From a bacterium (GTDB lineage: Bacteria; Patescibacteriota; Minisyncoccia; UBA6257; 02-FULL-45-10c), in assembly GCA_030700025.1 (NCBI GenBank), contig JAUYKI010000017.1, positions 2,748-66,747 of the forward strand: 64,000 nucleotides of DNA, in the 5' to 3' direction. A program made the position numbers and the translations under genes. This document shows, one piece after another, positions 1 through 64,000 of the stretch. The notes under the pieces were generated by a model. That model had not been told where the DNA came from and ran no database searches. It saw nothing but the letters and a program-made list of their open reading frames with translations. Numbering within the stretch: the stretch's first letter is position 1; every line of letters starts with the position of its first letter.

Positions 1-68
1 TACCTTAAATCAGGCATGGGCAGGCGCTATCTAAAAAATAGATTAAAGCGCTTCCTGGCTCTAACGGG

Positions 69-1781
69 ATGACGTCAAAAAATTTAAAAATTATCATTGG
101 GGCTCTTTTGGGAGTCATTGTCATCAGCCTTTTCTATATTTATATCAACGGGCGGCGGAATTTGGACTTGGCGATTGACGCGCCCGAAGAAGCGCTAATC
201 GGCGTGCCTTTTGATTTCAGGGTTGAGTTTAGCAACCAGTCCGGCTCGGTTTTGAAAGACGTTAACTTAACGGTGAGCTTGCCGGACGGAGCGGTATTTG
301 CCGGAAGCGGAGAGGACAAATTATTGGCGAATAAGAACTTGGGCAATGTCGGCGAAGGAAGCCTGATCGCGGAAACTTACCAAATCGTTTTTTTACGAGG
401 CGGTAATACTTCCCAGGAAATAAAATCCGTTATCAGTTACGCGCCGGGCAATTTACGCACGCATTTTGAAACAGTTAAGAAAGCGGAGATAGCTGTCCGG
501 GAAAGCGGAGTGGCAGTGGAGTTGGTAGGCCCGGAAAAAGTTTTTAACGGCGAAGAGTTTAGTTTTGATCTGGTTTATCGGAATGTTTCCGAGCTGGATT
601 TTTCCAATCTGGAGTTGCGGTTGGAATATCCGCCCAGTTTTACTTTTTTGGGCTCTTCTTTGGAGCCGGATAAGGGAAAGAACACCTGGACGTTAGGAGA
701 TTTGCGGAAGGGGTCGGAGGGGACTTTTGCCATCACCGGCAGTATTATCGGTCCGGAGAATGCCACGGCGGATTTTAAGTTTGGCTTGACCGCGAATATT
801 GCCGGTAAGAATTATGACTTGGAGATTAAGCCGTTTACTATGACTATCGCTCCGTCGTCATTGGGCTTGTCGGTGGTTTTGAATAACAAGCCCGAATACA
901 TTGCTAAAGCCAACGACGATTTGAATTACGTTATCAGCTACATTAATAATACCGATACTACTTTGCGGGATGTGGTAATCCGCGCCCAAGTAGTCGGAGA
1001 GATGTTTGATTTGGGCCTTTTGAATACCGACGGTCTGTTCCGTTCCTCGGATAATAAAATTATTTGGAATTCCCAAACAACGCCTTCCTTAGGTGTAGTT
1101 TCGCCCAGCAGCGCCGGCTTTGTTAAGTTCAGCATAAAAACCAAGGCCAGTTATCCAATCCGCCGGTTTGGCGATAAGAATTTTGTTTTGCGGATTAACG
1201 CGGAAATTGAATCGCCGACTCCGCCGGATTCCGGGGCTTCTTCCCGGACTTACAGCCTGGCCCGATTAGACAGCAAAGTTTCTGGTAATATAGTATTAGA
1301 CGTACGAGGATATTTCCGGGACGCGGAGGCGGGAATTTTAAATAAAGGAACTATGCCGCCGCGGGTGGGCCAGCCGACTAATTTTACGGTTCATTGGGTT
1401 TTGAAAAATTTTGCCAATGATATTTCCGGTTTGGAAATCCGTTCGGAGCTGAAAAGCGGAGTGCAATTTACCGGCGTGGCAAAAAGCAATTTCGGCCCCC
1501 TGCCATTTTACGACGAAAAAAACCGCCAATTAGTCTGGCAGTTGGATAAATTGTCGGCAAATAAAGGCGTGGTGGATCAGCCGCTGGAAGCAATATTTCA
1601 GATAGAAGCTACGCCATCGGCGAATCAGGTAGGGAATTATATGCCGCTTCTGGGCGAGACAATGGTTAAAGCGCTGGATAGCTTTACCGGACAGGAATTT
1701 TTAGCTTCCATGTCCGCGCTGACTACCGCTCTGCCCAATGATGTGACTATCGGCTCGCAAGGAGGAGTGGTACAGCCGTAA
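69..1781 (+). CDS. Large cell-surface protein with an N-terminal TM/signal anchor and DUF11-like (CARDB-type) tandem domains
   Basis: 570-aa ORF with a hydrophobic N-terminus (IIIGALLGVIVISLFYIYI) and repeated ~100-aa modules of the type 'LxVxxPxGxxF..GS'. Its ATG sits in a CTAACGGGATG context (see findings). Confidence 0.6.
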   Translation: MTSKNLKIIIGALLGVIVISLFYIYINGRRNLDLAIDAPEEALIGVPFDFRVEFSNQSGSVLKDVNLTVSLPDGAVFAGSGEDKLLANKNLGNVGEGSLIAETYQIVFLRGGNTSQEIKSVISYAPGNLRTHFETVKKAEIAVRESGVAVELVGPEKVFNGEEFSFDLVYRNVSELDFSNLELRLEYPPSFTFLGSSLEPDKGKNTWTLGDLRKGSEGTFAITGSIIGPENATADFKFGLTANIAGKNYDLEIKPFTMTIAPSSLGLSVVLNNKPEYIAKANDDLNYVISYINNTDTTLRDVVIRAQVVGEMFDLGLLNTDGLFRSSDNKIIWNSQTTPSLGVVSPSSAGFVKFSIKTKASYPIRRFGDKNFVLRINAEIESPTPPDSGASSRTYSLARLDSKVSGNIVLDVRGYFRDAEAGILNKGTMPPRVGQPTNFTVHWVLKNFANDISGLEIRSELKSGVQFTGVAKSNFGPLPFYDEKNRQLVWQLDKLSANKGVVDQPLEAIFQIEATPSANQVGNYMPLLGETMVKALDSFTGQEFLASMSALTTALPNDVTIGSQGGVVQP

Positions 1782-1957
1782 TTTAGAATCTAATATCTAG
1801 AATCTAGAAAATAGAATTTATGAAAAATAAAGAACAAAACGATTTAATGGATCCCGTTAGAAGGTGAAGAATCTTCGTTATTTTAGTAAAATTGCCAAGT
1901 ATTATGAAAATTAATAAAAATAATCAAAAAAGTGACGTTGGGGCCCCTTCTAACGGG

Positions 1958-3340
1958 ATGGATAAGGTGATTAGCTTGTGCAAGCGGCGGGGTTTTATTT
2001 TTCCCGGATCGGAAATTTACGGGGGATTGGCAAATTCCTGGGATTACGGCCCATTAGGGGTGGAATTGAAAAATAATATCAAGCAGGAATGGTGGAGGCG
2101 TTTTGTGCATTCCCGGACGGATGTGGTGGGTTTGGATACGGCTTTAATTATGAACACCAAAGTTTGGGAAGCGAGCGGACATTTGAAGGAATTTTCTGAC
2201 CCGTTGGTGGAGTGCGATGTGTGTAAAAATCGGTGGCGTATTGATGCATTGGATCAAATGAGGGCTCGTAAAGCAGATGGCTCATATAGATGTCCAACAA
2301 TGACGGCCTCTTTTATTAAGGGGGGTGCCGATAGTTATTGCTCGGGCAAATTAAGTGAACCACGCCAGTTTAATTTAATGTTCAAAACTTTTTTAGGCCC
2401 AGTGGAAAGCGAAGACAATACAGTTTATTTCCGTCCGGAAACCGCGCAGGGAATGTTCGTAAATTTTAAAAACGTTTTAGAAACTACCCGCAAGCGTTTG
2501 CCGTTCGGCATTGCCCAGGTCGGCAAAGCATTCCGGAATGAAATTACTCCGGGCAATTTTATTTTCCGCACCCGCGAGTTTGAACAAATGGAAATAGAGT
2601 ATTTTACTCACGAAAAAGATTGGAAAGCTCATTTTGAAATGTGGCTGGAAGAAATGAGAAATTGGCTCCGGCATTTGGGGGTGAAGAAATTCCACGAAAC
2701 GGAAATTCCGGACGGCGAACGCGCCCACTATTCCAAGCGGACCGTGGATATTGAATATGACTTTCCGTTCGGCAAAAAGGAGCTTTATGGCCTGGCCTAT
2801 CGGACAGATTTTGATTTAAAAAAACACATGGATAAAAGCGGGGAGGATTTCCGGTATACCGATCCGGAAACTAATGAGAAGTTTTTACCGCATGTTATTG
2901 AGCCGACTTGGGGCGTTGACCGCTCGGTATTGGTTGCATTGCTGGAGGCTTACCATGAAGAAACGGTTAAAAGTGAAAAGTTAAAAGTGAAAAGTGAGGA
3001 CGATGAAGATACGCGGGTAGTTATGAAATTTCCAAAATGGCTGGCGCCGGTTAAGGTGGCAGTTCTGCCTCTTTCCAAGAAAGAAAATCTTTCCAGCCAA
3101 GCTAAAAAAATTCATGAAGATTTGGCAAAAGATTTTGTCTGTGAATATGACGAAACCCAAAGTATCGGCAAGCGCTATCGCCGGCAGGACGAAATTGGAA
3201 CGCCGTTTTGCGTAACAGTTGATTTTGAATCGCTGGAGGATAAAGCGGTAACGGTGAGAGATCGTGATACAATGAAACAAGAGAGAATTTCTATTTCTGA
3301 ATTAAAGAACTATCTAAATCAGAAATTAAATTCCGAATAA
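1958..3340 (+). CDS. glyQS: Glycine--tRNA ligase, dimeric class II (GlyQS type)
   Basis: Motifs RRGFIFPGSEIYGG, WDYGPLGVELKNN and FRNEITPGNFIFRTREFEQMEIEYF. Start chosen at MDKVISLCKRRGF (ATG 1958), because the ORF-track start at 1892 adds a non-conserved N-terminal extension. That ATG lies inside the right arm of a family-C palindromic element. Confidence 0.85.
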   Translation: MDKVISLCKRRGFIFPGSEIYGGLANSWDYGPLGVELKNNIKQEWWRRFVHSRTDVVGLDTALIMNTKVWEASGHLKEFSDPLVECDVCKNRWRIDALDQMRARKADGSYRCPTMTASFIKGGADSYCSGKLSEPRQFNLMFKTFLGPVESEDNTVYFRPETAQGMFVNFKNVLETTRKRLPFGIAQVGKAFRNEITPGNFIFRTREFEQMEIEYFTHEKDWKAHFEMWLEEMRNWLRHLGVKKFHETEIPDGERAHYSKRTVDIEYDFPFGKKELYGLAYRTDFDLKKHMDKSGEDFRYTDPETNEKFLPHVIEPTWGVDRSVLVALLEAYHEETVKSEKLKVKSEDDEDTRVVMKFPKWLAPVKVAVLPLSKKENLSSQAKKIHEDLAKDFVCEYDETQSIGKRYRRQDEIGTPFCVTVDFESLEDKAVTVRDRDTMKQERISISELKNYLNQKLNSE

Positions 3341-3399
3341 TTTTTTAAATTGGACATTTAGAATTTTATTAGAAATTAGATATTAGTAATTAGAAATTT

Positions 3400-4668
3400 A
3401 TGTTTAAAAAGTATGTTTTATCCAGCGGTTTAAGAGTGGTGTTGGCTCCCCAGCCGGACAATGTGGCGGCCACGGTTTTGGTATTGGTAGAGGCGGGATC
3501 AAAATACGAAACCAAAAAAATTAACGGCTTATCTCATTTTTTGGAACATTTATGTTTTAAGGGAACGGCTAAGCGGCCGACGGCGATTGCCATTGCTTCA
3601 GAATTGGAATCTTTGGGAGCGGTTTACAATGCTTTTACCGGGCACGAAGTAACCGGTTATTACGCCAAAGTCGGCGCGTCTAAAATTAATTCGGCTTTGG
3701 ATATTATCGCCGATCTTTATCAGGACCCGGTTTTTGACGAAGCGGAATTTGAAAAAGAAAAAGGAGTTATTATTGAAGAAATTAATTTATACGAAGATAC
3801 GCCGACCCGGAAAGTCCAGGAACTTTTTACGGAATTGATGTACGGCGATCAGCCGGCCGGCTGGCCCATCGGCGGTTTGAAGGAAGTAATTTTGTCGTTA
3901 AAAAAACAGGATGTTTTGAATTACCGCTCGGAGCACTACGTGGCTAAGGCTACGACCGTAGTGGTTGCTGGCGCTTTTAATGAAAAAGAAATGCTGAAAA
4001 GAATAAAAACGCTTTTTGCTAAAACTCCGGCTAACAAAAAATTCTCTAAAATCCGCACTCAAGAATCCCAGGCCCGGCCTCAAACTTTAGTGCGCTTTAA
4101 AAAATCAGACCAAACTCATTTGGTAATGGGCTTCCGGGCATTTGACCGGTACGATAAACGGCAGTACGCGCTGGAAGTTTTAGCGGATATTTTGGGCGGC
4201 GGCATGAGCTCCCGGCTTTTTCAAAGAATCAGGGCAGAATTAGGCGCGGCTTATTACGTTAAAGCCGGAACCGATTTATTTACGGATCATGGATTTTTGT
4301 CCGTATCGGCCGGAGTGGACCACCGGAAATTAAAAGAAGTTATTGAGGCAGCTTTGGGGGAGTTTAAGAAAATTTCTTCGGTTTTGGTAACTTCCAATGA
4401 GCTAGAAAAATCTAAGAATCATTTGACCGGCCAGGCGATGCTGGGTTTGGAAACCTCGGACGCCTTAGCCAGTTTTTACGGAGAACAGGAGATTTTCCAG
4501 GAAAAGATATTGAACCTTCGGGACGTTATTAAAAAAATAGAGGCCGTGACCGCTAAAGACGTTTTAAACGTTGCCCGTGAAATTATGAAGGATAAAAAGT
4601 TGAATTTGGCGCTTATCGGACCGGTCAAGAAGCTTCCGACCGGGCTGGATTTTAGTTTGGGGCGGTAG
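3400..4668 (+). CDS. M16-family zinc metallopeptidase (insulinase/pitrilysin-like)
   Basis: HxxEH inverted zinc-binding motif (HFLEHLCFKGT); 422 aa, typical M16B length and order. Confidence 0.85.
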   Translation: MFKKYVLSSGLRVVLAPQPDNVAATVLVLVEAGSKYETKKINGLSHFLEHLCFKGTAKRPTAIAIASELESLGAVYNAFTGHEVTGYYAKVGASKINSALDIIADLYQDPVFDEAEFEKEKGVIIEEINLYEDTPTRKVQELFTELMYGDQPAGWPIGGLKEVILSLKKQDVLNYRSEHYVAKATTVVVAGAFNEKEMLKRIKTLFAKTPANKKFSKIRTQESQARPQTLVRFKKSDQTHLVMGFRAFDRYDKRQYALEVLADILGGGMSSRLFQRIRAELGAAYYVKAGTDLFTDHGFLSVSAGVDHRKLKEVIEAALGEFKKISSVLVTSNELEKSKNHLTGQAMLGLETSDALASFYGEQEIFQEKILNLRDVIKKIEAVTAKDVLNVAREIMKDKKLNLALIGPVKKLPTGLDFSLGR

Positions 4669-4716
4669 GTTCTAGTAACTAACCACTAAGAGATTGCGTT
4701 ATAAATAGTATATACA

Positions 4717-5745
4717 ATGGAAAAAGGAACTTTATTTGAGATTAGCTGGAGCAGCCTGTGGCGCATAGTGGTAATGCTGGTTTTGGGCAGCATTGTTTTT
4801 TTTGCTAAAGACGTTTTGGTGGCGGTGGCTTTGGCGATAGTCATTTCCTCGGCCTTTGATCCGCTGGTGAGCGCTTTGGAGCGCTGGCGGATTCCCCGGG
4901 TTTTGGGCACTCTTGGCATTTTTATTTTGATTATTGTCGGTTTAGCAATGGTGCTTTACACTATTGTTCCTTTGGCGCTTTCGGAGTTAAACGTTTTGTT
5001 GAATACTTTAACCGAAATTGACGCTCCGTTTTTGGGATTGGAACAATTATCCGCGGTAGTTAAAACCCTTAACGAGGGAATCGGCCGGCTGGCGAATCTT
5101 TTAATCAGCGGCAGCGCTTCTATATTAGATGCCGTATCTCGGTTTTTGGGCGGAATTGCTTTAGTAATCTCGGTTTTTATCCTTTCCTTCTATTTAACTA
5201 TTGACCGGGACGGCATAGAGAACTTCTTAAAGGCAATTTTGCCGCCTAGTTACGAAGATCAGGTTTTAGATATTTATTTCCGGGTCCGGAGGAAGATTGG
5301 CCGCTGGCTGCAGGGCCAGATTTTCTTGAGCTTGAGCATCGGTTTTAGCACCTTTATAGCCCTTTGGAGTTTGGGAATTAAATACAGCCTGATCCTGGGA
5401 ATCTTGGCTGGTATGTTAGAAATTGTTCCGTTTGTGGGCCCGATTTTCAGCGGCGCCATAGCTTTCTTGATTGCCCTTTCGCAGTCATTCTCGTCGGCAA
5501 TTTACGTTCTGATACTTTTTATCGTGATTCAGCAATTAGAAGGGCATTTATTGGTACCGACTTTTATGCGTTTGGCCACCGGCTTGAATCCGGCTTTAAT
5601 TCTGATCGCCCTTTTAATCGGAAGCCAGCTTTTGGGATTTATCGGATTGATTTTGGCGGTTCCAGCCGCGGTGCTGGCGCAAGAAGTTATTAATTTCTGG
5701 TCTTTGTCTAAAAACAAAAAGAAGGCAGCGATGCTAAACGTTTAG
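4717..5745 (+). CDS. AI-2E family transporter (PerM/UPF0118 membrane protein)
   Basis: 342-aa polytopic membrane protein with the AI-2E-like pattern (…QIFLSLSIGF…LEIVPFVGPIFSGAIAFLIAL…). Confidence 0.75.
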   Translation: MEKGTLFEISWSSLWRIVVMLVLGSIVFFAKDVLVAVALAIVISSAFDPLVSALERWRIPRVLGTLGIFILIIVGLAMVLYTIVPLALSELNVLLNTLTEIDAPFLGLEQLSAVVKTLNEGIGRLANLLISGSASILDAVSRFLGGIALVISVFILSFYLTIDRDGIENFLKAILPPSYEDQVLDIYFRVRRKIGRWLQGQIFLSLSIGFSTFIALWSLGIKYSLILGILAGMLEIVPFVGPIFSGAIAFLIALSQSFSSAIYVLILFIVIQQLEGHLLVPTFMRLATGLNPALILIALLIGSQLLGFIGLILAVPAAVLAQEVINFWSLSKNKKKAAMLNV

Positions 5746-5773
5746 AATCTAGAATCTAATATCTAGAATAAGA

Positions 5774-5797
5774 ATCGCCAAAACGGCGATTTTTTAT
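5774..5797 (+). terminator. Rho-independent terminator after the AI-2E transporter gene
   Basis: Hairpin ATCGCCAAAACGGCGAT followed by TTTTTTATT. Confidence 0.7.
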
Positions 5798-5802
5798 TAT
5801 TT

Positions 5803-6092
5803 AGAACCTATCTCAATAATATTTCCTAACCGCGTTGCTAAGATAAATGCCAGATTTCAAGGCACGACGACGAAATTATGGCCATAGCCACATTGAGGAG
5901 GAGTAACGAAGAAATATGGCATTTAGACCGCAACCCAAAGGGACATAGTAAATTTTGTTCATAACTTCGTTGCTCGGGCTCGACGTAGCCAAGCTACAGT
6001 CTCGCCCCTGCCTGCCGGTAGGCAGGCTCGCGCCTTGTTCTGAATCAAAATTTACTTATATCGCGTTTGGAATTATTATTGGGATAGGTTCT
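5803..6092. repeat. Family-A palindromic intergenic element, copy 1 (~290 bp); its 3' end abuts the metG ATG
   Basis: Terminal inverted repeat AGAACCTATCTCAATAATATTTCC … GGAATTATTATTGGGATAGGTTCT. Internal conserved core GCCATAGCCACAyTGAGGAGG…AACGAAG … CTTCGTTGCTCG. Related copies at 27767-28041 and 44559-44831. Confidence 0.7.
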
Positions 6093-6093
6093 T

Positions 6094-7722
6094 ATGTCTA
6101 AGTTCTATATCACTACCTCTATTGCTTATGTTAATGCCGCCCCGCATATTGGTTTTGCGCTGGAAGCGGTTCAGGCGGACGTAGTTGCCCGCTGGCATAA
6201 GCAGGAGGAAGTCTTCTTTTTAACCGGCACAGACGAGCACGGAGCGAAAATTGCCAGGGCCGCGGCCGCCTCGCGCGGCGAGGCGCCGCCGAAAGCGAGC
6301 CTCGCCACTGGCGGGAGCCTCGCCCCAAAGGGGCGGGAAGCCGACAATAAGTTAATAAAAGAATTTGTTGATCAGCAAGCAGAAAAGTTTAAAGCGTTAA
6401 AAAGCGCGCTTAATTTATCCTGGGACAACTTCATCCGGACTTCCGACCAAAAAGTTCATTGGCCGGTGGCGCAAGAAGTCTGGAAGCGGATTGCGGAGGC
6501 GGGCGATTTATATAAAAAAACTTATCAGGGGCTTTATTGCGTCGGCCACGAAGCGTTTGTTACCCAGAAAGACTTAGTGGCGGAAACCCCGACGCTAGAG
6601 GGTCGGGGCTCCGACCGAAGCGCCGGAGATGCCTTAGTATGTAAAGATCATAAAAAAGCCCCGGAGCTTATAGAAGAAGAAAACTGGTTTTTTAAATTAT
6701 CAAAATATACGAAAGATATTGAATTGCGAATAAAGAATGATGAATTACGGATTATTCCGGAAGGCCGGAAAAATGAGGTTTTGGGCTTGCTTAAGGACGA
6801 TCCGGAAGATGGTTCGGCAAGCTCACCACAAGACGTGAGTTTCTCCCGGCCGAGCAAAGACTTAACCTGGGGCGTTCCGGTGCCGGGCGATGATTCGCAA
6901 ACCATGTATGTCTGGGCAGATGCCCTCACGAACTATATTAGCGGTTATGGCGGAGTTAAAAACTGGGAAAAGCATCCGGCGGATATCCATTTTATCGGTA
7001 AAGATATTTTACGTTTTCACGCGATCATTTGGCCGGCGATGCTTTTATCGGCAAAATTGCCCTTGCCGAAAACTATTTTTGTGCACGGCCATATTTTGTC
7101 TGACGGGCAGAAGATGTCTAAATCCTTAGGCAATGTGGTGGATCCGTTTGAATTAGTAAAAAAGTATGGTTCGGCAAGCTCATCACAAGCTGGCACAGAT
7201 GCAGTTCGGTATTTTCTTTTGCGGGAAATTCCGTCGGCGGAAGACGGCGATTTTAGCTATGAAAAATTTACCCAGCGGTATAACGCGGATTTGGCAAACG
7301 GATTAGGTAATTTTGCGGCCCGGGTTTTAACCCTTGCGAGTAATTACAGCGAATATTTTACAATTCACGCTAACCCCCAGAACGTTCACGAGGTGGTTAA
7401 TGACAAAATTAAGGAAACCCAATTATTAGCTAATAAGAAAATCACGGATTTTAAACTTAACGAAGCACTAGAAATAATTTGGAGCTTAATCCATTTTGGG
7501 GATCAGTATATAAATGAAAAAAAACCATGGGAGCGAAAGGATGAAAAAATAATAGAGGCAAATGGCGTAGCGATTCACAGTTCGGTAGCAATTTTAAATA
7601 ACGTGGCGATTTTACTCCAACCATTTTTGCCGGACACCGCGGATAAAATTACCAAGAGCATCGTTTGGGAAGAAGGTAGGCTGGAAATCCAAAAGACCGA
7701 AAATTTATTTCCGAGATTGTAA
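6094..7722 (+). CDS. metG: Methionine--tRNA ligase (core enzyme, no C-terminal tRNA-binding extension)
   Basis: N-terminal HIGH region (YVNAAPHIGFALEA), KMSKS motif (QKMSKSLGN), and the DAVRYFLLREIP anticodon-binding motif. Contains three in-frame low-complexity insertions (see findings). Confidence 0.9.
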   Translation: MSKFYITTSIAYVNAAPHIGFALEAVQADVVARWHKQEEVFFLTGTDEHGAKIARAAAASRGEAPPKASLATGGSLAPKGREADNKLIKEFVDQQAEKFKALKSALNLSWDNFIRTSDQKVHWPVAQEVWKRIAEAGDLYKKTYQGLYCVGHEAFVTQKDLVAETPTLEGRGSDRSAGDALVCKDHKKAPELIEEENWFFKLSKYTKDIELRIKNDELRIIPEGRKNEVLGLLKDDPEDGSASSPQDVSFSRPSKDLTWGVPVPGDDSQTMYVWADALTNYISGYGGVKNWEKHPADIHFIGKDILRFHAIIWPAMLLSAKLPLPKTIFVHGHILSDGQKMSKSLGNVVDPFELVKKYGSASSSQAGTDAVRYFLLREIPSAEDGDFSYEKFTQRYNADLANGLGNFAARVLTLASNYSEYFTIHANPQNVHEVVNDKIKETQLLANKKITDFKLNEALEIIWSLIHFGDQYINEKKPWERKDEKIIEANGVAIHSSVAILNNVAILLQPFLPDTADKITKSIVWEEGRLEIQKTENLFPRL

Positions 7723-7744
7723 TAACCCCGGTACTAAAAAGAAA

Positions 7745-8470
7745 AATCCCCCGACATGCGTCAGGGGAAATGATGATGGGCAACAGTTGCTTTGCAGTGT
7801 TATGAGGTATTAGCCTCTAGCCATAAAGTGGCTGTCTGTTCTGCGTTGCTTCTGTTGCCGTTGACTCGGAATTTTGTCAGGGCGGGTGGACACCGGGTTA
7901 GCTCGCGCGGCTGAAAGAAAGTCAGCCTTCTATTCCCGGCGCCACCTTTGGCAGTGAGATGGTTGTAACACCCCACCGGCCAGCAGCCTGCCCCGACTTT
8001 ACGTCGGGGTCCCCTCCGGCTTGTGACCGGAGGATGATTCCAAATAGCAGTTGCCTTTCGCAGATTATGAGCCTATTGGGCTCTGACCAAAAAAGTGGTC
8101 TTCTTTCTGTTAGCTTCTGTTATTGGATGATTCCGCCCCGACGCTTTGTAAGCCGTCGGGGATACTGCTACTTGGTGAGCCGGTCCTAAGGTAGCGAATC
8201 TTTGGTTTCCTACCCACCAAGATGATGCTTCTTATTGTAGTTAAGGAACGAAAGTAGCGCGATGTGACTCTGCAACTGTCCAGTTTGTGTTGCATCGGAG
8301 CGGAATACCCGGGTGGACGGCCCCAAGGCTCCTACGGCTCTTTGCCTGATCTCGGGTTCTTCCCGACGTCAACCAAGCATTGTAAGAACCAAAGCCAGCA
8401 TCGCTAAGTAAGGATAGCACACCTCAAACCCTTTGTCAATAGCGGGTTTGCAATCTCTAAATTCTAATCC
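7745..8470. other. ORF-free hairpin-rich region of ~700 bp between metG and tatD (candidate structured RNA or decayed element)
   Basis: No ORF longer than 76 codons on either strand. Coding-like GC content. Several strong GC hairpins: CCCCGACtttacGTCGGGG, CCTCCGGcttgtgaCCGGAGG, CCCCGACGctttgtaagcCGTCGGGG. Internal duplicated segment ('GGATGATTCC', 'TTCTGTT…GCTTCTGTT'). Includes a 17-nt string GGTCCTAAGGTAGCGAA identical to a universally conserved 23S rRNA segment, but the flanks are not rRNA-like. Confidence 0.35.
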
Positions 8471-8603
8471 CTAATCTCTAAATAAACTCGAAGCTCAAAT
8501 ATCCGGATTTTTAAATTTTATTTTTGAGATTGGACATTGGAAATTGTTTAGAAATTAGGGTTTAGGAATTAGAAATTTATCAAAACATGTTATTATTAAT
8601 TCC

Positions 8604-9473
8604 ATGAAACTTTTTGATTCTCACACCCACGTTCAATTCTCGGCTTACGATAATGACCGCGAAGAAGTTATTAAACGCGCTCGAGAAGCGGGCGTAAAAA
8701 TGATTTGCGTGGGTACGCAGTTTTCCACTTCCGAGGCGGGGATAAAATTGGCGGAAAAATATCCGGACGATATTTGGGCGTCGGTTGGTTTTCATCCGAA
8801 TCACGCGGTGAGCGAGGGCTGGCATCACGATCCGGACGAACAAAGCGAAGCTCGGCCGGAAAAGTTTGATTCGGACCAATTGGAAAAATTAGCCCTGAAT
8901 CCGAAAGTGGTGGCGATTGGGGAATGCGGATTGGACTACTATAGAATCAGGAATGATGAATTAGGAATTAAGAATAAGCAGAAAGAAGTTTTTTTGGCGC
9001 AAGCGGAGATTGCCCAAAAATTAAATAAAGCCCTTATGATTCATTGCCGTTCCTCGGTTTTGAAAAGCCCCGAAGGTAAATCAATAAAAACTGACGATGC
9101 TTATGAAGACCTATTTAACTTAATGACCAATAACCAATTACCAATAACCAAAGTAATTCACTTTTTTGCCGGGTCTTTAGAAATAGCAAAAAAATTATTA
9201 AATGCCGGCTGTTATTTTACTTTTGGCGGGGTCATAACGTTTACCCGGGATTATGACGAGGCAATTAAATATCTTCCTTTGGACAGAATCCTTTTGGAAA
9301 CCGACGCGCCCTATGTCGCGCCGGAGCCGTACCGGGGGAAGAGGAATGAGCCGGCTTATGTTGTGGAAGTAGCGAAAAAAATGGCGGAGTTCAAAGGCGT
9401 AAGTTTGGAGAAGGTGGCGGAAGCGACCACGCAAAATAACTTGACTATTTTTAGATTATCTGATATTGTATAG
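8604..9473 (+). CDS. tatD: TatD-family metal-dependent hydrolase (DNase)
   Basis: N-terminal FDSHTHV motif, GECGLDYY, and C-terminal LLETDAPY motif. Confidence 0.85.
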   Translation: MKLFDSHTHVQFSAYDNDREEVIKRAREAGVKMICVGTQFSTSEAGIKLAEKYPDDIWASVGFHPNHAVSEGWHHDPDEQSEARPEKFDSDQLEKLALNPKVVAIGECGLDYYRIRNDELGIKNKQKEVFLAQAEIAQKLNKALMIHCRSSVLKSPEGKSIKTDDAYEDLFNLMTNNQLPITKVIHFFAGSLEIAKKLLNAGCYFTFGGVITFTRDYDEAIKYLPLDRILLETDAPYVAPEPYRGKRNEPAYVVEVAKKMAEFKGVSLEKVAEATTQNNLTIFRLSDIV

Positions 9474-9551
9474 GCAGTTTCACTTTGATAAGCCCTCCGA
9501 CGGGTTCGACAAGCTCACCGCGGGCAATCTTGGGGTAAAGGAGGCGCTAAC

Positions 9552-9920
9552 GTGGGCAAATGGGTGTGGTGGCTCTGGATTTGGCCGGCATCAATTTTGC
9601 ACGCTTTGGATGTGACTACGACTTATGCCGGATTATCCACCGGTAAATTCCAGGAAACCAACCCTCTCATCAGCTCTTTAATTGAGAGATGGGGATTAGA
9701 AGTCGGATTGCTGGCAACGCTGGCAATTAAGATTTTGATCATAGTTGCCGGATGCGCTTTGTGCTGGTCGGCAGCGGAATTACGAAAGATTTTCAAAGAA
9801 TGGGGAGTGATTCTGGTTCCGTGGGCGTTGTCGGTTCTTCTGTACGCATCTTTGGGATTTCATTTGGCAGTCATGGTTTTCGTGGCAATGAATAATTTAA
9901 CAGTTTTGGCTCTGGGTTGA
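9552..9920 (+). CDS. Small integral membrane protein (3-4 TM helices), unknown function
   Basis: GTG start preceded by AAAGGAGG with 8-nt spacing; hydrophobic segments throughout. Confidence 0.5.
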   Translation: MGKWVWWLWIWPASILHALDVTTTYAGLSTGKFQETNPLISSLIERWGLEVGLLATLAIKILIIVAGCALCWSAAELRKIFKEWGVILVPWALSVLLYASLGFHLAVMVFVAMNNLTVLALG

Positions 9921-9984
9921 CCCCGGAGCATTTTTTTGTTATCATATCTCTGCAGTTTTTTGACAACCCACTTGGGAGGAAACA

Positions 9985-11694
9985 ATGAATTACAACCAGA
10001 CCGTGCCGGAGCTTTTTGCCCAGACAGTTCAGCGATATCCGAATAAAGACGCGATTCTTTTCCATGGCCGGTTTACTTACTCGGATTTGGATAAGATGTC
10101 AGATGAATTTGCCAAAGTGCTTTTGATGAACGGCATTTACAAGGGCGACCGGGTTTCGTTACTGTTGCCCAATAGCGTACATTTTGACGTGGCCTTTTTA
10201 GGCATTTTGAAAATCGGAGCGGTAGTGTCGGCGATGAATCCGTTGGTCAGCACTCCGGAAATTCTGGAGATGGCGAAACAAGCGAAGCCCACAATGATCA
10301 TTACCTTGGATATCGCGCCTTTTTACGCGCATAACCAGGCGATTTACAAGAGCTTGAAGCCCAACCAGATTATGATGGTTTGCGATTTGCGGGATTATTT
10401 CTCGCCGATTTTAAAGATTCTTTATACGCTGAAAACTTGGCGGGATAAACACTTCTTGGGAATCAGCTCCGAAGATGGCAGGCGGTCGGTATATTCGTGG
10501 GGCTATTGGAAGCGCGACAGTTTATCACAGAAATATTTGTTGCCTGACAATCCCACAATGGCAGCATTAACGAAAAAGAATTGTCCGACTCCGGACGATT
10601 TGGCTGTTTTGCAATCTACCGGCGGAACGACTGGAATTCCGAAGTTTGCTATGTTGAGCCATCGGAATATCATCAGTAACACTTTGCAGGCCTTGGCGCA
10701 TGTTAATGCCACGGGCCAGCTGGTTACCAAGGATTCTATTTTCTTGGGCGTTTTGCCGTTTTTCCATGTTTTCGGGCTTTCGGTTTGCCTGAACTTGGCT
10801 TTTGCGGTTGGCGCGACTGTGGTGATTATGCCGAAGTTTGACAGCGCGGAAGCGCTAAAGCTGATCAAGAAATACGGAGTGGATATTTTTCCGGCGATTA
10901 CCCGGATGTACGCGGCTTTGGTCGCGTTCGGATCTAAGGATTCGGAAAAATGCCGGACAATGTGCGCTAGCTTGAGGCTGTGCTTTTCCGGAGCCGGAGC
11001 TTTGGATCTGGCGGTAAAAGCCCAATGGGAAAAAATGACCGGAAAAGAAATCACCGAAGGCTACGGCTTGTCCGAAGCGTCGCCGATCGTTTCTTTTAAT
11101 CCGATTGGTGAAGGAAAAACCGGAAGCATGGGCACCTTGGTTCCGGATACGGAATTGAAATTAGTTCACCAGGATACCGGCGAACCGGTTGGCTGGGATG
11201 AATCTGGTGAATTGTGGATCCGTGGCCCGCAAGTGATGATGGGCTATTGGCAGAATGAAGAAGAAACGCGAATGGCGCTCCGCGAAGGCGGATGGCTGGC
11301 TACCGGCGATATCGTCCGATATCACGACGGATATTTATGGTTCGTGGACCGGAAAAAGGACATGGTGAAGATTAACGGAGAGAATGTTTATCCCAAGTCC
11401 ATTGAAGATGTAATCCGTACCTGTCCGATAGTGGCTGATGTGGCGGTGTTTGGCGTGCCAGATAAAGAAACCGGCGAACAGCTGGTAGCGTGCGTAGTTT
11501 TAAACGATAAAGCAGAGGGCGCGCTGAAATACACCGATTCGGCCTTGACTGACGCGATACACGGCCATTGCCGCAATAACCATCTGGCGGGAATCAAGAT
11601 TCCCAAGCGAGTGGTATCGGTTCCCGAAATTCCCAAAACGGTTGTAGGAAAAGTTCTGAAGAGAGTATTGAAAGAAAACCTTTTAAAAAACTAA
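9985..11694 (+). CDS. AMP-dependent synthetase/ligase (long-chain fatty-acid--CoA ligase-like)
   Basis: AMP-binding signature LQSTGGTTGIPKFAMLSHRN, plus TEGYGLSE and GWLATGDI motifs; 569 aa. Confidence 0.85.
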   Translation: MNYNQTVPELFAQTVQRYPNKDAILFHGRFTYSDLDKMSDEFAKVLLMNGIYKGDRVSLLLPNSVHFDVAFLGILKIGAVVSAMNPLVSTPEILEMAKQAKPTMIITLDIAPFYAHNQAIYKSLKPNQIMMVCDLRDYFSPILKILYTLKTWRDKHFLGISSEDGRRSVYSWGYWKRDSLSQKYLLPDNPTMAALTKKNCPTPDDLAVLQSTGGTTGIPKFAMLSHRNIISNTLQALAHVNATGQLVTKDSIFLGVLPFFHVFGLSVCLNLAFAVGATVVIMPKFDSAEALKLIKKYGVDIFPAITRMYAALVAFGSKDSEKCRTMCASLRLCFSGAGALDLAVKAQWEKMTGKEITEGYGLSEASPIVSFNPIGEGKTGSMGTLVPDTELKLVHQDTGEPVGWDESGELWIRGPQVMMGYWQNEEETRMALREGGWLATGDIVRYHDGYLWFVDRKKDMVKINGENVYPKSIEDVIRTCPIVADVAVFGVPDKETGEQLVACVVLNDKAEGALKYTDSALTDAIHGHCRNNHLAGIKIPKRVVSVPEIPKTVVGKVLKRVLKENLLKN

Positions 11695-11716
11695 AGACTA
11701 AAAATCAAAAAATTTA

Positions 11717-11743
11717 ACCCCGATAAATGTCGGGGTTTTTAAT
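11717..11743 (+). terminator. Rho-independent terminator after the acyl-CoA ligase gene
   Basis: CCCCGAtaaatgTCGGGG followed by TTTTTAATTT. Confidence 0.7.
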
Positions 11744-11745
11744 TT

Positions 11746-11891
11746 AGAAAGAGTGTTTTATTCTCCCGCTACTGTTCAAACTCCCGGCGAGAGTTTTCAC
11801 TGGGTCTCGGGCTTCGCTCTTTCCGCCTTTGGCGGAAAACCCTGCCCGCTCAGCCCTCAGCCCGCGCTACGGAGAATAAAACACTCTTTCT
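11746..11891. repeat. Family-B palindromic element, copy 1 (~146 bp)
   Basis: Terminal inverted repeat AGAAAGAGTGTTTTATTCTC … GAGAATAAAACACTCTTTCT. The interior is the reverse complement of the copy at 36625-36809 (shared GAGCGAAGCCCGAGACCCAGTGAAAAC and GCTGAGCGGGCAGGG blocks). Confidence 0.7.
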
Positions 11892-11996
11892 AATTTTTAT
11901 GGAAATAAAAAAACCACGGCTTAACGCACCGTGGTATTGATTAGCGCCCTTGCTAATGCCCGCAAGAGTAAAGGGTTATGCCGAAACGGGCCCTGA

Positions 11997-12116
11997 TCAG
12001 GAATAGTGGCAGGTCAGGTTCAGGGCCATTACCAGAAGGATCATCGCGCCCGCCACGCCCACTATCACCCAGGCGACCTCCTGGCTCACCTTCTTCTCGT
12101 TCAGATACTTCATCAT
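11997..12116 (-). CDS. 39-aa single-TM micropeptide (not in the ORF track)
   Basis: CAAGGAGGctgcacATGATG start context; MMKYLNEKKVSQEVAWVIVGVAGAMILLVMALNLTCHYS. Lies directly downstream of the 65-aa membrane ORF on the same strand. Confidence 0.4.
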   Translation of the reverse strand: MMKYLNEKKVSQEVAWVIVGVAGAMILLVMALNLTCHYS

Positions 12117-12135
12117 GTGCAGCCTCCTTGTTAGT

Positions 12136-12333
12136 TTACTTTGGGCCCGAGATGGGGTTCTGTCGTTTCTTGAGCCCGCCTAACAAAAGACCAATCAGAA
12201 GGCCGATCAGGTATCCGATGTACAAACTGCAGCCTATGGTCACGAACGATGCGTGAGGGGTTCGCGGAGTCTCGAAGGCGTAGGGCAAAAACATGGCAAC
12301 TATCAACCCGATACCAAGCTGAATCATATACAC
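12136..12333 (-). CDS. 65-aa two-TM small membrane protein
   Basis: GGGAGG Shine-Dalgarno upstream; hydrophobic LIGLLIGLLLGG segment. Tandem with the 39-aa peptide gene. Confidence 0.45.
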   Translation of the reverse strand: MYMIQLGIGLIVAMFLPYAFETPRTPHASFVTIGCSLYIGYLIGLLIGLLLGGLKKRQNPISGPK

Positions 12334-12440
12334 GATAGTCCTCCCAGCGTTTTCAAGTTTCTAAACATATCTTATCATATTATTCCAATCTTGTCAATCG
12401 GGGATAGCAAATACCCCATTTTTAGCTTAAAATTTACCTA

Positions 12441-14966
12441 ATGAAGTACGACTTCAAAAAGATAGAAAAAAAGTGGCAGAAGACTTGGAGTAAGAATGAC
12501 TACGCCGTCTGGCACGCGGAGGAAAAGCCCAGGGCAAGGGAAATGTATGTTTTGGACATGTTTCCGTATCCTTCCGGCGAAGGTTTGCATGTGGGCCATG
12601 TGGAGGGCTACACTGCCTCGGATATTTTAAGCCGTTATTATCGGATGCGCGGTTTTAATGTTTTGCACCCAATGGGCTGGGACGCTTTCGGTTTGCCCGC
12701 GGAAAATTACGCGATTAAAAAGAAGGTCCATCCCGCGGAAGTAGTGAAGCAAAATGTTAAGCGGTTCAAAGAACAGCTGAACAAGCTGGGCTTCAGCTAT
12801 GACTGGCAAAGGGAAGTGAATACCACCGACCCGGAATATTATAAGTGGACTCAATGGATTTTCCTCCAGCTTTTTGAAAAGGGCTTGGCTTATGAAGCGG
12901 AAGTGCCGGTGAATTGGTGCCCGAAAGATAAAACGGTTTTAGCGAACGAGGAAGTGATTGACGGCTGTTGTGAACGCTGTAGCGAACAGGTGGAAAGGAA
13001 AAATCTCAAGCAATGGGTTTTAAAAATCACGGCTTACGCGGACCGGCTTTTAAAGGACTTGGAAGATTTGGACTGGCCGGACAAAGTGAAAGAAATGCAG
13101 AAAAATTGGATCGGCCGTTCCGAGGGCGCGGAAATTGATTTTCCAGTGGCTAATTCCACTTTAAAAATAAAAGTCTTCACCACCCGGCCGGACACGATTC
13201 CGGGAGTTACTTATTTAGTGCTGGCGCCGGAACATGCGCTGATTTCCCAGCTGGACGCGAGAATTACCAATCCGAACGCGGTTAAGGAATATCTGGAAAC
13301 CGCCAGGCATAAATCGGAACGGGAAAGAATCGCCGATATCAGGCAAAAAACCGGAGTGGAATTGCGGGGCATCAAGGCCGTGAATCCTTTAACCGGAAAA
13401 GAAATACCGGTTTGGACTTCGGATTACGTTTTATCCGGCTACGGCACCGGAGCGATTATGGCGGTTCCGGCGCATGACCAGCGGGATTTTGAATTTGCCA
13501 AGAATTTCGAATTGCCGATTGTCCAGGTCATTTCCCTTACCGGACGGGAAGAGGATTTAGCGTCGGCGTACGGAGGCGACGGCATTATGATTAACGCCGG
13601 CGAAGAATTAAACGGCTTGGGCAATCAGTTAGCGAAAGAAACAATTATTGAAAAATTGGAAGCTCATAAAAAGGTAAATTATAAGCTTCGGGACTGGGTA
13701 TTTTCCCGCCAGCGTTATTGGGGAGAACCTATACCGCTTATTTTTTGTGAACAGTGTAAAAAACAAGCGGTAAATTCCAAATTCCAAACTCCAAATTCCA
13801 AACATAATGAATTTAACGAAGGCGAGATTTTAAATCCGGGCTGGGTTCCGGTGCCGGAAGAAGATTTGCCGGTAGAACTGCCGAAAGTTAAAAACTATGA
13901 GCCGACCGGTTCGGCGGAGTCTCCGCTAGCAGGGATTGATAAGTGGGTGAATGTAAAATGTCCGCAATGCGGCGAGCCGGCGAAAAGAGAAACCAACACT
14001 ATGCCGCAATGGGCGGGCTCTTGCTGGTATTATCTCGCGTATATTTTAAGTGAAAAGTTAAAAGTTAAAAGTGACAAAGATTTTTGGGATAAAAAATCTT
14101 TGGATTATTGGCTGCCGGTGGATGTTTATATCGGCGGAGTAGAGCACGCCGTACTCCATCTTTTATATGCTCGTTTTTGGCATAAGTTTTTGCATGATAT
14201 TGAAGCTGTTTCTACGAAAGAGCCGTTTCAGCGGTTGGTGAATCAGGGCTTGATTTTGGGACCGGATAATCAAAAGATGTCCAAATCCCGCGGGAACGTG
14301 GTTAATCCGGATGAGCTGGTAGAAAAGTTCGGAGCGGATTCTTTGCGGTTATATGAAATGTTTATGGGGCCGTTGGAAGACGCTAAACCGTGGCAGCCGG
14401 ACGGAATTGTCGGCGTGCATCGGTTTCTTAATCGTGTATGGAATCTAGTAGGCGAAAAGCGAAAAACGAAAAGCGAAAAGACGGACGATAAATTAGAAAG
14501 ATTATTACACAAGACGATTAAAAAAGTTACTGAAGACGTAGAGGGGCTTAAATTTAATACCGCTATTTCCAGTTTAATGATTTTAGTGAATGAAATGGAG
14601 AAGGCGGAGTCAATAGTTAATAGTCAATTGTTATTAGTTACTAAGTTGCTGTTTCCTTTTGCTCCGCATATTGCCCAAGAGCTTTGGAGCCAGCTTGGCC
14701 CTTCGGCAAGTTCAGGACAAGCAAGCTTGCTGGATCATGAAGATTGGCCGAAATATGACGAGAAATTGATTACCGAAGAAGACTTTGAGCTTTTGATTCA
14801 GGTTAACGGAAAATTGCGCGATAAGGTTATGGTTTCAAAAAATACTACGCAAGAAGAAGCGGAGAAGTTGGTTTTGGGAATGGAAAAGATTAAAGAGTTT
14901 GTCGGCAAAGCTAAGCCTAAAAAAATAATTTTTGTGCCAGGCCGGTTAATTAATATTGTGGTTTAG
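12441..14966 (+). CDS. leuS: Leucine--tRNA ligase
   Basis: HVGHVEGY (HIGH) motif, KMSKSRGN, and CP1 editing-domain layout; 841 aa. Contains three in-frame heptamer-repeat insertions. Confidence 0.95.
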   Translation: MKYDFKKIEKKWQKTWSKNDYAVWHAEEKPRAREMYVLDMFPYPSGEGLHVGHVEGYTASDILSRYYRMRGFNVLHPMGWDAFGLPAENYAIKKKVHPAEVVKQNVKRFKEQLNKLGFSYDWQREVNTTDPEYYKWTQWIFLQLFEKGLAYEAEVPVNWCPKDKTVLANEEVIDGCCERCSEQVERKNLKQWVLKITAYADRLLKDLEDLDWPDKVKEMQKNWIGRSEGAEIDFPVANSTLKIKVFTTRPDTIPGVTYLVLAPEHALISQLDARITNPNAVKEYLETARHKSERERIADIRQKTGVELRGIKAVNPLTGKEIPVWTSDYVLSGYGTGAIMAVPAHDQRDFEFAKNFELPIVQVISLTGREEDLASAYGGDGIMINAGEELNGLGNQLAKETIIEKLEAHKKVNYKLRDWVFSRQRYWGEPIPLIFCEQCKKQAVNSKFQTPNSKHNEFNEGEILNPGWVPVPEEDLPVELPKVKNYEPTGSAESPLAGIDKWVNVKCPQCGEPAKRETNTMPQWAGSCWYYLAYILSEKLKVKSDKDFWDKKSLDYWLPVDVYIGGVEHAVLHLLYARFWHKFLHDIEAVSTKEPFQRLVNQGLILGPDNQKMSKSRGNVVNPDELVEKFGADSLRLYEMFMGPLEDAKPWQPDGIVGVHRFLNRVWNLVGEKRKTKSEKTDDKLERLLHKTIKKVTEDVEGLKFNTAISSLMILVNEMEKAESIVNSQLLLVTKLLFPFAPHIAQELWSQLGPSASSGQASLLDHEDWPKYDEKLITEEDFELLIQVNGKLRDKVMVSKNTTQEEAEKLVLGMEKIKEFVGKAKPKKIIFVPGRLINIVV

Positions 14967-15028
14967 AAGAAAAATTATCTCGTCTTCGTTGCTTTAGTAT
15001 AAAATCATCAGTTATATATGTATATATG

Positions 15029-15164
15029 CCCGGTATTACAACTTTGATCGTAAAAGTTTCAGCGAGTTATTTAAGAAAAACTATGAAATTACCTAATTTA
15101 TTAATTATAAAGTCGACAAAGCGCTTAATTTTAATTAAGCGCCAATCAAAGTTGTAATACCGGG
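15029..15164. promoter_or_regulatory. 20-bp inverted repeat enclosing a ~95-bp AT-rich segment with an inner perfect palindrome, immediately 5' of the glmS ATG
   Basis: CCCGGTATTACAACTTTGAT at 15029-15048 pairs with ATCAAAGTTGTAATACCGGG at 15145-15164. Inner palindrome AAGCGCTTAATTTTAATTAAGCGCC. The glmS ATG is at 15166. Confidence 0.45.
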
Positions 15165-15165
15165 T

Positions 15166-17028
15166 ATGTGCGGTATAGTCGGTTACATCGGAAAACAGAA
15201 AGCCGCTCCCATACTTTTGGACGGCATTAAAAGCTTGGAGTATCGCGGTTATGATTCAGCGGGAATTTCCGTGATTAATAATCAAGGAGGAGTGGCGGAG
15301 GCGCAAGTGGAAAAAGCGGTTGGCAAAGTAATTAATTTAGAAAATAAAATAAAGTCCCGGGAGCTGTTAGGCGGCCTCGGGATTATTCATACCCGCTGGG
15401 CCACTCATGGCGGAGCCACCGAGGCCAATGCTCATCCGCATAGCGATTGCGCTGGCAATATTTGGCTGGTTCACAATGGAATTATTGAGAATTATAAAGA
15501 GCTAAAAAATGAACTGATTTCCGCCGGCCATCAGTTTAAATCGGAAACTGACACGGAAGTCGTTGCTCATTTAATCGAAGAGCAAGTTAAAAGTTTAAAG
15601 TCAAAAGTTCAAAGTTATGCGTTAGAGGACGCGGTGCGGTTAGCTTTGAAAAAAGTCCGCGGAGCTTACGCGCTGGCGATTATTGATAAGCGCGAGCCGG
15701 AAAAATTAGTGGCCGTCCGGAATTCCAGCCCGCTGATTTTGGGAATCGGCAATGATGAATATCTGGTGGCTTCGGACGCTTCGGCGGTAGTAAAGCATAC
15801 CCGCAAAGTGATTTATTTTAATGACGGCGAAATGGCAATTTTAACTCCGGATAATCATCGGGTGGTTAATCTGGAAAACCAGGCAGTAGATTCTCAGCCG
15901 CAAGAATTAGATTGGACTGTGGAAAGCGCCCAGAAAGGAGGCTATCCGCATTTTATGCTGAAAGAAATTTTTGAACAGCCGGAAGCGGTAGAAAATTGTT
16001 TGCGCGGAAGATTGGTAGTTCAAGAGGGAACGGCTAAACTGGGCGGATTGGAATCCATTAAAGATAAATTGCGGGAAATAAAAAGAATTCATATTTCCGC
16101 CTGCGGTACGGCTTATTTGGCCGGAAAAGTGGGTGAATATATGCTGGAAGAATATGCCGGCATTCCGGTAGAAGTGGATTTGGCTTCCGAGCTTCGTTAT
16201 CGCAAACCCGTTTTTGATAATCATGACGCGGTGCTGGTGATTTCCCAATCCGGAGAAACGGCGGATACGCTGGCTTCGGTAAAAGAAGCCAAGGAAAAGG
16301 GAATTTTAACTTTAGGCATTGTTAATACGGTGGGATCGTCCATTGCCCGGGAAACCGAAGCCGGAATTTATCAGCATATCGGTCCGGAAATCGGCGTAGC
16401 TTCCACCAAAGCATTTACTTCGCAGGTGGCGGTGCTGGCGCTCTTAACTTTATTTTTGGGAAGGCAGCGGCAAATGTCTTTGGTAACCGGCGAGCGGATC
16501 GCGCGGGAATTGCAGAGGTTGCCGGAATTAATCCGAAAAGTTTTGCAGTCCGAAGATTTAATAAAACAAATCGCCGTCAAATATCAGACCCACAATAATT
16601 TTTTATACTTAGGCCGGAAATATAATCTGCCGATTGCTTACGAGGGAGCGTTAAAATTAAAAGAAATTTCCTATATCCACGCTGAAGGCTATGGCGCCGG
16701 AGAAATGAAGCACGGCCCGATTGCCATGATTGACCAGAATTTGCCGTCGGTAGTAATTGTTCCGTCGGACTCGGTTTATGAAAAAACTGTTTCTAATATT
16801 GAGGAAATTCGCGCCCGTCGAGGTCCGGTTATCGCCATTGCCACTGAAGGCAACGAAGATATTAAAAGTTTGGCGGACGACGTTATTTATATTCCGAAAT
16901 CTTTGGAAATGCTGACTCCGATTTTATCGGCGGTTCCGCTCCAGCTTTTTGCTTATCATGTCGGAGTTTTGCGGGGATTGGACGTAGATAAGCCCCGTAA
17001 TCTCGCTAAATCGGTTACCGTGGAATAA
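15166..17028 (+). CDS. glmS: Glutamine--fructose-6-phosphate aminotransferase (isomerising)
   Basis: N-terminal MCGIVGY with a Cys2 nucleophile; two SIS domains; C-terminal …SVTVE; 620 aa. Confidence 0.95.
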   Translation: MCGIVGYIGKQKAAPILLDGIKSLEYRGYDSAGISVINNQGGVAEAQVEKAVGKVINLENKIKSRELLGGLGIIHTRWATHGGATEANAHPHSDCAGNIWLVHNGIIENYKELKNELISAGHQFKSETDTEVVAHLIEEQVKSLKSKVQSYALEDAVRLALKKVRGAYALAIIDKREPEKLVAVRNSSPLILGIGNDEYLVASDASAVVKHTRKVIYFNDGEMAILTPDNHRVVNLENQAVDSQPQELDWTVESAQKGGYPHFMLKEIFEQPEAVENCLRGRLVVQEGTAKLGGLESIKDKLREIKRIHISACGTAYLAGKVGEYMLEEYAGIPVEVDLASELRYRKPVFDNHDAVLVISQSGETADTLASVKEAKEKGILTLGIVNTVGSSIARETEAGIYQHIGPEIGVASTKAFTSQVAVLALLTLFLGRQRQMSLVTGERIARELQRLPELIRKVLQSEDLIKQIAVKYQTHNNFLYLGRKYNLPIAYEGALKLKEISYIHAEGYGAGEMKHGPIAMIDQNLPSVVIVPSDSVYEKTVSNIEEIRARRGPVIAIATEGNEDIKSLADDVIYIPKSLEMLTPILSAVPLQLFAYHVGVLRGLDVDKPRNLAKSVTVE

Positions 17029-17047
17029 AGTCGCCGTGAATAAAAAA

Positions 17048-17075
17048 TGCCCATCCTTCCGGATGGGCTTTAATT
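17048..17075. terminator. Bidirectional rho-independent terminator between glmS (+) and the 151-aa gene (-)
   Basis: GCCCATCCttccGGATGGGC flanked by A-run and T-run. Confidence 0.75.
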
Positions 17076-17530
17076 TATTTAGTGGCAGGCTTTTTGCGTG
17101 GCGGCAGTTTTTCCAGCGGAATGACATTAGAAGTTTCGGTGTAAGCAAACCAGATAGTTGCGCTTTCTTGTTTTGATTCATCAAACACCCGGACAACTTG
17201 GAGGATCGTAAACTTGCCGGCGTCTCTAACAATTTCGTGGAAAAGCGCGCGAAGCGTTTTTCCTCCTCCGTAGTTGCCGGCGTATTCTTGGGCAAAGTTA
17301 AATTCTTTAGATTGCAGGCGGATGGCTAGAGGGTCTTTTACTCTTTCGGATGCCCGCGGCAGGGTATAAATGATATTGGAGCTGTTGCCGACAGTAGTTT
17401 CGTCTCCGCCAAATAATACGGCGCCGGTTACCATGCCGAGAAGGAAGGTGCTCCCTTGGGCAGGCTGGGCGGTGGTTAATCCGAAGATCAGCAGAGCTGA
17501 CATTGCCAGGACACTCGCGGTTTTTTTCAT
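17075..17530 (-). CDS. Secreted hypothetical protein (cleavable signal peptide)
   Basis: MKKTASVLAMSALLIFGLTTAQPAQG signal peptide; 151 aa. Confidence 0.55.
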   Translation of the reverse strand: MKKTASVLAMSALLIFGLTTAQPAQGSTFLLGMVTGAVLFGGDETTVGNSSNIIYTLPRASERVKDPLAIRLQSKEFNFAQEYAGNYGGGKTLRALFHEIVRDAGKFTILQVVRVFDESKQESATIWFAYTETSNVIPLEKLPPRKKPATK

Positions 17531-17630
17531 GTTTTTCCCCGTGCTGAGCTTGTCGAAGCGCTCGATTCACTTTTCAATCTGCGTTAGCAATACTATTATG
17601 ACAGCCGTTAAGTGTCAATTGTTAAAAGTT

Positions 17631-18701
17631 TTAGATGCCGAGATAATCCAAGAATTTTCCAAGTTGGGCGTTTTTGGGGCTATGGCTGGTTTTTTCGTTT
17701 GGCGGATTAATAACCATAGATCCGCGAATCAGCTGGGTGTCCAGAAAAGCATCTTTCAGTTTTTTAAAAACTCCGGTTAATTTTTTGGTTTGGGATGTAA
17801 GGAAAAAACTGCTATTAGCAGAACTCCACAAAGCATAAGTATCAAAGCCTAGCGCTTTGGCGGCGGTAAATCCTAGAGGAATTTGATTGCGTTGTTTGAG
17901 CCGTCCGGTTTTTGGATCTTGCGTAGTTTCCACGATGTTTAATAATACTTTTCCCAATTCGGCGCTTTCCGGCTTGGCTCCGCCTTCTGCCATGCGTTTT
18001 TTGGCGGCTTCAATTCCGTTTAAAGATATTTGGACCAATCCTTTATTTTGAAGGCAGATATCCCATAAATTAACCTTTTTACCGCCGGATTCTTTTACCG
18101 TGATTTGTTTGGCCTCTTCTTCGGCAAATGGCTGGCGCGGATCCCGGCCCTCCTGGAAGAATTTGGCAATTAAGCTTAGTGGCAGGGCTTTATAGATTCC
18201 ATAAGGAGTCCGCCACCAGTCATTTTTTAAAAACTCTTCGTCAATCGGATAATCTAAATTATCTATTTGGGTTACAAACTCGGAAAAATTATCCAGCCAC
18301 TTTTCCTTTTTCAGCATTCCGGCTTTAGTCAGGGATTCATAAACAATTGCGGTGGCGGAAGTGGGCTTGCCTTGTTCCGGACCGTGATGGTCAAAGAAAA
18401 TACTGCCGTCTTCTTCCATGGTTAATTCCGGCTTGCCCCCGGTATCAATATGCACCGCGCCGGCCAGGTCTTTTCCTTTTGGCACGAAAGTTACCATTTT
18501 ATAATTAATGCCCGCTAAATCCATTAAAAAGACTCCGCCCATCGCGTCTAAGTCGGGCCGGAGCTTTAATTGGCTTTTTCCGCCTTCGTGGCGGAAATCA
18601 CCGTGGATAACCAGCTGGTCAAAGCCGGCCTTCAGGGTTTCCGCTACCCGTTCTAATGTTTTTTGCTCTGATTTTTCCGGATTGGCTTTAAATTGTTCCA
18701 T
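17631..18701 (-). CDS. Hypothetical protein; weak resemblance to DHH-family phosphoesterases
   Basis: 356 aa with HID…FFDHHGP segment (DHH motif-III like); other DHH motifs are not clear. Confidence 0.5.
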   Translation of the reverse strand: MEQFKANPEKSEQKTLERVAETLKAGFDQLVIHGDFRHEGGKSQLKLRPDLDAMGGVFLMDLAGINYKMVTFVPKGKDLAGAVHIDTGGKPELTMEEDGSIFFDHHGPEQGKPTSATAIVYESLTKAGMLKKEKWLDNFSEFVTQIDNLDYPIDEEFLKNDWWRTPYGIYKALPLSLIAKFFQEGRDPRQPFAEEEAKQITVKESGGKKVNLWDICLQNKGLVQISLNGIEAAKKRMAEGGAKPESAELGKVLLNIVETTQDPKTGRLKQRNQIPLGFTAAKALGFDTYALWSSANSSFFLTSQTKKLTGVFKKLKDAFLDTQLIRGSMVINPPNEKTSHSPKNAQLGKFLDYLGI

Positions 18702-19148
18702 CCCTCACCTTTAAAGAACTGCGACGCTATCGCAATTCTTGATTTTAATTAAATGACTTTTTATTGTTGAAAACATAGTTTTGAGTATTAACTTGGCTTC
18801 GGACGCATTATTGGTTCTTTAAGGGTGAGGGATTACTTTCTTTACGATAGCTTAAAACGGCTAACTTGGAAATGGGGGAATACATGGGGTACTTGACAAA
18901 ATAAGCCCTATATATTATCATATAAACTATGGAAATAAATTCCAATCGACAATTTAATATACAAGTTAAACCTCTTGGCACCCACTATGGGATGGTTTCG
19001 GTTTTTAGCCAAGGCGGTTTTTATATTAATTGGAGAATAGAGTAATTTAAACTTCAAAAGATATTGATCTTATTTAAAGAACGCCTCGGCTAGATAAACC
19101 GAGGCGTTTTGGTTTATCTAGAAAGCACCTTGAAAAGGAGAAAAGAAA

Positions 19149-19637
19149 ATGGACATCCGGGCAGTGATTCGCGGTGTCGGGCCGGACAAGAAGTTTCTGC
19201 TGGTTAGCTATAATTTGGTTTGGGGATTTAAGAGCGGAATACAGAACGGCGGACGGCTGATTATTTGCGCTGGCGATTCTAGAAGCGCCAGCTTAATGAG
19301 CGGAGAAGATAGGTTTGAAGCAGTAAGGCCCCGTTCCGAGTATGATGAGTTGGGATCTAGATTCGTTACCCCTTCGGGCCAGGAAGTTAGAAAGAGCGAC
19401 CTTGGGTTAGTAGTAGTTTACGCGGGATTCGATTTTAAGCTTGCCATAGATTGGGCAAGAATTTTAAAGAAGAATCGATCGATTATTGTCTGGGTCGTAG
19501 CTTGTGATTGTGACTGGGGAAGAAAGAAGAGGATGATAGAAGGAACCGATATTGAGTTAATAGAGGCACGGTGTGGCGGAGACTTTGAGATGGGAAATAT
19601 CGCGCGGGAGATATTGACTGCCACTAATCCAAATTAA
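19149..19637 (+). CDS. Hypothetical protein
   Basis: 162-aa ORF followed by a clean terminator. Confidence 0.5.
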   Translation: MDIRAVIRGVGPDKKFLLVSYNLVWGFKSGIQNGGRLIICAGDSRSASLMSGEDRFEAVRPRSEYDELGSRFVTPSGQEVRKSDLGLVVVYAGFDFKLAIDWARILKKNRSIIVWVVACDCDWGRKKRMIEGTDIELIEARCGGDFEMGNIAREILTATNPN

Positions 19638-19643
19638 GTTTGA

Positions 19644-19669
19644 AGCCGGGCATAATACCCGGCTTTTTT
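19644..19669 (+). terminator. Rho-independent terminator
   Basis: AGCCGGGcataataCCCGGCT followed by TTTTTTATT. Confidence 0.75.
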
Positions 19670-19670
19670 A

Positions 19671-19706
19671 TTGACAGATTGATCGGGCCCATATATATTA
19701 ATTTGG
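19671..19706 (+). promoter_or_regulatory. Sigma-70-like promoter
   Basis: TTGACA, then a 17-nt spacer, then TATATT/TATTAA. Confidence 0.45.
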
Positions 19707-19734
19707 CTACAAGAGCTTTGCGGGAGGTGGCGCA

Positions 19735-19974
19735 ATGGCAGTGGTTCACAAGAGAAATAAAGTTGCGGAAGCTCAGGAATTTTTGAATAGCGACGTTGCG
19801 AAGAGCCATGGACTTCGAATTATGAAATGGGATGGCAAAAAAGTTCTGGCATGGGATAGCCGAAGGCAAAAATGGACCATTGACGATTGCTTTCGGGGCG
19901 GACCACTATGGGAGGGCTTTGTACGGCTGGCATTCTATTTTCAACGAAAGAAGCCGTTTCAAGTTTCCATTTAA
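19735..19974 (+). CDS. 79-aa hypothetical protein with a strong RBS, followed by a terminator
   Basis: GCGGGAGGTGG sits 5 nt before the ATG. A terminator hairpin follows at 19986-20005. Confidence 0.45.
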   Translation: MAVVHKRNKVAEAQEFLNSDVAKSHGLRIMKWDGKKVLAWDSRRQKWTIDDCFRGGPLWEGFVRLAFYFQRKKPFQVSI

Positions 19975-19985
19975 GATGGTATATC

Positions 19986-20017
19986 GCCCGCGGAATTCCG
20001 CGGGCATTTTTATTTTT
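19986..20017 (+). terminator. Rho-independent terminator
   Basis: GCCCGCGGAATTCCGCGGGC followed by ATTTTTATTTTT. Confidence 0.7.
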
Positions 20018-20019
20018 AA

Positions 20020-20068
20020 TTGGCTTGTATCGCGTTATGGGATTACTATTAGAATAGGTTCTATTATG
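20020..20068. repeat. Partial family-A element, 3' portion of ~50 nt, abutting the ATG of the downstream secreted-protein gene
   Basis: TTGGCTTGTATCGCGTTATGGGATTACTATTAGAATAGGTTCTATTATGG. Compare the copy-3 end TTGGCTAATATCGCGTTATGGGATTATTATTGGGATAGGTTCTATG. Confidence 0.55.
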
Positions 20069-20905
20069 GAAAAGTTTATCGGATTAATTTTATTGGCTTT
20101 TGCCGTTGCCGCGGGAATCTTTATATTTTCCCGCGAGGGCGGTTTGTCCAAGTTGGCGGCTCCTTACACTGTTAAGTTGGAGCCGTATTCTTACCGGCAA
20201 AGATATTCGGATGCCGGAGCGGATCAGCCCTCTGGATCGGACTATAGCTCTTACGGCCAATCGGAAATTGAAAACAGAAAGTTGTTAACCATTTCTTCGT
20301 TCCGGCCAGCCAATAGTTATGTTTCTTATTCGGAGATAGTTTTAGATTCCAATTTGAACAGCGGCGAGACCGCGGACATTACCGGCTGGATCATTAAGGG
20401 TGAACACGGATCATTCACTATTCCGCGGGCGCAGGAAGTTTTTTCTTCCGGCGGAGTTGAGGGCAATATCGTGGCGCGTTCCCGGGACGCGATTTATCTT
20501 TATTCCGGCTTTGGACCGAAGGGCAATTTCCGTTTGAATAAATGCCTTGGTTACATAGAAGACGTTGCTCCGTTTACGCCGCCTCTGCCTAAAGATTGCC
20601 CGCAAATTTCCTGGTCGGAGATGCAGAGGTTCGGGGGTTATTGCCGGGATTATATTTCTTCGCTGGATACTTGCCAGACACCGAATGCTAATCCGCCGGT
20701 GCCCTTGGAAGATACGGCTTGCCACGCTTTTTTGCGGGATTTGAACTATGTCGGCTGTGTTGCGAATCATCGGAACGATCAGGATTTTCGTTCCAACGAA
20801 TGGAGGGTTTGGATGGGGGATCAGATGAATATCTTTGACCCAATTCACGATCGAATCCAGCTTTGGGATAAAAGCGGAAAATTGGTAGACGAATACATTT
20901 ATTAG
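20066..20905 (+). CDS. Secreted/membrane-anchored Cys-rich hypothetical protein
   Basis: Start at MEKFIGLILLAFAVAAGIFIF (signal anchor). The upstream part of the track ORF (from 19832) is interrupted by a terminator, so it is rejected. The C-terminal half has 8 Cys. Confidence 0.55.
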   Translation: MEKFIGLILLAFAVAAGIFIFSREGGLSKLAAPYTVKLEPYSYRQRYSDAGADQPSGSDYSSYGQSEIENRKLLTISSFRPANSYVSYSEIVLDSNLNSGETADITGWIIKGEHGSFTIPRAQEVFSSGGVEGNIVARSRDAIYLYSGFGPKGNFRLNKCLGYIEDVAPFTPPLPKDCPQISWSEMQRFGGYCRDYISSLDTCQTPNANPPVPLEDTACHAFLRDLNYVGCVANHRNDQDFRSNEWRVWMGDQMNIFDPIHDRIQLWDKSGKLVDEYIY

Positions 20906-20947
20906 GCTACGAAATACGAAACAATACGAAATTACGAAAAAGAGGGA

Positions 20948-21985
20948 TTATTTTCTTTCCGCTAGGATAATCTTAAGCTCTAATTCTTTATTGCCGCGCA
21001 GAACCTTCATTTTTAAAATATCTCCGGCCCCAAGCTCTTCCAGGAAATCCTGAATGGTTTTTTGCATAGTAATTTTTTCGCCGTTGCATTCCAAAACAAT
21101 ATCTTTTTCTTGCAGGCCGGCTATTTCCGCCGGAGTGCCGGGCACGATTCCCGCGTGATGCGGGCCCTTACCAATAACTAAAGCGCCGTAATTTATCGGC
21201 AATTTCATTTTTTCTTGAAGAGTTTCGTCAATGGTGATGTAGCGGACTCCTAGAAGCGGACGGCGGACGTGGCCGAACTTAGCCACATCTTCCAAATCCC
21301 GCCTGGCATAATTGATTGGTATGGCAAAGCCGATATTCTGGGCGCCGAAGACAATGGCGGCATTAATGCCAATGGCCTCTCCGTTTATATTTACCAATGG
21401 GCCCCCGGAGTTGCCCGGATTGATAGCGGCGTCGGTTTGAATGAGCCCGCGCATTTCTTGAATTGGCGATTCTTGATCCGCCTTGGCGGCTATGGATCGG
21501 GATAATCCGGAGATGATTCCCGAAGAAACCGTATTTTGGAAGATTCCCAAGGCATTGCCAATTGCCAGAACAGTTTGTCCCAATTCCACCGTGGCGGATT
21601 CGCCCAGCGGAATAGTCGGCAAGTTTTTTGCGTCAATTTTGAGAATGGCTACGTCGTCTACCGGATCGCGCCCTAGAATAACCGCGGGGTATTTTTTATT
21701 ATCAAATGTAACAATGGTATATTCGGCGTTCGGGTCGGCGATTACGTGCTTGTTAGTTAAAATTATTCCATTTGGATCAACGATAAACCCCGATCCGCCG
21801 CCAATTTGCACCCGTCCATGGGCGTCAATTTTTTCTTCGGGGATTCTCATTTCCGGAACGCCGAACGGAAAAAAAGGAAACATTTCCAAGGGCAGTTCTT
21901 TTTCCAGCTCTTCCAGGCTTTTGGAAATAATAACAGAGACTACAGCCGGCATTGTTTTCTTAATTATTTTAGGAAATTCTTCCAT
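20948..21985 (-). CDS. htrA: HtrA/DegP-family serine endoprotease with a C-terminal PDZ domain
   Basis: Catalytic-Ser motif GNSGGPL; trypsin-like fold order H…D…S; PDZ segment; 345 aa. Confidence 0.9.
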   Translation of the reverse strand: MEEFPKIIKKTMPAVVSVIISKSLEELEKELPLEMFPFFPFGVPEMRIPEEKIDAHGRVQIGGGSGFIVDPNGIILTNKHVIADPNAEYTIVTFDNKKYPAVILGRDPVDDVAILKIDAKNLPTIPLGESATVELGQTVLAIGNALGIFQNTVSSGIISGLSRSIAAKADQESPIQEMRGLIQTDAAINPGNSGGPLVNINGEAIGINAAIVFGAQNIGFAIPINYARRDLEDVAKFGHVRRPLLGVRYITIDETLQEKMKLPINYGALVIGKGPHHAGIVPGTPAEIAGLQEKDIVLECNGEKITMQKTIQDFLEELGAGDILKMKVLRGNKELELKIILAERK

Positions 21986-22088
21986 AAGAGTATTCGCTAA
22001 TAATGCGAATTACGGCAAATAACACGAATAACAAAATATTTTTTTATCTTATATTCGCATTATTTAATGCTATTCGCGATTACTCATA

Positions 22089-24686
22089 TTATAGCTTTTT
22101 AATTACCAACTTACCAACTTCAATTGCTAGAATGTTTACAAAACCGACTGCGAATACTCCCCAAAGCCAAACTGGCGGCAGGGCGATGGTATTTAAGATA
22201 TTTTGAAGCGGCAGCCAATAGATGGAGAAGGCCATCAACGTCAGTCCGAGAACTACGCCAGCTACCACATAGAGGTTAGAGAATGGATTAAAGGTGAAAA
22301 TACTTCTTTGAAGATTGCGGATGGCAAATATCAGGAATAGCGAATAAGTTCCGAATGACGCGAAAATAAAAGTCCTGACCAATAGCGGATCAAATCCCGC
22401 TTTAAGCAATCCGTAATAAAGTCCGAAAAGTAAAAAGCTGGTTGGAAGGCTGATGGCAAAGATTAAGAACTTCATTTCTCTGTCTAGCAGGCCCTTGGTT
22501 AGTTTTCGCGGCTGGGTAAACAGATATTCAAAGCGATCTTCAAAGGCCAGGGTAATAGCCGGCAAGCTATCGGTGATTAAATTAACCCATAAAATTTGAA
22601 CGGCGCTTAGGGGCAGGGTTAGGCCAAACAGCAATGACCCGCCGATTAGAATCAATTCATCTCCTACGGAAGAGAAGAAATAGACAATGACTTTGCGGAT
22701 GTTTTCCATAATACGGCGGCCCTCGGCAATGGCGGTTACGATAGTTTCGTAGTTGTCATTTAAGAGCACCAGCTCGGAAACATCTTTAGCGACATCAGCG
22801 CCGGATCCCATGGCGATGCCAATGTCCGCTTGTTTTAAGCTGGGCGCGTCATTAACTCCGTCGCCGGTCATAGCGACAATCGCGCCCATTTCCTGGTATC
22901 CTTTAACAATTTTTACTTTTCCTTCCGGGCTGACGCGGGAAACAAAACTTAAATTCGGCAGGCGGAGCTTCAATTCTTCCATGGAAAGATTTTCTAATTC
23001 GGCGCCATCCAAGCCATTTTCCTTTTTAATTGGAAAACCCAGTTCTTTGGCAATAGTTTCGGCGGTGCCTCGATGATCGCCGGTGACAATAACGGTTTTA
23101 ATTCCGACTTGCTGGGTGCGGTGAATGGCGTCGTGAACGCCCGGCCGCAAGGGATCGCGAAACGAAATAGTGCCGAGAAATTTCAGATTTTCTATTTTCG
23201 CATTGGCGGTTAAGGAAAAATTTTTGCCGGTTACATCTTTAGTGGCCACGCCCAGCACCCTTTCACCGCTGTGCGCCATATGGTTGATATTTTGCGTTAT
23301 TTTTTTGCCTTCTTCTTCGGAAGTCTGGCCGGACAATTTTAATAATATTTCCGGCGCGCCAAAAACCGTTAGCCATTCTTTTCCCTCGGATTCAATTATG
23401 GCCGCGGAATATTTATTTAAAGAGTTAAACGGCAGATAGCCGAGAGTTTTTACCTCTTTTTTTATTTTATGCGCTAAAACTCCGAATGCCGCGCCAGCCC
23501 GCACGACCGCGGTTTCCAGCGGACGCCCGACAATCCGCCACTTTTCGTAAGGATCCTTGGGATTCTCAATTACCACATCCGAATTAATAATGGCAATTTG
23601 AAGCAAGAACTTTTGAGTAGATTCTGAATTGTCCATTGTGGTGATATTGGCTAGCGACATCTTAGCTTCGGTCAGAGTTCCGGTTTTGTCGGTCAAGATT
23701 ATCGAAGTGCTGCCTAAGGTTTCCGCCGCGAGCAATTTTTTTACCACGGCTTTTTTTCGCGCTAATCTTTGGACGCCGACAGCTAGAATAACCGTTAAAG
23801 CCACAGGCAATCCTTCGGGAACGGCTGAAACCGCGATGGCGACGGAAGTCAGGAACATTTCAAATGGCGAGCGTCCGCTAAAAAGTCCTATGGCAAAAAC
23901 AACGGCAGTAAGGCTGATTAAAATAATGGATGCCTTGACGCTGAAGCGATTGATGGCAGTTTGAAGCGGAGTGTCTTCTTGCCGGTGATGATTCCGGACC
24001 AAAGAGGCGATTCTTCCTAGTTCGGAATTAAGCCCGGTATTACAGACTACGGCATTAGCAAATCCCTGGACAATCAATGTTCCGCTGAAAACCATATTTT
24101 TTTGGTCGCCGATAACCGCCTGGAAATTAACCGGCTGGATTGATTTTCGGACCGGCAGAGATTCGCCGGTAAGAATTGACTCGTCCACCGTTAAATCATT
24201 GATGTAAAGCAATCGGCCGTCGGCCGGAATCCGGTCGCCTTGCGTAAGATGGATGATATCCCCGGGAACTAATTCCGTGGAGTCAATTTCATATTCGCGG
24301 TTTTCCCGGATGGTCCTCACCCTTTCTTCAATATAGCTTTTCAAGTGGGCAAGCGCGTTGCCGGCTTTATTTTCCTGATAGAACCCCAAAAAAGTATTAA
24401 AAAAAGCCGCCGCTAAAATAATTAGGGCGTCATTATAATCTTTTACTAAAACGCTAACCAAGCCGGCAATGACCAGCAGAAAAATCAGCGGGCTTTGGAG
24501 CTGTTCCAAAAAAATTTTGAATTTTGTGGCGCGGCTTTTTTCCGGGATGGCATTGGCGCCAAATATATTGAGCCGTTCCTTGGCTTCGTTTTCGGTTAAC
24601 CCTTCCTGGTTAGTTTCCAGGCAGTCCAGAACCTCCGGAATGGGCAGGGCCCAAAAAGATTTTTTTATAATATTTTCAGATATCAC
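22089..24686 (-). CDS. P-type cation-transporting ATPase (type IIA/Ca2+-like)
   Basis: DKTGTLT phosphorylation motif, TGDGVNDAPSL hinge motif, TGES; 10 TM layout; 865 aa. Confidence 0.9.
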   Translation of the reverse strand: MISENIIKKSFWALPIPEVLDCLETNQEGLTENEAKERLNIFGANAIPEKSRATKFKIFLEQLQSPLIFLLVIAGLVSVLVKDYNDALIILAAAFFNTFLGFYQENKAGNALAHLKSYIEERVRTIRENREYEIDSTELVPGDIIHLTQGDRIPADGRLLYINDLTVDESILTGESLPVRKSIQPVNFQAVIGDQKNMVFSGTLIVQGFANAVVCNTGLNSELGRIASLVRNHHRQEDTPLQTAINRFSVKASIILISLTAVVFAIGLFSGRSPFEMFLTSVAIAVSAVPEGLPVALTVILAVGVQRLARKKAVVKKLLAAETLGSTSIILTDKTGTLTEAKMSLANITTMDNSESTQKFLLQIAIINSDVVIENPKDPYEKWRIVGRPLETAVVRAGAAFGVLAHKIKKEVKTLGYLPFNSLNKYSAAIIESEGKEWLTVFGAPEILLKLSGQTSEEEGKKITQNINHMAHSGERVLGVATKDVTGKNFSLTANAKIENLKFLGTISFRDPLRPGVHDAIHRTQQVGIKTVIVTGDHRGTAETIAKELGFPIKKENGLDGAELENLSMEELKLRLPNLSFVSRVSPEGKVKIVKGYQEMGAIVAMTGDGVNDAPSLKQADIGIAMGSGADVAKDVSELVLLNDNYETIVTAIAEGRRIMENIRKVIVYFFSSVGDELILIGGSLLFGLTLPLSAVQILWVNLITDSLPAITLAFEDRFEYLFTQPRKLTKGLLDREMKFLIFAISLPTSFLLFGLYYGLLKAGFDPLLVRTFIFASFGTYSLFLIFAIRNLQRSIFTFNPFSNLYVVAGVVLGLTLMAFSIYWLPLQNILNTIALPPVWLWGVFAVGFVNILAIEVGKLVIKKL

Positions 24687-24726
24687 TTCCTCTAATTATA
24701 ACAGATGGGGCGGGGATTGCGTTTTA

Positions 24727-24752
24727 AAACCCCCGCGTTTGCGGGGGTTAAA
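24727..24752 (-). terminator. Terminator hairpin downstream of tRNA-Ser(TGA), minus strand
   Basis: AACCCCCGCaaaCGCGGGGGTT followed by a T-run on the minus strand. Confidence 0.55.
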
Positions 24753-24822
24753 TCGTAGCTCCGATGCTTCGATCGGGGCATAAGAAAATTTAAAGCTCAT
24801 TTTTCGCTAAGATTTTCTAATG

Positions 24823-24909
24823 CGGAAGCGGAAGGATTCGAACCTTCGAAGCCATTTCTGGCTTACCGCATTTCAAGTGCGGCCCATTCAACCGCTCTGG
24901 CACGCTTCC
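24823..24909 (-). tRNA. tRNA-Ser (anticodon TGA), long variable arm
   Basis: Cloverleaf with acceptor stem GGAAGCG/CGCTTCC, anticodon loop CTTGAAA, and T-loop GGTTCGAATCC. CCA is not encoded. Confidence 0.85.
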
Positions 24910-24925
24910 ATCGAGGGTAACTAAT

Positions 24926-25282
24926 TTATAATAACCATAAAAGGAAACTAGCGACACTAATCGGAAAAATAATCAGCTGGATAGTTTTAACCTTTTCCAT
25001 ATCCAGGTTCATTCCTATCCGGTTGAAGAAATCAGCCACGAAGCTGTCCAGCGCCGGTTTGGGGGGATTCATTTTTTCCCGCAATTGATTTTGAATGATA
25101 GTCACTGCGCAACGCGGCCAGGTTATGGCTTGAGTTATTGAAACAACCAGGAAGAAAGCAATATTAAATACTTTAAGCGCAGGATGCCATAAGGCAATGG
25201 AGTTCGTAACCGGAAGAAAAATAACCCACATTACGATAAGGGCGTGCAGCCAGTACAGGATGGCTTCCAGGAGTACGATCAT
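24926..25282 (-). CDS. Small polytopic membrane protein, unknown function
   Basis: 118 aa with 3-4 hydrophobic helices. Confidence 0.45.
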   Translation of the reverse strand: MIVLLEAILYWLHALIVMWVIFLPVTNSIALWHPALKVFNIAFFLVVSITQAITWPRCAVTIIQNQLREKMNPPKPALDSFVADFFNRIGMNLDMEKVKTIQLIIFPISVASFLLWLL

Positions 25283-25341
25283 GATTGCGCCTCCTTCTTT
25301 ATATTAGATTTTAAACAGCTATCGAATTTTTATCAGGAAAA

Positions 25342-26547
25342 TTAGATATTGTCCAGCGCTTGGGAGAGGTCGTTGATTAAATCTCGGGGATCTTCCCGGC
25401 CGATTGAGAGTCGCAGGGTAGACTGGGAAATTCCGGCTTTCTTCAGCTCCGCCGGGGTTAATTGTCCGTGAGTGGTAGTGGCCGGATGGATGACCAATGA
25501 CCGGGCCTCGCCAATGTTAGCGGCGTGCCAAAAGAGTTTTAATGATTCCAGGACTTTTCGGGCTTCCCGGATTCCGCCCCTAACTTCAAAAGCCATGAGT
25601 CCTCCAAATCCTTTAGGCATCATTTTTTTATTAAAACGCCGGCGATCGCCGTATTCCGGATAAAGAACCCTTTTAACTTTCCGATGGCGGGAAAGATATT
25701 TAGCCACTAAAGAAGCGTTGCGACAGTGTTCTTTCATTCGGCCGAAAAGCGATTCAATGTGGTAGCACAAAATAGCGGCATTATCCGGAGAAATGCACGG
25801 ACCAGTATCGCGGAACCAGCCGATTCGGATTTCATTAATAAGTTTCTTTCGTCCCAAAATGGCTCCCGCCACCACTTCGCCGTCCCCCATATATTTAGAT
25901 AGCGAATGGATTACAATATCCGCTCCCAGTTTTAGCGGCCGGAGCAGGGCCGGAGTAGAGAGGGTGTTGTCTACCACCAGCGGCAAATTATATTTATGCG
26001 CCAGGTTGGCAAGCATTTTAATATCAAATACGTCTAAGGTGGGATTGGACGGATTTTCTACGTAAAGAAATTTAGTTTTAGGGCCGATGGCTTTAGTCCA
26101 GGATTTTTCTTCCAGCGGTTTTTCCACGAAAGTAGTTTTAATTCCGAGCGCCGGCAGGCGATCACGGAATAAATGAAAAGTTCCGCCGTAGATGCGGTTG
26201 GAAGTTACGATGTGCCCGCCGTTGTTGGCGAGATGAAGGGCGATTAATTGGATTGCGGACATTCCGGAAGAAGTGGCTAATCCGGCCTCGGCATTTTCTA
26301 AAGATGCCAGCCGTTTTTCTAATTTATCAACTGTGGGATTATTGACGCGGGTATAAATAAATCCTTCTTCTTCGCCGGCAAATAATCGTTTAGCACGTTC
26401 AAAGGAACCCAGCGAAAATCCGATAACCCGGTGCAGGCCGGGACGCATTTCCGAATCGGTCAGCGATCCGCCCCCGTGGATTTCCAAGGTATTGGGATGC
26501 AGGGGCATTATTCTTTCCGGTTTGTTTGCTTTGGATTTTTTTGCCAT
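25342..26547 (-). CDS. PLP-dependent Cys/Met-metabolism enzyme (O-acetylhomoserine sulfhydrylase / cystathionine gamma-synthase family)
   Basis: 401 aa with family-typical blocks (…SLSKYMGDGEVVAGAI…) and a PLP-lysine context. Confidence 0.8.
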   Translation of the reverse strand: MAKKSKANKPERIMPLHPNTLEIHGGGSLTDSEMRPGLHRVIGFSLGSFERAKRLFAGEEEGFIYTRVNNPTVDKLEKRLASLENAEAGLATSSGMSAIQLIALHLANNGGHIVTSNRIYGGTFHLFRDRLPALGIKTTFVEKPLEEKSWTKAIGPKTKFLYVENPSNPTLDVFDIKMLANLAHKYNLPLVVDNTLSTPALLRPLKLGADIVIHSLSKYMGDGEVVAGAILGRKKLINEIRIGWFRDTGPCISPDNAAILCYHIESLFGRMKEHCRNASLVAKYLSRHRKVKRVLYPEYGDRRRFNKKMMPKGFGGLMAFEVRGGIREARKVLESLKLFWHAANIGEARSLVIHPATTTHGQLTPAELKKAGISQSTLRLSIGREDPRDLINDLSQALDNI

Positions 26548-26656
26548 TTGTGGAAATTATAACATTATTTACTGGACTCTCACAAAGGCGCAATGTTGTA
26601 ATTTATTTAGAAAAATGTTACTATTTTGCTAGTTTATTGAAACCTCGGAGGGGAAC

Positions 26657-27073
26657 ATGAAGGAAGAAAATGACCTTTCCTACCTTCAGGCAGTAAAGGA
26701 AGACCTTAGCGATATTCCGATTATGGACTTCGGCAATCTGGCGCTTAGCGATGATTTAAAGATTAATACCCGGCAGACGATTTATACGGTTCGTTTTCTG
26801 GGCCCGCCTTCTCAAAAGAAACGCCTGGCCGGCATTCAAAGCACCGGCAAGCATCTTTTTGACGGTCGAGTTACATTGATTGGTTCGGAAGTAAAATCTT
26901 CTCCCGGCGGCGCGCTGACGGTTTTGGAAGGGGGATTGATGGTTGGATTTTCGGCTGTGTTCTTTGATATCGTTGAAGAAAGATTGTTGAAATTGCCGGT
27001 TACTCAGGAAGTTTGGCTGAACGGAAAAAGAATTTTGCCGGATTTCTCCAGAGTTCCCGCAAGGGAAAAATAA
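26657..27073 (+). CDS. Hypothetical protein
   Basis: 138-aa ORF with GGAGGGG RBS. Its stop codon abuts a family-C element. Confidence 0.45.
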   Translation: MKEENDLSYLQAVKEDLSDIPIMDFGNLALSDDLKINTRQTIYTVRFLGPPSQKKRLAGIQSTGKHLFDGRVTLIGSEVKSSPGGALTVLEGGLMVGFSAVFFDIVEERLLKLPVTQEVWLNGKRILPDFSRVPAREK

Positions 27074-27147
27074 ATCCCGCTTAGAAGCAGGCCGCCCCAA
27101 GGTGGCTGTAGCCACTCGCTAAAAGCGAGGGCGGCTTCTAACGGGAT
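27074..27147. repeat. Family-C palindromic element (short copy, no downstream ATG use)
   Basis: ATCCCGCTTAGAAGC … GCTTCTAACGGGAT arms, with nested GC stems inside. Confidence 0.55.
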
Positions 27148-27280
27148 AAACAAACACTCCGCATAGCGGGGTGTTTTACTTTGGCTTGTCCTGCCTGCCC
27201 TGAGTCGTATCGAAGGGAGTTTGCTGGCAGTGAGCTTGTCGAATCTGCCGAAGGGGCTTGCGTTGAGCAAGGTCGAAGTG

Positions 27281-27351
27281 TGGACCTAAGGAGAATCGAA
27301 CTCCTACCTCTTCCATGCCATGGAAGCGTAATGCCACTTTACTATAGGCCC
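27281..27351 (-). tRNA. tRNA-Ala (anticodon GGC)
   Basis: Acceptor stem GGGCCTA/TAGGTCC; anticodon loop ATGGCAT; T-arm AGGAGTTCGATTCTCCT. Confidence 0.75.
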
Positions 27352-27398
27352 AAAATTAACTATTAACTTATAACCGATAATTTATAACTTTTCAAACC

Positions 27399-27473
27399 TG
27401 GTGTCCCCGGACTGAATCGAACAGTCATCCACTCCTTAGGACGGAGTTGTTCTATCCATTGAACTACGGGGAC
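27399..27473 (-). tRNA. tRNA-Arg (anticodon CCT), CCA encoded
   Basis: Acceptor stem GTCCCCG/CGGGGAC; anticodon loop GTCCTAA; T-arm GACTGTTCGATTCAGTC; 3' ACCA. Confidence 0.85.
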
Positions 27474-27766
27474 GTTTTTCTTTATCCACAAGGCTTACTT
27501 TACAATGTTTGGCGGTAATTTGCTATAATAGTTTCTAGTTGTGTCGCGTCCATAAAAGGGTTTTTGTTGTTTCTTAGAACCCGGTTGTGAGGACTGGATT
27601 TTGAGAAAGGCAGGTTTGTTTCAAAAAATAAGAATCGAGTGGCGGGTCGAATATTATTTATATAATTTAATTCACCGCGCCCAAGCATTCTTTTTCAAAA
27701 ACAAAACGGAAAGTCTTATGAGCCCTCCGCGGAGTCATAAGACTTGCCAGCCCTTTTATGGGCGTA

Positions 27767-28041
27767 GGGGTCTGTCATAAAATTACTGGCTTAATTTGGA
27801 GGCCTGGATTTGAGACAGGTACGAGACGCGACGACGACAACGTGTCTGAATGAAGGACACGTTGAGGAGGAGTAACGAAGTAGCTGGCCAAAGATAGGCC
27901 TCCCCGAAGGGCCAAAGCATTTTATGGGCTGCGACTGCGTCACTCGTCGTCAATGTAGCTAAAGCTACAATCTCCTCCTCGTTTCTTGTCTCGCTCCAAA
28001 AATGCTATGGTAAATAAGTCATTAATTTTATGACAGACCCC
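27767..28041. repeat. Family-A palindromic element, copy 2
   Basis: 19-bp terminal inverted repeat GGGGTCTGTCATAAAATTA … TAATTTTATGACAGACCCC. This outer stem differs from copies 1 and 3, but the core GTTGAGGAGGAGTAACGAAG … CTCCTCCTCG is conserved. Confidence 0.65.
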
Positions 28042-28151
28042 AGTATGGTATAGTTTAAGTAAGCATTATAAACAAGAACCTATTGAAATGGGTTCGGGCA
28101 ATCGATTTGATAAGGTCGCGATTAGCTCAATTCTAATTTTTCAAAAAAACT

Positions 28152-28400
28152 ATGGCAAATTCTGCATTTATGAAGCCGTTGAAAGTTAGCTCGGACTTAG
28201 CCGCGGTAGTCGGCAATGGCCCAATGCCTCGGAGCGAAGTTGTAAAGAAGCTCTGGGTATACATCAAAAAGAACAACCTTCAAGATCCTACAAATAAGCG
28301 CAACATCAACGCCGACGCGAACTTGAAAAAAGTTTTTGGCGGAAAGTCAGTTGTGAACATGTTTGAAATGACCAAATTGGTTTCCAAGCATCTTTCTTAA
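28152..28400 (+). CDS. SWIB/MDM2-domain protein
   Basis: 82 aa; the …VVKKLWVYIKKNNLQDPTNKRNINADANLKKVFGGKSVVNMFEMTKLVSKHL pattern matches the SWIB domain. Confidence 0.75.
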   Translation: MANSAFMKPLKVSSDLAAVVGNGPMPRSEVVKKLWVYIKKNNLQDPTNKRNINADANLKKVFGGKSVVNMFEMTKLVSKHLS

Positions 28401-28514
28401 TTGATTAAGAAATAAAAAATCCGGTCGCCTTAGGCGGCGGGATTTTTTATTTGGGGCATGATATAATGCAGTTAAAGCCCAAAGGTCTGACAATTAAATT
28501 AAGAATTTAATTTC

Positions 28515-28673
28515 ATGGAAGGATATTGTGTAAAGTGCAAAGCGAAAAGAGAAATGAAAGACGCCAAAGAGGTTGAAATGAAAGGAAAGGGCGGCAAGCC
28601 CAGGATGGCAATGACCGGCGTTTGCCCAGTTTGCGGCACTAAAATGTTTCGCATCATGGGCGCCAAGAAATAA
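28515..28673 (+). CDS. 52-aa zinc-ribbon micropeptide (not in the ORF track)
   Basis: MEGYCVKCKAKREMKDAKEVEMKGKGGKPRMAMTGVCPVCGTKMFRIMGAKK, with CxxC…CxxC. Confidence 0.45.
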   Translation: MEGYCVKCKAKREMKDAKEVEMKGKGGKPRMAMTGVCPVCGTKMFRIMGAKK

Positions 28674-28813
28674 TTTATCTTCTCCAGCTTGGTAAGATAT
28701 CTAACAAAAAATCTGGTCAAAAGCCGGATTTTTTGTTAGATTCTAGATTAGAGTAGGGCTAAATCTCACGAAGCGAGATCGCCCGAACATTTTATTGAAA
28801 TAAAATGTTTTAG

Positions 28814-28900
28814 GGAAGCGTGCCAGAGCGGTTGAATGGGCCGCACTCGAAATGCGGTATGCCCGAAAGGGCATCGAAGGTTCGAATCCTTCCGCTTCCG
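28814..28900 (+). tRNA. tRNA-Ser (anticodon CGA), long variable arm
   Basis: Identical to the tRNA-Ser(TGA) at 24823-24909, except for anticodon position 34 and compensatory changes in the variable arm. Confidence 0.85.
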
Positions 28901-28957
28901 CAATTTTTAAATTGAGGTTGTTTTTATTTGTTAATCGTGGTATTTATATAGAGCTTT

Positions 28958-30130
28958 TTGAAAACTGATAAAAAGGCGGTTACGATGGAACCGAAAAAGG
29001 GCTTGCGTGATGTTCCGGCCGGACAGACCCGGCTTTGCTTGTTGGATGAAGCCAACAGCGAACTTTATTATTGCGGTTATTCTATCAGGGATTTAGTTGA
29101 GCATTATCCCTATGAAGCCGTGGCTTATTTGATGCTTCACGGCGAATTGCCTTCCGAGTCGGAATTAAAAATTTTCACCCGTCGCCTGGTGAATAACGCA
29201 TGGAATATGCCTCAAGTGGTAGTTAAGAGTTTGGAGTTAAAAACTCCATTCACTGATGCCCATCCGATGGATAAATTGTCACTGATAATCCGGGCTGACG
29301 GCAATACTCACGGCATTCCGTTTTCTACGCCATCGTTAGAGAATAATTTGGACTTAGCGAAATCTTTGATTGCCCGGTTGCCTTTAATGGTTGCTTTGCT
29401 GGGCGGCGCTAGCCGGAATTATTTTGACTATTTTGATCCAGACCGCACGCTGATGGAAAATTTTGTAGATTCTTTGCGGATCCCGAACGAAGGCGGTTTG
29501 GCAACGAAATTAATGAATGTCGCGTTTATTCTTTACGCGGAACATGAATTCAACGCCGGGTCTTTCGCGGTTCGGGTGGCAGCCAGCGCGCACACCGATA
29601 TTTATTCCGCGGTTTTGGGAGGATTAGGAACTTTGCGCGGTACTCGCCACGGCGGAGCCAATGAAGAAGTAATGAAGAAGATGCTGGAAATCGGAACACC
29701 GGAAAAAACGCGCGAATATTGCGACCGATTTTTGTCTCAGCCGGGAGCGCGCTTGCCGGGATTTGGCCACGCGGTTTATACCATCGGCGATCCGCGGGTA
29801 GCGGTTCTCCGCCCGCTGGTAAAAGATTTGTCGGTCCGAAAGAACGATATGCGCTGGTATGAAATTGCTGTCGCGCTGGAAGAATATATGGCGGAGCGTT
29901 CTCGGGGAAAGTCTAAGCCCTTGCCGGCTAACACTGACCTTTGGACGGCGCCGTTATATCACTTGCTGGGCATCCCGATTCGTCTTTTCACCCCGCTTTT
30001 CGCCGCCTCCCGGGTTTCCGGCTGGTGCGGACATTATTTGGAAGTGCGGCATGTTTACAACGAACCGATTCTTCGGCCGCGCGCCGAATATGTCGGATCC
30101 GCTCCTCGGAAAGTAATCCCTCACTCTTGA
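28958..30130 (+). CDS. Citrate synthase-family protein (citrate/2-methylcitrate synthase-like)
   Basis: HGGANEEV catalytic-His block and GFGHAVY motif; 390 aa. The last 4 codons plus the stop (IPHS*) are encoded by a family-D element. Confidence 0.75.
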   Translation: MKTDKKAVTMEPKKGLRDVPAGQTRLCLLDEANSELYYCGYSIRDLVEHYPYEAVAYLMLHGELPSESELKIFTRRLVNNAWNMPQVVVKSLELKTPFTDAHPMDKLSLIIRADGNTHGIPFSTPSLENNLDLAKSLIARLPLMVALLGGASRNYFDYFDPDRTLMENFVDSLRIPNEGGLATKLMNVAFILYAEHEFNAGSFAVRVAASAHTDIYSAVLGGLGTLRGTRHGGANEEVMKKMLEIGTPEKTREYCDRFLSQPGARLPGFGHAVYTIGDPRVAVLRPLVKDLSVRKNDMRWYEIAVALEEYMAERSRGKSKPLPANTDLWTAPLYHLLGIPIRLFTPLFAASRVSGWCGHYLEVRHVYNEPILRPRAEYVGSAPRKVIPHS

Positions 30131-30191
30131 AAGAATTAACCTCGCTTATAGCGAGGTTTTTTATAGCAACGTTATTTCAAAAGTGAGGGAT
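30116..30191. repeat. Family-D palindromic element containing a terminator hairpin
   Basis: ATCCCTCACTCTTGAAA … TTTCAAAAGTGAGGGAT arms. Inner hairpin AACCTCGCTTATAGCGAGGTT followed by TTTTAT. Confidence 0.65.
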
Positions 30192-30269
30192 TTATTTTGA
30201 AGTTGATTTTTATGGAATTTAGCATTAAACTATTCTCGTTCTTTAATAACGAGGTATGGAGGATGAAAC

Positions 30270-31586
30270 ATGTTGACTACTAAAAATCTGCTGAATCACT
30301 TAGTAAATTTTTCTCATGACCTCAAATACAAAGATCTGCCGCCGGAAGTTGTCCACGAAGCTAAGCGGCGCTTAATTGATTCTATGGCCTGCGCGATAGC
30401 TGGCTCGCATGATCCGGCCACGCTTTTACTTGCTAAAAACTCTTGCGAATCCATGGAAGAGAAAGCCTTCAGATTTACGCATTTAATCCGCGTACTGGAT
30501 TGGAACGATACCTATCTTTCCAAAGAGCCGGCTCATCCTTCTGATAATATCGGCGCCCTGCTCGCGCTTTGTAACTATGGCATTTCCGGAGAAGATTTTA
30601 TTACCGCCATGGTGCTGGCTTATGAAATCCAGTGCCGGTTCTGCGACGCGGCTTCGCTCCGTAAAAATGGCTGGGACCACGTTGCTTACGTTTCGTTAGC
30701 CACTGCGTTTGCCACGGCAAAAATCCTGAAACTCAACCGCGAAAAAATGACCCATGCCGCTTCGCTGGCTCTCCGCTGGATTCCGCTTCGCCAAGTGCGC
30801 GCCGGATCGGACCTTTCAATGTCAAAGGGGCTTTCGGCGGCAGAAGCGGTAAAATTCGGCGTTCATTCAGCTCAATTAGCTAATTGCGGAATTACCGGCC
30901 CAAGCGAAATGATGGAAGGACAATTTGGATTTATTAATCAAGCAACCGGCGAGCTGGATTTTTCCGCCTTTACTTCACTCGGTTCGGAATTCAAAATTCT
31001 GAAAACCCACATTAAACTTTATCCGGTGGAATACCATGCCCAAGCCGCAGTGGATGTGGCTCTGCAAATCCGAAAAACACTAAATGGACGAGTGGAGAAC
31101 ATTACTCGCCTTGACCTTGAATCCTATGAAGCATGCCGAGCCATTATTGCCGACAAAAACAAACGCCGGCCAGCCACTAAAGAATCTGCTGACCATTCCC
31201 TGTTTTATATCATGGCAGTTACTCTTTTAGACGGAGAAATGACCTTGAAGCAATACGCACCCGAAAGATACAATGATCCGGCAGTACTTCAGCTGATTGA
31301 TAAAATGAGCGACGTTCAAGAAACGCCAAAATTTAATGAAGCTTATCTCAATCGAGAAAAACCCGCTTTTCCGCTTCGTTGCAAAGTTATTGGCTACCCC
31401 ATTCCATATACGGTAGAGGTTGAATTTCCCAAGGGCCACTTTGCAAATCCTTTAACCGACGATGAATTAGTTGAAAAGTTTAAGGCCCTAACTAGCCAAG
31501 ATATAAATCCAGTTTCATTAAAATCGGGCCTGGAATATCTTTGGCACTTGGAAGACGAACCGCGCCTCGCTCCTGTAAAATTTTAA
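30270..31586 (+). CDS. MmgE/PrpD-family protein (2-methylcitrate dehydratase-like)
   Basis: 438 aa; MmgE/PrpD N- and C-domain layout. Confidence 0.8.
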   Translation: MLTTKNLLNHLVNFSHDLKYKDLPPEVVHEAKRRLIDSMACAIAGSHDPATLLLAKNSCESMEEKAFRFTHLIRVLDWNDTYLSKEPAHPSDNIGALLALCNYGISGEDFITAMVLAYEIQCRFCDAASLRKNGWDHVAYVSLATAFATAKILKLNREKMTHAASLALRWIPLRQVRAGSDLSMSKGLSAAEAVKFGVHSAQLANCGITGPSEMMEGQFGFINQATGELDFSAFTSLGSEFKILKTHIKLYPVEYHAQAAVDVALQIRKTLNGRVENITRLDLESYEACRAIIADKNKRRPATKESADHSLFYIMAVTLLDGEMTLKQYAPERYNDPAVLQLIDKMSDVQETPKFNEAYLNREKPAFPLRCKVIGYPIPYTVEVEFPKGHFANPLTDDELVEKFKALTSQDINPVSLKSGLEYLWHLEDEPRLAPVKF

Positions 31587-31645
31587 TCTCCACCTTAAGT
31601 GGAGATCTTTTTCTTTTGTTTAAAGAAAACCTCGTAATATAAAAA

Positions 31646-31680
31646 AGCCACGACCCCAAGGTCGTGGTATTTTAATTTTA
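31646..31680. terminator. Bidirectional terminator between the PrpD-like gene (+) and the BT1 transporter gene (-)
   Basis: GCCACGACCccaaGGTCGTGGT flanked by A- and T-runs. A second hairpin, ATCTCCACttaaGTGGAGAT followed by a T-run, lies at 31588-31616. Confidence 0.7.
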
Positions 31681-32871
31681 TTTATCTTTTTTCTTTTCGC
31701 GGACTAACGGCAGAGCCAGCCACATCAGAGCGGTCAGTATGGCGGATAAGATTACCAGATTTGGATAGCCGATTTGTTCATAAAGTTTTGCTCCGGCAAG
31801 AGAGCCCAGCCGGCCGGCAAAATTGTAAAGCGACATCAAGAGGGCAAATACTATAGCTTCGGCATACTTCGGGCAAGCTTTGGCGGCAATGGTCAGCGTC
31901 CCCAGGAATCCGGCAATCGTTATAATCGGGTTCAGCGCGGAAATGATGTAAGCGCTCGTGGCATCGCGGTAGAAATAGAACATCAGATTGCCGATTACTC
32001 CAGTGATAATAATAGAGCGAATTAAGATTTCGTAGCTGATTCGCTTGGAATATATTCCGTACAGGAAAGTGCCGATAACAAAGGCGATGCTCCCAACTGT
32101 TTCAATGTTGCCGATTAAAACATCGGAAAACTTCAAAACATCTTTTTGATAATAGTAGAAAGTTTCTCCCAAGTGCGGATTACATTGGAATAGGAACAAA
32201 AAGATGGCGGCGGCCCAAAGAGTTCTGGACTTTACCGCGTCTTTCAGCCCGCCCCAAGATTGGCGCGAAGCTTCGCCGACAGAATTAACCGGTTCTTCTT
32301 TCAAGAAAAAGAAAGTAAACACCGCCATTAAAAGCGGAGCCCCAGCGGTCAGCATGATGGCGTCTTGAAGCGACCAATATTCAGCGATTCTTCCTTTGGT
32401 AGCGGCTATGAGAATTCCGGCTACTCCGCCGGCTGCCCATTGGGCGGCTTGCAAGCGATCGGTAATTTTTAACGGCTGGCCTTTTTCCACCATGACGGCG
32501 TCGCAGAGAACATCAGTGAAAGCGATTCCGATAGCGGCAATGACTAGCATTATCAGAAGCGTAGATTGGGTGAGGGGCAGAAAATAGATCGTACTATAGG
32601 CCGCGGCGGCGAGCAGGCTCATTAAGATGAAGTAGCTCTTCCGCCTTAATTTAAAAATCGGCAGAAAGTCAGAAATAATTCCGTAAAGCGGTTTAATCGT
32701 CCAAGGCAGGATAAGCATAGACATAAAGGCGGCCATTTCCGTTGGCGTGAAGTTTAGAACTTCTTTTAAATACTTTTGCAGAGATTGAATATGAAAACCC
32801 GGATTGCCTCCGGCGCCCTGCAAAAAGTAATAACCCCACATCAGGAACACTAAGTAGCGGACGCTTGCCAT
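31678..32871 (-). CDS. Folate-biopterin transporter (BT1) family MFS protein
   Basis: BT1 signature LPWTIKPLYGIISD; 12-TM layout. Confidence 0.8.
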   Translation of the reverse strand: MASVRYLVFLMWGYYFLQGAGGNPGFHIQSLQKYLKEVLNFTPTEMAAFMSMLILPWTIKPLYGIISDFLPIFKLRRKSYFILMSLLAAAAYSTIYFLPLTQSTLLIMLVIAAIGIAFTDVLCDAVMVEKGQPLKITDRLQAAQWAAGGVAGILIAATKGRIAEYWSLQDAIMLTAGAPLLMAVFTFFFLKEEPVNSVGEASRQSWGGLKDAVKSRTLWAAAIFLFLFQCNPHLGETFYYYQKDVLKFSDVLIGNIETVGSIAFVIGTFLYGIYSKRISYEILIRSIIITGVIGNLMFYFYRDATSAYIISALNPIITIAGFLGTLTIAAKACPKYAEAIVFALLMSLYNFAGRLGSLAGAKLYEQIGYPNLVILSAILTALMWLALPLVREKKKDK

Positions 32872-33060
32872 GTTGCCTCCCTAAATCAAATTTGCTTAGC
32901 AAATTTGATCGGGCGTCCCGCTTTGCGGGATTAGCCTGATTTCAAACAGCTGAGGAGATTTTAGTCGGGACTTGCTTCAAAGTCAAATTATTCTTATAAT
33001 CATTAACGGCTCATTAAAAATATCAGCGTTCTTGATGGGGCGCTAAGGAGAAAATTTACG

Positions 33061-34599
33061 ATGGGACCGGAAGAAGCAGATCAGTTAGTTCAGAAATATT
33101 TTAAGCGAAAGGGATTGCCGTTAATGCCAGCAGTTACCTTTGATGATGTTTTAGTTCGGGAAGGAATTTCCAGCATTGCTAGCCGGAGCGACATTACTAA
33201 TTTAAAGGCTCAGCTGGCAAAAGATTTTTGGCTGAATATTCCGGTAGTGTCCGCTAATATGGACACGGTTACGGATTCGCGTATGGCAATTGCTTTGGCT
33301 CGGCTGGGCGGTATGGGTTTCATCCATCAGTTCGTTTCGCTGGAAGACCGGCTGGAAGAAGTCAGCAAGGTTAAGCGGGCGGACAATATGGTGATTGAAA
33401 ATCCGGCGACCATTCGTCCGGAAGCAACTTGGGCGGAAGCGCAAGCGGTAATGGCGGAACGGGAAATTTCCTGTTTGCTGGTTACTGACGCGCAAGGAAT
33501 TTTGGCCGGCATCTTAACGTCGCGCGATACTCAATTTTGTTCCGACCCCAACGCTTTAGTTGGAGATTTAATGACTCCGAAAACCAGAGACGGACACTTT
33601 GTTTTGCAAACTGCCCGTCCGGATATTTCCAATGAAGACGCGGAAAAAATGTTAAAGCGTTCCAAGGTAGAAAAACTTCCTTTAATAGATGATGAGGGCA
33701 AGGTGGTTGGATTGATTACGGCGAAAGATATTTTAAAGCGCCGGATGTTTCCCAACGCGGCCCGGGACGAAAAGGGCCAGCTGTTAGTTGGCGCTACTTT
33801 GCGGTTCAGCGGAAATTATTTGGAAGAAGCGAAAGCGTTGATCGACGCCGGAGCGGATGTATTGCTGTTAGATACGGCGCGAGCCAGTTCTTCATCAGAG
33901 GACGGAATTTTGGCGTCGCAGTATTTAACGCCCGGGAAAATTGTGGAATTAGCCGCGGAAAGAACCGCGAAAATTAAATACGTGTTTCCAAAAATAGTTT
34001 TAGTGGTTGGTAATACTGCCAATCCGGAAGCGGTGGCGCTTCTGGCAAGCCGTGGAGCGGATTGCGTTAAAATCGGAATTGGGCCGGGAGCGGGATGTAA
34101 GACTCAGGAAGTAGCCGGAATCGGTTCGCCTCAGCTTCACGCGATCGCGCAATGCGCGGCGGTGGCCAGAGAAATCGGAGTTTGTTTAATGGCTGACGGC
34201 GGAATTAGAAATGGCGGTTGCATGGTTAAAGCGCTAGTTGGCGGAGCAAATGTGGTGATGCTGGGAAGTTTGCTGGCGGGAACCGACAAATCTCCGGGCC
34301 TGCTGGTTTGGAATCGAAAGGAAAATAAACTGGTTAAGAAATACCGCGGTTCGGCATCCACTGAACATCAGCTGGATAGGATTAAAGTTGGGGATTTGCA
34401 CGCGGTTAGAACGTCAGAGGGCGAAGCCGGAGCGGTTCCTTACATGGGCACGACGGTTTCGCTGATTGATGATCTGCTTGGCGGATTGCGGTCGGGCATG
34501 AGTTATGTCGGCGCCCATAACCTAGAAGAGCTTTGGCAGTTCGGCAGATTTGTTTGGAGAACGCAGGCCGGAATTGAAGAAGGAAGACCCCGAATATAA
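33061..34599 (+). CDS. guaB: IMP dehydrogenase (TIM barrel with CBS pair)
   Basis: Catalytic-loop motifs GIGPGAGCKTQ and GGIRNGG; tandem CBS insert; 512 aa. Confidence 0.9.
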   Translation: MGPEEADQLVQKYFKRKGLPLMPAVTFDDVLVREGISSIASRSDITNLKAQLAKDFWLNIPVVSANMDTVTDSRMAIALARLGGMGFIHQFVSLEDRLEEVSKVKRADNMVIENPATIRPEATWAEAQAVMAEREISCLLVTDAQGILAGILTSRDTQFCSDPNALVGDLMTPKTRDGHFVLQTARPDISNEDAEKMLKRSKVEKLPLIDDEGKVVGLITAKDILKRRMFPNAARDEKGQLLVGATLRFSGNYLEEAKALIDAGADVLLLDTARASSSSEDGILASQYLTPGKIVELAAERTAKIKYVFPKIVLVVGNTANPEAVALLASRGADCVKIGIGPGAGCKTQEVAGIGSPQLHAIAQCAAVAREIGVCLMADGGIRNGGCMVKALVGGANVVMLGSLLAGTDKSPGLLVWNRKENKLVKKYRGSASTEHQLDRIKVGDLHAVRTSEGEAGAVPYMGTTVSLIDDLLGGLRSGMSYVGAHNLEELWQFGRFVWRTQAGIEEGRPRI

Positions 34600-34711
34600 A
34601 TTTCTAATTACTAATTTCTAATTACTAATGACTAAGTTCAAAATTCAAATCCCGCAATTGCGGGATTTTTTATTTGAAAATACTTCAAAATTGATTTAAT
34701 ATATTTTCAAC

Positions 34712-34785
34712 GGGCCGTTAGCTTAGTGGCAGAGCACCCGGTTTGCATCCGGGAGATGCGAGTTCGATTCTCGCACGGTCCACCA
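34712..34785 (+). tRNA. tRNA-Ala (anticodon TGC), CCA encoded
   Basis: Acceptor stem GGGCCGT/ACGGTCC with the G3:U70 alanine identity pair; anticodon loop TTTGCAT; 3' CCA. A terminator (ATTCCCTCCGACgcaaGGTCGGAGGGAAT followed by a T-run) follows at 34791-34830. Confidence 0.9.
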
Positions 34786-34826
34786 AATAAAAATTCCCTC
34801 CGACGCAAGGTCGGAGGGAATTTTTA

Positions 34827-35597
34827 TTATGAAGTCAAAGATAAATTTTTATTGAATTCTTTTCTTGGTTTGGATTTTTTGATAATCCGCAACGCTTCCG
34901 CCGGAGTGTCCACGATTGTGAAAAGATTCAAGTCCGCTTTATCAATGGCGTCAAACTTTTCATACATTTCCACTTCAAACCATTTGACCAGCGGTTCCCA
35001 GAATTTTTTCCCGTAAAGGATAATCGGAATCTTATCAGTTATTTTTTTAGTTTGGACAAGAGTAAGAATCTCAAAAAATTCGTCCAAGGTTCCGAAACCG
35101 CCCGGAAAATAAACATAGGCCTGGGCAGAGTAGGAGAGCATCACTTTTCTCACAAAGAAATAGTGAAAGGCGATGCTTTTGGAAACATAGGCGTTAATGC
35201 GCTGTTCAAACGGCAGTTTGATATTCAGGCCGATGGACTCACCCTTATTTTCAAAGGCGCCGTGGTTTCCGCCCTCCATGATTCCCGGTCCGCCGCCCGT
35301 TACTACGCCAAAGCCGTTTTTGGCCAATAAGCCTCCCAATTTTCTGGCCTCTTCATACCAGCGGCTTCCTTCTGGAAATCGGGCGGAACCGAAAATAGTG
35401 ACGGTTTTTTTGAAGTCGGCCAAAAATTGCCAGCCGTCCACAAACTCGGACATAATGCGCAACACTCTCCAGTGGAAGGAAGACCGGAAGTCGGTTGGAT
35501 GCCGCCGGACATCTATCGGCAGTTTAGATGCCGGCAGATTCAAGTGCCCCCTTTTGGAATTATTATTTTTCCCGTTTTTATTCTTTTTCTTAAGCAT
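34827..35597 (-). CDS. LOG-family protein (TIGR00730; cytokinin riboside 5'-monophosphate phosphoribohydrolase-like)
   Basis: GGGPGIMEG and PGGFGTLDE motifs; 256 aa with a K/N-rich tail. Confidence 0.85.
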   Translation of the reverse strand: MLKKKNKNGKNNNSKRGHLNLPASKLPIDVRRHPTDFRSSFHWRVLRIMSEFVDGWQFLADFKKTVTIFGSARFPEGSRWYEEARKLGGLLAKNGFGVVTGGGPGIMEGGNHGAFENKGESIGLNIKLPFEQRINAYVSKSIAFHYFFVRKVMLSYSAQAYVYFPGGFGTLDEFFEILTLVQTKKITDKIPIILYGKKFWEPLVKWFEVEMYEKFDAIDKADLNLFTIVDTPAEALRIIKKSKPRKEFNKNLSLTS

Positions 35598-35780
35598 TTA
35601 TTAAGTATATCAGATATGACAAGAACTACGGAACTAATAACTATTAACCAATGACTAATTGACTTTATCCCAAAATGATATATAATATCCCCAAGCATCA
35701 GATACTTCGGTATTTGATGCGGTTCGTTGAAAAAGAAAACCAATTCAGCCGCTAATCCCGGCTGAGCGGAACAGGGGTCC

Positions 35781-35819
35781 TAAATCCGCTAAGCGCGGAT
35801 CGGACAAGGAGAGAGAAAG
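35781..35819 (+). promoter_or_regulatory. Conserved 5' leader, a hairpin plus Shine-Dalgarno, shared with the leader at 55326-55363
   Basis: TAAATCCGCTAAGCGCGGATCGGACAAGGAGAGAGAAAG-ATG, compared with TAAATCCGCTAATAGCGGATTGGGCAAGGGAGACGAAA-ATG. Confidence 0.5.
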
Positions 35820-36566
35820 ATGGCTGCTAATGACAGCGTCAGAGTAAGGGTGACGGATTTAGTCACCAAGCTGTTGGAGTACGTTCGGGACGGAAAACGG
35901 GACGCTAATGACGTGGCCCGGGTTCTCCAGGTCGTAAAAGACGACCCGAATTTCATCCACCAGCTGTTTCCGGAAGAAACCGGTAGGCCGCAAGTACCCG
36001 CGCGTAATCGGAGAGCCAGGCATTTGCTGGACCAGTGGTACGACATCTATGTCAGAGAGTTTGGAATGAAATTAGATCTTGAGGAATTTCGAGCTATTAA
36101 AATTCCGCCTCGTAGATCCGAATTTGACCGTCTGATTGTCGTGCTGAAGGGACTGACTCTTGGTCAGATTGTCCAAGTCCTTCAAAAACATATGAAGATT
36201 GATATTCGCGCTGGCCATCTCAATTCCATCACTTCCGTCCGAAACACCAGTCAAACTTATGCCATCTGGGTCCGCGACTACCAGGAAGCCGACAAAGAGT
36301 TCGAGAATATGTCAGCTGAGTACTTAATCGGAAAGCAAATTAAGGGTATTACCTTGGAAGAGTATTTTCTCTTTGAACTTAAGTATTACTTGGAGTTAGG
36401 CCTGCACCTGGATATTAAGAATGTTACTCGTTGCGATGGTTCGCGCAATTCGAATGGCAATGTTCTGATCGCGAGCTGGGATCCGGACGATGGCGAGGTC
36501 ATCGTCTATTGGTACGATCCGTTGGATGCAGGTTCTGGTGTGCGTTCCCGTCAGGTTATTGCTTAA
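35820..36566 (+). CDS. Hypothetical protein
   Basis: 248 aa with no recognisable family. Preceded by the conserved leader hairpin. Confidence 0.5.
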   Translation: MAANDSVRVRVTDLVTKLLEYVRDGKRDANDVARVLQVVKDDPNFIHQLFPEETGRPQVPARNRRARHLLDQWYDIYVREFGMKLDLEEFRAIKIPPRRSEFDRLIVVLKGLTLGQIVQVLQKHMKIDIRAGHLNSITSVRNTSQTYAIWVRDYQEADKEFENMSAEYLIGKQIKGITLEEYFLFELKYYLELGLHLDIKNVTRCDGSRNSNGNVLIASWDPDDGEVIVYWYDPLDAGSGVRSRQVIA

Positions 36567-36624
36567 AAATTTTCGCCTCGGCTTTTTGCCGGGGCTTTTT
36601 ATTTCTACGAAAGCAGTTTTTGAG

Positions 36625-36809
36625 AAAAGAAACTTTATTCTCCGTAGCGCGGGCTGAGCCTGCCTGCCGGTAGGCAGGGGCTGAGCGGGCAGGGTGTCCC
36701 GCGAAGCGGGACGAGCGAAGCCCGAGACCCAGTGAAAACTTCCCTCACTCTTGTACAAAAGTGAGGGACTGGGAGTTTGAACGGTAGCGGGAGAATAAAG
36801 TTTCTTTTC
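36625..36809. repeat. Family-B palindromic element, copy 2 (~185 bp); its right end overlaps the comFC stop codon
   Basis: GAAAAGAAACTTTATTCTC … GAGAATAAAGTTTCTTTTC arms. The internal hairpins differ from copy 1 but stay complementary. It also carries the CCCTCACTCTTG…CAAAAGTGAGGG hairpin and the GCCTGCCGGTAGGCAGG hairpin also present in family-A copy 1. Confidence 0.7.
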
Positions 36810-37543
36810 TAGCGTGTTTTAGCAATTACCAACGCGATTATTTTTTTGGCGCCGGCGGATTTTAAAGTTTTAGCGGCTTCGCGGATAGTGGCTCCGGAAG
36901 TGTGAACGTCGTCAACGAGAAGGATATTTTTTCCCACTATCAGTTCTGGGTAATTAACCGCGAAGCAGTTAATCACATTTTGCGCCCGTTCTTCATGATT
37001 CTTGGCAAGCGACTGGGTTTTAGTATTTTTAATTCTTTGAATCGGCTCCGTTAAATCTAATTTATAAAAATCAGCAACAATTTTCGCAATCAATTTTGCC
37101 TGATTAAATCCGCGTTCTTTTTCCCGATCTTCGTGAAGCGGGATTGGAACCACGGTAAAATTTCTAATATCTAAATCCAAATTTCTAAGATACGAGACTA
37201 GAATTTCGCCTAATGGCCTTTGAAGCCGCTGCCATTTTTTAAATTTAAATAATTTCAGCAAAGTCCGGATGGAATCGTTATCGTAATTAGTGGCGGCGGC
37301 CAAAAGATAAGGAGAATCTTTATGGCAGACCTTTTTATTATCCGCCAGGCGCAATCCGCAAACCGGGCAAAAAAGCGAAGTATTGAGGCGGATGCCGGCC
37401 CAGCACTCCGGGCAAAGATCGCCTTCAGCGTTTTTTTGGCAGTTTAAGCAGAGCGGAGGAAAGAGGATGTCCCACAGCCAGGTTTTCATTTTTTGGAGAT
37501 AGCTCATGTCTGTTATACTAATAATAGATTTAGAATAAGGCAA
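36809..37543 (-). CDS. comFC: ComF-family competence protein (double zinc ribbon plus phosphoribosyltransferase fold)
   Basis: N-terminal CLNCQ…CPECW…CPVCG zinc fingers; C-terminal PRTase motif VLLVDDVHTSGAT. Confidence 0.8.
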   Translation of the reverse strand: MPYSKSIISITDMSYLQKMKTWLWDILFPPLCLNCQKNAEGDLCPECWAGIRLNTSLFCPVCGLRLADNKKVCHKDSPYLLAAATNYDNDSIRTLLKLFKFKKWQRLQRPLGEILVSYLRNLDLDIRNFTVVPIPLHEDREKERGFNQAKLIAKIVADFYKLDLTEPIQRIKNTKTQSLAKNHEERAQNVINCFAVNYPELIVGKNILLVDDVHTSGATIREAAKTLKSAGAKKIIALVIAKTR

Positions 37544-37750
37544 TGGATTCCAATAACTAATTTCTAATATCTAATTTCTAATAAAATGACCGAAATCACA
37601 AACCACAAGCACCAAATCACAAACAAGCACCAATGACCAAAATCATAAATTTAAAACCCGTTTGGAATTTCTATTATTTGAATTTAGAATTTGTTTGTAA
37701 TTTGAGATTTGTAATTTGGAATTTTATCAGAAATTGTAAATTGTAAATTT

Positions 37751-38812
37751 ATGTCTTTTTTTGAAAAACTTCTTCATAACAAAACTTATTTCGGCGTGGA
37801 TATCGGCACGACCTCTATTAAAATTGTGGAATTAAAACAGGGAGGCCAGAAGCCGGGCCTGAAAGATTATTGCGTTTTGGAAAGCTACGCGCATCTGGAA
37901 AAATTTAACGCGGCCATTCAAACCAGCAATTTAAAAATGCTGGACCAGAAAACCGCGGAATATTTGAAAACCGCGATTCAGCAGATAGAGTCTAAAGACA
38001 TTGAAGCCATTGCTTCGGTTCCGACTTTTTCCGCTTTTACTACTTTGATTGAAATGCCGGCTATGTCGGAGGCGGATACGAGCAAGGCCATGGCATTCCA
38101 GGTTAGGCAGTATGTTCCTTTGCCGATTTCGGAAGTAACCACCGACTGGATAAAAATTATGGAAAAAAAGGATTCTGCCGGCAATTTAATCCAGCAAGTT
38201 CTGCTGATTTCCATTCCGAATGAAATTATTAATAAGTATAAAAATGTTTTTCAGTTGGCGGGCGTGAAATTAATCGCTTTAGAAGTGGAAGGATTGAGTT
38301 TGGCGCGGGCGCTGACTCTTGGTTCGCCGGAAGTTTCGCTGATTGTGGATATCGGATCCCGGTCTACCAGTATTCTTATCGCCCAAAACGGCTTTTTGAA
38401 GTTTGTCAGCCAGACGGATTTCGCCGGCAGTTCCTTAACGCAGAATTTGGCTGCCGGAACCAGCCTTTCTCCGCAGGAGGCCGAAGAAATGAAACGGCAG
38501 AGGGGCATTGTCTCGGGGGAGTTATCCACACTGCTGATACCGGTGCTGGATGCTATAATAAATGAGACGAGACTAGTCAAGGAAGATTTTGAAAAGAACT
38601 ATAAAGAGCCGGTCCAAAAGCTTATTTTGACCGGAGGCGGGGCTAATCTGAGCGGCATTGAGAAGTACTTTGGCGAGCAATTGGGCTTGCCGGCCGTTAA
38701 GGGCAATCCGCTGTCACGGGTGGATTATCCGGAAGAATTAAACCCCTTGCTTGGAGAATTGAATAATACTTTGGCGATTGCCGCCGGACTCGCTTTAAGG
38801 GATGTACACTAG
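37751..38812 (+). CDS. pilM: Type IV pilus assembly protein PilM (actin-like ATPase fold)
   Basis: N-terminal GVDIGTTSIKIVEL motif; 353 aa. Confidence 0.85.
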   Translation: MSFFEKLLHNKTYFGVDIGTTSIKIVELKQGGQKPGLKDYCVLESYAHLEKFNAAIQTSNLKMLDQKTAEYLKTAIQQIESKDIEAIASVPTFSAFTTLIEMPAMSEADTSKAMAFQVRQYVPLPISEVTTDWIKIMEKKDSAGNLIQQVLLISIPNEIINKYKNVFQLAGVKLIALEVEGLSLARALTLGSPEVSLIVDIGSRSTSILIAQNGFLKFVSQTDFAGSSLTQNLAAGTSLSPQEAEEMKRQRGIVSGELSTLLIPVLDAIINETRLVKEDFEKNYKEPVQKLILTGGGANLSGIEKYFGEQLGLPAVKGNPLSRVDYPEELNPLLGELNNTLAIAAGLALRDVH

Positions 38813-38830
38813 TTAAAAAAATAAATTGTA

Positions 38831-39373
38831 ATGGCGCTATTAAATCAAAAACCAATGGAGCACTACGTGCCGGAAACACCGGTTGCCGGAACACCGTGGC
38901 GCCTTTTTACTTACGCCGGATTGGCATTTTTGGCGTCTTTGTTGATTTATCTGGGATTAAGCATGGGCTATAGCGCTTACTTAAGTTCCCGGATTACCGC
39001 GGTGGAACAGCAATTAAAACAATTGGGAACTTCCATTTCCAAAGAAGATCAGGATAAGTTTGTCCGATTTTATTCCCAGCTGGTTAACTTTAATAAGCTT
39101 TTAGATAATCATATTTTATCCGCCGATACATTTTCTTTATTGGAAAAAAATACCAATCAAAAAGTCCGTTATACTAATTTTGATTTAAAAATTGACGAGC
39201 GGAAGCTTACTTTAGACGGTTCGGCTCTTTCTTATGAAATTTTGGCGCAACAGCTGGCGTCTTTTGCCGCCGATCCCGGCGTAGAGAACTACATGCTTAA
39301 TCAATCGCAAATGAGCGATGGAAGCGTAAAATTCAAGGCGGTATTAATATTAAAAAAGGAAGTTTTAAAATAA
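38831..39373 (+). CDS. PilN-like bitopic pilus assembly protein
   Basis: Single TM (LAFLASLLIYLGL) then coiled-coil/periplasmic domain; operon position follows pilM. Confidence 0.55.
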   Translation: MALLNQKPMEHYVPETPVAGTPWRLFTYAGLAFLASLLIYLGLSMGYSAYLSSRITAVEQQLKQLGTSISKEDQDKFVRFYSQLVNFNKLLDNHILSADTFSLLEKNTNQKVRYTNFDLKIDERKLTLDGSALSYEILAQQLASFAADPGVENYMLNQSQMSDGSVKFKAVLILKKEVLK

Positions 39374-39381
39374 GATGAATC

Positions 39382-39504
39382 CCACACATAACAAAGACTA
39401 TAGGATATTTAAGCTAATAACTATGATAGTAGAATTAAAATGTCACATTAAATTAAAAGGCAAGGATTTGCGGAAAACTTCGCAGTCTTTGTTATGTGTG
39501 GGAT
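39382..39504. repeat. Palindromic element exactly filling the pilN-pilO-like spacer (19-bp perfect arms)
   Basis: CCCACACATAACAAAGACT … AGTCTTTGTTATGTGTGGG. The right arm overlaps the start region of the downstream gene. Confidence 0.6.
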
Positions 39505-40078
39505 GAAAGCTTCTACTCAAAGAGCCTTGGGATTGTTGGGAACCGGACTATTGTTTGTCGGAGCGGCGGCGATTTTTGCTTTTTTATCGGTTCCGGCTTA
39601 TCAGGACATCCAGGATTTGAAATCCACGCTGTCGTCTAAATCAACATTATTTCAAAATCAATCCCGCGATTTGACCCAGGTTCAAAACTTGTTATCGCAA
39701 TATCAGGGAGTGGTCCGGCTGGAAGAATCTTTAAATTTGGCTCTGCCTACCAAAGAAGAGTCCGGAAGCATCGTGAATCAGCTGGATGTTATTACTAAGT
39801 CCAACGGCGTTTTAATTAAATCCCTCGGGCTGGATTATGTTCCGGCCGGACGGACCGCCGGGACCGCTTTGGTAAAAAATGTTTCTACTTTGCGGCTGAC
39901 AATAAAATTAGCCGGTTCTTATTCCGCGTTTAAAAAAGCTTTAGCCGCGCTGGAAACCAATATTCGCATCATGGATTTAGTGAGTTTGAAGATGGAGCCG
40001 GTTAGCGCCGCGCCCGGCCAGGAATCCGCGGATTTATTTGATTACACCTTAGTTATTAATACTTATTATCAATTGTAA
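39503..40078 (+). CDS. PilO-like bitopic pilus assembly protein
   Basis: MKASTQRALGLLGTGLLFVGAAAIFAFL TM segment followed by a periplasmic domain. The track start at 39494 lies inside the palindrome arm. Confidence 0.5.
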   Translation: MKASTQRALGLLGTGLLFVGAAAIFAFLSVPAYQDIQDLKSTLSSKSTLFQNQSRDLTQVQNLLSQYQGVVRLEESLNLALPTKEESGSIVNQLDVITKSNGVLIKSLGLDYVPAGRTAGTALVKNVSTLRLTIKLAGSYSAFKKALAALETNIRIMDLVSLKMEPVSAAPGQESADLFDYTLVINTYYQL

Positions 40079-40101
40079 AATTTATTAGAGATTTAAATAA
40101 T

Positions 40102-40392
40102 ATGGCAATTACATTTGAAAAAGAAAAAAAACCGTTTGGCATTGTTCGGCTTGTTATCGTGATAGCGGCGGTGGTGTTTATTGTCGGCGGAGCCTACTTT
40201 TTATTCTTCGCTTCAACTCCGGGCATAGAAGCTTTAGTTCCTTCGGAACAAAGGTTAGCCACCCAGATTTCTAAATTAGAATTGAATACCCAGCCGGCCG
40301 TGGAAGCTTTTACTTCTAACCGCCTTAAAAGATACGCCGGTCCGCCTTCGGTTGGACAAGTTGGCAGATTAAATCCATTTGTCCGATTTTAG
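40102..40392 (+). CDS. Small bitopic protein in the pilus operon (PilP-like position)
   Basis: 96 aa with one TM helix. Confidence 0.4.
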   Translation: MAITFEKEKKPFGIVRLVIVIAAVVFIVGGAYFLFFASTPGIEALVPSEQRLATQISKLELNTQPAVEAFTSNRLKRYAGPPSVGQVGRLNPFVRF

Positions 40393-40396
40393 GAAT

Positions 40397-40520
40397 GGAT
40401 CCCGTTAGAGATAGGCCGTCAAAGGCGGCCGTAGCTCGTCCGTTCTAATGGCGCTCAGAGTTTAAAATAAAAACAAAGGTTAATAATATAAATCTAATTT
40501 AGTTATCTCTAACGGGATGG
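40397..40520. repeat. Family-C palindromic element; the right arm contains the pilB ATG
   Basis: GGATCCCGTTAGAG … CTCTAACGGGATGG; the pilB ATG is at 40517. Confidence 0.65.
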
Positions 40521-42250
40521 ATGCTCAAGTTTTACTTAAAGCTCTTGTTGATAAGGAACTTCTAAAACAGGATCAGGCGGATAAGCTGATTCAGGAATCT
40601 TCGGCTGGGCAAAAATCCGCTGAAGATTTAATTTACGAAAACCGGCTGGTGGACGAAACCGAAGTGGCGAAAACCAAAAGCCAGCTTTTAAAAATACCTT
40701 ATAAGAAAATTTCGGCGGATACTCTGGATAAAGAATTTTTAAAAGTTATTCCGATTGAAACCGCCCAAACTTATAAAATAATTCCTATTTCCCGGACGGA
40801 AAATATGCTGGTGGTGGGAATGGTGAATCCGGACGACCAAAAAGCCCAGGACGCGCTCCGGTTTGTCGCTAAGCAATTGCACTCCAATCTTGGAGTTTAT
40901 TTGATTTCACACGGCGATTTGGACGCAGTCTTAAAAAAATATTCTCCGTTTAAAGATGAAGTAGAAGCGGCAGTGCGGGCTTTGGGGACTAGGCCGGGCA
41001 GGAAAGTCGGCCAGGCAATTCAACTGGAAGAGGGAACCGCGGTTACGGAAGAAGCGCCGGTAATTAAAATTGTCGCTTCAACGCTTAGAGAAGCGGTCAA
41101 CGTCGGAGCTTCGGACATTCACGTTGAGCCAGAGCGGGAAAAATTCCGGATTCGTTTCCGGATTTCCGGAGATTTGCAGACCATCAGCGAAATGCCGATT
41201 GAATTGCACCAGCCGATAGTTTCCCGCATTAAAGTTATGTCCAAGTTAAAATTAGATGAAAACCGCGTTCCGCAAGACGGCCGGTTTCGCAGCCAGGTAT
41301 CGGGCCGGGACATTGATTTCCGGATCGCGACTTTTCCAACTCCAGCCGGAGAAAAAGTGGCAATCCGGGTTCTGGATTCTTCTACCGGCTTACGGACTTT
41401 AAATGAATTGGGATATAGCGATCGGAATGTAAAAATTGCCATGGAGGCGATTGAGCGCCCGTTTGGCACCGTGGTCATTACCGGTCCGACCGGTTCGGGA
41501 AAATCCACCACTCTTTATTCGTTGATGCAGATTTTAAATCAGCCGGACGTTAACATCGTCAGCTTGGAAGATCCGGTGGAGTATTATATTGACGGCGCCA
41601 ACCAGTCGCAGGTTCGGCCGGAAATCGGCTATGATTTCGCCGCCGGTTTGCGGCAAATTTTGCGGCAAGACCCGGACGTGATTATGGTTGGAGAAGTGCG
41701 GGACGTGGAAACTGCCACTTTGACCATCCACGCCGCTTTAACCGGACACATCGTATTAACCACCTTGCACACTAATAATGTAGTGGGCGTAGTGCCCCGC
41801 TTATTGGATTTAAAAGTAGACGCGTTTTTATTGCCGCCGGCGGTAAATTTGATGGTGGCCCAGCGCTTGCTTTCCAAGCTTTGCCCGAAATGCAAAAAGC
41901 CCGAACCTGCTCCGGGAAATATCGCCGAAATGATCAAAAAAGAATTGGAAAAATTGCCGGCAGACGTCAGGGCGGAATTAAAATCTAAAGAACCGTATAA
42001 AATCTATCGGTCGGCCGGATGCGCTTCTTGTAAAAATAAAGGGACAGCCGGGCGGATGGCCATTTCGGAGCTTTTAAAAATGACTCCACAATTGTCGGAA
42101 ATTATCAGCGCCGGCCCGACCGAGAACCGGATTTTAGAAGAGGCTAAGCGCCAAGGAATGGTAACGATGCGGCAAGACGGAATTATTAAAGCCCTGGACG
42201 GATTATTGGGAATGGAGGAGGTATTGCGAGAGACTGCGGAGCTGACCTAA
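40517..42250 (+). CDS. pilB: Type IV pilus assembly ATPase PilB (GspE family)
   Basis: N-terminal T2SS-E N domain; Walker A GPTGSGKST; Asp/His boxes; tetracysteine CPKC…CASC. Confidence 0.9.
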   Translation: MDAQVLLKALVDKELLKQDQADKLIQESSAGQKSAEDLIYENRLVDETEVAKTKSQLLKIPYKKISADTLDKEFLKVIPIETAQTYKIIPISRTENMLVVGMVNPDDQKAQDALRFVAKQLHSNLGVYLISHGDLDAVLKKYSPFKDEVEAAVRALGTRPGRKVGQAIQLEEGTAVTEEAPVIKIVASTLREAVNVGASDIHVEPEREKFRIRFRISGDLQTISEMPIELHQPIVSRIKVMSKLKLDENRVPQDGRFRSQVSGRDIDFRIATFPTPAGEKVAIRVLDSSTGLRTLNELGYSDRNVKIAMEAIERPFGTVVITGPTGSGKSTTLYSLMQILNQPDVNIVSLEDPVEYYIDGANQSQVRPEIGYDFAAGLRQILRQDPDVIMVGEVRDVETATLTIHAALTGHIVLTTLHTNNVVGVVPRLLDLKVDAFLLPPAVNLMVAQRLLSKLCPKCKKPEPAPGNIAEMIKKELEKLPADVRAELKSKEPYKIYRSAGCASCKNKGTAGRMAISELLKMTPQLSEIISAGPTENRILEEAKRQGMVTMRQDGIIKALDGLLGMEEVLRETAELT

Positions 42251-42284
42251 CCAATAACCGCCGACTAATGATATTATAAAGTGT

Positions 42285-43352
42285 ATGGCTGATTATAAGG
42301 CGAGATTAATAGATTTACTTTCCGAGGCGGTCAAGCAAGACGCTTCGGATTTGCATATTGCGGTAGGTCAAAAGCCGATGCTTCGGAAGGACGGAAGTTT
42401 GGTAGCTTTAGAAAGTGAATCGGTTCTGAACCCTAAGGACGCCGAAGGATTGGTGTTGGCGTTATTAAACCCTGATCAAAAAAACAAATTCTTGGAAGAA
42501 AAGCAGTTAGATTTTGCGTATGACCTGGATGGCAGAGCCAGGTTCCGTATTAACGCCTATTTTCAAAGAGGATTTATGTCGGCGGCGCTCCGTTTAATTT
42601 CGGCGAAAGTTAAAACATTGGAAGAATTGGGCTTGCCGATGGTGTTGAGGGAATTTGCCAAATTATCCCAAGGGCTCTTGCTGGCAGTCGGTCCGGCTGG
42701 ACAAGGAAAGTCCACGACTTTAGCGGTGGTAGTAGATGAAATCAATCGCCAGCGCGCCGACCATATTATTACCATTGAAGACCCGATTGAATATTTGTTT
42801 GAACAAAATAAAAGCATTATTTCCCAGCGGGAAGTTCGTTTGGATACTTTAACGTTTCACGACGCCTTGCGATCGGTTTTGCGGCAGGATCCGGATGCAA
42901 TTATGATCGGTGAAATGCGCGACGCGGAATCTATTGCCAGCGCTTTAACCGCCGCGGAAACCGGCCATTTGGTTCTTTCCACCTTGCATACTAATTCGGC
43001 TTCTCAGACTATTGACCGGATTGTGGATAGTTTTCCGTCCGGCCAGCAGCCGCAAATTATTTCTCAGCTGGCATCCACTTTGATAGGCATTGTTTCCAAA
43101 AGATTAATTCCTAAAATTGGCGGCGGACGGGTTCCGGCTTGCGAAATTATGATAATGAATCCGGCAATCCGGAATTTAATCCGGGAAAAGAAGTTTTTCC
43201 AGATAGATAACGTTATTGAAACCAGCAAAGGCGAGGGCATGATCAGCTTAAACCGTTCTTTATCGGAGCTGGTGAAGGCCAAGCAAATTACTCCGGCGAA
43301 CGCGGAATTATATTCCATTAGCCCGAAAGAATTAAAATTGATGTTAAAATGA
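42285..43352 (+). CDS. pilT: Twitching-motility retraction ATPase PilT
   Basis: Walker A GPAGQGKSTT and the AIRNLIRE motif; 355 aa. Confidence 0.9.
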   Translation: MADYKARLIDLLSEAVKQDASDLHIAVGQKPMLRKDGSLVALESESVLNPKDAEGLVLALLNPDQKNKFLEEKQLDFAYDLDGRARFRINAYFQRGFMSAALRLISAKVKTLEELGLPMVLREFAKLSQGLLLAVGPAGQGKSTTLAVVVDEINRQRADHIITIEDPIEYLFEQNKSIISQREVRLDTLTFHDALRSVLRQDPDAIMIGEMRDAESIASALTAAETGHLVLSTLHTNSASQTIDRIVDSFPSGQQPQIISQLASTLIGIVSKRLIPKIGGGRVPACEIMIMNPAIRNLIREKKFFQIDNVIETSKGEGMISLNRSLSELVKAKQITPANAELYSISPKELKLMLK

Positions 43353-44557
43353 AATTTAAATACGTTGCTAAAACTAAAACCGGCGAGCTGCAAACAGGAT
43401 TTATTGAATCGCAGGACCGCAATTCCGCCACTAGCGCTTTGGTTAGCCACGAGCTGGCAGTTTTAAGCTTAGAATCCGCGGATGTGCCAAAGTGGTACGA
43501 ACAATTTTTAAATTTATTTAAAAGAGTAAGCAGTACCGACCTGATGGTTTTTACCCGCCAATTCGCCACTTTATTGGATGCTAAAATTTCCTTGGGCGAT
43601 TCTTTAAAAAATCTTCATCGCCAAACCCGCAATGTTGCCTTAAAAGAAGCGGTATTTGATATTTCGGCGGACATTGAAGCCGGCTTGTCTTTATCGCAGG
43701 CCTTGGAGCGGCACTCCGCGATTTTTCCGGACTTCTACGTTAACATGGTGCGTTCGGCGGAAATTACCGGCCGGATGAGCGAAGTTATGATGTTTTTGGC
43801 GGATTATCTGGAAAAGACCCAGGCGACTTCCACTAAAGTCCGGAACGCCATGATTTATCCGGTAGTGGTAATTATTTTGCTGGTTGGCGTGATGCTGGTG
43901 ATGGTAGGTTTTGTTTTTCCTAAGTTAATTCCGGTTTTTGAAGAATCAAACGTGGAATTGCCGTTAATCACTAAAATAATTTTTGCCATTGGAACCTTTA
44001 TCAGCAATTGGTGGTGGCTGGTTTTGCTGGCTTCTATTGCCGGAGCTTATTTTCTGGTTTCTTACTTAAAAACCAAAGAGGGCAGGGTAGTGTTAGACGA
44101 AGTTTTAATGAAATTGCCGGTTTTTGGAACTATGCTTCGGAAGCTGTATATTTCTAGATTTGCCGAACTGACCAGCGTTTTGATAAAAGGCGGAACTCCG
44201 ATAGCCCAAAGTTTGGGAATTGCCGGCAATACCGTGGGCAGTTTTATTTATCGGGACCAGATTTTAGAAATTGCCGAAGCGGTCCGGCAGGGACAGCTGA
44301 TGTCCCAGGCGCTGGAAGAACGGCAGGTGTATTTTCCGGTTTTAGTCAGCCAGATGGTTTCCGTGGGCGAAAGCACCGGCAAGCTGGAAGAGTTATTAAG
44401 CCGGGTATCAAGCTTTTACACAAGAGAAGTGGATGACTTGGTTAATAATTTGGTAGAATTAATTCAGCCCCTTCTGATGGTAGTAATCGGCGTGGCAGTA
44501 GGAATTTTATTTGCTTCAGTATTGCTGCCAATTTTCAGCTTGGTGCAGACTTTCTAA
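43349..44557 (+). CDS. pilC: Type IV pilus platform protein PilC (GspF family)
   Basis: Two T2SS-F domains; 402 aa; 4-bp overlap with pilT. Confidence 0.9.
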   Translation: MKFKYVAKTKTGELQTGFIESQDRNSATSALVSHELAVLSLESADVPKWYEQFLNLFKRVSSTDLMVFTRQFATLLDAKISLGDSLKNLHRQTRNVALKEAVFDISADIEAGLSLSQALERHSAIFPDFYVNMVRSAEITGRMSEVMMFLADYLEKTQATSTKVRNAMIYPVVVIILLVGVMLVMVGFVFPKLIPVFEESNVELPLITKIIFAIGTFISNWWWLVLLASIAGAYFLVSYLKTKEGRVVLDEVLMKLPVFGTMLRKLYISRFAELTSVLIKGGTPIAQSLGIAGNTVGSFIYRDQILEIAEAVRQGQLMSQALEERQVYFPVLVSQMVSVGESTGKLEELLSRVSSFYTREVDDLVNNLVELIQPLLMVVIGVAVGILFASVLLPIFSLVQTF

Positions 44558-44558
44558 T

Positions 44559-44831
44559 GAACCTATCCCAATAATAATCCTCAAACGCGTTGCTAGTATA
44601 AATTGAAAATTTCTAGGCCTGCCGAGGAGCTTGTGGCCATAGCCACAGTGAGGAGGCAGAACAACGAAATTTTCAATTTAGACAGCAACCCCAAGAGGGA
44701 TACAGCCAATTTTATCCATAACGTCGTTGCTCGTCGAAGATATAGCTTACGCTATAAATCTTCTCCTCGCGTCTAGTTCTGAATAAAATTGGCTAATATC
44801 GCGTTATGGGATTATTATTGGGATAGGTTCT
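44559..44831. repeat. Family-A palindromic element, copy 3; begins 2 nt after the pilC stop
   Basis: GAACCTATCCCAATAATAATCC … GGATTATTATTGGGATAGGTTC arms; core GCCATAGCCACAGTGAGGAGG … CTTCTCCTCG. Confidence 0.7.
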
Positions 44832-44932
44832 ATGTTACACTTATTAAAGGTCGGAAATAAGATGTAATACCAATATACGAATTATTCGTATCATTAGTAT
44901 GAATTAGTATATTAGTATCTCATTATAAATAT

Positions 44933-45382
44933 ATGAAAAATAAAAAAGGTTTTACATTAATAGAAATTTTAATCGTTATCTCCATTATCGGGCTTTTGGC
45001 CTCGGTAGTGTTGGTGAATTTGGGAGGTTTTAGGGCTAAAGGAAGAGATTCGCGCCGGATTGCGGACTTACGGACTTTGCAAAATACCTTGGAACTTTAT
45101 TTTGGAGTTAACAATAAGTATCCAAGCGCCATAACGGAATTAATTAGTCCGGAATTGGGAGTTACCAGGTTACCTCAAGATCCAGGCACTACTTTGGATT
45201 ACTCCTATTGTTATAAAAATGACAGCGGCGGCAATCCAACCAGTTATATTGTAGGCGCTAAGTTGGAGGGTAGAAATGTGGCTTTGGATTCCGATGAAGA
45301 TGACACCGCTGGCTACACTTGCAGCGCGGCCACGGATTGTTCTGACGCGGCGAATGTCTGGGGTTACTGCATAAAGTTCTAA
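44933..45382 (+). CDS. pilA: Type IV major pilin (class III signal peptide)
   Basis: Prepilin leader MKNKKG^FTLIEILIV with Glu+5; 149 aa; C-terminal Cys pair. Confidence 0.8.
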   Translation: MKNKKGFTLIEILIVISIIGLLASVVLVNLGGFRAKGRDSRRIADLRTLQNTLELYFGVNNKYPSAITELISPELGVTRLPQDPGTTLDYSYCYKNDSGGNPTSYIVGAKLEGRNVALDSDEDDTAGYTCSAATDCSDAANVWGYCIKF

Positions 45383-45389
45383 GGATTTT

Positions 45390-46175
45390 ATGGCCGCGGT
45401 ATTTCTATTTGTCTTTGGCCTAGTCATAGGAAGCTTTTTAAATGTGCTGGCATTTCGCTACGATCCGGATCAGCCGTTTTTTGGCTTGAAAAGATGGGGC
45501 GGCCGTTCTCATTGTTTGTTTTGCTCACAGCAATTGAAGTGGTATGAGCTGATTCCGATCCTCAGTTTTATTATTCAGGAGGGCCGTTGCCTGGTGTGCC
45601 GTAAAAAACTTTTTTGGCAATATCCTTTGGTGGAATTGGCCAGCGGGCTTACTTTTTTTCTGCCTTATTATTTTTATAATTCCGCGAACGAAGCCTCTTA
45701 TTTTATTACCGCGTTTTGGATTCTAATTTTCTTGATTTTTATTTTAATCTGGGCGATTGACGCGCGGATTTCCGTAATTCCGGACGAATTGAATTTCTTT
45801 TTAGGGCTGTTGGGAGTCGCTTTATTAGACATGACTAATGCCAGCCGGGTGATTTGGCTTAATCATTTTTGGGCCGCTCTGGCGGGCGCGTTATTCTTCG
45901 GAGCGATTATTTATTTCAGCGAGGGGCGGGCAATGGGCGGCGGAGATTTAAAAATGGCGGTGGCGCTCGGTTTAATTTTCGGCTGGCCGAATCTTGTCTA
46001 TATTTTGGCGGTAGCCTTTGTAGTGGGAGCTTTTTGGGGCCTGACGCTGATGGGATTAAACAAGAAAAATTCCAAAGACGCCGTGCCCTTCGGGCCATTC
46101 TTGATTCTCGGTTCGCTGGTGATATTTTTCTTTGGAGACGTTTTGATTTCCGCTTATTGGCGGTTGCTGATCTAG
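45390..46175 (+). CDS. pilD: Prepilin peptidase (A24 family)
   Basis: N-terminal CxxC…CxxC motif (CLFCSQQL…CLVCRKKL) and a polytopic A24 membrane domain. Confidence 0.9.
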   Translation: MAAVFLFVFGLVIGSFLNVLAFRYDPDQPFFGLKRWGGRSHCLFCSQQLKWYELIPILSFIIQEGRCLVCRKKLFWQYPLVELASGLTFFLPYYFYNSANEASYFITAFWILIFLIFILIWAIDARISVIPDELNFFLGLLGVALLDMTNASRVIWLNHFWAALAGALFFGAIIYFSEGRAMGGGDLKMAVALGLIFGWPNLVYILAVAFVVGAFWGLTLMGLNKKNSKDAVPFGPFLILGSLVIFFFGDVLISAYWRLLI

Positions 46176-46300
46176 TAGTGTTAAATATCTTAAATAAGAA
46201 ATAATCTTACCTATACTTATTCTCGCCATGGCGAGAATAAGTATAGGGCAGGATAGTTTAAGCTTGGTCTAAGCTTAAACTAAGTTCTATTCCGGCTTCA

Positions 46301-46810
46301 TTAATAAAGCCGCGCGCTGATTGAGGTTTGGATGTGTATAAACGGAGTGTCTAATTGAACAGCCGGCGCGCCAATAGACAGGGCAATAGTAATCCGATCC
46401 GGCAATTCGGCTCCGGCTGGATTTTCCAATAAATTAAATACTAGTTTTTCTACAGTCACATTTTCGGCGGTAATTCTTTCCCCGTCTTTTTCAATGGATT
46501 TCAGATTTGTATTCCACGTATAAGTAACATTTTGTTTTTCCCGGCTGCTGTAAAAAGTGACGCTTTCGCCTTCGCCGGCAGTTCCAAGGCCGAAACCAAC
46601 GTCAAAATCTTTGCCCGTCCTCATTTCTCGTGACATTTGTTCAATCGCTAAAGAGGCATTGCTGTTTGCGGCGATTAGCGCTACGGTTCCGCGCTGAGTC
46701 CGCAGGGATTGCACGAATACGCCGGAAATAATTGCCATCAACATGACAAAAAGCGACATCGCCACCAGTAATTCTACAATTGTAAACCCCCTTTGATTTG
46801 AATTGGTCAT
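46301..46810 (-). CDS. Minor pilin / pseudopilin
   Basis: Prepilin N-terminus QRG^FTIVELLVAMSLFV. Confidence 0.7.
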   Translation of the reverse strand: MTNSNQRGFTIVELLVAMSLFVMLMAIISGVFVQSLRTQRGTVALIAANSNASLAIEQMSREMRTGKDFDVGFGLGTAGEGESVTFYSSREKQNVTYTWNTNLKSIEKDGERITAENVTVEKLVFNLLENPAGAELPDRITIALSIGAPAVQLDTPFIHIQTSISARLY

Positions 46811-47310
46811 TGTTGCAGATTGAAAAAATGGCTTTCCACTTCGGATTTGGATTGGCCGCCTCCGCGCGTAGACCAGCTGACCCTAGAAACTACCTTAATC
46901 TCATCGCCATTATTTAGGGTTGGGTCTATGGATATTATCCTATGAAATTTAGTCGGCTGGCCGTTGCTGTAATTGTAATATTGATCGTCAAATAATAATG
47001 GCTGGCTGGCGCTGATAATCGGTTGCAAGCTTAATTCTTGAAAATCGATTTCATAATCGGTCGGATCGGCATCGGGGATGGCATCGGGGCTGTTCCAAGG
47101 ATGGCTGTCCACTAAATTTTTCACTAACTCAATTCCTTCGGCAGCTAAGTAAGTTCCGACATATTGGTCGGCAATAACGCGGTTCAAGCTAAAAGACCGG
47201 GAAACAAATTCAAAAACTCCGAGCAGTCCGACAACGGCTACGGAAATGGCCACCAGGGCCTCTACCATGACCTCTCCTTTTTTATTTTTGCGTAGTGACT
47301 TGTCCAGCAT
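46807..47310 (-). CDS. Minor pilin-like protein
   Basis: KKG^EVMVEALVAISVAVVGLL prepilin-like N-terminus with Glu+5; overlaps its neighbours, suggesting an operon. Confidence 0.55.
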   Translation of the reverse strand: MLDKSLRKNKKGEVMVEALVAISVAVVGLLGVFEFVSRSFSLNRVIADQYVGTYLAAEGIELVKNLVDSHPWNSPDAIPDADPTDYEIDFQELSLQPIISASQPLLFDDQYYNYSNGQPTKFHRIISIDPTLNNGDEIKVVSRVSWSTRGGGQSKSEVESHFFNLQQ

Positions 47311-47806
47311 TGTTTATTTTAACGGTTATTTCGGCAGTTCCGTCGGCAGTTCCGATTCTAACTAAAGCCTCTTTTTTGGAAGGGTCTTGGTCTAAAAAGG
47401 TTTTCGGATCTGGCGGAACAAATACGACATCAGTTAAATCCAGCTGGGTAAACTGTAAATCTGCGGGCAAATCATGAGTTTCCAATTCCTCGCCTGGATC
47501 GTAGGATCTGTTGGCCCCCTCGCAATTCGGCGCGGAATCTTTAAAGAGAACAAAATTATTATCGGCAAGATTAAAGTGAATTCCGTAACCGCAAGCCGGA
47601 GCTTGTTCGGAAAAAGTCTGGATGGATAAAGATTTGGCGCGCAGAACCGCGCTGACTAAGCCCGCTTGTTCTTTGAATAGCATAATCTGTTTTTCGCCGG
47701 TCCGGCTGTAAAGCAATAACAGCGAAGTTAACAGCGCCATAATGCCCAAGGAAACCAATATCTCAATAATCGTGAAGCCGCGAGTCATACTTAGATTATA
47801 CAACAC
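47282..47806 (-). CDS. Minor pilin / pseudopilin (GspH/FimT-like)
   Basis: TRG^FTIIEILVSLGIMALL prepilin N-terminus. Confidence 0.7.
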   Translation of the reverse strand: MLYNLSMTRGFTIIEILVSLGIMALLTSLLLLYSRTGEKQIMLFKEQAGLVSAVLRAKSLSIQTFSEQAPACGYGIHFNLADNNFVLFKDSAPNCEGANRSYDPGEELETHDLPADLQFTQLDLTDVVFVPPDPKTFLDQDPSKKEALVRIGTADGTAEITVKINNAGQVTTQK

Positions 47807-48076
47807 AGGCGTTCTTTGCTATAATATAAGCGTTATATGAATAAGAATTTTTACGCGTTAGGAGTGTTGCTTTTGACGGGAGTTTGGCTGGCCGGAACCG
47901 GTTTTTTCCTGCAAGAGAATGGAATTTCCTTAAATTGGGATTTTTCTCCGAATTATGCCCAACGGCCTTTGCCGGTTCCGGCGCCGGTAGCGTCAGCGGA
48001 GAACTTTTTGAGCAATAATCTCTTTGCGTGGATTTTCCTCACGCACTAAGGAGGACTTTGTGTTATAATCTAAATA

Positions 48077-50476
48077 ATGATTAAGGGGTTGCGCATTTTT
48101 ATTATTTTATCCGGAGCGTTTCTTTTGTCTTCTTCCGCCCTGGCGGGGTCGGGGGTTTATTCAGCTAATATTTTTGACGCCGGATTAAATGTATCTGGCG
48201 TTGGGCCGGTTGATTATTCGGATATTTTGAGCGCTCGGCTGGCGGGCTGGAATAATTTATTGCAAAGAGTTAATCCCCAAACCCCGCCTAATTATTGGAT
48301 TTGGCTTGGCCATATTGCGTCTTATGGTTATGCTGGATGCAGCAGCGCTTCTATCGGCGCTTTGTCGAGCGCTTATGGCAATCAATATGGTTTGGAAGTT
48401 TATAAAGATTCGGCAACCGGAAATTGCACGGCGCTTCAATCCAAACCGCTTTCTTCCGGCGCCACCCACTCAATAAATTTAACTAAATCCGGATTGGGAG
48501 ACGGGACAGTTAGTTCCAATCCAACCGGCATTAGTTGCGGAGCGATTTGTTCCAGCGATTTTACTCATGGCGCCAGCGTTGCGCTTAGCGCGGCTGCGGA
48601 TGGAGTTTCGCAGTTTGCCGGCTGGGGAGGAAATTTTTGCGCCGCTACCAGCACGCCAAGTAATTGTATGGCGCTGATGGTCAGCGACCGGACGATTACC
48701 GCAACTTTCGTTCCGATCGGAACCCCATTAAATACTTTAACCGTTCAAAAAATTGCAGTTGGCAATGCCAATGGCGTGATTACGGATTCCGGACTGGGCC
48801 AAGGGTCATTTTTAAATATTAATTGCGGAACTGATTGTTCCGAGTCCTATGTTGCCGGCGCGTCAGTTATTCTTTATGCCTATCCTAATGCCGAATCTAA
48901 TTTCGGATCTTGGGTTGGCTGTAATAGCGTTTCCGGCAATGCCTGCACGGTAACGATGAGCGCGGCCAAAAATGTCCGGGCTGGTTTTAGTAATAAAAAT
49001 TTTCCGGTTACGGTTTCTAAGACTGGAGCGGGAACCGGCAGCGTGTCTGGCACCGGAATTAATTGCGGAGCGACTTGTTCCGCGAATCTTTCGGCCGGAA
49101 ACGGATTTTTGTTTATTGCCAGCCCGGGGGTTAATTCTAAATTTGAAAGTTGGAGCGGCTGCGATTATTCAGCGGGAAATAATTGCTTAATAGATGTATT
49201 TTCGGCTAAATCAATTACCGCGAATTTCTCCGCCTCTTATGCGGTCACCGTTACGAAAAGCGGTAATGGCGCGCCTGCGGGCAGCGTTACTTCTACTGGC
49301 GGAATAGACTGCGGAATTATTTGTTCGGCTAGTTTTGTTCCGGGAGCTAATGTAGCTTTAACCGCCTCCGTGGGCGATCCTCAATATCAATTTTCCGGCT
49401 GGGGAGGCGATTGCGCTTCTTTCGGAACTAATCTAACCTGCAGTTTAAATAACATTTCTTCCGCTAAATCAGTTTCCGCTGTTTTTGATGCTGTTCGCCC
49501 GACTTTAACTATTACCAAATCCGGCACCGGAGACGGATCGTTTAGTATTAGCGGCGGTTCACCAATTTGCACCCCCGGTTGCGTTTACGCGTATGGCTCG
49601 GTAGTGACAATTTCCGCTACTCCAAACGCCTTTTCTACATTTACCGGCTGGACCGGTGATTGCGCTAGTTTTGGCGCGAACACCACCTGTACTTTAACTA
49701 TGACTTCTAATAAAAGCGCCTCGGCTATTTTTGACTTGCCGGTTCTGACTTTAAATAAGAGCGGCGCCGGGCAGGGAACGGTTTCGGATGCCCCATTGAA
49801 AATTAATTGCGACCCGTCTTGCGTTACTGCTTCCGCTAGTTACAACAAGCAAAGCTCCGTAACTCTGACCGCGGCGCCGGACGCCGATTCCAGCTTTTTT
49901 GACTGGTCCGGCTGTGATAATTTTACCCCCACCACCTGCACGATATTAATGAATACCCACCGGACCGTTACAGCCGATTTTTTAGCCACGGACGTTAAAT
50001 ATGATTTAACGGTTTCTAAGTCCGGAGCGGGCGACGGAACAGTTACTTCTTCGGTGGCGGGAATTAATTGCGGCGCCGATTGTTCTGAAAAATATATTGA
50101 AAATTCCGATATCGTTCTCCACTCGTCTTCTAATCTTGATTCAGCCTTTGTCGGCTGGACCGGATGCGATAGCGTTAATGGCAATTCCTGCGTAGTTACT
50201 ATGAGTACCGCGAAAAATATTAGCGCGGAATTTGCCGCGTCGCCGGTGTCCGGAAGTTATTCTTTGAGTGTTTTTAAAGTTCCGGACGGCGGAACAATAG
50301 TTTCCAGTGAAAGTTATATTGATTGCGGCGGGACTTGTTCCAAAACCCTAGGCACTGTTTGGAGCACTACACTGACCGTAATGACTAATAATGATTATCA
50401 ATTTGCCGGATGGACTGGAGATTGCACCAGCACCAGCGGAAGCTCATGCGTAATTAATTTTACCCAATGCCAATAA
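48077..50476 (+). CDS. Giant secreted surface protein made of ~9 tandem divergent InlB B-repeat domains
   Basis: Signal peptide followed by ~85-aa repeats with the pattern TVxKSGxGxGTVxS…GIxCGxxCS…Y…G..V.LxAxP…S.FxGWxGxC…..C.V.M…K.VxA.F, each with two Cys pairs. Confidence 0.7.
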   Translation: MIKGLRIFIILSGAFLLSSSALAGSGVYSANIFDAGLNVSGVGPVDYSDILSARLAGWNNLLQRVNPQTPPNYWIWLGHIASYGYAGCSSASIGALSSAYGNQYGLEVYKDSATGNCTALQSKPLSSGATHSINLTKSGLGDGTVSSNPTGISCGAICSSDFTHGASVALSAAADGVSQFAGWGGNFCAATSTPSNCMALMVSDRTITATFVPIGTPLNTLTVQKIAVGNANGVITDSGLGQGSFLNINCGTDCSESYVAGASVILYAYPNAESNFGSWVGCNSVSGNACTVTMSAAKNVRAGFSNKNFPVTVSKTGAGTGSVSGTGINCGATCSANLSAGNGFLFIASPGVNSKFESWSGCDYSAGNNCLIDVFSAKSITANFSASYAVTVTKSGNGAPAGSVTSTGGIDCGIICSASFVPGANVALTASVGDPQYQFSGWGGDCASFGTNLTCSLNNISSAKSVSAVFDAVRPTLTITKSGTGDGSFSISGGSPICTPGCVYAYGSVVTISATPNAFSTFTGWTGDCASFGANTTCTLTMTSNKSASAIFDLPVLTLNKSGAGQGTVSDAPLKINCDPSCVTASASYNKQSSVTLTAAPDADSSFFDWSGCDNFTPTTCTILMNTHRTVTADFLATDVKYDLTVSKSGAGDGTVTSSVAGINCGADCSEKYIENSDIVLHSSSNLDSAFVGWTGCDSVNGNSCVVTMSTAKNISAEFAASPVSGSYSLSVFKVPDGGTIVSSESYIDCGGTCSKTLGTVWSTTLTVMTNNDYQFAGWTGDCTSTSGSSCVINFTQCQ

Positions 50477-50477
50477 T

Positions 50478-53453
50478 ATGAATATCCGGAATTATAAATT
50501 TTTAATACTTTTCTTAATCGGCCTTTGGGGCGCCGGTAATTTGGCCTTTGCGCAAATTACGCCGGACCCTGGTGAGCACGCGGTTAGAGTTTATAAATCC
50601 GGCACCGGCAGTGGTTTGGTAACAGACCAGTATTCCCAAATTGACTGCGGGAACGATTGCCAGGGGAATTATATTGGGGCTGCTTCCACCTGGGTTACTT
50701 TGGAACCTTTTCCTTCTCCTAACAGCTCTTTTGCCGGTTGGTACGGTTGTGACTCCGTAAATACCATGGTTATATTGCCTGATTTGCCGACTTGCTCAGT
50801 TAATACGAGCCCCTTCGTTCCTAGATCAGTTAACGCGATTTTTAACTCTAACACCCCGTGGCATCAAGCTAAATTAACCGTGACTACATCGGGCGATGGC
50901 GGGGGATCGGTATTTTCCAATCCCGGATTTATCAGTTGCGGAGCGGTTTGTTCCGATAATTTTTCGAATCCTTCTTATCCTTTATTTACCGCCACTCTTA
51001 TCAACACCGGTTCCTTAGGGTCATTTACCAATCAGCAGGTAATACATATTGTTGATAGCAGTGGTAGAATCACAGTGGGCGGAAATAGGCTTCAGACCCT
51101 CAATTCGGAAGGTGTGACCAATCCTCAGCAAACTATTATTGACATAGCGGACGGATTTATAAACGTATCGCCGACTATTAAATATATTTACGCGCTGGGA
51201 TATAGGGGGAGTGGAAATATTGCTGAATATCTTTTGGACGTGATTAATCCTTCTGCTCCTCAGGGAGCGCAAGCTAGTGCGCCAGAGGTGGTGAATCGTA
51301 TTCCGCTCCCCATAGATTCAACTGGAGGGGAAGATTACAGCGTTTACTCTAAAATTGCTCTGGCCGGAAATTTTGTTTATATAACTCGTTGGTCAGGAAC
51401 TTCGGTCAGCGCGGGTGGCAGTGGAGGCGCTTTATTGATTTTTGATATATCTGATCCGTTGAATCCGGCGCAGGTCGGGTTCATTGCTCCCCGCTTCAGT
51501 CCTGGCTATGGAATCGCGGCGATTAATAATCCTTTTATTGGAAATTATGCTTATATGGGACAGCAGCATCAGTTCTCTGTAATTGATGTTTCCAGTCCGG
51601 CTAGTCCGGCAGTTGTCGGCACTGTCGGCGGCACCGGCCTATTTAAGGGCGTTTTTAATGAAGTGGCTGAAGCCTTTCCGTATGTTTATGTTTCCAGCGT
51701 GAATGCTTCGGATAATTCCAATACGCTTTATATTATAGACGTTAGTAAGCCGAACAGCCCGGCGTTGATTAGCGCGACACCGATTGATTATTTTAACGGC
51801 GATTTAAGGCCGGCCGTCGGAGGAAAGCTTCTTTTTATCGGTTCCACGGTTTATGATGTTTCTGATCCGTTTCATCCCAGAAAAATCGGCCAAGGGCCGG
51901 GAGGCGTTCAATATGGGGGCGATACTTCTTTTCAAGTTGGAAGTTTGAATGAAGGCAATGATTATGTTGTAACCGGAACCAACGCTACGGGATTCGGCAT
52001 CTACTCGATTAAAAGAACTTTTGTTACGGGTACTGGTTGGGTTCCCACTTATGACCTTTTATCTTTTGCTCCCGGATTGGGAATTTATCCTAACCCGACT
52101 GTTAGTTTATCCGGAGAGCCGGAAGACGATTCGATTTTGGGCGCTTGGTCCGGAGATGTTCCGGGAACTTGCGCCAACAACGCGTCGTGTTTAGTAACTG
52201 CTGTTTTGGGCGCGGAAACTAACGCAGATGCCAGATTTGATGCCGCCGCGGCGCTCGCGCCTACTTCGGCAACTTTAACCGTTACTAAATCCGGAAATGG
52301 ATCCGGCCATGTATCTGATTCGGCTTTGGATTCTTCTTCGTTAGGCGGCGCTTCTTTGGGCGGCGGATCATTGGGTTTTGTTTCCGGGGGAATTGATTGC
52401 GGCGGGGATTGCGATGAAACTTACCCAACGGACACCAGCGTAATTCTTTTGGCAACGCCAAGCGCCGGATCGGATTTTGTAAAATGGAATGGCTGTGTAA
52501 TCGGTGCGGTAATGAAAGATGACGGAGCGCTTTGGAATCCGGCTACTTTGGCGGCTAAACAATCTAACGGCGCTAATGCTTGGGACGGAAGAAATTACAG
52601 CGCCTTGGCTTTCCAAAACAAGCTTTGGGTTTTAGGAGGCGGGAGCACCTTAGGCCAAGTATGGTATTCGGCTGACAACGGCATTACTTGGGCGCAGTAT
52701 ACTCGGGCCTTTATCGCTCCGTCGTCGTGGGCTCCGTGGTGGTCAACTAAATTCGGATTCTCGGCGTTGAGCTACGGAACCAAGATGTGGGTTTTGGGCG
52801 GAACGGAGGGCGGTAGTTCTTATACTAATGAAGTTTGGAGTTCTTTTGACGGCCAAAATTGGAGTCAGGGGCTGAATGCCGATTGGTCTCCGCGGGTTAA
52901 CTTTGCCGCAACCAGATTTAACGGCTCTATGTGGGTATTGGGCGGAAATGCTAAAGAAAATAATAGTTTTGTAAATAAAAATGATGTCTGGTCTTCGGTT
53001 GGCAGTTCCGGATATTGGAGTCCTGTAAATGTATCTGCCGCTTGGTCTGCCCGACAAGGCCATGCCGCAGTCGCTTTTAATGGCCAATTATGGGTTTTAG
53101 GCGGATTGGACGCGGGCGGTTATAAGAATGACGTTTGGTCATCTTCCAACGGAACTGATTGGATTCAAAAAAATTCTTCGGCGCCTTGGCCGGCTCGGGC
53201 TTTTCATAAAGTTTTGGTTTTTGATAATAAACTTTGGGTGATGGGCGGTTCGGGCTCTTTTCAGCCGGCCGATTTTAAAAATGATGTGTGGTATTCCGTG
53301 GACGGCGTTAATTGGATTCAGTCGGGATTGGCGGATTGGCCGGCTCGGTTTGATTTTGGCGCTACGGTTTTCAATAATAAAATGTGGATTTTGGGCGGAA
53401 CGGTCGGGTCCAATTTATATGTAAATGACGTTTGGTATTCGGCGGCGCATTAA
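50478..53453 (+). CDS. Giant secreted protein combining InlB B-repeat, LVIVD beta-propeller and C-terminal Kelch-like beta-propeller repeats
   Basis: Signal peptide. LVIVD-type blades (LLIFDISDPLNP, FSVIDVSSPASP, LYIIDVSKPNSP). Six repeats of ~48 aa of the form W..R..H…VFNNKLWVLGG…KNDVWSS.DG..W; 991 aa. Confidence 0.7.
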   Translation: MNIRNYKFLILFLIGLWGAGNLAFAQITPDPGEHAVRVYKSGTGSGLVTDQYSQIDCGNDCQGNYIGAASTWVTLEPFPSPNSSFAGWYGCDSVNTMVILPDLPTCSVNTSPFVPRSVNAIFNSNTPWHQAKLTVTTSGDGGGSVFSNPGFISCGAVCSDNFSNPSYPLFTATLINTGSLGSFTNQQVIHIVDSSGRITVGGNRLQTLNSEGVTNPQQTIIDIADGFINVSPTIKYIYALGYRGSGNIAEYLLDVINPSAPQGAQASAPEVVNRIPLPIDSTGGEDYSVYSKIALAGNFVYITRWSGTSVSAGGSGGALLIFDISDPLNPAQVGFIAPRFSPGYGIAAINNPFIGNYAYMGQQHQFSVIDVSSPASPAVVGTVGGTGLFKGVFNEVAEAFPYVYVSSVNASDNSNTLYIIDVSKPNSPALISATPIDYFNGDLRPAVGGKLLFIGSTVYDVSDPFHPRKIGQGPGGVQYGGDTSFQVGSLNEGNDYVVTGTNATGFGIYSIKRTFVTGTGWVPTYDLLSFAPGLGIYPNPTVSLSGEPEDDSILGAWSGDVPGTCANNASCLVTAVLGAETNADARFDAAAALAPTSATLTVTKSGNGSGHVSDSALDSSSLGGASLGGGSLGFVSGGIDCGGDCDETYPTDTSVILLATPSAGSDFVKWNGCVIGAVMKDDGALWNPATLAAKQSNGANAWDGRNYSALAFQNKLWVLGGGSTLGQVWYSADNGITWAQYTRAFIAPSSWAPWWSTKFGFSALSYGTKMWVLGGTEGGSSYTNEVWSSFDGQNWSQGLNADWSPRVNFAATRFNGSMWVLGGNAKENNSFVNKNDVWSSVGSSGYWSPVNVSAAWSARQGHAAVAFNGQLWVLGGLDAGGYKNDVWSSSNGTDWIQKNSSAPWPARAFHKVLVFDNKLWVMGGSGSFQPADFKNDVWYSVDGVNWIQSGLADWPARFDFGATVFNNKMWILGGTVGSNLYVNDVWYSAAH

Positions 53454-53456
53454 AAT

Positions 53457-55103
53457 ATGGAAAACTGGAAACAAAAAATTTATTTATTGTTGGCGTTGGC
53501 GGGAATTGGATTTATCGCGGGAACCGTTTTTGCCGCGGATGCCGGGGTTCGCTGGTTTCAAACCGATCCGGTCGCCGGGGCAATCTGGACTGCCAGAAAC
53601 GGACACTCGGCTCTGGTTTTTAACAACAAAATGTGGATTTTAGGAGGAACTCTCTCGCCGGGTTATAAAAATGATGTTTGGCTTTCTTTTAATGGCATCA
53701 ATTGGGTTCAACGGACTCCGTCCGCCGCGTGGCAGGCCAGGACCGAACACGCGTCCCTAGTCTTTAATAATAAAATGTGGGTTTTGGGAGGATCTATCTC
53801 GACGGGTTTTAAAAATGATGTTTGGTCTTCCGCGGATGGATTTACTTGGAATTCAGAAACTGCCGCGGCCGCCTGGCCGGCAAGAGATCGCCACGCGTCC
53901 CTAGTTTTTAATAATAAAATGTGGATTTTAGGAGGATCTACCTCGGCGGGTTCGAAAAATGACGTTTGGTCTTCCGTGGACGGAATTACTTGGACGCAAG
54001 AAACTGCTTCCGCCGGCTGGTCTCCGCGTTTCGACTTAGTAGCTCTCGTTTTTAATAACAAGATGTGGGTTTTAGGCGGCAGTGGTTCTCTGAATGATGC
54101 TTGGTCTTCTTCAGATGGAGTTACGTGGACCAGGGTCAGTCCGGCAATTGGCGCTGATTGGCCGGGGCGGTCCGGGCATACCGGAGTGGTTTATGACGGA
54201 AAAATGTGGATTTTTGGCGGACAAAGAGCAAATACCATTTTTAATGATGCTTGGTATTCCGTGGACGGAATAAGTTGGTCTCAGGCGTTATTAGCGGCTG
54301 ATTCTCAATGGGGCGCCCGATGGAATCACGCTTCTTTAGTCTTTAATAATAAAATGTGGATTTTGGGCGGTTCTGGCGGCCCTAATAAAAATGATATTTG
54401 GCATTCCCAGCAGGATAATCTTCCGGTGGAAGCGTGCGTGATTACCAGTGATAGAAATCGGACTGTTGACGCGGAATTTAAAGGCCAGCTTTATACGGTT
54501 ACGGTGGTTAGCATTAATCAGGACGGAGCCGGAAAAGGCGCGGTTAGTTCCACGGATAATAAAATCAGCGATTGCCAAACGATTTGTTCCGCCGAAAATT
54601 ATGCTTACAATTCCAGTGTTGCTTTAAACGCCATGGCCGCCGACGGTTCGGAATTTGACCATTGGGAAGGGCCAAGCCCTTGCGATAACAGCGCCGAATT
54701 GAGCTGTTCTTTGACTTTAACCGGCGATGTAACTGTTTACGCGGTATTTAAATCGTTGATGGCCGCTTGCGTGGTGGAAAAATCAGTTACCGCGAACTTT
54801 GCCACTTCTTTTCCGACTTGTACGCTGACGATTGCTCCGCAAGGAACAAATGCCAGTCAGGCAATTATTTCTTGGACCACCACTAATAATCCGACTAGCG
54901 CTGTTATAGATGATGGCGTTGGTGCGCCAGTAGCGGTGACTATCCCGCCGGCCAGCGGTAGCATGACGATTACTCCGCCTGGCAACACTACTTATATTAT
55001 GACCGTCACGAATAACGCCGGCAGCCGCACTTGCAGCGCTCAGGCTTCAGCGGCGCCCGGAAGATTTCAATTTAAAGATATTCGCGAAATTCTCCCGTTT
55101 TAG
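53457..55103 (+). CDS. Secreted Kelch-like beta-propeller protein (8 blades) with a C-terminal InlB B-repeat-like domain
   Basis: N-terminal TM/signal anchor. Eight near-identical repeats ARxxHASLVFNNKMWILGG…KNDVWSSxDGxTW. C-terminal Cys-pair domain. Confidence 0.7.
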   Translation: MENWKQKIYLLLALAGIGFIAGTVFAADAGVRWFQTDPVAGAIWTARNGHSALVFNNKMWILGGTLSPGYKNDVWLSFNGINWVQRTPSAAWQARTEHASLVFNNKMWVLGGSISTGFKNDVWSSADGFTWNSETAAAAWPARDRHASLVFNNKMWILGGSTSAGSKNDVWSSVDGITWTQETASAGWSPRFDLVALVFNNKMWVLGGSGSLNDAWSSSDGVTWTRVSPAIGADWPGRSGHTGVVYDGKMWIFGGQRANTIFNDAWYSVDGISWSQALLAADSQWGARWNHASLVFNNKMWILGGSGGPNKNDIWHSQQDNLPVEACVITSDRNRTVDAEFKGQLYTVTVVSINQDGAGKGAVSSTDNKISDCQTICSAENYAYNSSVALNAMAADGSEFDHWEGPSPCDNSAELSCSLTLTGDVTVYAVFKSLMAACVVEKSVTANFATSFPTCTLTIAPQGTNASQAIISWTTTNNPTSAVIDDGVGAPVAVTIPPASGSMTITPPGNTTYIMTVTNNAGSRTCSAQASAAPGRFQFKDIREILPF

Positions 55104-55125
55104 TTAGAAGGTTTTAACTCGAAGT

Positions 55126-55253
55126 CGAAGCAACATCTCTTTAAGGGAACATCCCGCAGGCGTATTTTGCTTGGACCACAAAATACGCCGAGGGCGAAGA
55201 AAATCCGGCCGCTGGAGCCGGATTATTCTGTTTCCCAAAAAAGAGATGTTGCT
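55126..55253. repeat. Multi-hairpin palindromic intergenic element (14-bp outer inverted repeat)
   Basis: AGCAACATCTCTTT … AAAGAGATGTTGCT enclosing the hairpins GCGTATTTTG…CAAAATACGC and ATCCGGCcgctggaGCCGGAT. Confidence 0.55.
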
Positions 55254-55325
55254 AAGATCCTTGACGGGGATTTTTTAATGCCATAAAATATACTGGCGTT
55301 CTTTAACAAAGCAACAAGGTAGCCT

Positions 55326-55363
55326 TAAATCCGCTAATAGCGGATTGGGCAAGGGAGACGAAA
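55326..55363 (+). promoter_or_regulatory. Conserved leader hairpin plus Shine-Dalgarno (paralogue of the leader at 35781-35819)
   Basis: TAAATCCGCTAATAGCGGATTGGGCAAGGGAGACGAAA followed by ATG. Confidence 0.5.
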
Positions 55364-56008
55364 ATGCGAAAGATGATTTGTTCGGGCTTGATGGCCACGG
55401 CGTTAGTGGTTTTGTCGGCAGTTCCGGTTTTGGCTAATGACGACGAAGAAGTTTTGTTGGACAGCGAAGATACTTCCAGCACCGAATATACCGGAGTCAG
55501 AGAAATGTCTCTGGGCGCCCGGCTGTTTCCTTACGCGCCTTTGCGCGGCGGCATGGATTTCTTGTGGCGTCCCAAGTGGGGAATTTGCGCGGCCCAGATT
55601 GAAAACATCAATTATACCGCGGAAGTAAATGGCCAGCCGATTCATTGTACCGGCGCTGAACTTCATTTCGGCGGCGGCATCTGGTCCAATATGGAAAAAA
55701 CTAATTGGTGGGGCTATCATATTTATTTCAGCATGGTTTGGCCGCTAACGTGGGTTAGGAACGTTCAGGGTTCGACTAGATTTGCTTTTGGTAATGGAAA
55801 ATCTTTGGGCCTCGGATTGGATTTTTATCCGCGCATTTGGCGGGGTGGAACGATTGTTAGAGGAGATAAATTTGTCAGTTATTTCGCGGACGTTCAAGCG
55901 GCTTCCCGGTTATTGATAGTAGACTGGGGAGGTCAGCACAGCGACCGATTCTCATCTTCTATGTTTAAAAATATCACTTTCCAGGTCGGAGCCAGATACT
56001 GGTTTTAA
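55364..56008 (+). CDS. Secreted protein with a C-terminal aromatic (…ARYWF) beta-barrel-like signature
   Basis: Signal peptide MRKMICSGLMATALVVLSAVPVLA. Alternating hydrophobic pattern in the C-terminal half and a terminal Phe. A terminator hairpin follows at 56028-56058. Confidence 0.5.
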   Translation: MRKMICSGLMATALVVLSAVPVLANDDEEVLLDSEDTSSTEYTGVREMSLGARLFPYAPLRGGMDFLWRPKWGICAAQIENINYTAEVNGQPIHCTGAELHFGGGIWSNMEKTNWWGYHIYFSMVWPLTWVRNVQGSTRFAFGNGKSLGLGLDFYPRIWRGGTIVRGDKFVSYFADVQAASRLLIVDWGGQHSDRFSSSMFKNITFQVGARYWF

Positions 56009-56118
56009 ACTTTAAATAAGCCCCCCGACCCCCATCCTAATGGGGGCTTTGCTTTTTTAGAAGAATAATGTTATTTTATTAACAGTTTTCAGAACTTTAA
56101 AAACTCAAGGAGATAAAA

Positions 56119-57093
56119 ATGAAAACGACAGCGCTGGCGTTGATTTTGCTGGCCGGATCTGCCGGGGCAACAATTGGAACTAATTCCGGATTAACCGCGC
56201 TTTATATTTCTGGCAGTGAAATTTACGTCACGAGCGCTTCGACCAATACCGTAAAAATCTTCCGTTTTTCTCCGCCGTCAACTTTAGCGCAGGTCGGGAT
56301 TCCTGCCTCCACGGATCAGGAACCGGTCTTTATTTCGGTTCCAAACCCCTATGCTTATGTTTTGAATCGGGGAGCCAAGACATTGCAGACCTTTATCGCG
56401 GACGATAATTTCTTATTGCCATTAGGATCGGTTCCGGTCGGATTTAATCCGACTTCGGCCGTGGTTCGGATACCGCATATTCTTATTACTAATTCCGGAT
56501 CTAATTCTTTGCAGGCGCTGGATGTTTCCTGCAATTCCCGCCCGGTAACTATCGGGCGAATTTCTACCGGTTCGGTTCCGACATCGTTATACGCGGAGGG
56601 AAAATATGCTTTTGTGACTTGTTCCGGAGAAGATCTGTATCAGATTTTTAATATCGGCAAATTGCGGTGGGGAATATCATTAACCGGATCAATTAAGACC
56701 GATGAGGGTCCGGTGGCAAGTTATGTGGCGGGTCCGAATGCTTTCGTCATTAATACGATTGCCAATACTCTGCAGGCGTTCAATGTTTCTGATCCGGTGA
56801 AGCCCGCGGAATTAGGCTGGGTTCGCACTAGCGTGGGCCCGATTGCGATTACTGGCAGCGGAAACTTATTATTTGTCGCTTGCCGGTTTTCCAATACTTT
56901 GGAAATTTTTGACGCGTCTAATCCCGCGAAAATGGTTTTGCTTCACGGGATTGGCGTGGATTACGGCCCAACGGCAGTAGCGGTCAATGGCCCCTATGCC
57001 TTTGTGGCTTCCCACAAAATGCTCCAAGTGTTTGACGTTTCCGATCCGCTTCGCAAACCGCCGGTTCTGGTCGCTTCCATTACAGTGAATTAA
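56119..57093 (+). CDS. Secreted LVIVD-repeat beta-propeller protein
   Basis: Signal peptide; repeated blades YAYVLNRGAKTLQTF, NAFVINTIANTLQAFNVSDP, LLFVACRFSNTLEIFDASNP, YAFVASHKMLQVFDVSDP. Terminator at 57103-57135. Confidence 0.7.
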   Translation: MKTTALALILLAGSAGATIGTNSGLTALYISGSEIYVTSASTNTVKIFRFSPPSTLAQVGIPASTDQEPVFISVPNPYAYVLNRGAKTLQTFIADDNFLLPLGSVPVGFNPTSAVVRIPHILITNSGSNSLQALDVSCNSRPVTIGRISTGSVPTSLYAEGKYAFVTCSGEDLYQIFNIGKLRWGISLTGSIKTDEGPVASYVAGPNAFVINTIANTLQAFNVSDPVKPAELGWVRTSVGPIAITGSGNLLFVACRFSNTLEIFDASNPAKMVLLHGIGVDYGPTAVAVNGPYAFVASHKMLQVFDVSDPLRKPPVLVASITVN

Positions 57094-57162
57094 AGTTTAT
57101 TCCCCCTAGACTGCGGTCAGGGGGAATTTTTATTAGGATAGGTTCTTGGTATAATTTAAGTA

Positions 57163-57582
57163 ATGAGAAATGAACGCGGGCAGGTAATGCTCTTAACTGT
57201 TTTGCTTTTATCTGGAACTATTTTAAGCGCCACTACCATTGCCGGCTTATTAATGCTTTATCAAATCCGCCAAGCAACGGATATCGCCAATTCTACCAAA
57301 GCTATTTATGCCGCGGACACGGGGATAGAAAGGCGGGTATATGATATTTTTCTGGATCCGGACGGCCTTTGCAGTTTAAGCGAGCCATCGTTAGACGGCA
57401 CTTTAGACAATGGCGCCGCTTTTCAAGTAGCTTGTGATAAGCAAACTCAGACCAACGCTGATGGCAGCAAAACGGAGACTATCACTATCAGATCTACCGG
57501 CAATGCCAATAAAAATTATCGAGCGCTGGAGACGGTTTTGGCTAGAGATATTCCACCTCCGCCGCCTCCACTGGCGCCTTAA
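57163..57582 (+). CDS. PilX-like minor pilus assembly protein
   Basis: PilX-type N-terminus RGQVMLLTVLLLSGTILSATTIAGLLM; 139 aa with a poly-Pro C-terminus. Confidence 0.5.
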   Translation: MRNERGQVMLLTVLLLSGTILSATTIAGLLMLYQIRQATDIANSTKAIYAADTGIERRVYDIFLDPDGLCSLSEPSLDGTLDNGAAFQVACDKQTQTNADGSKTETITIRSTGNANKNYRALETVLARDIPPPPPPLAP

Positions 57583-57610
57583 TCGCGGGCTATTAACTCA
57601 TAATTTTTAA

Positions 57611-59665
<2,055 letters not shown>

Positions 59666-59723
59666 AATCTTAATTTATGTTAAGATAGACGCAGTTTGAA
59701 CTTTGTCAAAAAGGAGGTGCCTC

Positions 59724-60392
59724 ATGGGCAAGTTGTCCGACCAGGAGCTCGGAAAAATTAGCCGGCGTTTGACGGAGGTCCTCCTCCGTACAGATAAAGG
59801 CCTTTTGAATCCGGAATCGGTCATGATTGGCTTGCAGTTTATTTTGAATGGGCAAGTGAAGCCGGGGATTTACCAGGACGAAGATAGTGGCAATATGTTT
59901 ACCATCCGGGTTAATCACGACCTATCTTTGAAAGAAATGATTAAGCTGGGAGAGTACCAGAAAATTTCCCTGAACCTGTCAGAATTAGCAGTCCGAGCTT
60001 TAACTCAAGGTTATAGCGGTGAAGAAGAAGTGCGCATTCAGCTTTTCCATTTTGGACGGACAATGACTTCGGCTCAGGTTCTGGAAGAGTTGCAAAAGAG
60101 CGGCTGCCGGCCGGCTACGATGGTTGAGTTATTGGCAATTGGCGCCCAGCATCCATTGCGGCAAAAACAGTACCGGATTGCTACGATTGACACCCTGGTT
60201 AAGGTCCGAGTTCTTGATGATCTGGAATTGAGCGAAGCTGGAGACGCGGAGGTTAGCCATACCGAGGCCACGGCTAATATACCCGGAGTTTGCTTGTTTA
60301 CCTCTAAGACTACGGGAGAACGGATTCTCGCGGAGTTTAGCGGATTTTTGCAATGGGCTGGAGACTTCCGGTTTCCCGCCGTCCACCTATAA
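59724..60392 (+). CDS. Hypothetical protein
   Basis: AAAGGAGGTG RBS sits 5 nt before ATG 59724 (the track start at 59703 lacks an RBS). A terminator (ATCCCACCaaacGGTGGGAT followed by a T-run) follows at 60411-60440. Confidence 0.5.
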   Translation: MGKLSDQELGKISRRLTEVLLRTDKGLLNPESVMIGLQFILNGQVKPGIYQDEDSGNMFTIRVNHDLSLKEMIKLGEYQKISLNLSELAVRALTQGYSGEEEVRIQLFHFGRTMTSAQVLEELQKSGCRPATMVELLAIGAQHPLRQKQYRIATIDTLVKVRVLDDLELSEAGDAEVSHTEATANIPGVCLFTSKTTGERILAEFSGFLQWAGDFRFPAVHL

Positions 60393-60479
60393 GTCTATTA
60401 AGACTCTCATCCCACCAAACGGTGGGATTTTTTATTTTCTGGAAAAAGGATTTCTATTGTATTATTAATATAGAATTAT

Positions 60480-60800
60480 ATGGCCGAATTAAGCAAAAAA
60501 ACTTTGGAGCATTTGGCGGAGTTGGCCCGGATTAATTTGAATGAGGAGGCCGCCCAAAAGGGCGAGCCTCGCCCTGGCGAAGCCGGGCGGGAAAAACTGT
60601 TAAATGATTTGCAGATGATTTTGGGGCATTTTGGGGAGTTGCAGGCTTTGGATACTTCAAGCGTCCAGCCAATGACCGGCGGAACTAATTTGGAAAATGT
60701 TTTGCGGAATGACGAAAATGCCACCCAAGACACCGGTAAGGGGCTGGACGCTTTCCCGGAAAATAAAGACGGCTATTTAAAAGTACCGCCCGTATTTTAA
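60480..60800 (+). CDS. gatC: Asp/Glu-tRNA amidotransferase subunit C
   Basis: N-terminal LAELARINLNEEE… and LQ.IL.HF..L..LDTS.V.P pattern. Contains a GC-rich in-frame insert (AAQKGEPRPGEAGREK). Confidence 0.75.
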   Translation: MAELSKKTLEHLAELARINLNEEAAQKGEPRPGEAGREKLLNDLQMILGHFGELQALDTSSVQPMTGGTNLENVLRNDENATQDTGKGLDAFPENKDGYLKVPPVF

Positions 60801-60925
60801 GTAATGAGATACTAATATACTAATATACTAATTCATGCGAATGATACTAATAAAATGCGAATATAAAAGCATTAGTATGCTATTCGTATCATTAGTACCA
60901 TTTGTATATTAGTATCATATTTTTA
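60800..60925. repeat. Palindromic array of TACTAAT/TCGTATCATTAGTA heptamer-type repeats between gatC and gatA
   Basis: The left half (AATGAGATACTAATATACTAATATACTAATTCAT) is the reverse complement of the right half. The same motif occurs upstream of pilA at 44870-44932. Confidence 0.6.
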
Positions 60926-62373
60926 TGCATTTACATGACTTAACTATAAAAAAATTCCACGAAGGTTTGGTGAATAAAGAATTTTCCGCGCATGAAATGG
61001 CGCAGGAAGTTTTTGATTTAATTAAAGCGGAGGATGGAAAAATTCACGCGTATTTAAGTTTGAATGAGCGAATGGCGTTACGGCAAGCGGAAGAAGCCGA
61101 TTTAAAAATTGCCAAAAATGAGCCGGTGGGTTTTTTAACCGGCGCGCTTATGGCGATTAAAGATAATATTTTAATTGAGGGACTGCCGTGCACTTCGGCC
61201 TCTAAAATTTTAGAAAATTATACTGCCAGCTATGACGCAACGGTGATTAAGAAATTAAAATCCAGCGGCGCCGTATTTTTAGGTAAAACTAATATGGATG
61301 AATTCGCCATGGGTTCGTCTACGGAAAATTCCGCATTTGGGCCAACCAAGAATCCCCATGATTTGACTAGAGTTCCGGGGGGATCGTCCGGCGGTTCAGC
61401 AGCGGCAGTGGCCAGTCATATGGCTGTGGCGGCGCTGGGTTCGGACACCGGCGGTTCTATCCGCCAGCCTGCGGCCTTTTGCGGAGTTGTCGGCCTAAAG
61501 CCTACCTATGGCGCGGTTTCCCGTTATGGAGTGACGGCGATGGCTTCCAGCTTGGATCAGATCGGACCCTTTACGAAAACCGTGGAAGACGCGGCGATTT
61601 TATTTAATGAAATAAAAGGAGTGGATGCCATGGATTCCACAAGTTCGCCACAAGCTAGCGAGATTAAAGAAGAAGATTTATTAAAACCCAAGCTGGAAGA
61701 TATTCGAAAATTGCGGATAGGCATTCCGAAAGAATATTTCGTGGAAGGGCTTTCCGCGGAAATTGGCAGCGCCGTAGAAAAAGCCATTCAAGATATTAAA
61801 AGCTTGAAAGTAGAAATCAAAGAAATCAGCCTGCCTCACACGAAATACGCGCTTTCTTGTTATTATATTATTATGCCGGCGGAAGTGAGTTCCAACCTGG
61901 AACGATTTGAGGGGATTCGCTATGGCAGCCGCCAATCGGCGGAAAAATTGATAGATTTATATAAGAAAAATCGGGAAGCCGGATTCGGAGATGAATCCAA
62001 GCGCAGAATTTTATTAGGAACTTTCGTTCTGTCTTCCGGCTACTATGACGCTTATTATGCCAAGGCTCAAAAAGTCAGGCGATTAATTGCCCAAGACTTT
62101 GACCAGGTATTTAAGGAAGTAGATTTGGTGCTGACGCCGGTTACGCCGACTCTGCCGTTTAAGTTCGGAGAAAAAACCGATAATCCATTGGAAATGTATC
62201 TTTCCGACGCGTTTACTATTCCGGTGAACTTAGCCGGTTTGCCGGCGATGTCTTTGCCGGTTAATCAAACTAAAAAAGATAAATTGCCAGTCGGCTTTCA
62301 GCTGATTGGCCGGCATTTTAAAGAGGCGGATATTTTAGGATTAGGGCAGTATTACGAAAAATTATCCCGTTAG
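60925..62373 (+). CDS. gatA: Glu/Asp-tRNA amidotransferase subunit A (amidase signature family)
   Basis: Amidase signature GGSSGGSAAAVA…GSDTGGSIRQPA; 482 aa. The TAG stop lies inside the left arm of a family-C element. Confidence 0.95.
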   Translation: MHLHDLTIKKFHEGLVNKEFSAHEMAQEVFDLIKAEDGKIHAYLSLNERMALRQAEEADLKIAKNEPVGFLTGALMAIKDNILIEGLPCTSASKILENYTASYDATVIKKLKSSGAVFLGKTNMDEFAMGSSTENSAFGPTKNPHDLTRVPGGSSGGSAAAVASHMAVAALGSDTGGSIRQPAAFCGVVGLKPTYGAVSRYGVTAMASSLDQIGPFTKTVEDAAILFNEIKGVDAMDSTSSPQASEIKEEDLLKPKLEDIRKLRIGIPKEYFVEGLSAEIGSAVEKAIQDIKSLKVEIKEISLPHTKYALSCYYIIMPAEVSSNLERFEGIRYGSRQSAEKLIDLYKKNREAGFGDESKRRILLGTFVLSSGYYDAYYAKAQKVRRLIAQDFDQVFKEVDLVLTPVTPTLPFKFGEKTDNPLEMYLSDAFTIPVNLAGLPAMSLPVNQTKKDKLPVGFQLIGRHFKEADILGLGQYYEKLSR

Positions 62374-62485
62374 AAGCCGCGATCGCTTTAATTAATAATA
62401 TTATTTCCATTTATTATGCATGGTCGTTATTATAAAAATATATTACGTAGAATCGCTTTGATCGCGATCTGCTTCTAACGGGATG
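62364..62485. repeat. Family-C palindromic element spanning from the gatA stop codon to the ATG of the next gene
   Basis: ATCCCGTTAGAAGCCGCGATCGC … GATCGCGATCTGCTTCTAACGGGATGG. The TAG at 62371-62373 is the gatA stop; the ATG at 62483 is the downstream start. Confidence 0.7.
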
Positions 62486-63121
62486 GCAAAACCACCAGAA
62501 ACAAGCCCTCCTCCTTCCGGATTAGATTTTATAATCTTAATTTTTCTTTTCATGGCGATCTTGCCTATGATCGGAGGATTTTTGGTTTATTTAGGCGATC
62601 CGAGCGGCTTACTGACCCGGATAAAAGAATTTTTGGCTCCCTACCTGCTTAATAATTTATGGTGGATGAAAATTGTATCGGTTTTAATATCCGGATTATT
62701 CGTCTGGGGAATAGCCCATATTTTATCTAAATTGAATTACGTGAATCTGCGAACCGAACAATTTTTAAATATTTTGGGCAGTTCGGGATTAAGTCGGCGC
62801 CGGTCTTTGCGCGCCTGGAGGCAGATTCAAGCGAGATTGGCGGTTGAAGATCCCCAGCAATGGAAAATAGCTATTTTAGAAGCGGATGAGATTTTAAACG
62901 AAGTTCTAAAATTATCGGGTTATTTGGGAAAAATGGAGGATAAGCTGGATTTAATTACTCCAGCGCAGTTGGCCAGCATTGAAGACATTAAAATAGCGCA
63001 TCGGATTCGTAATCAGATTTCCGGCAGCCCGGCCTTTGAATTATCGCGGGAAGTCGCCGAAAGAACCGCTCATATTTACAGAAGGGCGTTTGTGGAAACG
63101 AATTTAATCCCTCACTCTTGA
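62483..63121 (+). CDS. Membrane protein of unknown function (2 TM helices)
   Basis: 212 aa. The start codon is donated by the family-C right arm, and the C-terminal …IPHS* is encoded by a family-D left arm. Confidence 0.5.
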   Translation: MAKPPETSPPPSGLDFIILIFLFMAILPMIGGFLVYLGDPSGLLTRIKEFLAPYLLNNLWWMKIVSVLISGLFVWGIAHILSKLNYVNLRTEQFLNILGSSGLSRRRSLRAWRQIQARLAVEDPQQWKIAILEADEILNEVLKLSGYLGKMEDKLDLITPAQLASIEDIKIAHRIRNQISGSPAFELSREVAERTAHIYRRAFVETNLIPHS

Positions 63122-63245
63122 AGCGCTGCGATTTCTGAACGCTTGTTGTAATATACTGTTTTTTATCCCCCAGACTTTATTTACGGATATTTAATGCCCC
63201 ATAGAGAAATCAACTAGGCGTTTCGGCGCTTCAAAAGTGAGGGAT
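63107..63245. repeat. Family-D palindromic element (~140 bp)
   Basis: ATCCCTCACTCTTGAAGCGC … GCGCTTCAAAAGTGAGGGAT arms. Confidence 0.65.
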
Positions 63246-63279
63246 AAAAAACTCCGCAATCAGCAGAGTTAGTTGTTAT

Positions 63280-63765
63280 TTATTTCTTGGTTACGGCGAT
63301 CCGAATTTCATTAATAATTAGATAGGTCATAGCGCCGATAAGGCCGGTTAGAAGCCCCTGGCCCAGCTGATTGATGTAAGGATTGCGTTCGCTGCCGGTA
63401 TTGTTTCTGTGAGTCAGCAGGTAGCTTTGGAGCACGCCCTTTTTATTAAAGGTTAATTCCAAATTATAAGTTATAGTATTCTCGGTTTTTTCGGAATAAG
63501 TAAAGCGGCTTTTGGACTTTATGATGCTTCGGGAGAATTTATAGACCCATTTTTCGGAATCTTTATTGGCATGGATTTCAGGATTGCCGGCGATGATTTT
63601 TCGGAGTTCTGGCTGGGCCGGCCGGCCGATATTTTTATCCAAGAGAGCCGTGAGTTCGTTTAATTGGTTTTCGGGATAAAATTGGGCGCCGGAAGTTTTT
63701 ACCGATGCGCAGCTGGACTGGAGAATTAGCAAGAAACTAAGCAGGAGGCGGACGGGATATTTCAC
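63280..63765 (-). CDS. Secreted (possibly lipo-)protein of unknown function
   Basis: MKYPVRLLLSFLLILQSSC signal peptide with a lipobox-like Cys; 161 aa. Confidence 0.5.
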   Translation of the reverse strand: MKYPVRLLLSFLLILQSSCASVKTSGAQFYPENQLNELTALLDKNIGRPAQPELRKIIAGNPEIHANKDSEKWVYKFSRSIIKSKSRFTYSEKTENTITYNLELTFNKKGVLQSYLLTHRNNTGSERNPYINQLGQGLLTGLIGAMTYLIINEIRIAVTKK

Positions 63766-63862
63766 GGCTATCTCCTTTGTCTTTTAAGGTACGAGAGTAT
63801 TATCGTTGATTTTCCGCCGTTGTCAATGTATTATGGATTAGGATTTGAGTATCAAGGCCAAT

Positions 63863-63939
63863 GCGGTGGTAGCTTAGCTGGCTAAAGCGCCTCCCTGTCA
63901 CGGAGGAGATCGCGGGTTCGAGTCCCGTCCACCGCGCCA
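63863..63939 (+). tRNA. tRNA-Asp (anticodon GTC), CCA encoded
   Basis: Acceptor stem GCGGTGG/CCACCGC; anticodon loop CTGTCAC; T-arm CGCGGGTTCGAGTCCCGTC; 3' GCCA. Followed by terminator AAATTGCTGCttcgGCAGCAATTT at 63944-63975. Confidence 0.9.
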
Positions 63940-64000
63940 TGTTAAAATTGCTGCTTCGGCAGCAATTTTAGTTTTACATAAGGACTCGAACCGATGGCCG

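Follow-up and report, generated by a model that had tools for sequence, protein, structure and literature searches.

The locus described here raises the question why five secreted proteins, all deposited as 'hypothetical', are encoded within a type IV pilus gene cluster, and whether they act together with the pilus. The window, i.e. the whole stretch of 64,000 nucleotides that was analysed, derives from a Paceibacteria (CPR) MAG and belongs to an uncultured ultra-small bacterium. Homologues of its ligA and PilX-like genes (homologue search) come to 100% from Paceibacteria/Patescibacteria MAGs, which confirms the CPR origin that a first-pass annotation of the sequence had considered. The best explanation, to which we would give an even chance, is a pilus cluster with a recurrent cargo slot, in which the protein G3 may represent a PilY1/PilC-like tip adhesin, with a C-terminal tail that would dock on the PilX-like pilin.

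The type IV pilus cluster is complete, retractile and secretin-less, and comprises pilMNO, pilB, pilT, pilC, pilA, pilD and four minor pilins (Table 1); with pilT and a minor-pilin set of the PilH-I-J-K type it is T4a-like. The competence gene comFC adjoins the cluster, divergent from pilM. All open reading frames (ORFs) of the first-pass annotation were recovered in place, and nearly all of its gene identities are backed by Pfam. Its 'PilN-like' gene holds by conserved synteny between pilM and pilO, but family-profile searches returned zero matches for this ORF. Two small ORFs are absent from that annotation, a conserved one of 96 aa (40102-40392), for which profile searches gave zero family matches, and one of 70 aa (47837-48049).

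Table 1. Features of the pilus locus and its borders (positions in the window).
Feature	Position	Strand	Description and evidence
comFC	36809..37543	-	comFC-type competence gene; Pfam DZR_2 7e-11, Pribosyltran 1e-8
pilM	37751..38812	+	Pfam PilM_2 1e-35
pilN-like	38831..39373	+	named by position/synteny only; kept between pilM and pilO in relatives (27-44% identity)
pilO-like	39494..40078	+	Pfam PilO PF04350 22.1 bits (cut-off 22); weak GspM match
96-aa ORF	40102..40392	+	between pilO and pilB; syntenic in at least 12 relatives
pilB	40517..42250	+	extension ATPase; Pfam T2SSE 2e-122, MshEN
pilT	42285..43352	+	retraction ATPase, 355 aa; Pfam T2SSE 3e-47
pilC	43349..44557	+	platform protein; Pfam T2SSF x2, 1e-55
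pilA	44933..45382	+	major pilin; G|FTLIE; Pfam N_methyl 3e-9
pilD	45390..46175	+	prepilin peptidase; Pfam A24_N_bact, Peptidase_A24
mp1	46301..46810	-	minor pilin, PilW/GspJ position; N_methyl 4e-8, weak ComGF/GspJ-type matches
mp2	46807..47310	-	minor pilin, PilV/GspI position; G|EVMVE; weak TIGR02523 PilV match (E 0.006); synteny
mp3	47282..47806	-	minor pilin, FimU/GspH position; N_methyl, weak GspH match 3e-4
70-aa ORF	47837..48049	+	upstream of G1; single hydrophobic segment; gene also called on Logan contig L001
G1	48077..50476	+	signal peptide, ~105-aa N-terminal domain, eight InlB-type B-repeats; Flg_new_2 1e-44
G2	50478..53453	+	signal peptide, B-repeat, split B-repeat with LVIVD insert, B-repeat, C-terminal Kelch propeller
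G3	53457..55103	+	signal peptide, Kelch propeller (aa 30-320), B-repeat (351-431), Ig-like domain, linker, C-terminal tail
G3 tail	55065..55100	+	FQFKDIREILPF; fits phi-x-E-[IV]-x-P-(x)-COOH
214-aa protein	55364..56008	+	secreted; ends ...GARYWF
LVIVD propeller	56119..57093	+	LVIVD/YVTN beta-propeller, 324 aa, secreted, directly upstream of the PilX-like gene; LVIVD 3e-11
PilX-like	57163..57582	+	PilX/PilK/GspK-type minor pilin, 139 aa; G6|Q7; last of the four minor pilins in the ancestral operon
ligA	57614..59665	+	conserved right-hand boundary; Pfam DNA_ligase_aden 4e-85 and further domains

In relatives, the four minor-pilin genes follow one another without interruption and in one orientation as far as ligA, in the ancestral order pilD, mp3, mp2, mp1, pilX-like, ligA with gaps below 200 bp; in 68 loci, ligA comes immediately after the PilX-like gene. 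The lineage of the window has the mp3-mp2-mp1 block inverted, with these genes on the minus strand, convergent with pilD. Translation of mp3 probably starts at the ATG at 47788, giving MTRG|FTIIE. Promoter-like leader sequences that are almost identical precede the minor-pilin operon and G1. Between the inverted block and the PilX-like gene lies a module of 8.3 kb encoding the five Sec-secreted proteins, the signal peptides of which are of the Sec type and not of the prepilin type.

G1, G2 and G3, previously called giant, are large only (799, 991 and 548 aa), and the label was overstated. Binding-type modules make up their architecture. Their B-repeats are genuine PF18998 repeats and carry paired cysteines; together with matches to LVIVD and Kelch, this agrees with the domains that the first-pass annotation had expected. 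The domains of G3 were assigned from Kelch and Flg_new_2 matches and repeat positions, its C-terminal module is 46-48% identical to P0105 and P0138, and in G2 an LVIVD propeller (aa 168-535) interrupts a B-repeat. Pfam searches and sequence inspection of G1-G3 revealed zero glycosidase domains, sortase-type LPXTG motifs or C-terminal membrane anchors, and the PilC/PilY1 domain PF05567 is absent from all inserted proteins. The C-terminus of G1 (CVI[NK]FT) is shared with its counterpart in the related locus L083, and that of G2 (NDVWYSxxH) is kept in L083 and in a second relative, L082. The 214-aa protein, described before as 'beta-barrel-like', has zero matches in Pfam, NCBIfam and PDB, and its single-sequence AlphaFold model reaches a pLDDT of 30; its homologues, in L083 and L091, are located in the same slot every time.

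This slot is not restricted to the window. More than 1 kb is inserted between the minor-pilin block and the PilX-like gene in 12/37 loci and between the PilX-like gene and ligA in 4/68, and the junctions from pilM to the minor-pilin block combined hold only 2 insertions of that size. Across many Paceibacteria, cargo insertions recur at the junction before the pilX-like gene. The cargo varies (B-repeat, Kelch, subtilase, fn3, Ig). Most loci carry none, hence cis-encoded cargo is unnecessary for the pilus, which counts against the tip-adhesin reading. The whole module, i.e. the three large proteins, the LVIVD propeller and the small barrel-like protein, occurs at the same place and in the same order in L083 (NCBI GCA_040961635.1) and L082 (JGI), flanked by the inverted minor-pilin genes on one side and the PilX-like gene on the other. 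This runs counter to the finding that the first-pass annotation had named as refuting its proposal, namely large proteins encoded far from pil genes in related genomes. Housekeeping genes of these two loci are 68-75% identical to those of the window and the large proteins 30-37%, with domains shuffled. The 324-aa LVIVD propeller is the best-conserved inserted protein (61% identity in L083, 47% in L082); its gene adjoins the PilX-like gene in L082, and the gene of the barrel-like protein intervenes in L083.

Such a pattern may also arise if the large proteins, whether located at the surface or secreted, act independently of the pilus and their genes collect where a break between two conserved operons permits recombination, with the tail serving as a Paceibacteria-specific signal for envelope retention or sorting (e.g. 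wall or S-layer binding, C-terminal processing). We regard this as possible, yet rather unlikely. The Sec-type signal peptides fit it, and so does the neighbouring ligA-gatC junction, which is variable as well (17/58 loci). B-repeat proteins are common away from pilus loci, and the slot at times holds unrelated genes (NUDIX and AdoMet_dc in L090, polytopic membrane proteins in L004, L036 and L064). On the other hand, insertions also enter the minor-pilin block itself (L015) and are almost missing elsewhere in the pil operon, and the module has stayed with pilus genes over about 30% housekeeping divergence.

Part of the slot cargo shares a tail at the extreme C-terminus. It is defined as a hydrophobic residue, R/K/Q, Glu, Val/Ile, any residue, Pro, one optional residue and the C-terminus; a Gly/Pro/Ser/Thr-rich linker usually precedes it. 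In its strict form the pattern occurs in 10/30 slot ORFs of at least 250 aa and in 0/456 outside the slot (Fisher 1.6e-13), where the 456 include the variable ligA-gatC insertions and the scan covers the sampled loci. In its relaxed form it was found in 24/896 ORFs of at least 200 aa from the sampled loci, all of them on the same strand and upstream of the PilX-like gene or ligA. These 24 proteins belong to 18 loci and include G3, the other 23 being otherwise unrelated; their payloads are Kelch, B-repeat, S8 subtilase, fn3 and Big_2. Among the large three, only G3 has the tail, which is absent from the C-termini of G1 and G2.

Confinement of the tail to the slot within the sampled loci, the co-orientation of 24/24 tail proteins with the PilX-like gene and the absence of a membrane segment after the motif, which follows all sortase- or exosortase-type signals, speak against the envelope signal considered above. 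Tail-bearing subtilases and a Glu/Pro signature that resembles a recognition motif more than a generic strand would agree with it.

A non-functional tail, either inherited from a single ancestral C-terminal domain as a relic or produced by chance through post-hoc matching, appears very improbable. The pattern was indeed defined on the first examples seen and is data-derived, with independent finds limited to L005, L009, L011, L018, L031, L089, L091, P0105 and P0138. Several tail proteins have a common upstream Ig-like domain (…C.N[VI]DG…), hence some of the similarity is plain homology. However, composition alone would yield about 2 matches among the 896 ORFs (a rough estimate) as compared to the 24 observed, all in one place; the tail also follows unrelated last domains or long low-complexity linkers (L012, L017, the subtilases of L005, L089); Glu and Pro are invariant amid variable surroundings; and of three loci fetched after the pattern had been fixed, 2 encode proteins with the tail immediately ahead of the PilX-like gene.

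The putative docking partner in our preferred reading, the pilus-tip adhesin, is the PilX-like pilin. Its earlier designation is borne out at the level of the family, in which 10/30 members match PilX_N, but the 139-aa protein of the window does not itself match PilX_N. Across the family, G-Q is invariant and the Glu at +5 is absent. For the 139-aa protein AlphaFold predicts, at a pLDDT of 90, a pilin lollipop with a helix (5-64) and a four-stranded sheet, the last strand of which (118-130) is exposed. Some family members bear a lectin (Laminin_G_3) or dockerin module, which suggests that this PilX-type subunit is used for display. Several observations count against docking by strand addition: the modelled sheet is already complete at four strands, its last strand (R-A-F-E) is conserved with or without tail cargo nearby, short versus extended C-termini of the family show zero association with the presence of tail cargo, and the tail, with its invariant Glu and Pro, shows no clear beta-strand pattern of hydrophobic residues. 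A short amphipathic helix would be equally conceivable for the RE[IL]LPF subtype of the tail.

In T4b pili, the minor-pilin tip docks secreted proteins via a short terminal peptide. Slot proteins may be substrates that the pilus helps to carry or push across the wall or S-layer and that are then freed (cf. TcpF, CofJ, type II secretion) instead of staying mounted on the tip as adhesins, the tail being a transient recognition peptide. Enzymes among the cargo (S8 subtilases in L005, a reprolysin-like domain in L015) and the flexible linker that carries the tail would suit such a role. We consider it quite unlikely: B-repeat, Kelch, LVIVD and Ig architectures typify binding proteins and not released effectors, and it is for T4a-like systems, to which the cluster belongs, that stable beta-strand addition has been demonstrated.

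In such systems, PilC/PilY1 contributes its final ~10 residues as an additional beta-strand to the PilK/PilX pilin, and the same was predicted for MshQ, based on modelling and on where its gene lies (Ellison et al., PNAS 2026, PMC13533445). Docking of the tail onto the PilX-like pilin, as we infer it, would be consistent with this mechanism. Like PilY1/PilC, the slot proteins include large Sec-exported non-pilin proteins with a beta-propeller, are encoded in or beside the minor-pilin operon next to a PilK/PilX-type pilin lacking Glu at +5, and may depend on their last ~10 residues. Unlike PilY1/PilC, they lack PF05567, have propellers of the Kelch/LVIVD type and interchangeable payloads, usually precede the PilX-type gene instead of following it, and belong to an organism without secretin; the invariant Glu...Pro signature is undescribed for PilY1.

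MshQ of the Vibrio cholerae MSHA pilus is likewise a non-PilY1 protein (~1200 aa) beside PilIJK homologues, with contact of its C-terminus to the PilK homologue predicted by position and modelling only; it is a single conserved protein of unrelated sequence in a diderm host, whereas the slot holds variable cargo. A CPR precedent is PilX2 of Nanosynbacter lyticus TM7x (ISME J 2025, PMC12206443), a Saccharibacteria PilX-type pilin fused to a beta-propeller, required for host binding and likened to PilY1. What the two cases have in common is the type IV pilus of a CPR organism and a PilX-type subunit that lacks a canonical PilD site and is associated with a beta-propeller. In TM7x an RCC1-type propeller is fused to the pilin, whereas here the 139-aa pilin is bare and the propellers are separate secreted proteins; the CPR class differs as well. 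Streptococcus sanguinis PilB and PilC (PMC8179133) also display adhesive modules on a monoderm type IV pilus, as may the PilX-like family members with Laminin_G_3 or dockerin, but covalently within the pilin instead of on separate Sec-exported proteins as in the window. Surface proteins of Firmicutes and Bacteroidota with InlB B-repeats (Flg_new_2) share PF18998 and paired cysteines with G1-G3, which differ in lacking LRR, GW, LPXTG or any other known anchoring module and in combining the repeats with propellers, interrupted by one in G2.

The earlier proposal that the large proteins are pilus-associated cargo is thus supported in part. It gains from the slot synteny in L083 and L082, the recurrent cargo site and the tail of G3; the tail-less G1 and G2, the absent PilY1/PilC family and the unrelated genes sometimes in the slot tell against it. 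We hypothesize that G3, as a functional counterpart of the PilY1/PilC tip adhesin, would be exported by Sec, and that its tethered tail would dock on the apical PilX/PilK-type pilin by adding a strand to the exposed edge of the beta-sheet, beside the PilW/J-type pilin. The growing pilus would then carry the Kelch propeller and B-repeats of G3 outward at its tip. G1, G2, the LVIVD propeller and the 214-aa protein may be co-conserved partners, with G1 and G2 possibly forming a B-repeat stalk that bears propeller heads. A host cell or surface would then be bound and retraction driven by pilT, while rapid domain shuffling may alter binding specificity. By inference from other CPR work (PMC12206443), the locus may serve in attachment to a host or in the uptake of DNA. 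That otherwise unrelated proteins share one tail suggests that binding proteins are fixed to the tip of the pilus by a common means.

The first-pass annotation described this locus as a contiguous competence and type IV pilus cluster, possibly of a CPR organism. ORF listing together with Pfam and NCBIfam scans upholds its gene calls, including comFC on the minus strand; the pilN-like gene, without family match in either database, is assigned by conserved position only. Of a type IVa-like pilus machinery in its monoderm form, the extension ATPase PilB (T2SSE and MshEN, 2e-122), the retraction ATPase PilT (T2SSE, 3e-47) and the platform protein PilC (two copies of T2SSF, 1e-55) are recognized by Pfam. 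In the PilM/PilN/PilO alignment subcomplex, the match of PilM is clear (1e-35), and the pilO-like gene scores exactly at the Pfam cut-off. PilD combines A24_N_bact and Peptidase_A24, so a prepilin peptidase is present, and the major pilin PilA (N_methyl, 3e-9) displays the class III signal G/F-x-x-x-E as KKG/FTLIE. Three minor pilins (mp3, mp2 and mp1) lie on the minus strand, convergent with pilD. They are followed by three large plus-strand genes (G1, G2 and G3), by genes for a 214-aa protein, a 324-aa LVIVD propeller and a 139-aa protein, and by ligA. The outer-membrane secretin PilQ belongs to diderm systems only, and its absence is typical for organisms without an outer membrane. No secretin domain was found by Pfam in any ORF of the locus, and secretin absence has already been recorded for Parcubacteria (PMC4508563).

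The remainder of the window consists of housekeeping genes. A citrate synthase family gene adjoins an MmgE/PrpD (2-methylcitrate dehydratase family) gene; in reduced CPR genomes, metabolic genes of this kind are unusual. At the left window edge, far from the pilus genes, a 570-aa DUF11-repeat protein is probably another surface protein; it lacks the C-terminal tail that marks G3.

A search with ligA returned 321 relatives, of which 80 loci, all from uncultured MAGs, were kept for comparison with all proteins of the window (single related loci carry L numbers). They are mostly labelled Paceibacteria, Parcubacteria or Patescibacteria group (identity up to 73%), and named homologues of the 139-aa protein belong to Patescibacteria and Paceibacterota, which bears out the suspected CPR origin. 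The ancestral, co-oriented order is pilM-N-O, a 96-aa ORF, pilB-T-C-A-D, mp3, mp2, mp1, the 139-aa gene and ligA. In most relatives mp3, mp2, mp1 and the 139-aa gene are contiguous and co-oriented, the last being separated by a median of 87 bp from the minor-pilin block and of 17 bp from ligA. By this order, the 139-aa gene is the fourth minor-pilin gene, the last of an H-I-J-K set. The three-pilin block runs in the opposite direction and lies apart from the fourth gene in the window and in its closest relatives, L012, L017, L020 and L083. Insertions above 1 kb are concentrated at the junction between the minor pilins and the 139-aa gene, here called the slot (12 of 37 loci); 4 of 68 loci carry one between the 139-aa gene and ligA, a single locus (L015) carries one inside the minor-pilin block, and 2 were counted over the whole series of junctions that runs from pilM up to the minor-pilin block. 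At least 12 related loci keep the 96-aa ORF in its place between pilO and pilB; it has no family match and may be an unrecognised component of the pilus machinery.

The 139-aa protein is probably a pilin of the PilX/PilK/GspK type. Its family displays an invariant G6-Q7 followed by a hydrophobic helix and lacks Glu at +5; in the window protein VMLLT follows, and position +5 is Leu. Pfam PilX_N (PF14341) matches 10 of 30 aligned family members (best 3e-5), the window protein giving no match at E up to 1. The AlphaFold2 model (71-sequence alignment, pLDDT 90) is a lollipop with a helix at residues 5-64 and a four-stranded meander sheet, the last strand of which (118-130) is an exposed edge. A profile search of PDB sequences gave no match, and Foldseek against the PDB had no hit with an E-value of 0.001 or lower; among pilins, the S. 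sanguinis minor pilin 7o5y came closest (TM 0.44). Several family members carry added modules, namely a Laminin_G_3 lectin (L031), a type I dockerin (L018), and an Ig-like domain of the kind found at the C-termini of slot proteins (L047). Since lectin and dockerin occur on it, the subunit appears to serve in presenting binding modules.

Most genes inserted in the slot code for large secreted proteins whose composition differs widely, with B-repeats, Kelch, S8 subtilase, fn3/DUF1554 or Big_2/PKD domains, and many are without Pfam match. The five proteins inserted in the window bear the database name 'hypothetical protein' (MDP3999735.1 to MDP3999739.1, tags Q8P76_04085 to 04105). G1, G2 and G3 had been called giants; with 799, 991 and 548 aa they are large for a CPR genome, not giant. 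G1 consists of an N-terminal domain followed by eight InlB-type B-repeats (local repeat profile). G2 comprises a B-repeat, a second B-repeat split by an LVIVD propeller of about 370 residues, a third B-repeat and a Kelch propeller; in G3, a Kelch propeller precedes a single B-repeat, which is followed by an Ig-like domain and a short tail. PF18998 B-repeats exceed the Pfam gathering threshold in G1 (150 bits) and G3 (25.6 bits; cut-off 23.6), and the local profile counts 8 units in G1, about 4 in G2 (one split) and 1 in G3. Within the split unit of G2, profile positions 1-36 align at residues 133-167 and positions 30-78 at residues 536-587; judged from sequence, the propeller appears to be inserted within a B-repeat domain.

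Each of the three proteins has a single N-terminal hydrophobic segment with an A-x-A-type site, resembling a signal peptide. A sequence scan found in them neither another hydrophobic segment nor an LPXTG with a membrane segment behind it; sortase (LPXTG) or exosortase-type sorting architecture is absent, and the tail of G3 stands at the very C-terminus. Sortase anchoring is thereby ruled out, and glycosidases are ruled out by the Pfam matches, which include no enzymatic domain in G1-G3. The first-pass annotation had named both as grounds against a pilus association, and neither was found. A single gene broken by stops is ruled out as well, by the signal peptide of each protein and by a relative (L083) that keeps the three-gene arrangement and the distinct C-termini.

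The minor-pilin gene mp3 and G1 are divergent, and a 29-nt inverted repeat, GTGTT(G)TATAATCTAA(G/A)TA, lies directly before the ATG of each. TATAAT stands only 8-10 nt before both starts, and the same is seen in L083. This suggests matched, possibly leaderless, promoters of the minor-pilin and large-protein operons. The sequence also suggests that mp3 starts with the ATG at 47788 (MTRG/F…), not with the GTG at 47806.

For the 214-aa protein neither a family match nor a PDB match was found, and the AlphaFold model from the single sequence (pLDDT 30) is unusable. Its family comprises secreted, Gly- and aromatic-rich proteins of about 190-210 aa that end in G-x-[RS]-[YC]-W-F, and all members seen, 3 of 1826 ORFs, lie in the cargo slot of the pilus locus; L083 and L091 conserve the ending F-Q-V-G-A-R-Y-W-F. 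This aromatic end resembles the C-terminal beta-signal of outer-membrane barrels; the lineage lacks the secretin and is generally taken to be without an outer membrane.

An exhaustive HMMER search with residues 345-548 of G3 gave 1813 matches, nearly all generic B-repeat proteins, among which only two homologues (P0105 and P0138) align with G3 through to the last residue. The contigs of these two homologues are L083 and L082. On L083 (NCBI GCA_040961635.1), pilB-T-C-A-D and three inverted minor pilins come first. There follow proteins of 260 aa (B-repeat), 1221 aa (B-repeat/Kelch) and 1329 aa (Kelch/B-repeat) and the LVIVD propeller (61% identical), and further the 214-aa homologue (27%), the PilX-like protein (52%), ligA (71%), gatC and gatA. 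L082 (JGI) shows the right-hand half of this order. Hence the module still adjoins the pil genes in both relatives, contrary to the distant location that had been considered as evidence against a linkage. Identity is 68-75% for housekeeping and core pilus proteins but 30-37% for the large proteins, which are domain-shuffled; despite this divergence three distinct C-termini are kept, namely CVI[NK]FT, NDVWYSxxH and the tail. Word-indexed homology searches, with an alignment of 11 C-terminal regions or with G3 345-548, gave no matches and missed G3 itself, and are therefore uninformative on distribution. A metagenome scan with the C-terminal alignment of G3, P0105 and P0138 gave two loci with ordinary B-repeat proteins and no pil genes, and is likewise uninformative about the large proteins.

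G3 ends in …FQFKDIREILPF, and other slot proteins end in …REILPR, …KELLPF, …MEIIPR, …EEVIPQ, …IEVIP, …REVRP, …KEVKP, …YEIRP, …KEIKP, …YETRP, …KEVAP or …KEIPP. The tail has an invariant Glu and an invariant Pro, which in G3 are Glu545 and Pro547. Val or Ile stands at position +1, Arg, Lys or Gln at most -1 positions, and a hydrophobic or aromatic residue at -2; a linker rich in Gly, Pro, Ser and Thr usually precedes the tail. A strict form of the pattern occurs in 10 of 30 slot ORFs of at least 250 aa but in none of the 456 ORFs of that size located outside the slot in these loci (Fisher 1.6e-13), a set that includes insertions at the equally variable ligA-gatC junction. The relaxed pattern E-[ILVMTF]-x-P-(x)-COOH is found in 24 of 896 ORFs of at least 200 aa, in 18 loci, versus about two expected by composition according to our own estimate; all 24 lie upstream of, and on the same strand as, the PilX-like gene or ligA. 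As the tail sits on unrelated last domains, it behaves like a portable tag. One could also regard the slot proteins as independent surface proteins at a recombination hot spot, the tail being a signal for sorting to, or retention in, the envelope. This reading is somewhat less probable, since the other variable junction is wholly without tails and no membrane segment follows the motif.

The pattern was derived from the data, and it was therefore tried on three loci fetched later via PilX-like homologues. In L089 the gene immediately preceding the PilX-like one encodes 583 aa with the ending …GGVQEVLPQ, and L091 encodes two tail proteins (…SRTEVKP and …VRKEVKPQ); the slot of L090 holds no tail protein and also contains NUDIX and AdoMet_dc genes. 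That the tail is an inherited remnant or a post-hoc artefact seems highly improbable. In a Harrisonbacteria MAG (L005), two S8 subtilases with Ig-like and B-repeat domains adjoin the PilX-like gene and carry the tail, which therefore is not restricted to adhesin-like proteins. By analogy to TcpF and CofJ, slot proteins might be substrates released with the help of the pilus, which we consider quite unlikely.

Further C-terminal features were observed in these loci. Another set of slot proteins (500-1000 aa, no Pfam match) shares a second conserved C-terminus, …C-E-Q-N-P-N-G-A-G-C-(P/S/Q)…, often accompanied by a single-pass membrane protein of about 150-190 aa ending in …VTISYV… and often also near a lipoprotein ending in …[IV]-x-[LV]-[IV]-P-x-x. 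Among PilX-like proteins, 32 of 65 have Pro among the last two residues, versus 10% of background ORFs. Many end in a 10-16-residue extension …G-A-T-[ST]-T-[LFY]-P (homologues across L002-L081), the subclade of the window having a poly-proline end, …IPPPPPPLAP, instead. Substitution of tail cargo in cis by the long extension (…GATSTLP), as in GspK, was rejected for lack of association: extended versus short C-termini number 4 versus 6 with cargo, and about 27 versus 22 without.

Coordinates of features in the window and in related loci (L numbers)
Feature	Locus	Position	Remark
DUF11-repeat protein	window	69-1781	
Citrate synthase and MmgE/PrpD pair	window	28958-31586	
comFC	window	36809-37543	minus strand
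96-aa ORF	window	40102-40392	
29-nt repeat at mp3	window	47788-47816	
29-nt repeat at G1	window	48048-48076	
G1	window	48077-50476	
G2	window	50478-53453	
Split B-repeat of G2	window	50874-52232	residues 133-587
G3	window	53457-55103	
214-aa protein	window	55364-56008	
PilX-like pilin (139 aa)	window	57163-57582	plus strand
TATAAT before both starts	L083	5383-5432	
214-aa family	L083	15335-15943	
214-aa family	L091	2108-2665	
S8 subtilase	L005	2237-5101	…FYEIRP
S8 subtilase	L005	5986-8718	…LREVKP
PilX-like with Laminin_G_3	L031	8634-9791	
PilX-like with dockerin	L018	3146-3790	
PilX-like with Ig-like domain	L047	9354-9989	
PilX-like homologue, example	L081	7939-8334	
PilX-like homologue, example	L039	9511-9954	
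C-E-Q-N-P-N-G-A-G-C protein	L039	4671-7166	
C-E-Q-N-P-N-G-A-G-C protein	L043	5525-8545	
C-E-Q-N-P-N-G-A-G-C protein	L049	5334-8348	
C-E-Q-N-P-N-G-A-G-C protein	L046	27-1553	
C-E-Q-N-P-N-G-A-G-C protein	L048	232-2940	
C-E-Q-N-P-N-G-A-G-C protein	L040	5495-7588	

In PilC/PilY1, the last approximately 10 residues add a beta-strand to the sheet of a PilK/PilX pilin lacking Glu+5; PilJ cradles this strand, which retention at the tip requires and which licenses assembly (Ellison et al., PNAS 2026; PMC13533445). In systems without such an adhesin the strand is supplied in cis, and MshQ has been proposed as a non-homologous equivalent from gene position and modelling (PMC13533445). PF05567 (Neisseria_PilC/PilY1 C-terminal domain) is absent from the Pfam matches of G1, G2, G3 and the LVIVD protein at E up to 0.01, and these are therefore not members of the PilY1/PilC family by sequence. 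However, the system may function like PilY1/PilC. Large Sec-exported proteins with Kelch and LVIVD propellers are encoded beside a PilK/PilX-type pilin, and this adjacency is conserved. In the PilY1/PilC family the extreme C-terminal peptide completes the PilK sheet; at this end G3 carries the conserved, slot-specific tail. PilX2 of Saccharibacteria unites a PilX-type pilin and a beta-propeller in one protein and is needed for normal host binding (PMC12206443); here, in contrast, a bare pilin stands beside separate secreted propellers. Type IV pili and large adhesin-like proteins in the same Parcubacteria genomes were recorded in 2015 (PMC4508563). The cargo slot in the Paceibacteria minor-pilin set and the shared tail were not found in the literature searched.

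We hypothesize, as the best-supported reading, that G3 is a functional analogue of PilY1/PilC whose tail would dock on the bare PilX-type pilin, the slot being the lineage's store of exchangeable tip cargo, and consider the chances of this to be about even. The locus combines the ingredients of these precedents in another arrangement, namely a bare PilX-type pilin, adjacent secreted propeller and repeat proteins, and a conserved terminal tail. Against it, the invariant Glu and Pro and the hydrophobic pattern of the tail are not obviously strand-like, the sheet of the PilX-like protein looks complete in the AlphaFold model, and the length of that protein's C-terminus shows no relation to whether cargo is present. 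In addition, G1 and G2 are without tail, and the slot is empty in most loci. More tentatively, and with somewhat poorer prospects of being correct, Paceibacteria and perhaps other CPR bacteria might use a general pilus-tip display, in which Sec-exported proteins with the phi-x-E-[VI]-x-P tag on a flexible linker would load onto an apical PilX/PilK-type pilin. Adhesins, propellers and even proteases would then be exchangeable at a single genomic site, and the pilus would take them through the envelope.

The ways in which CPR episymbionts recognize their hosts and keep hold of them have yet to be explained, and nearly all of these organisms are uncultured. If the tail is a docking tag, it would make candidate host-binding proteins easy to find in metagenomes, where such proteins are now 'hypothetical' and evolve too fast for homology searches. 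If docking holds, beta-strand addition would be extended to a secretin-less pilus with non-homologous, interchangeable cargo; if the general display is true, the tag would be a sequence-readable marker of host-contact proteins in uncultured episymbionts. The slot and the tail provide a concrete and cheaply testable handle on the arming of pili by these organisms.
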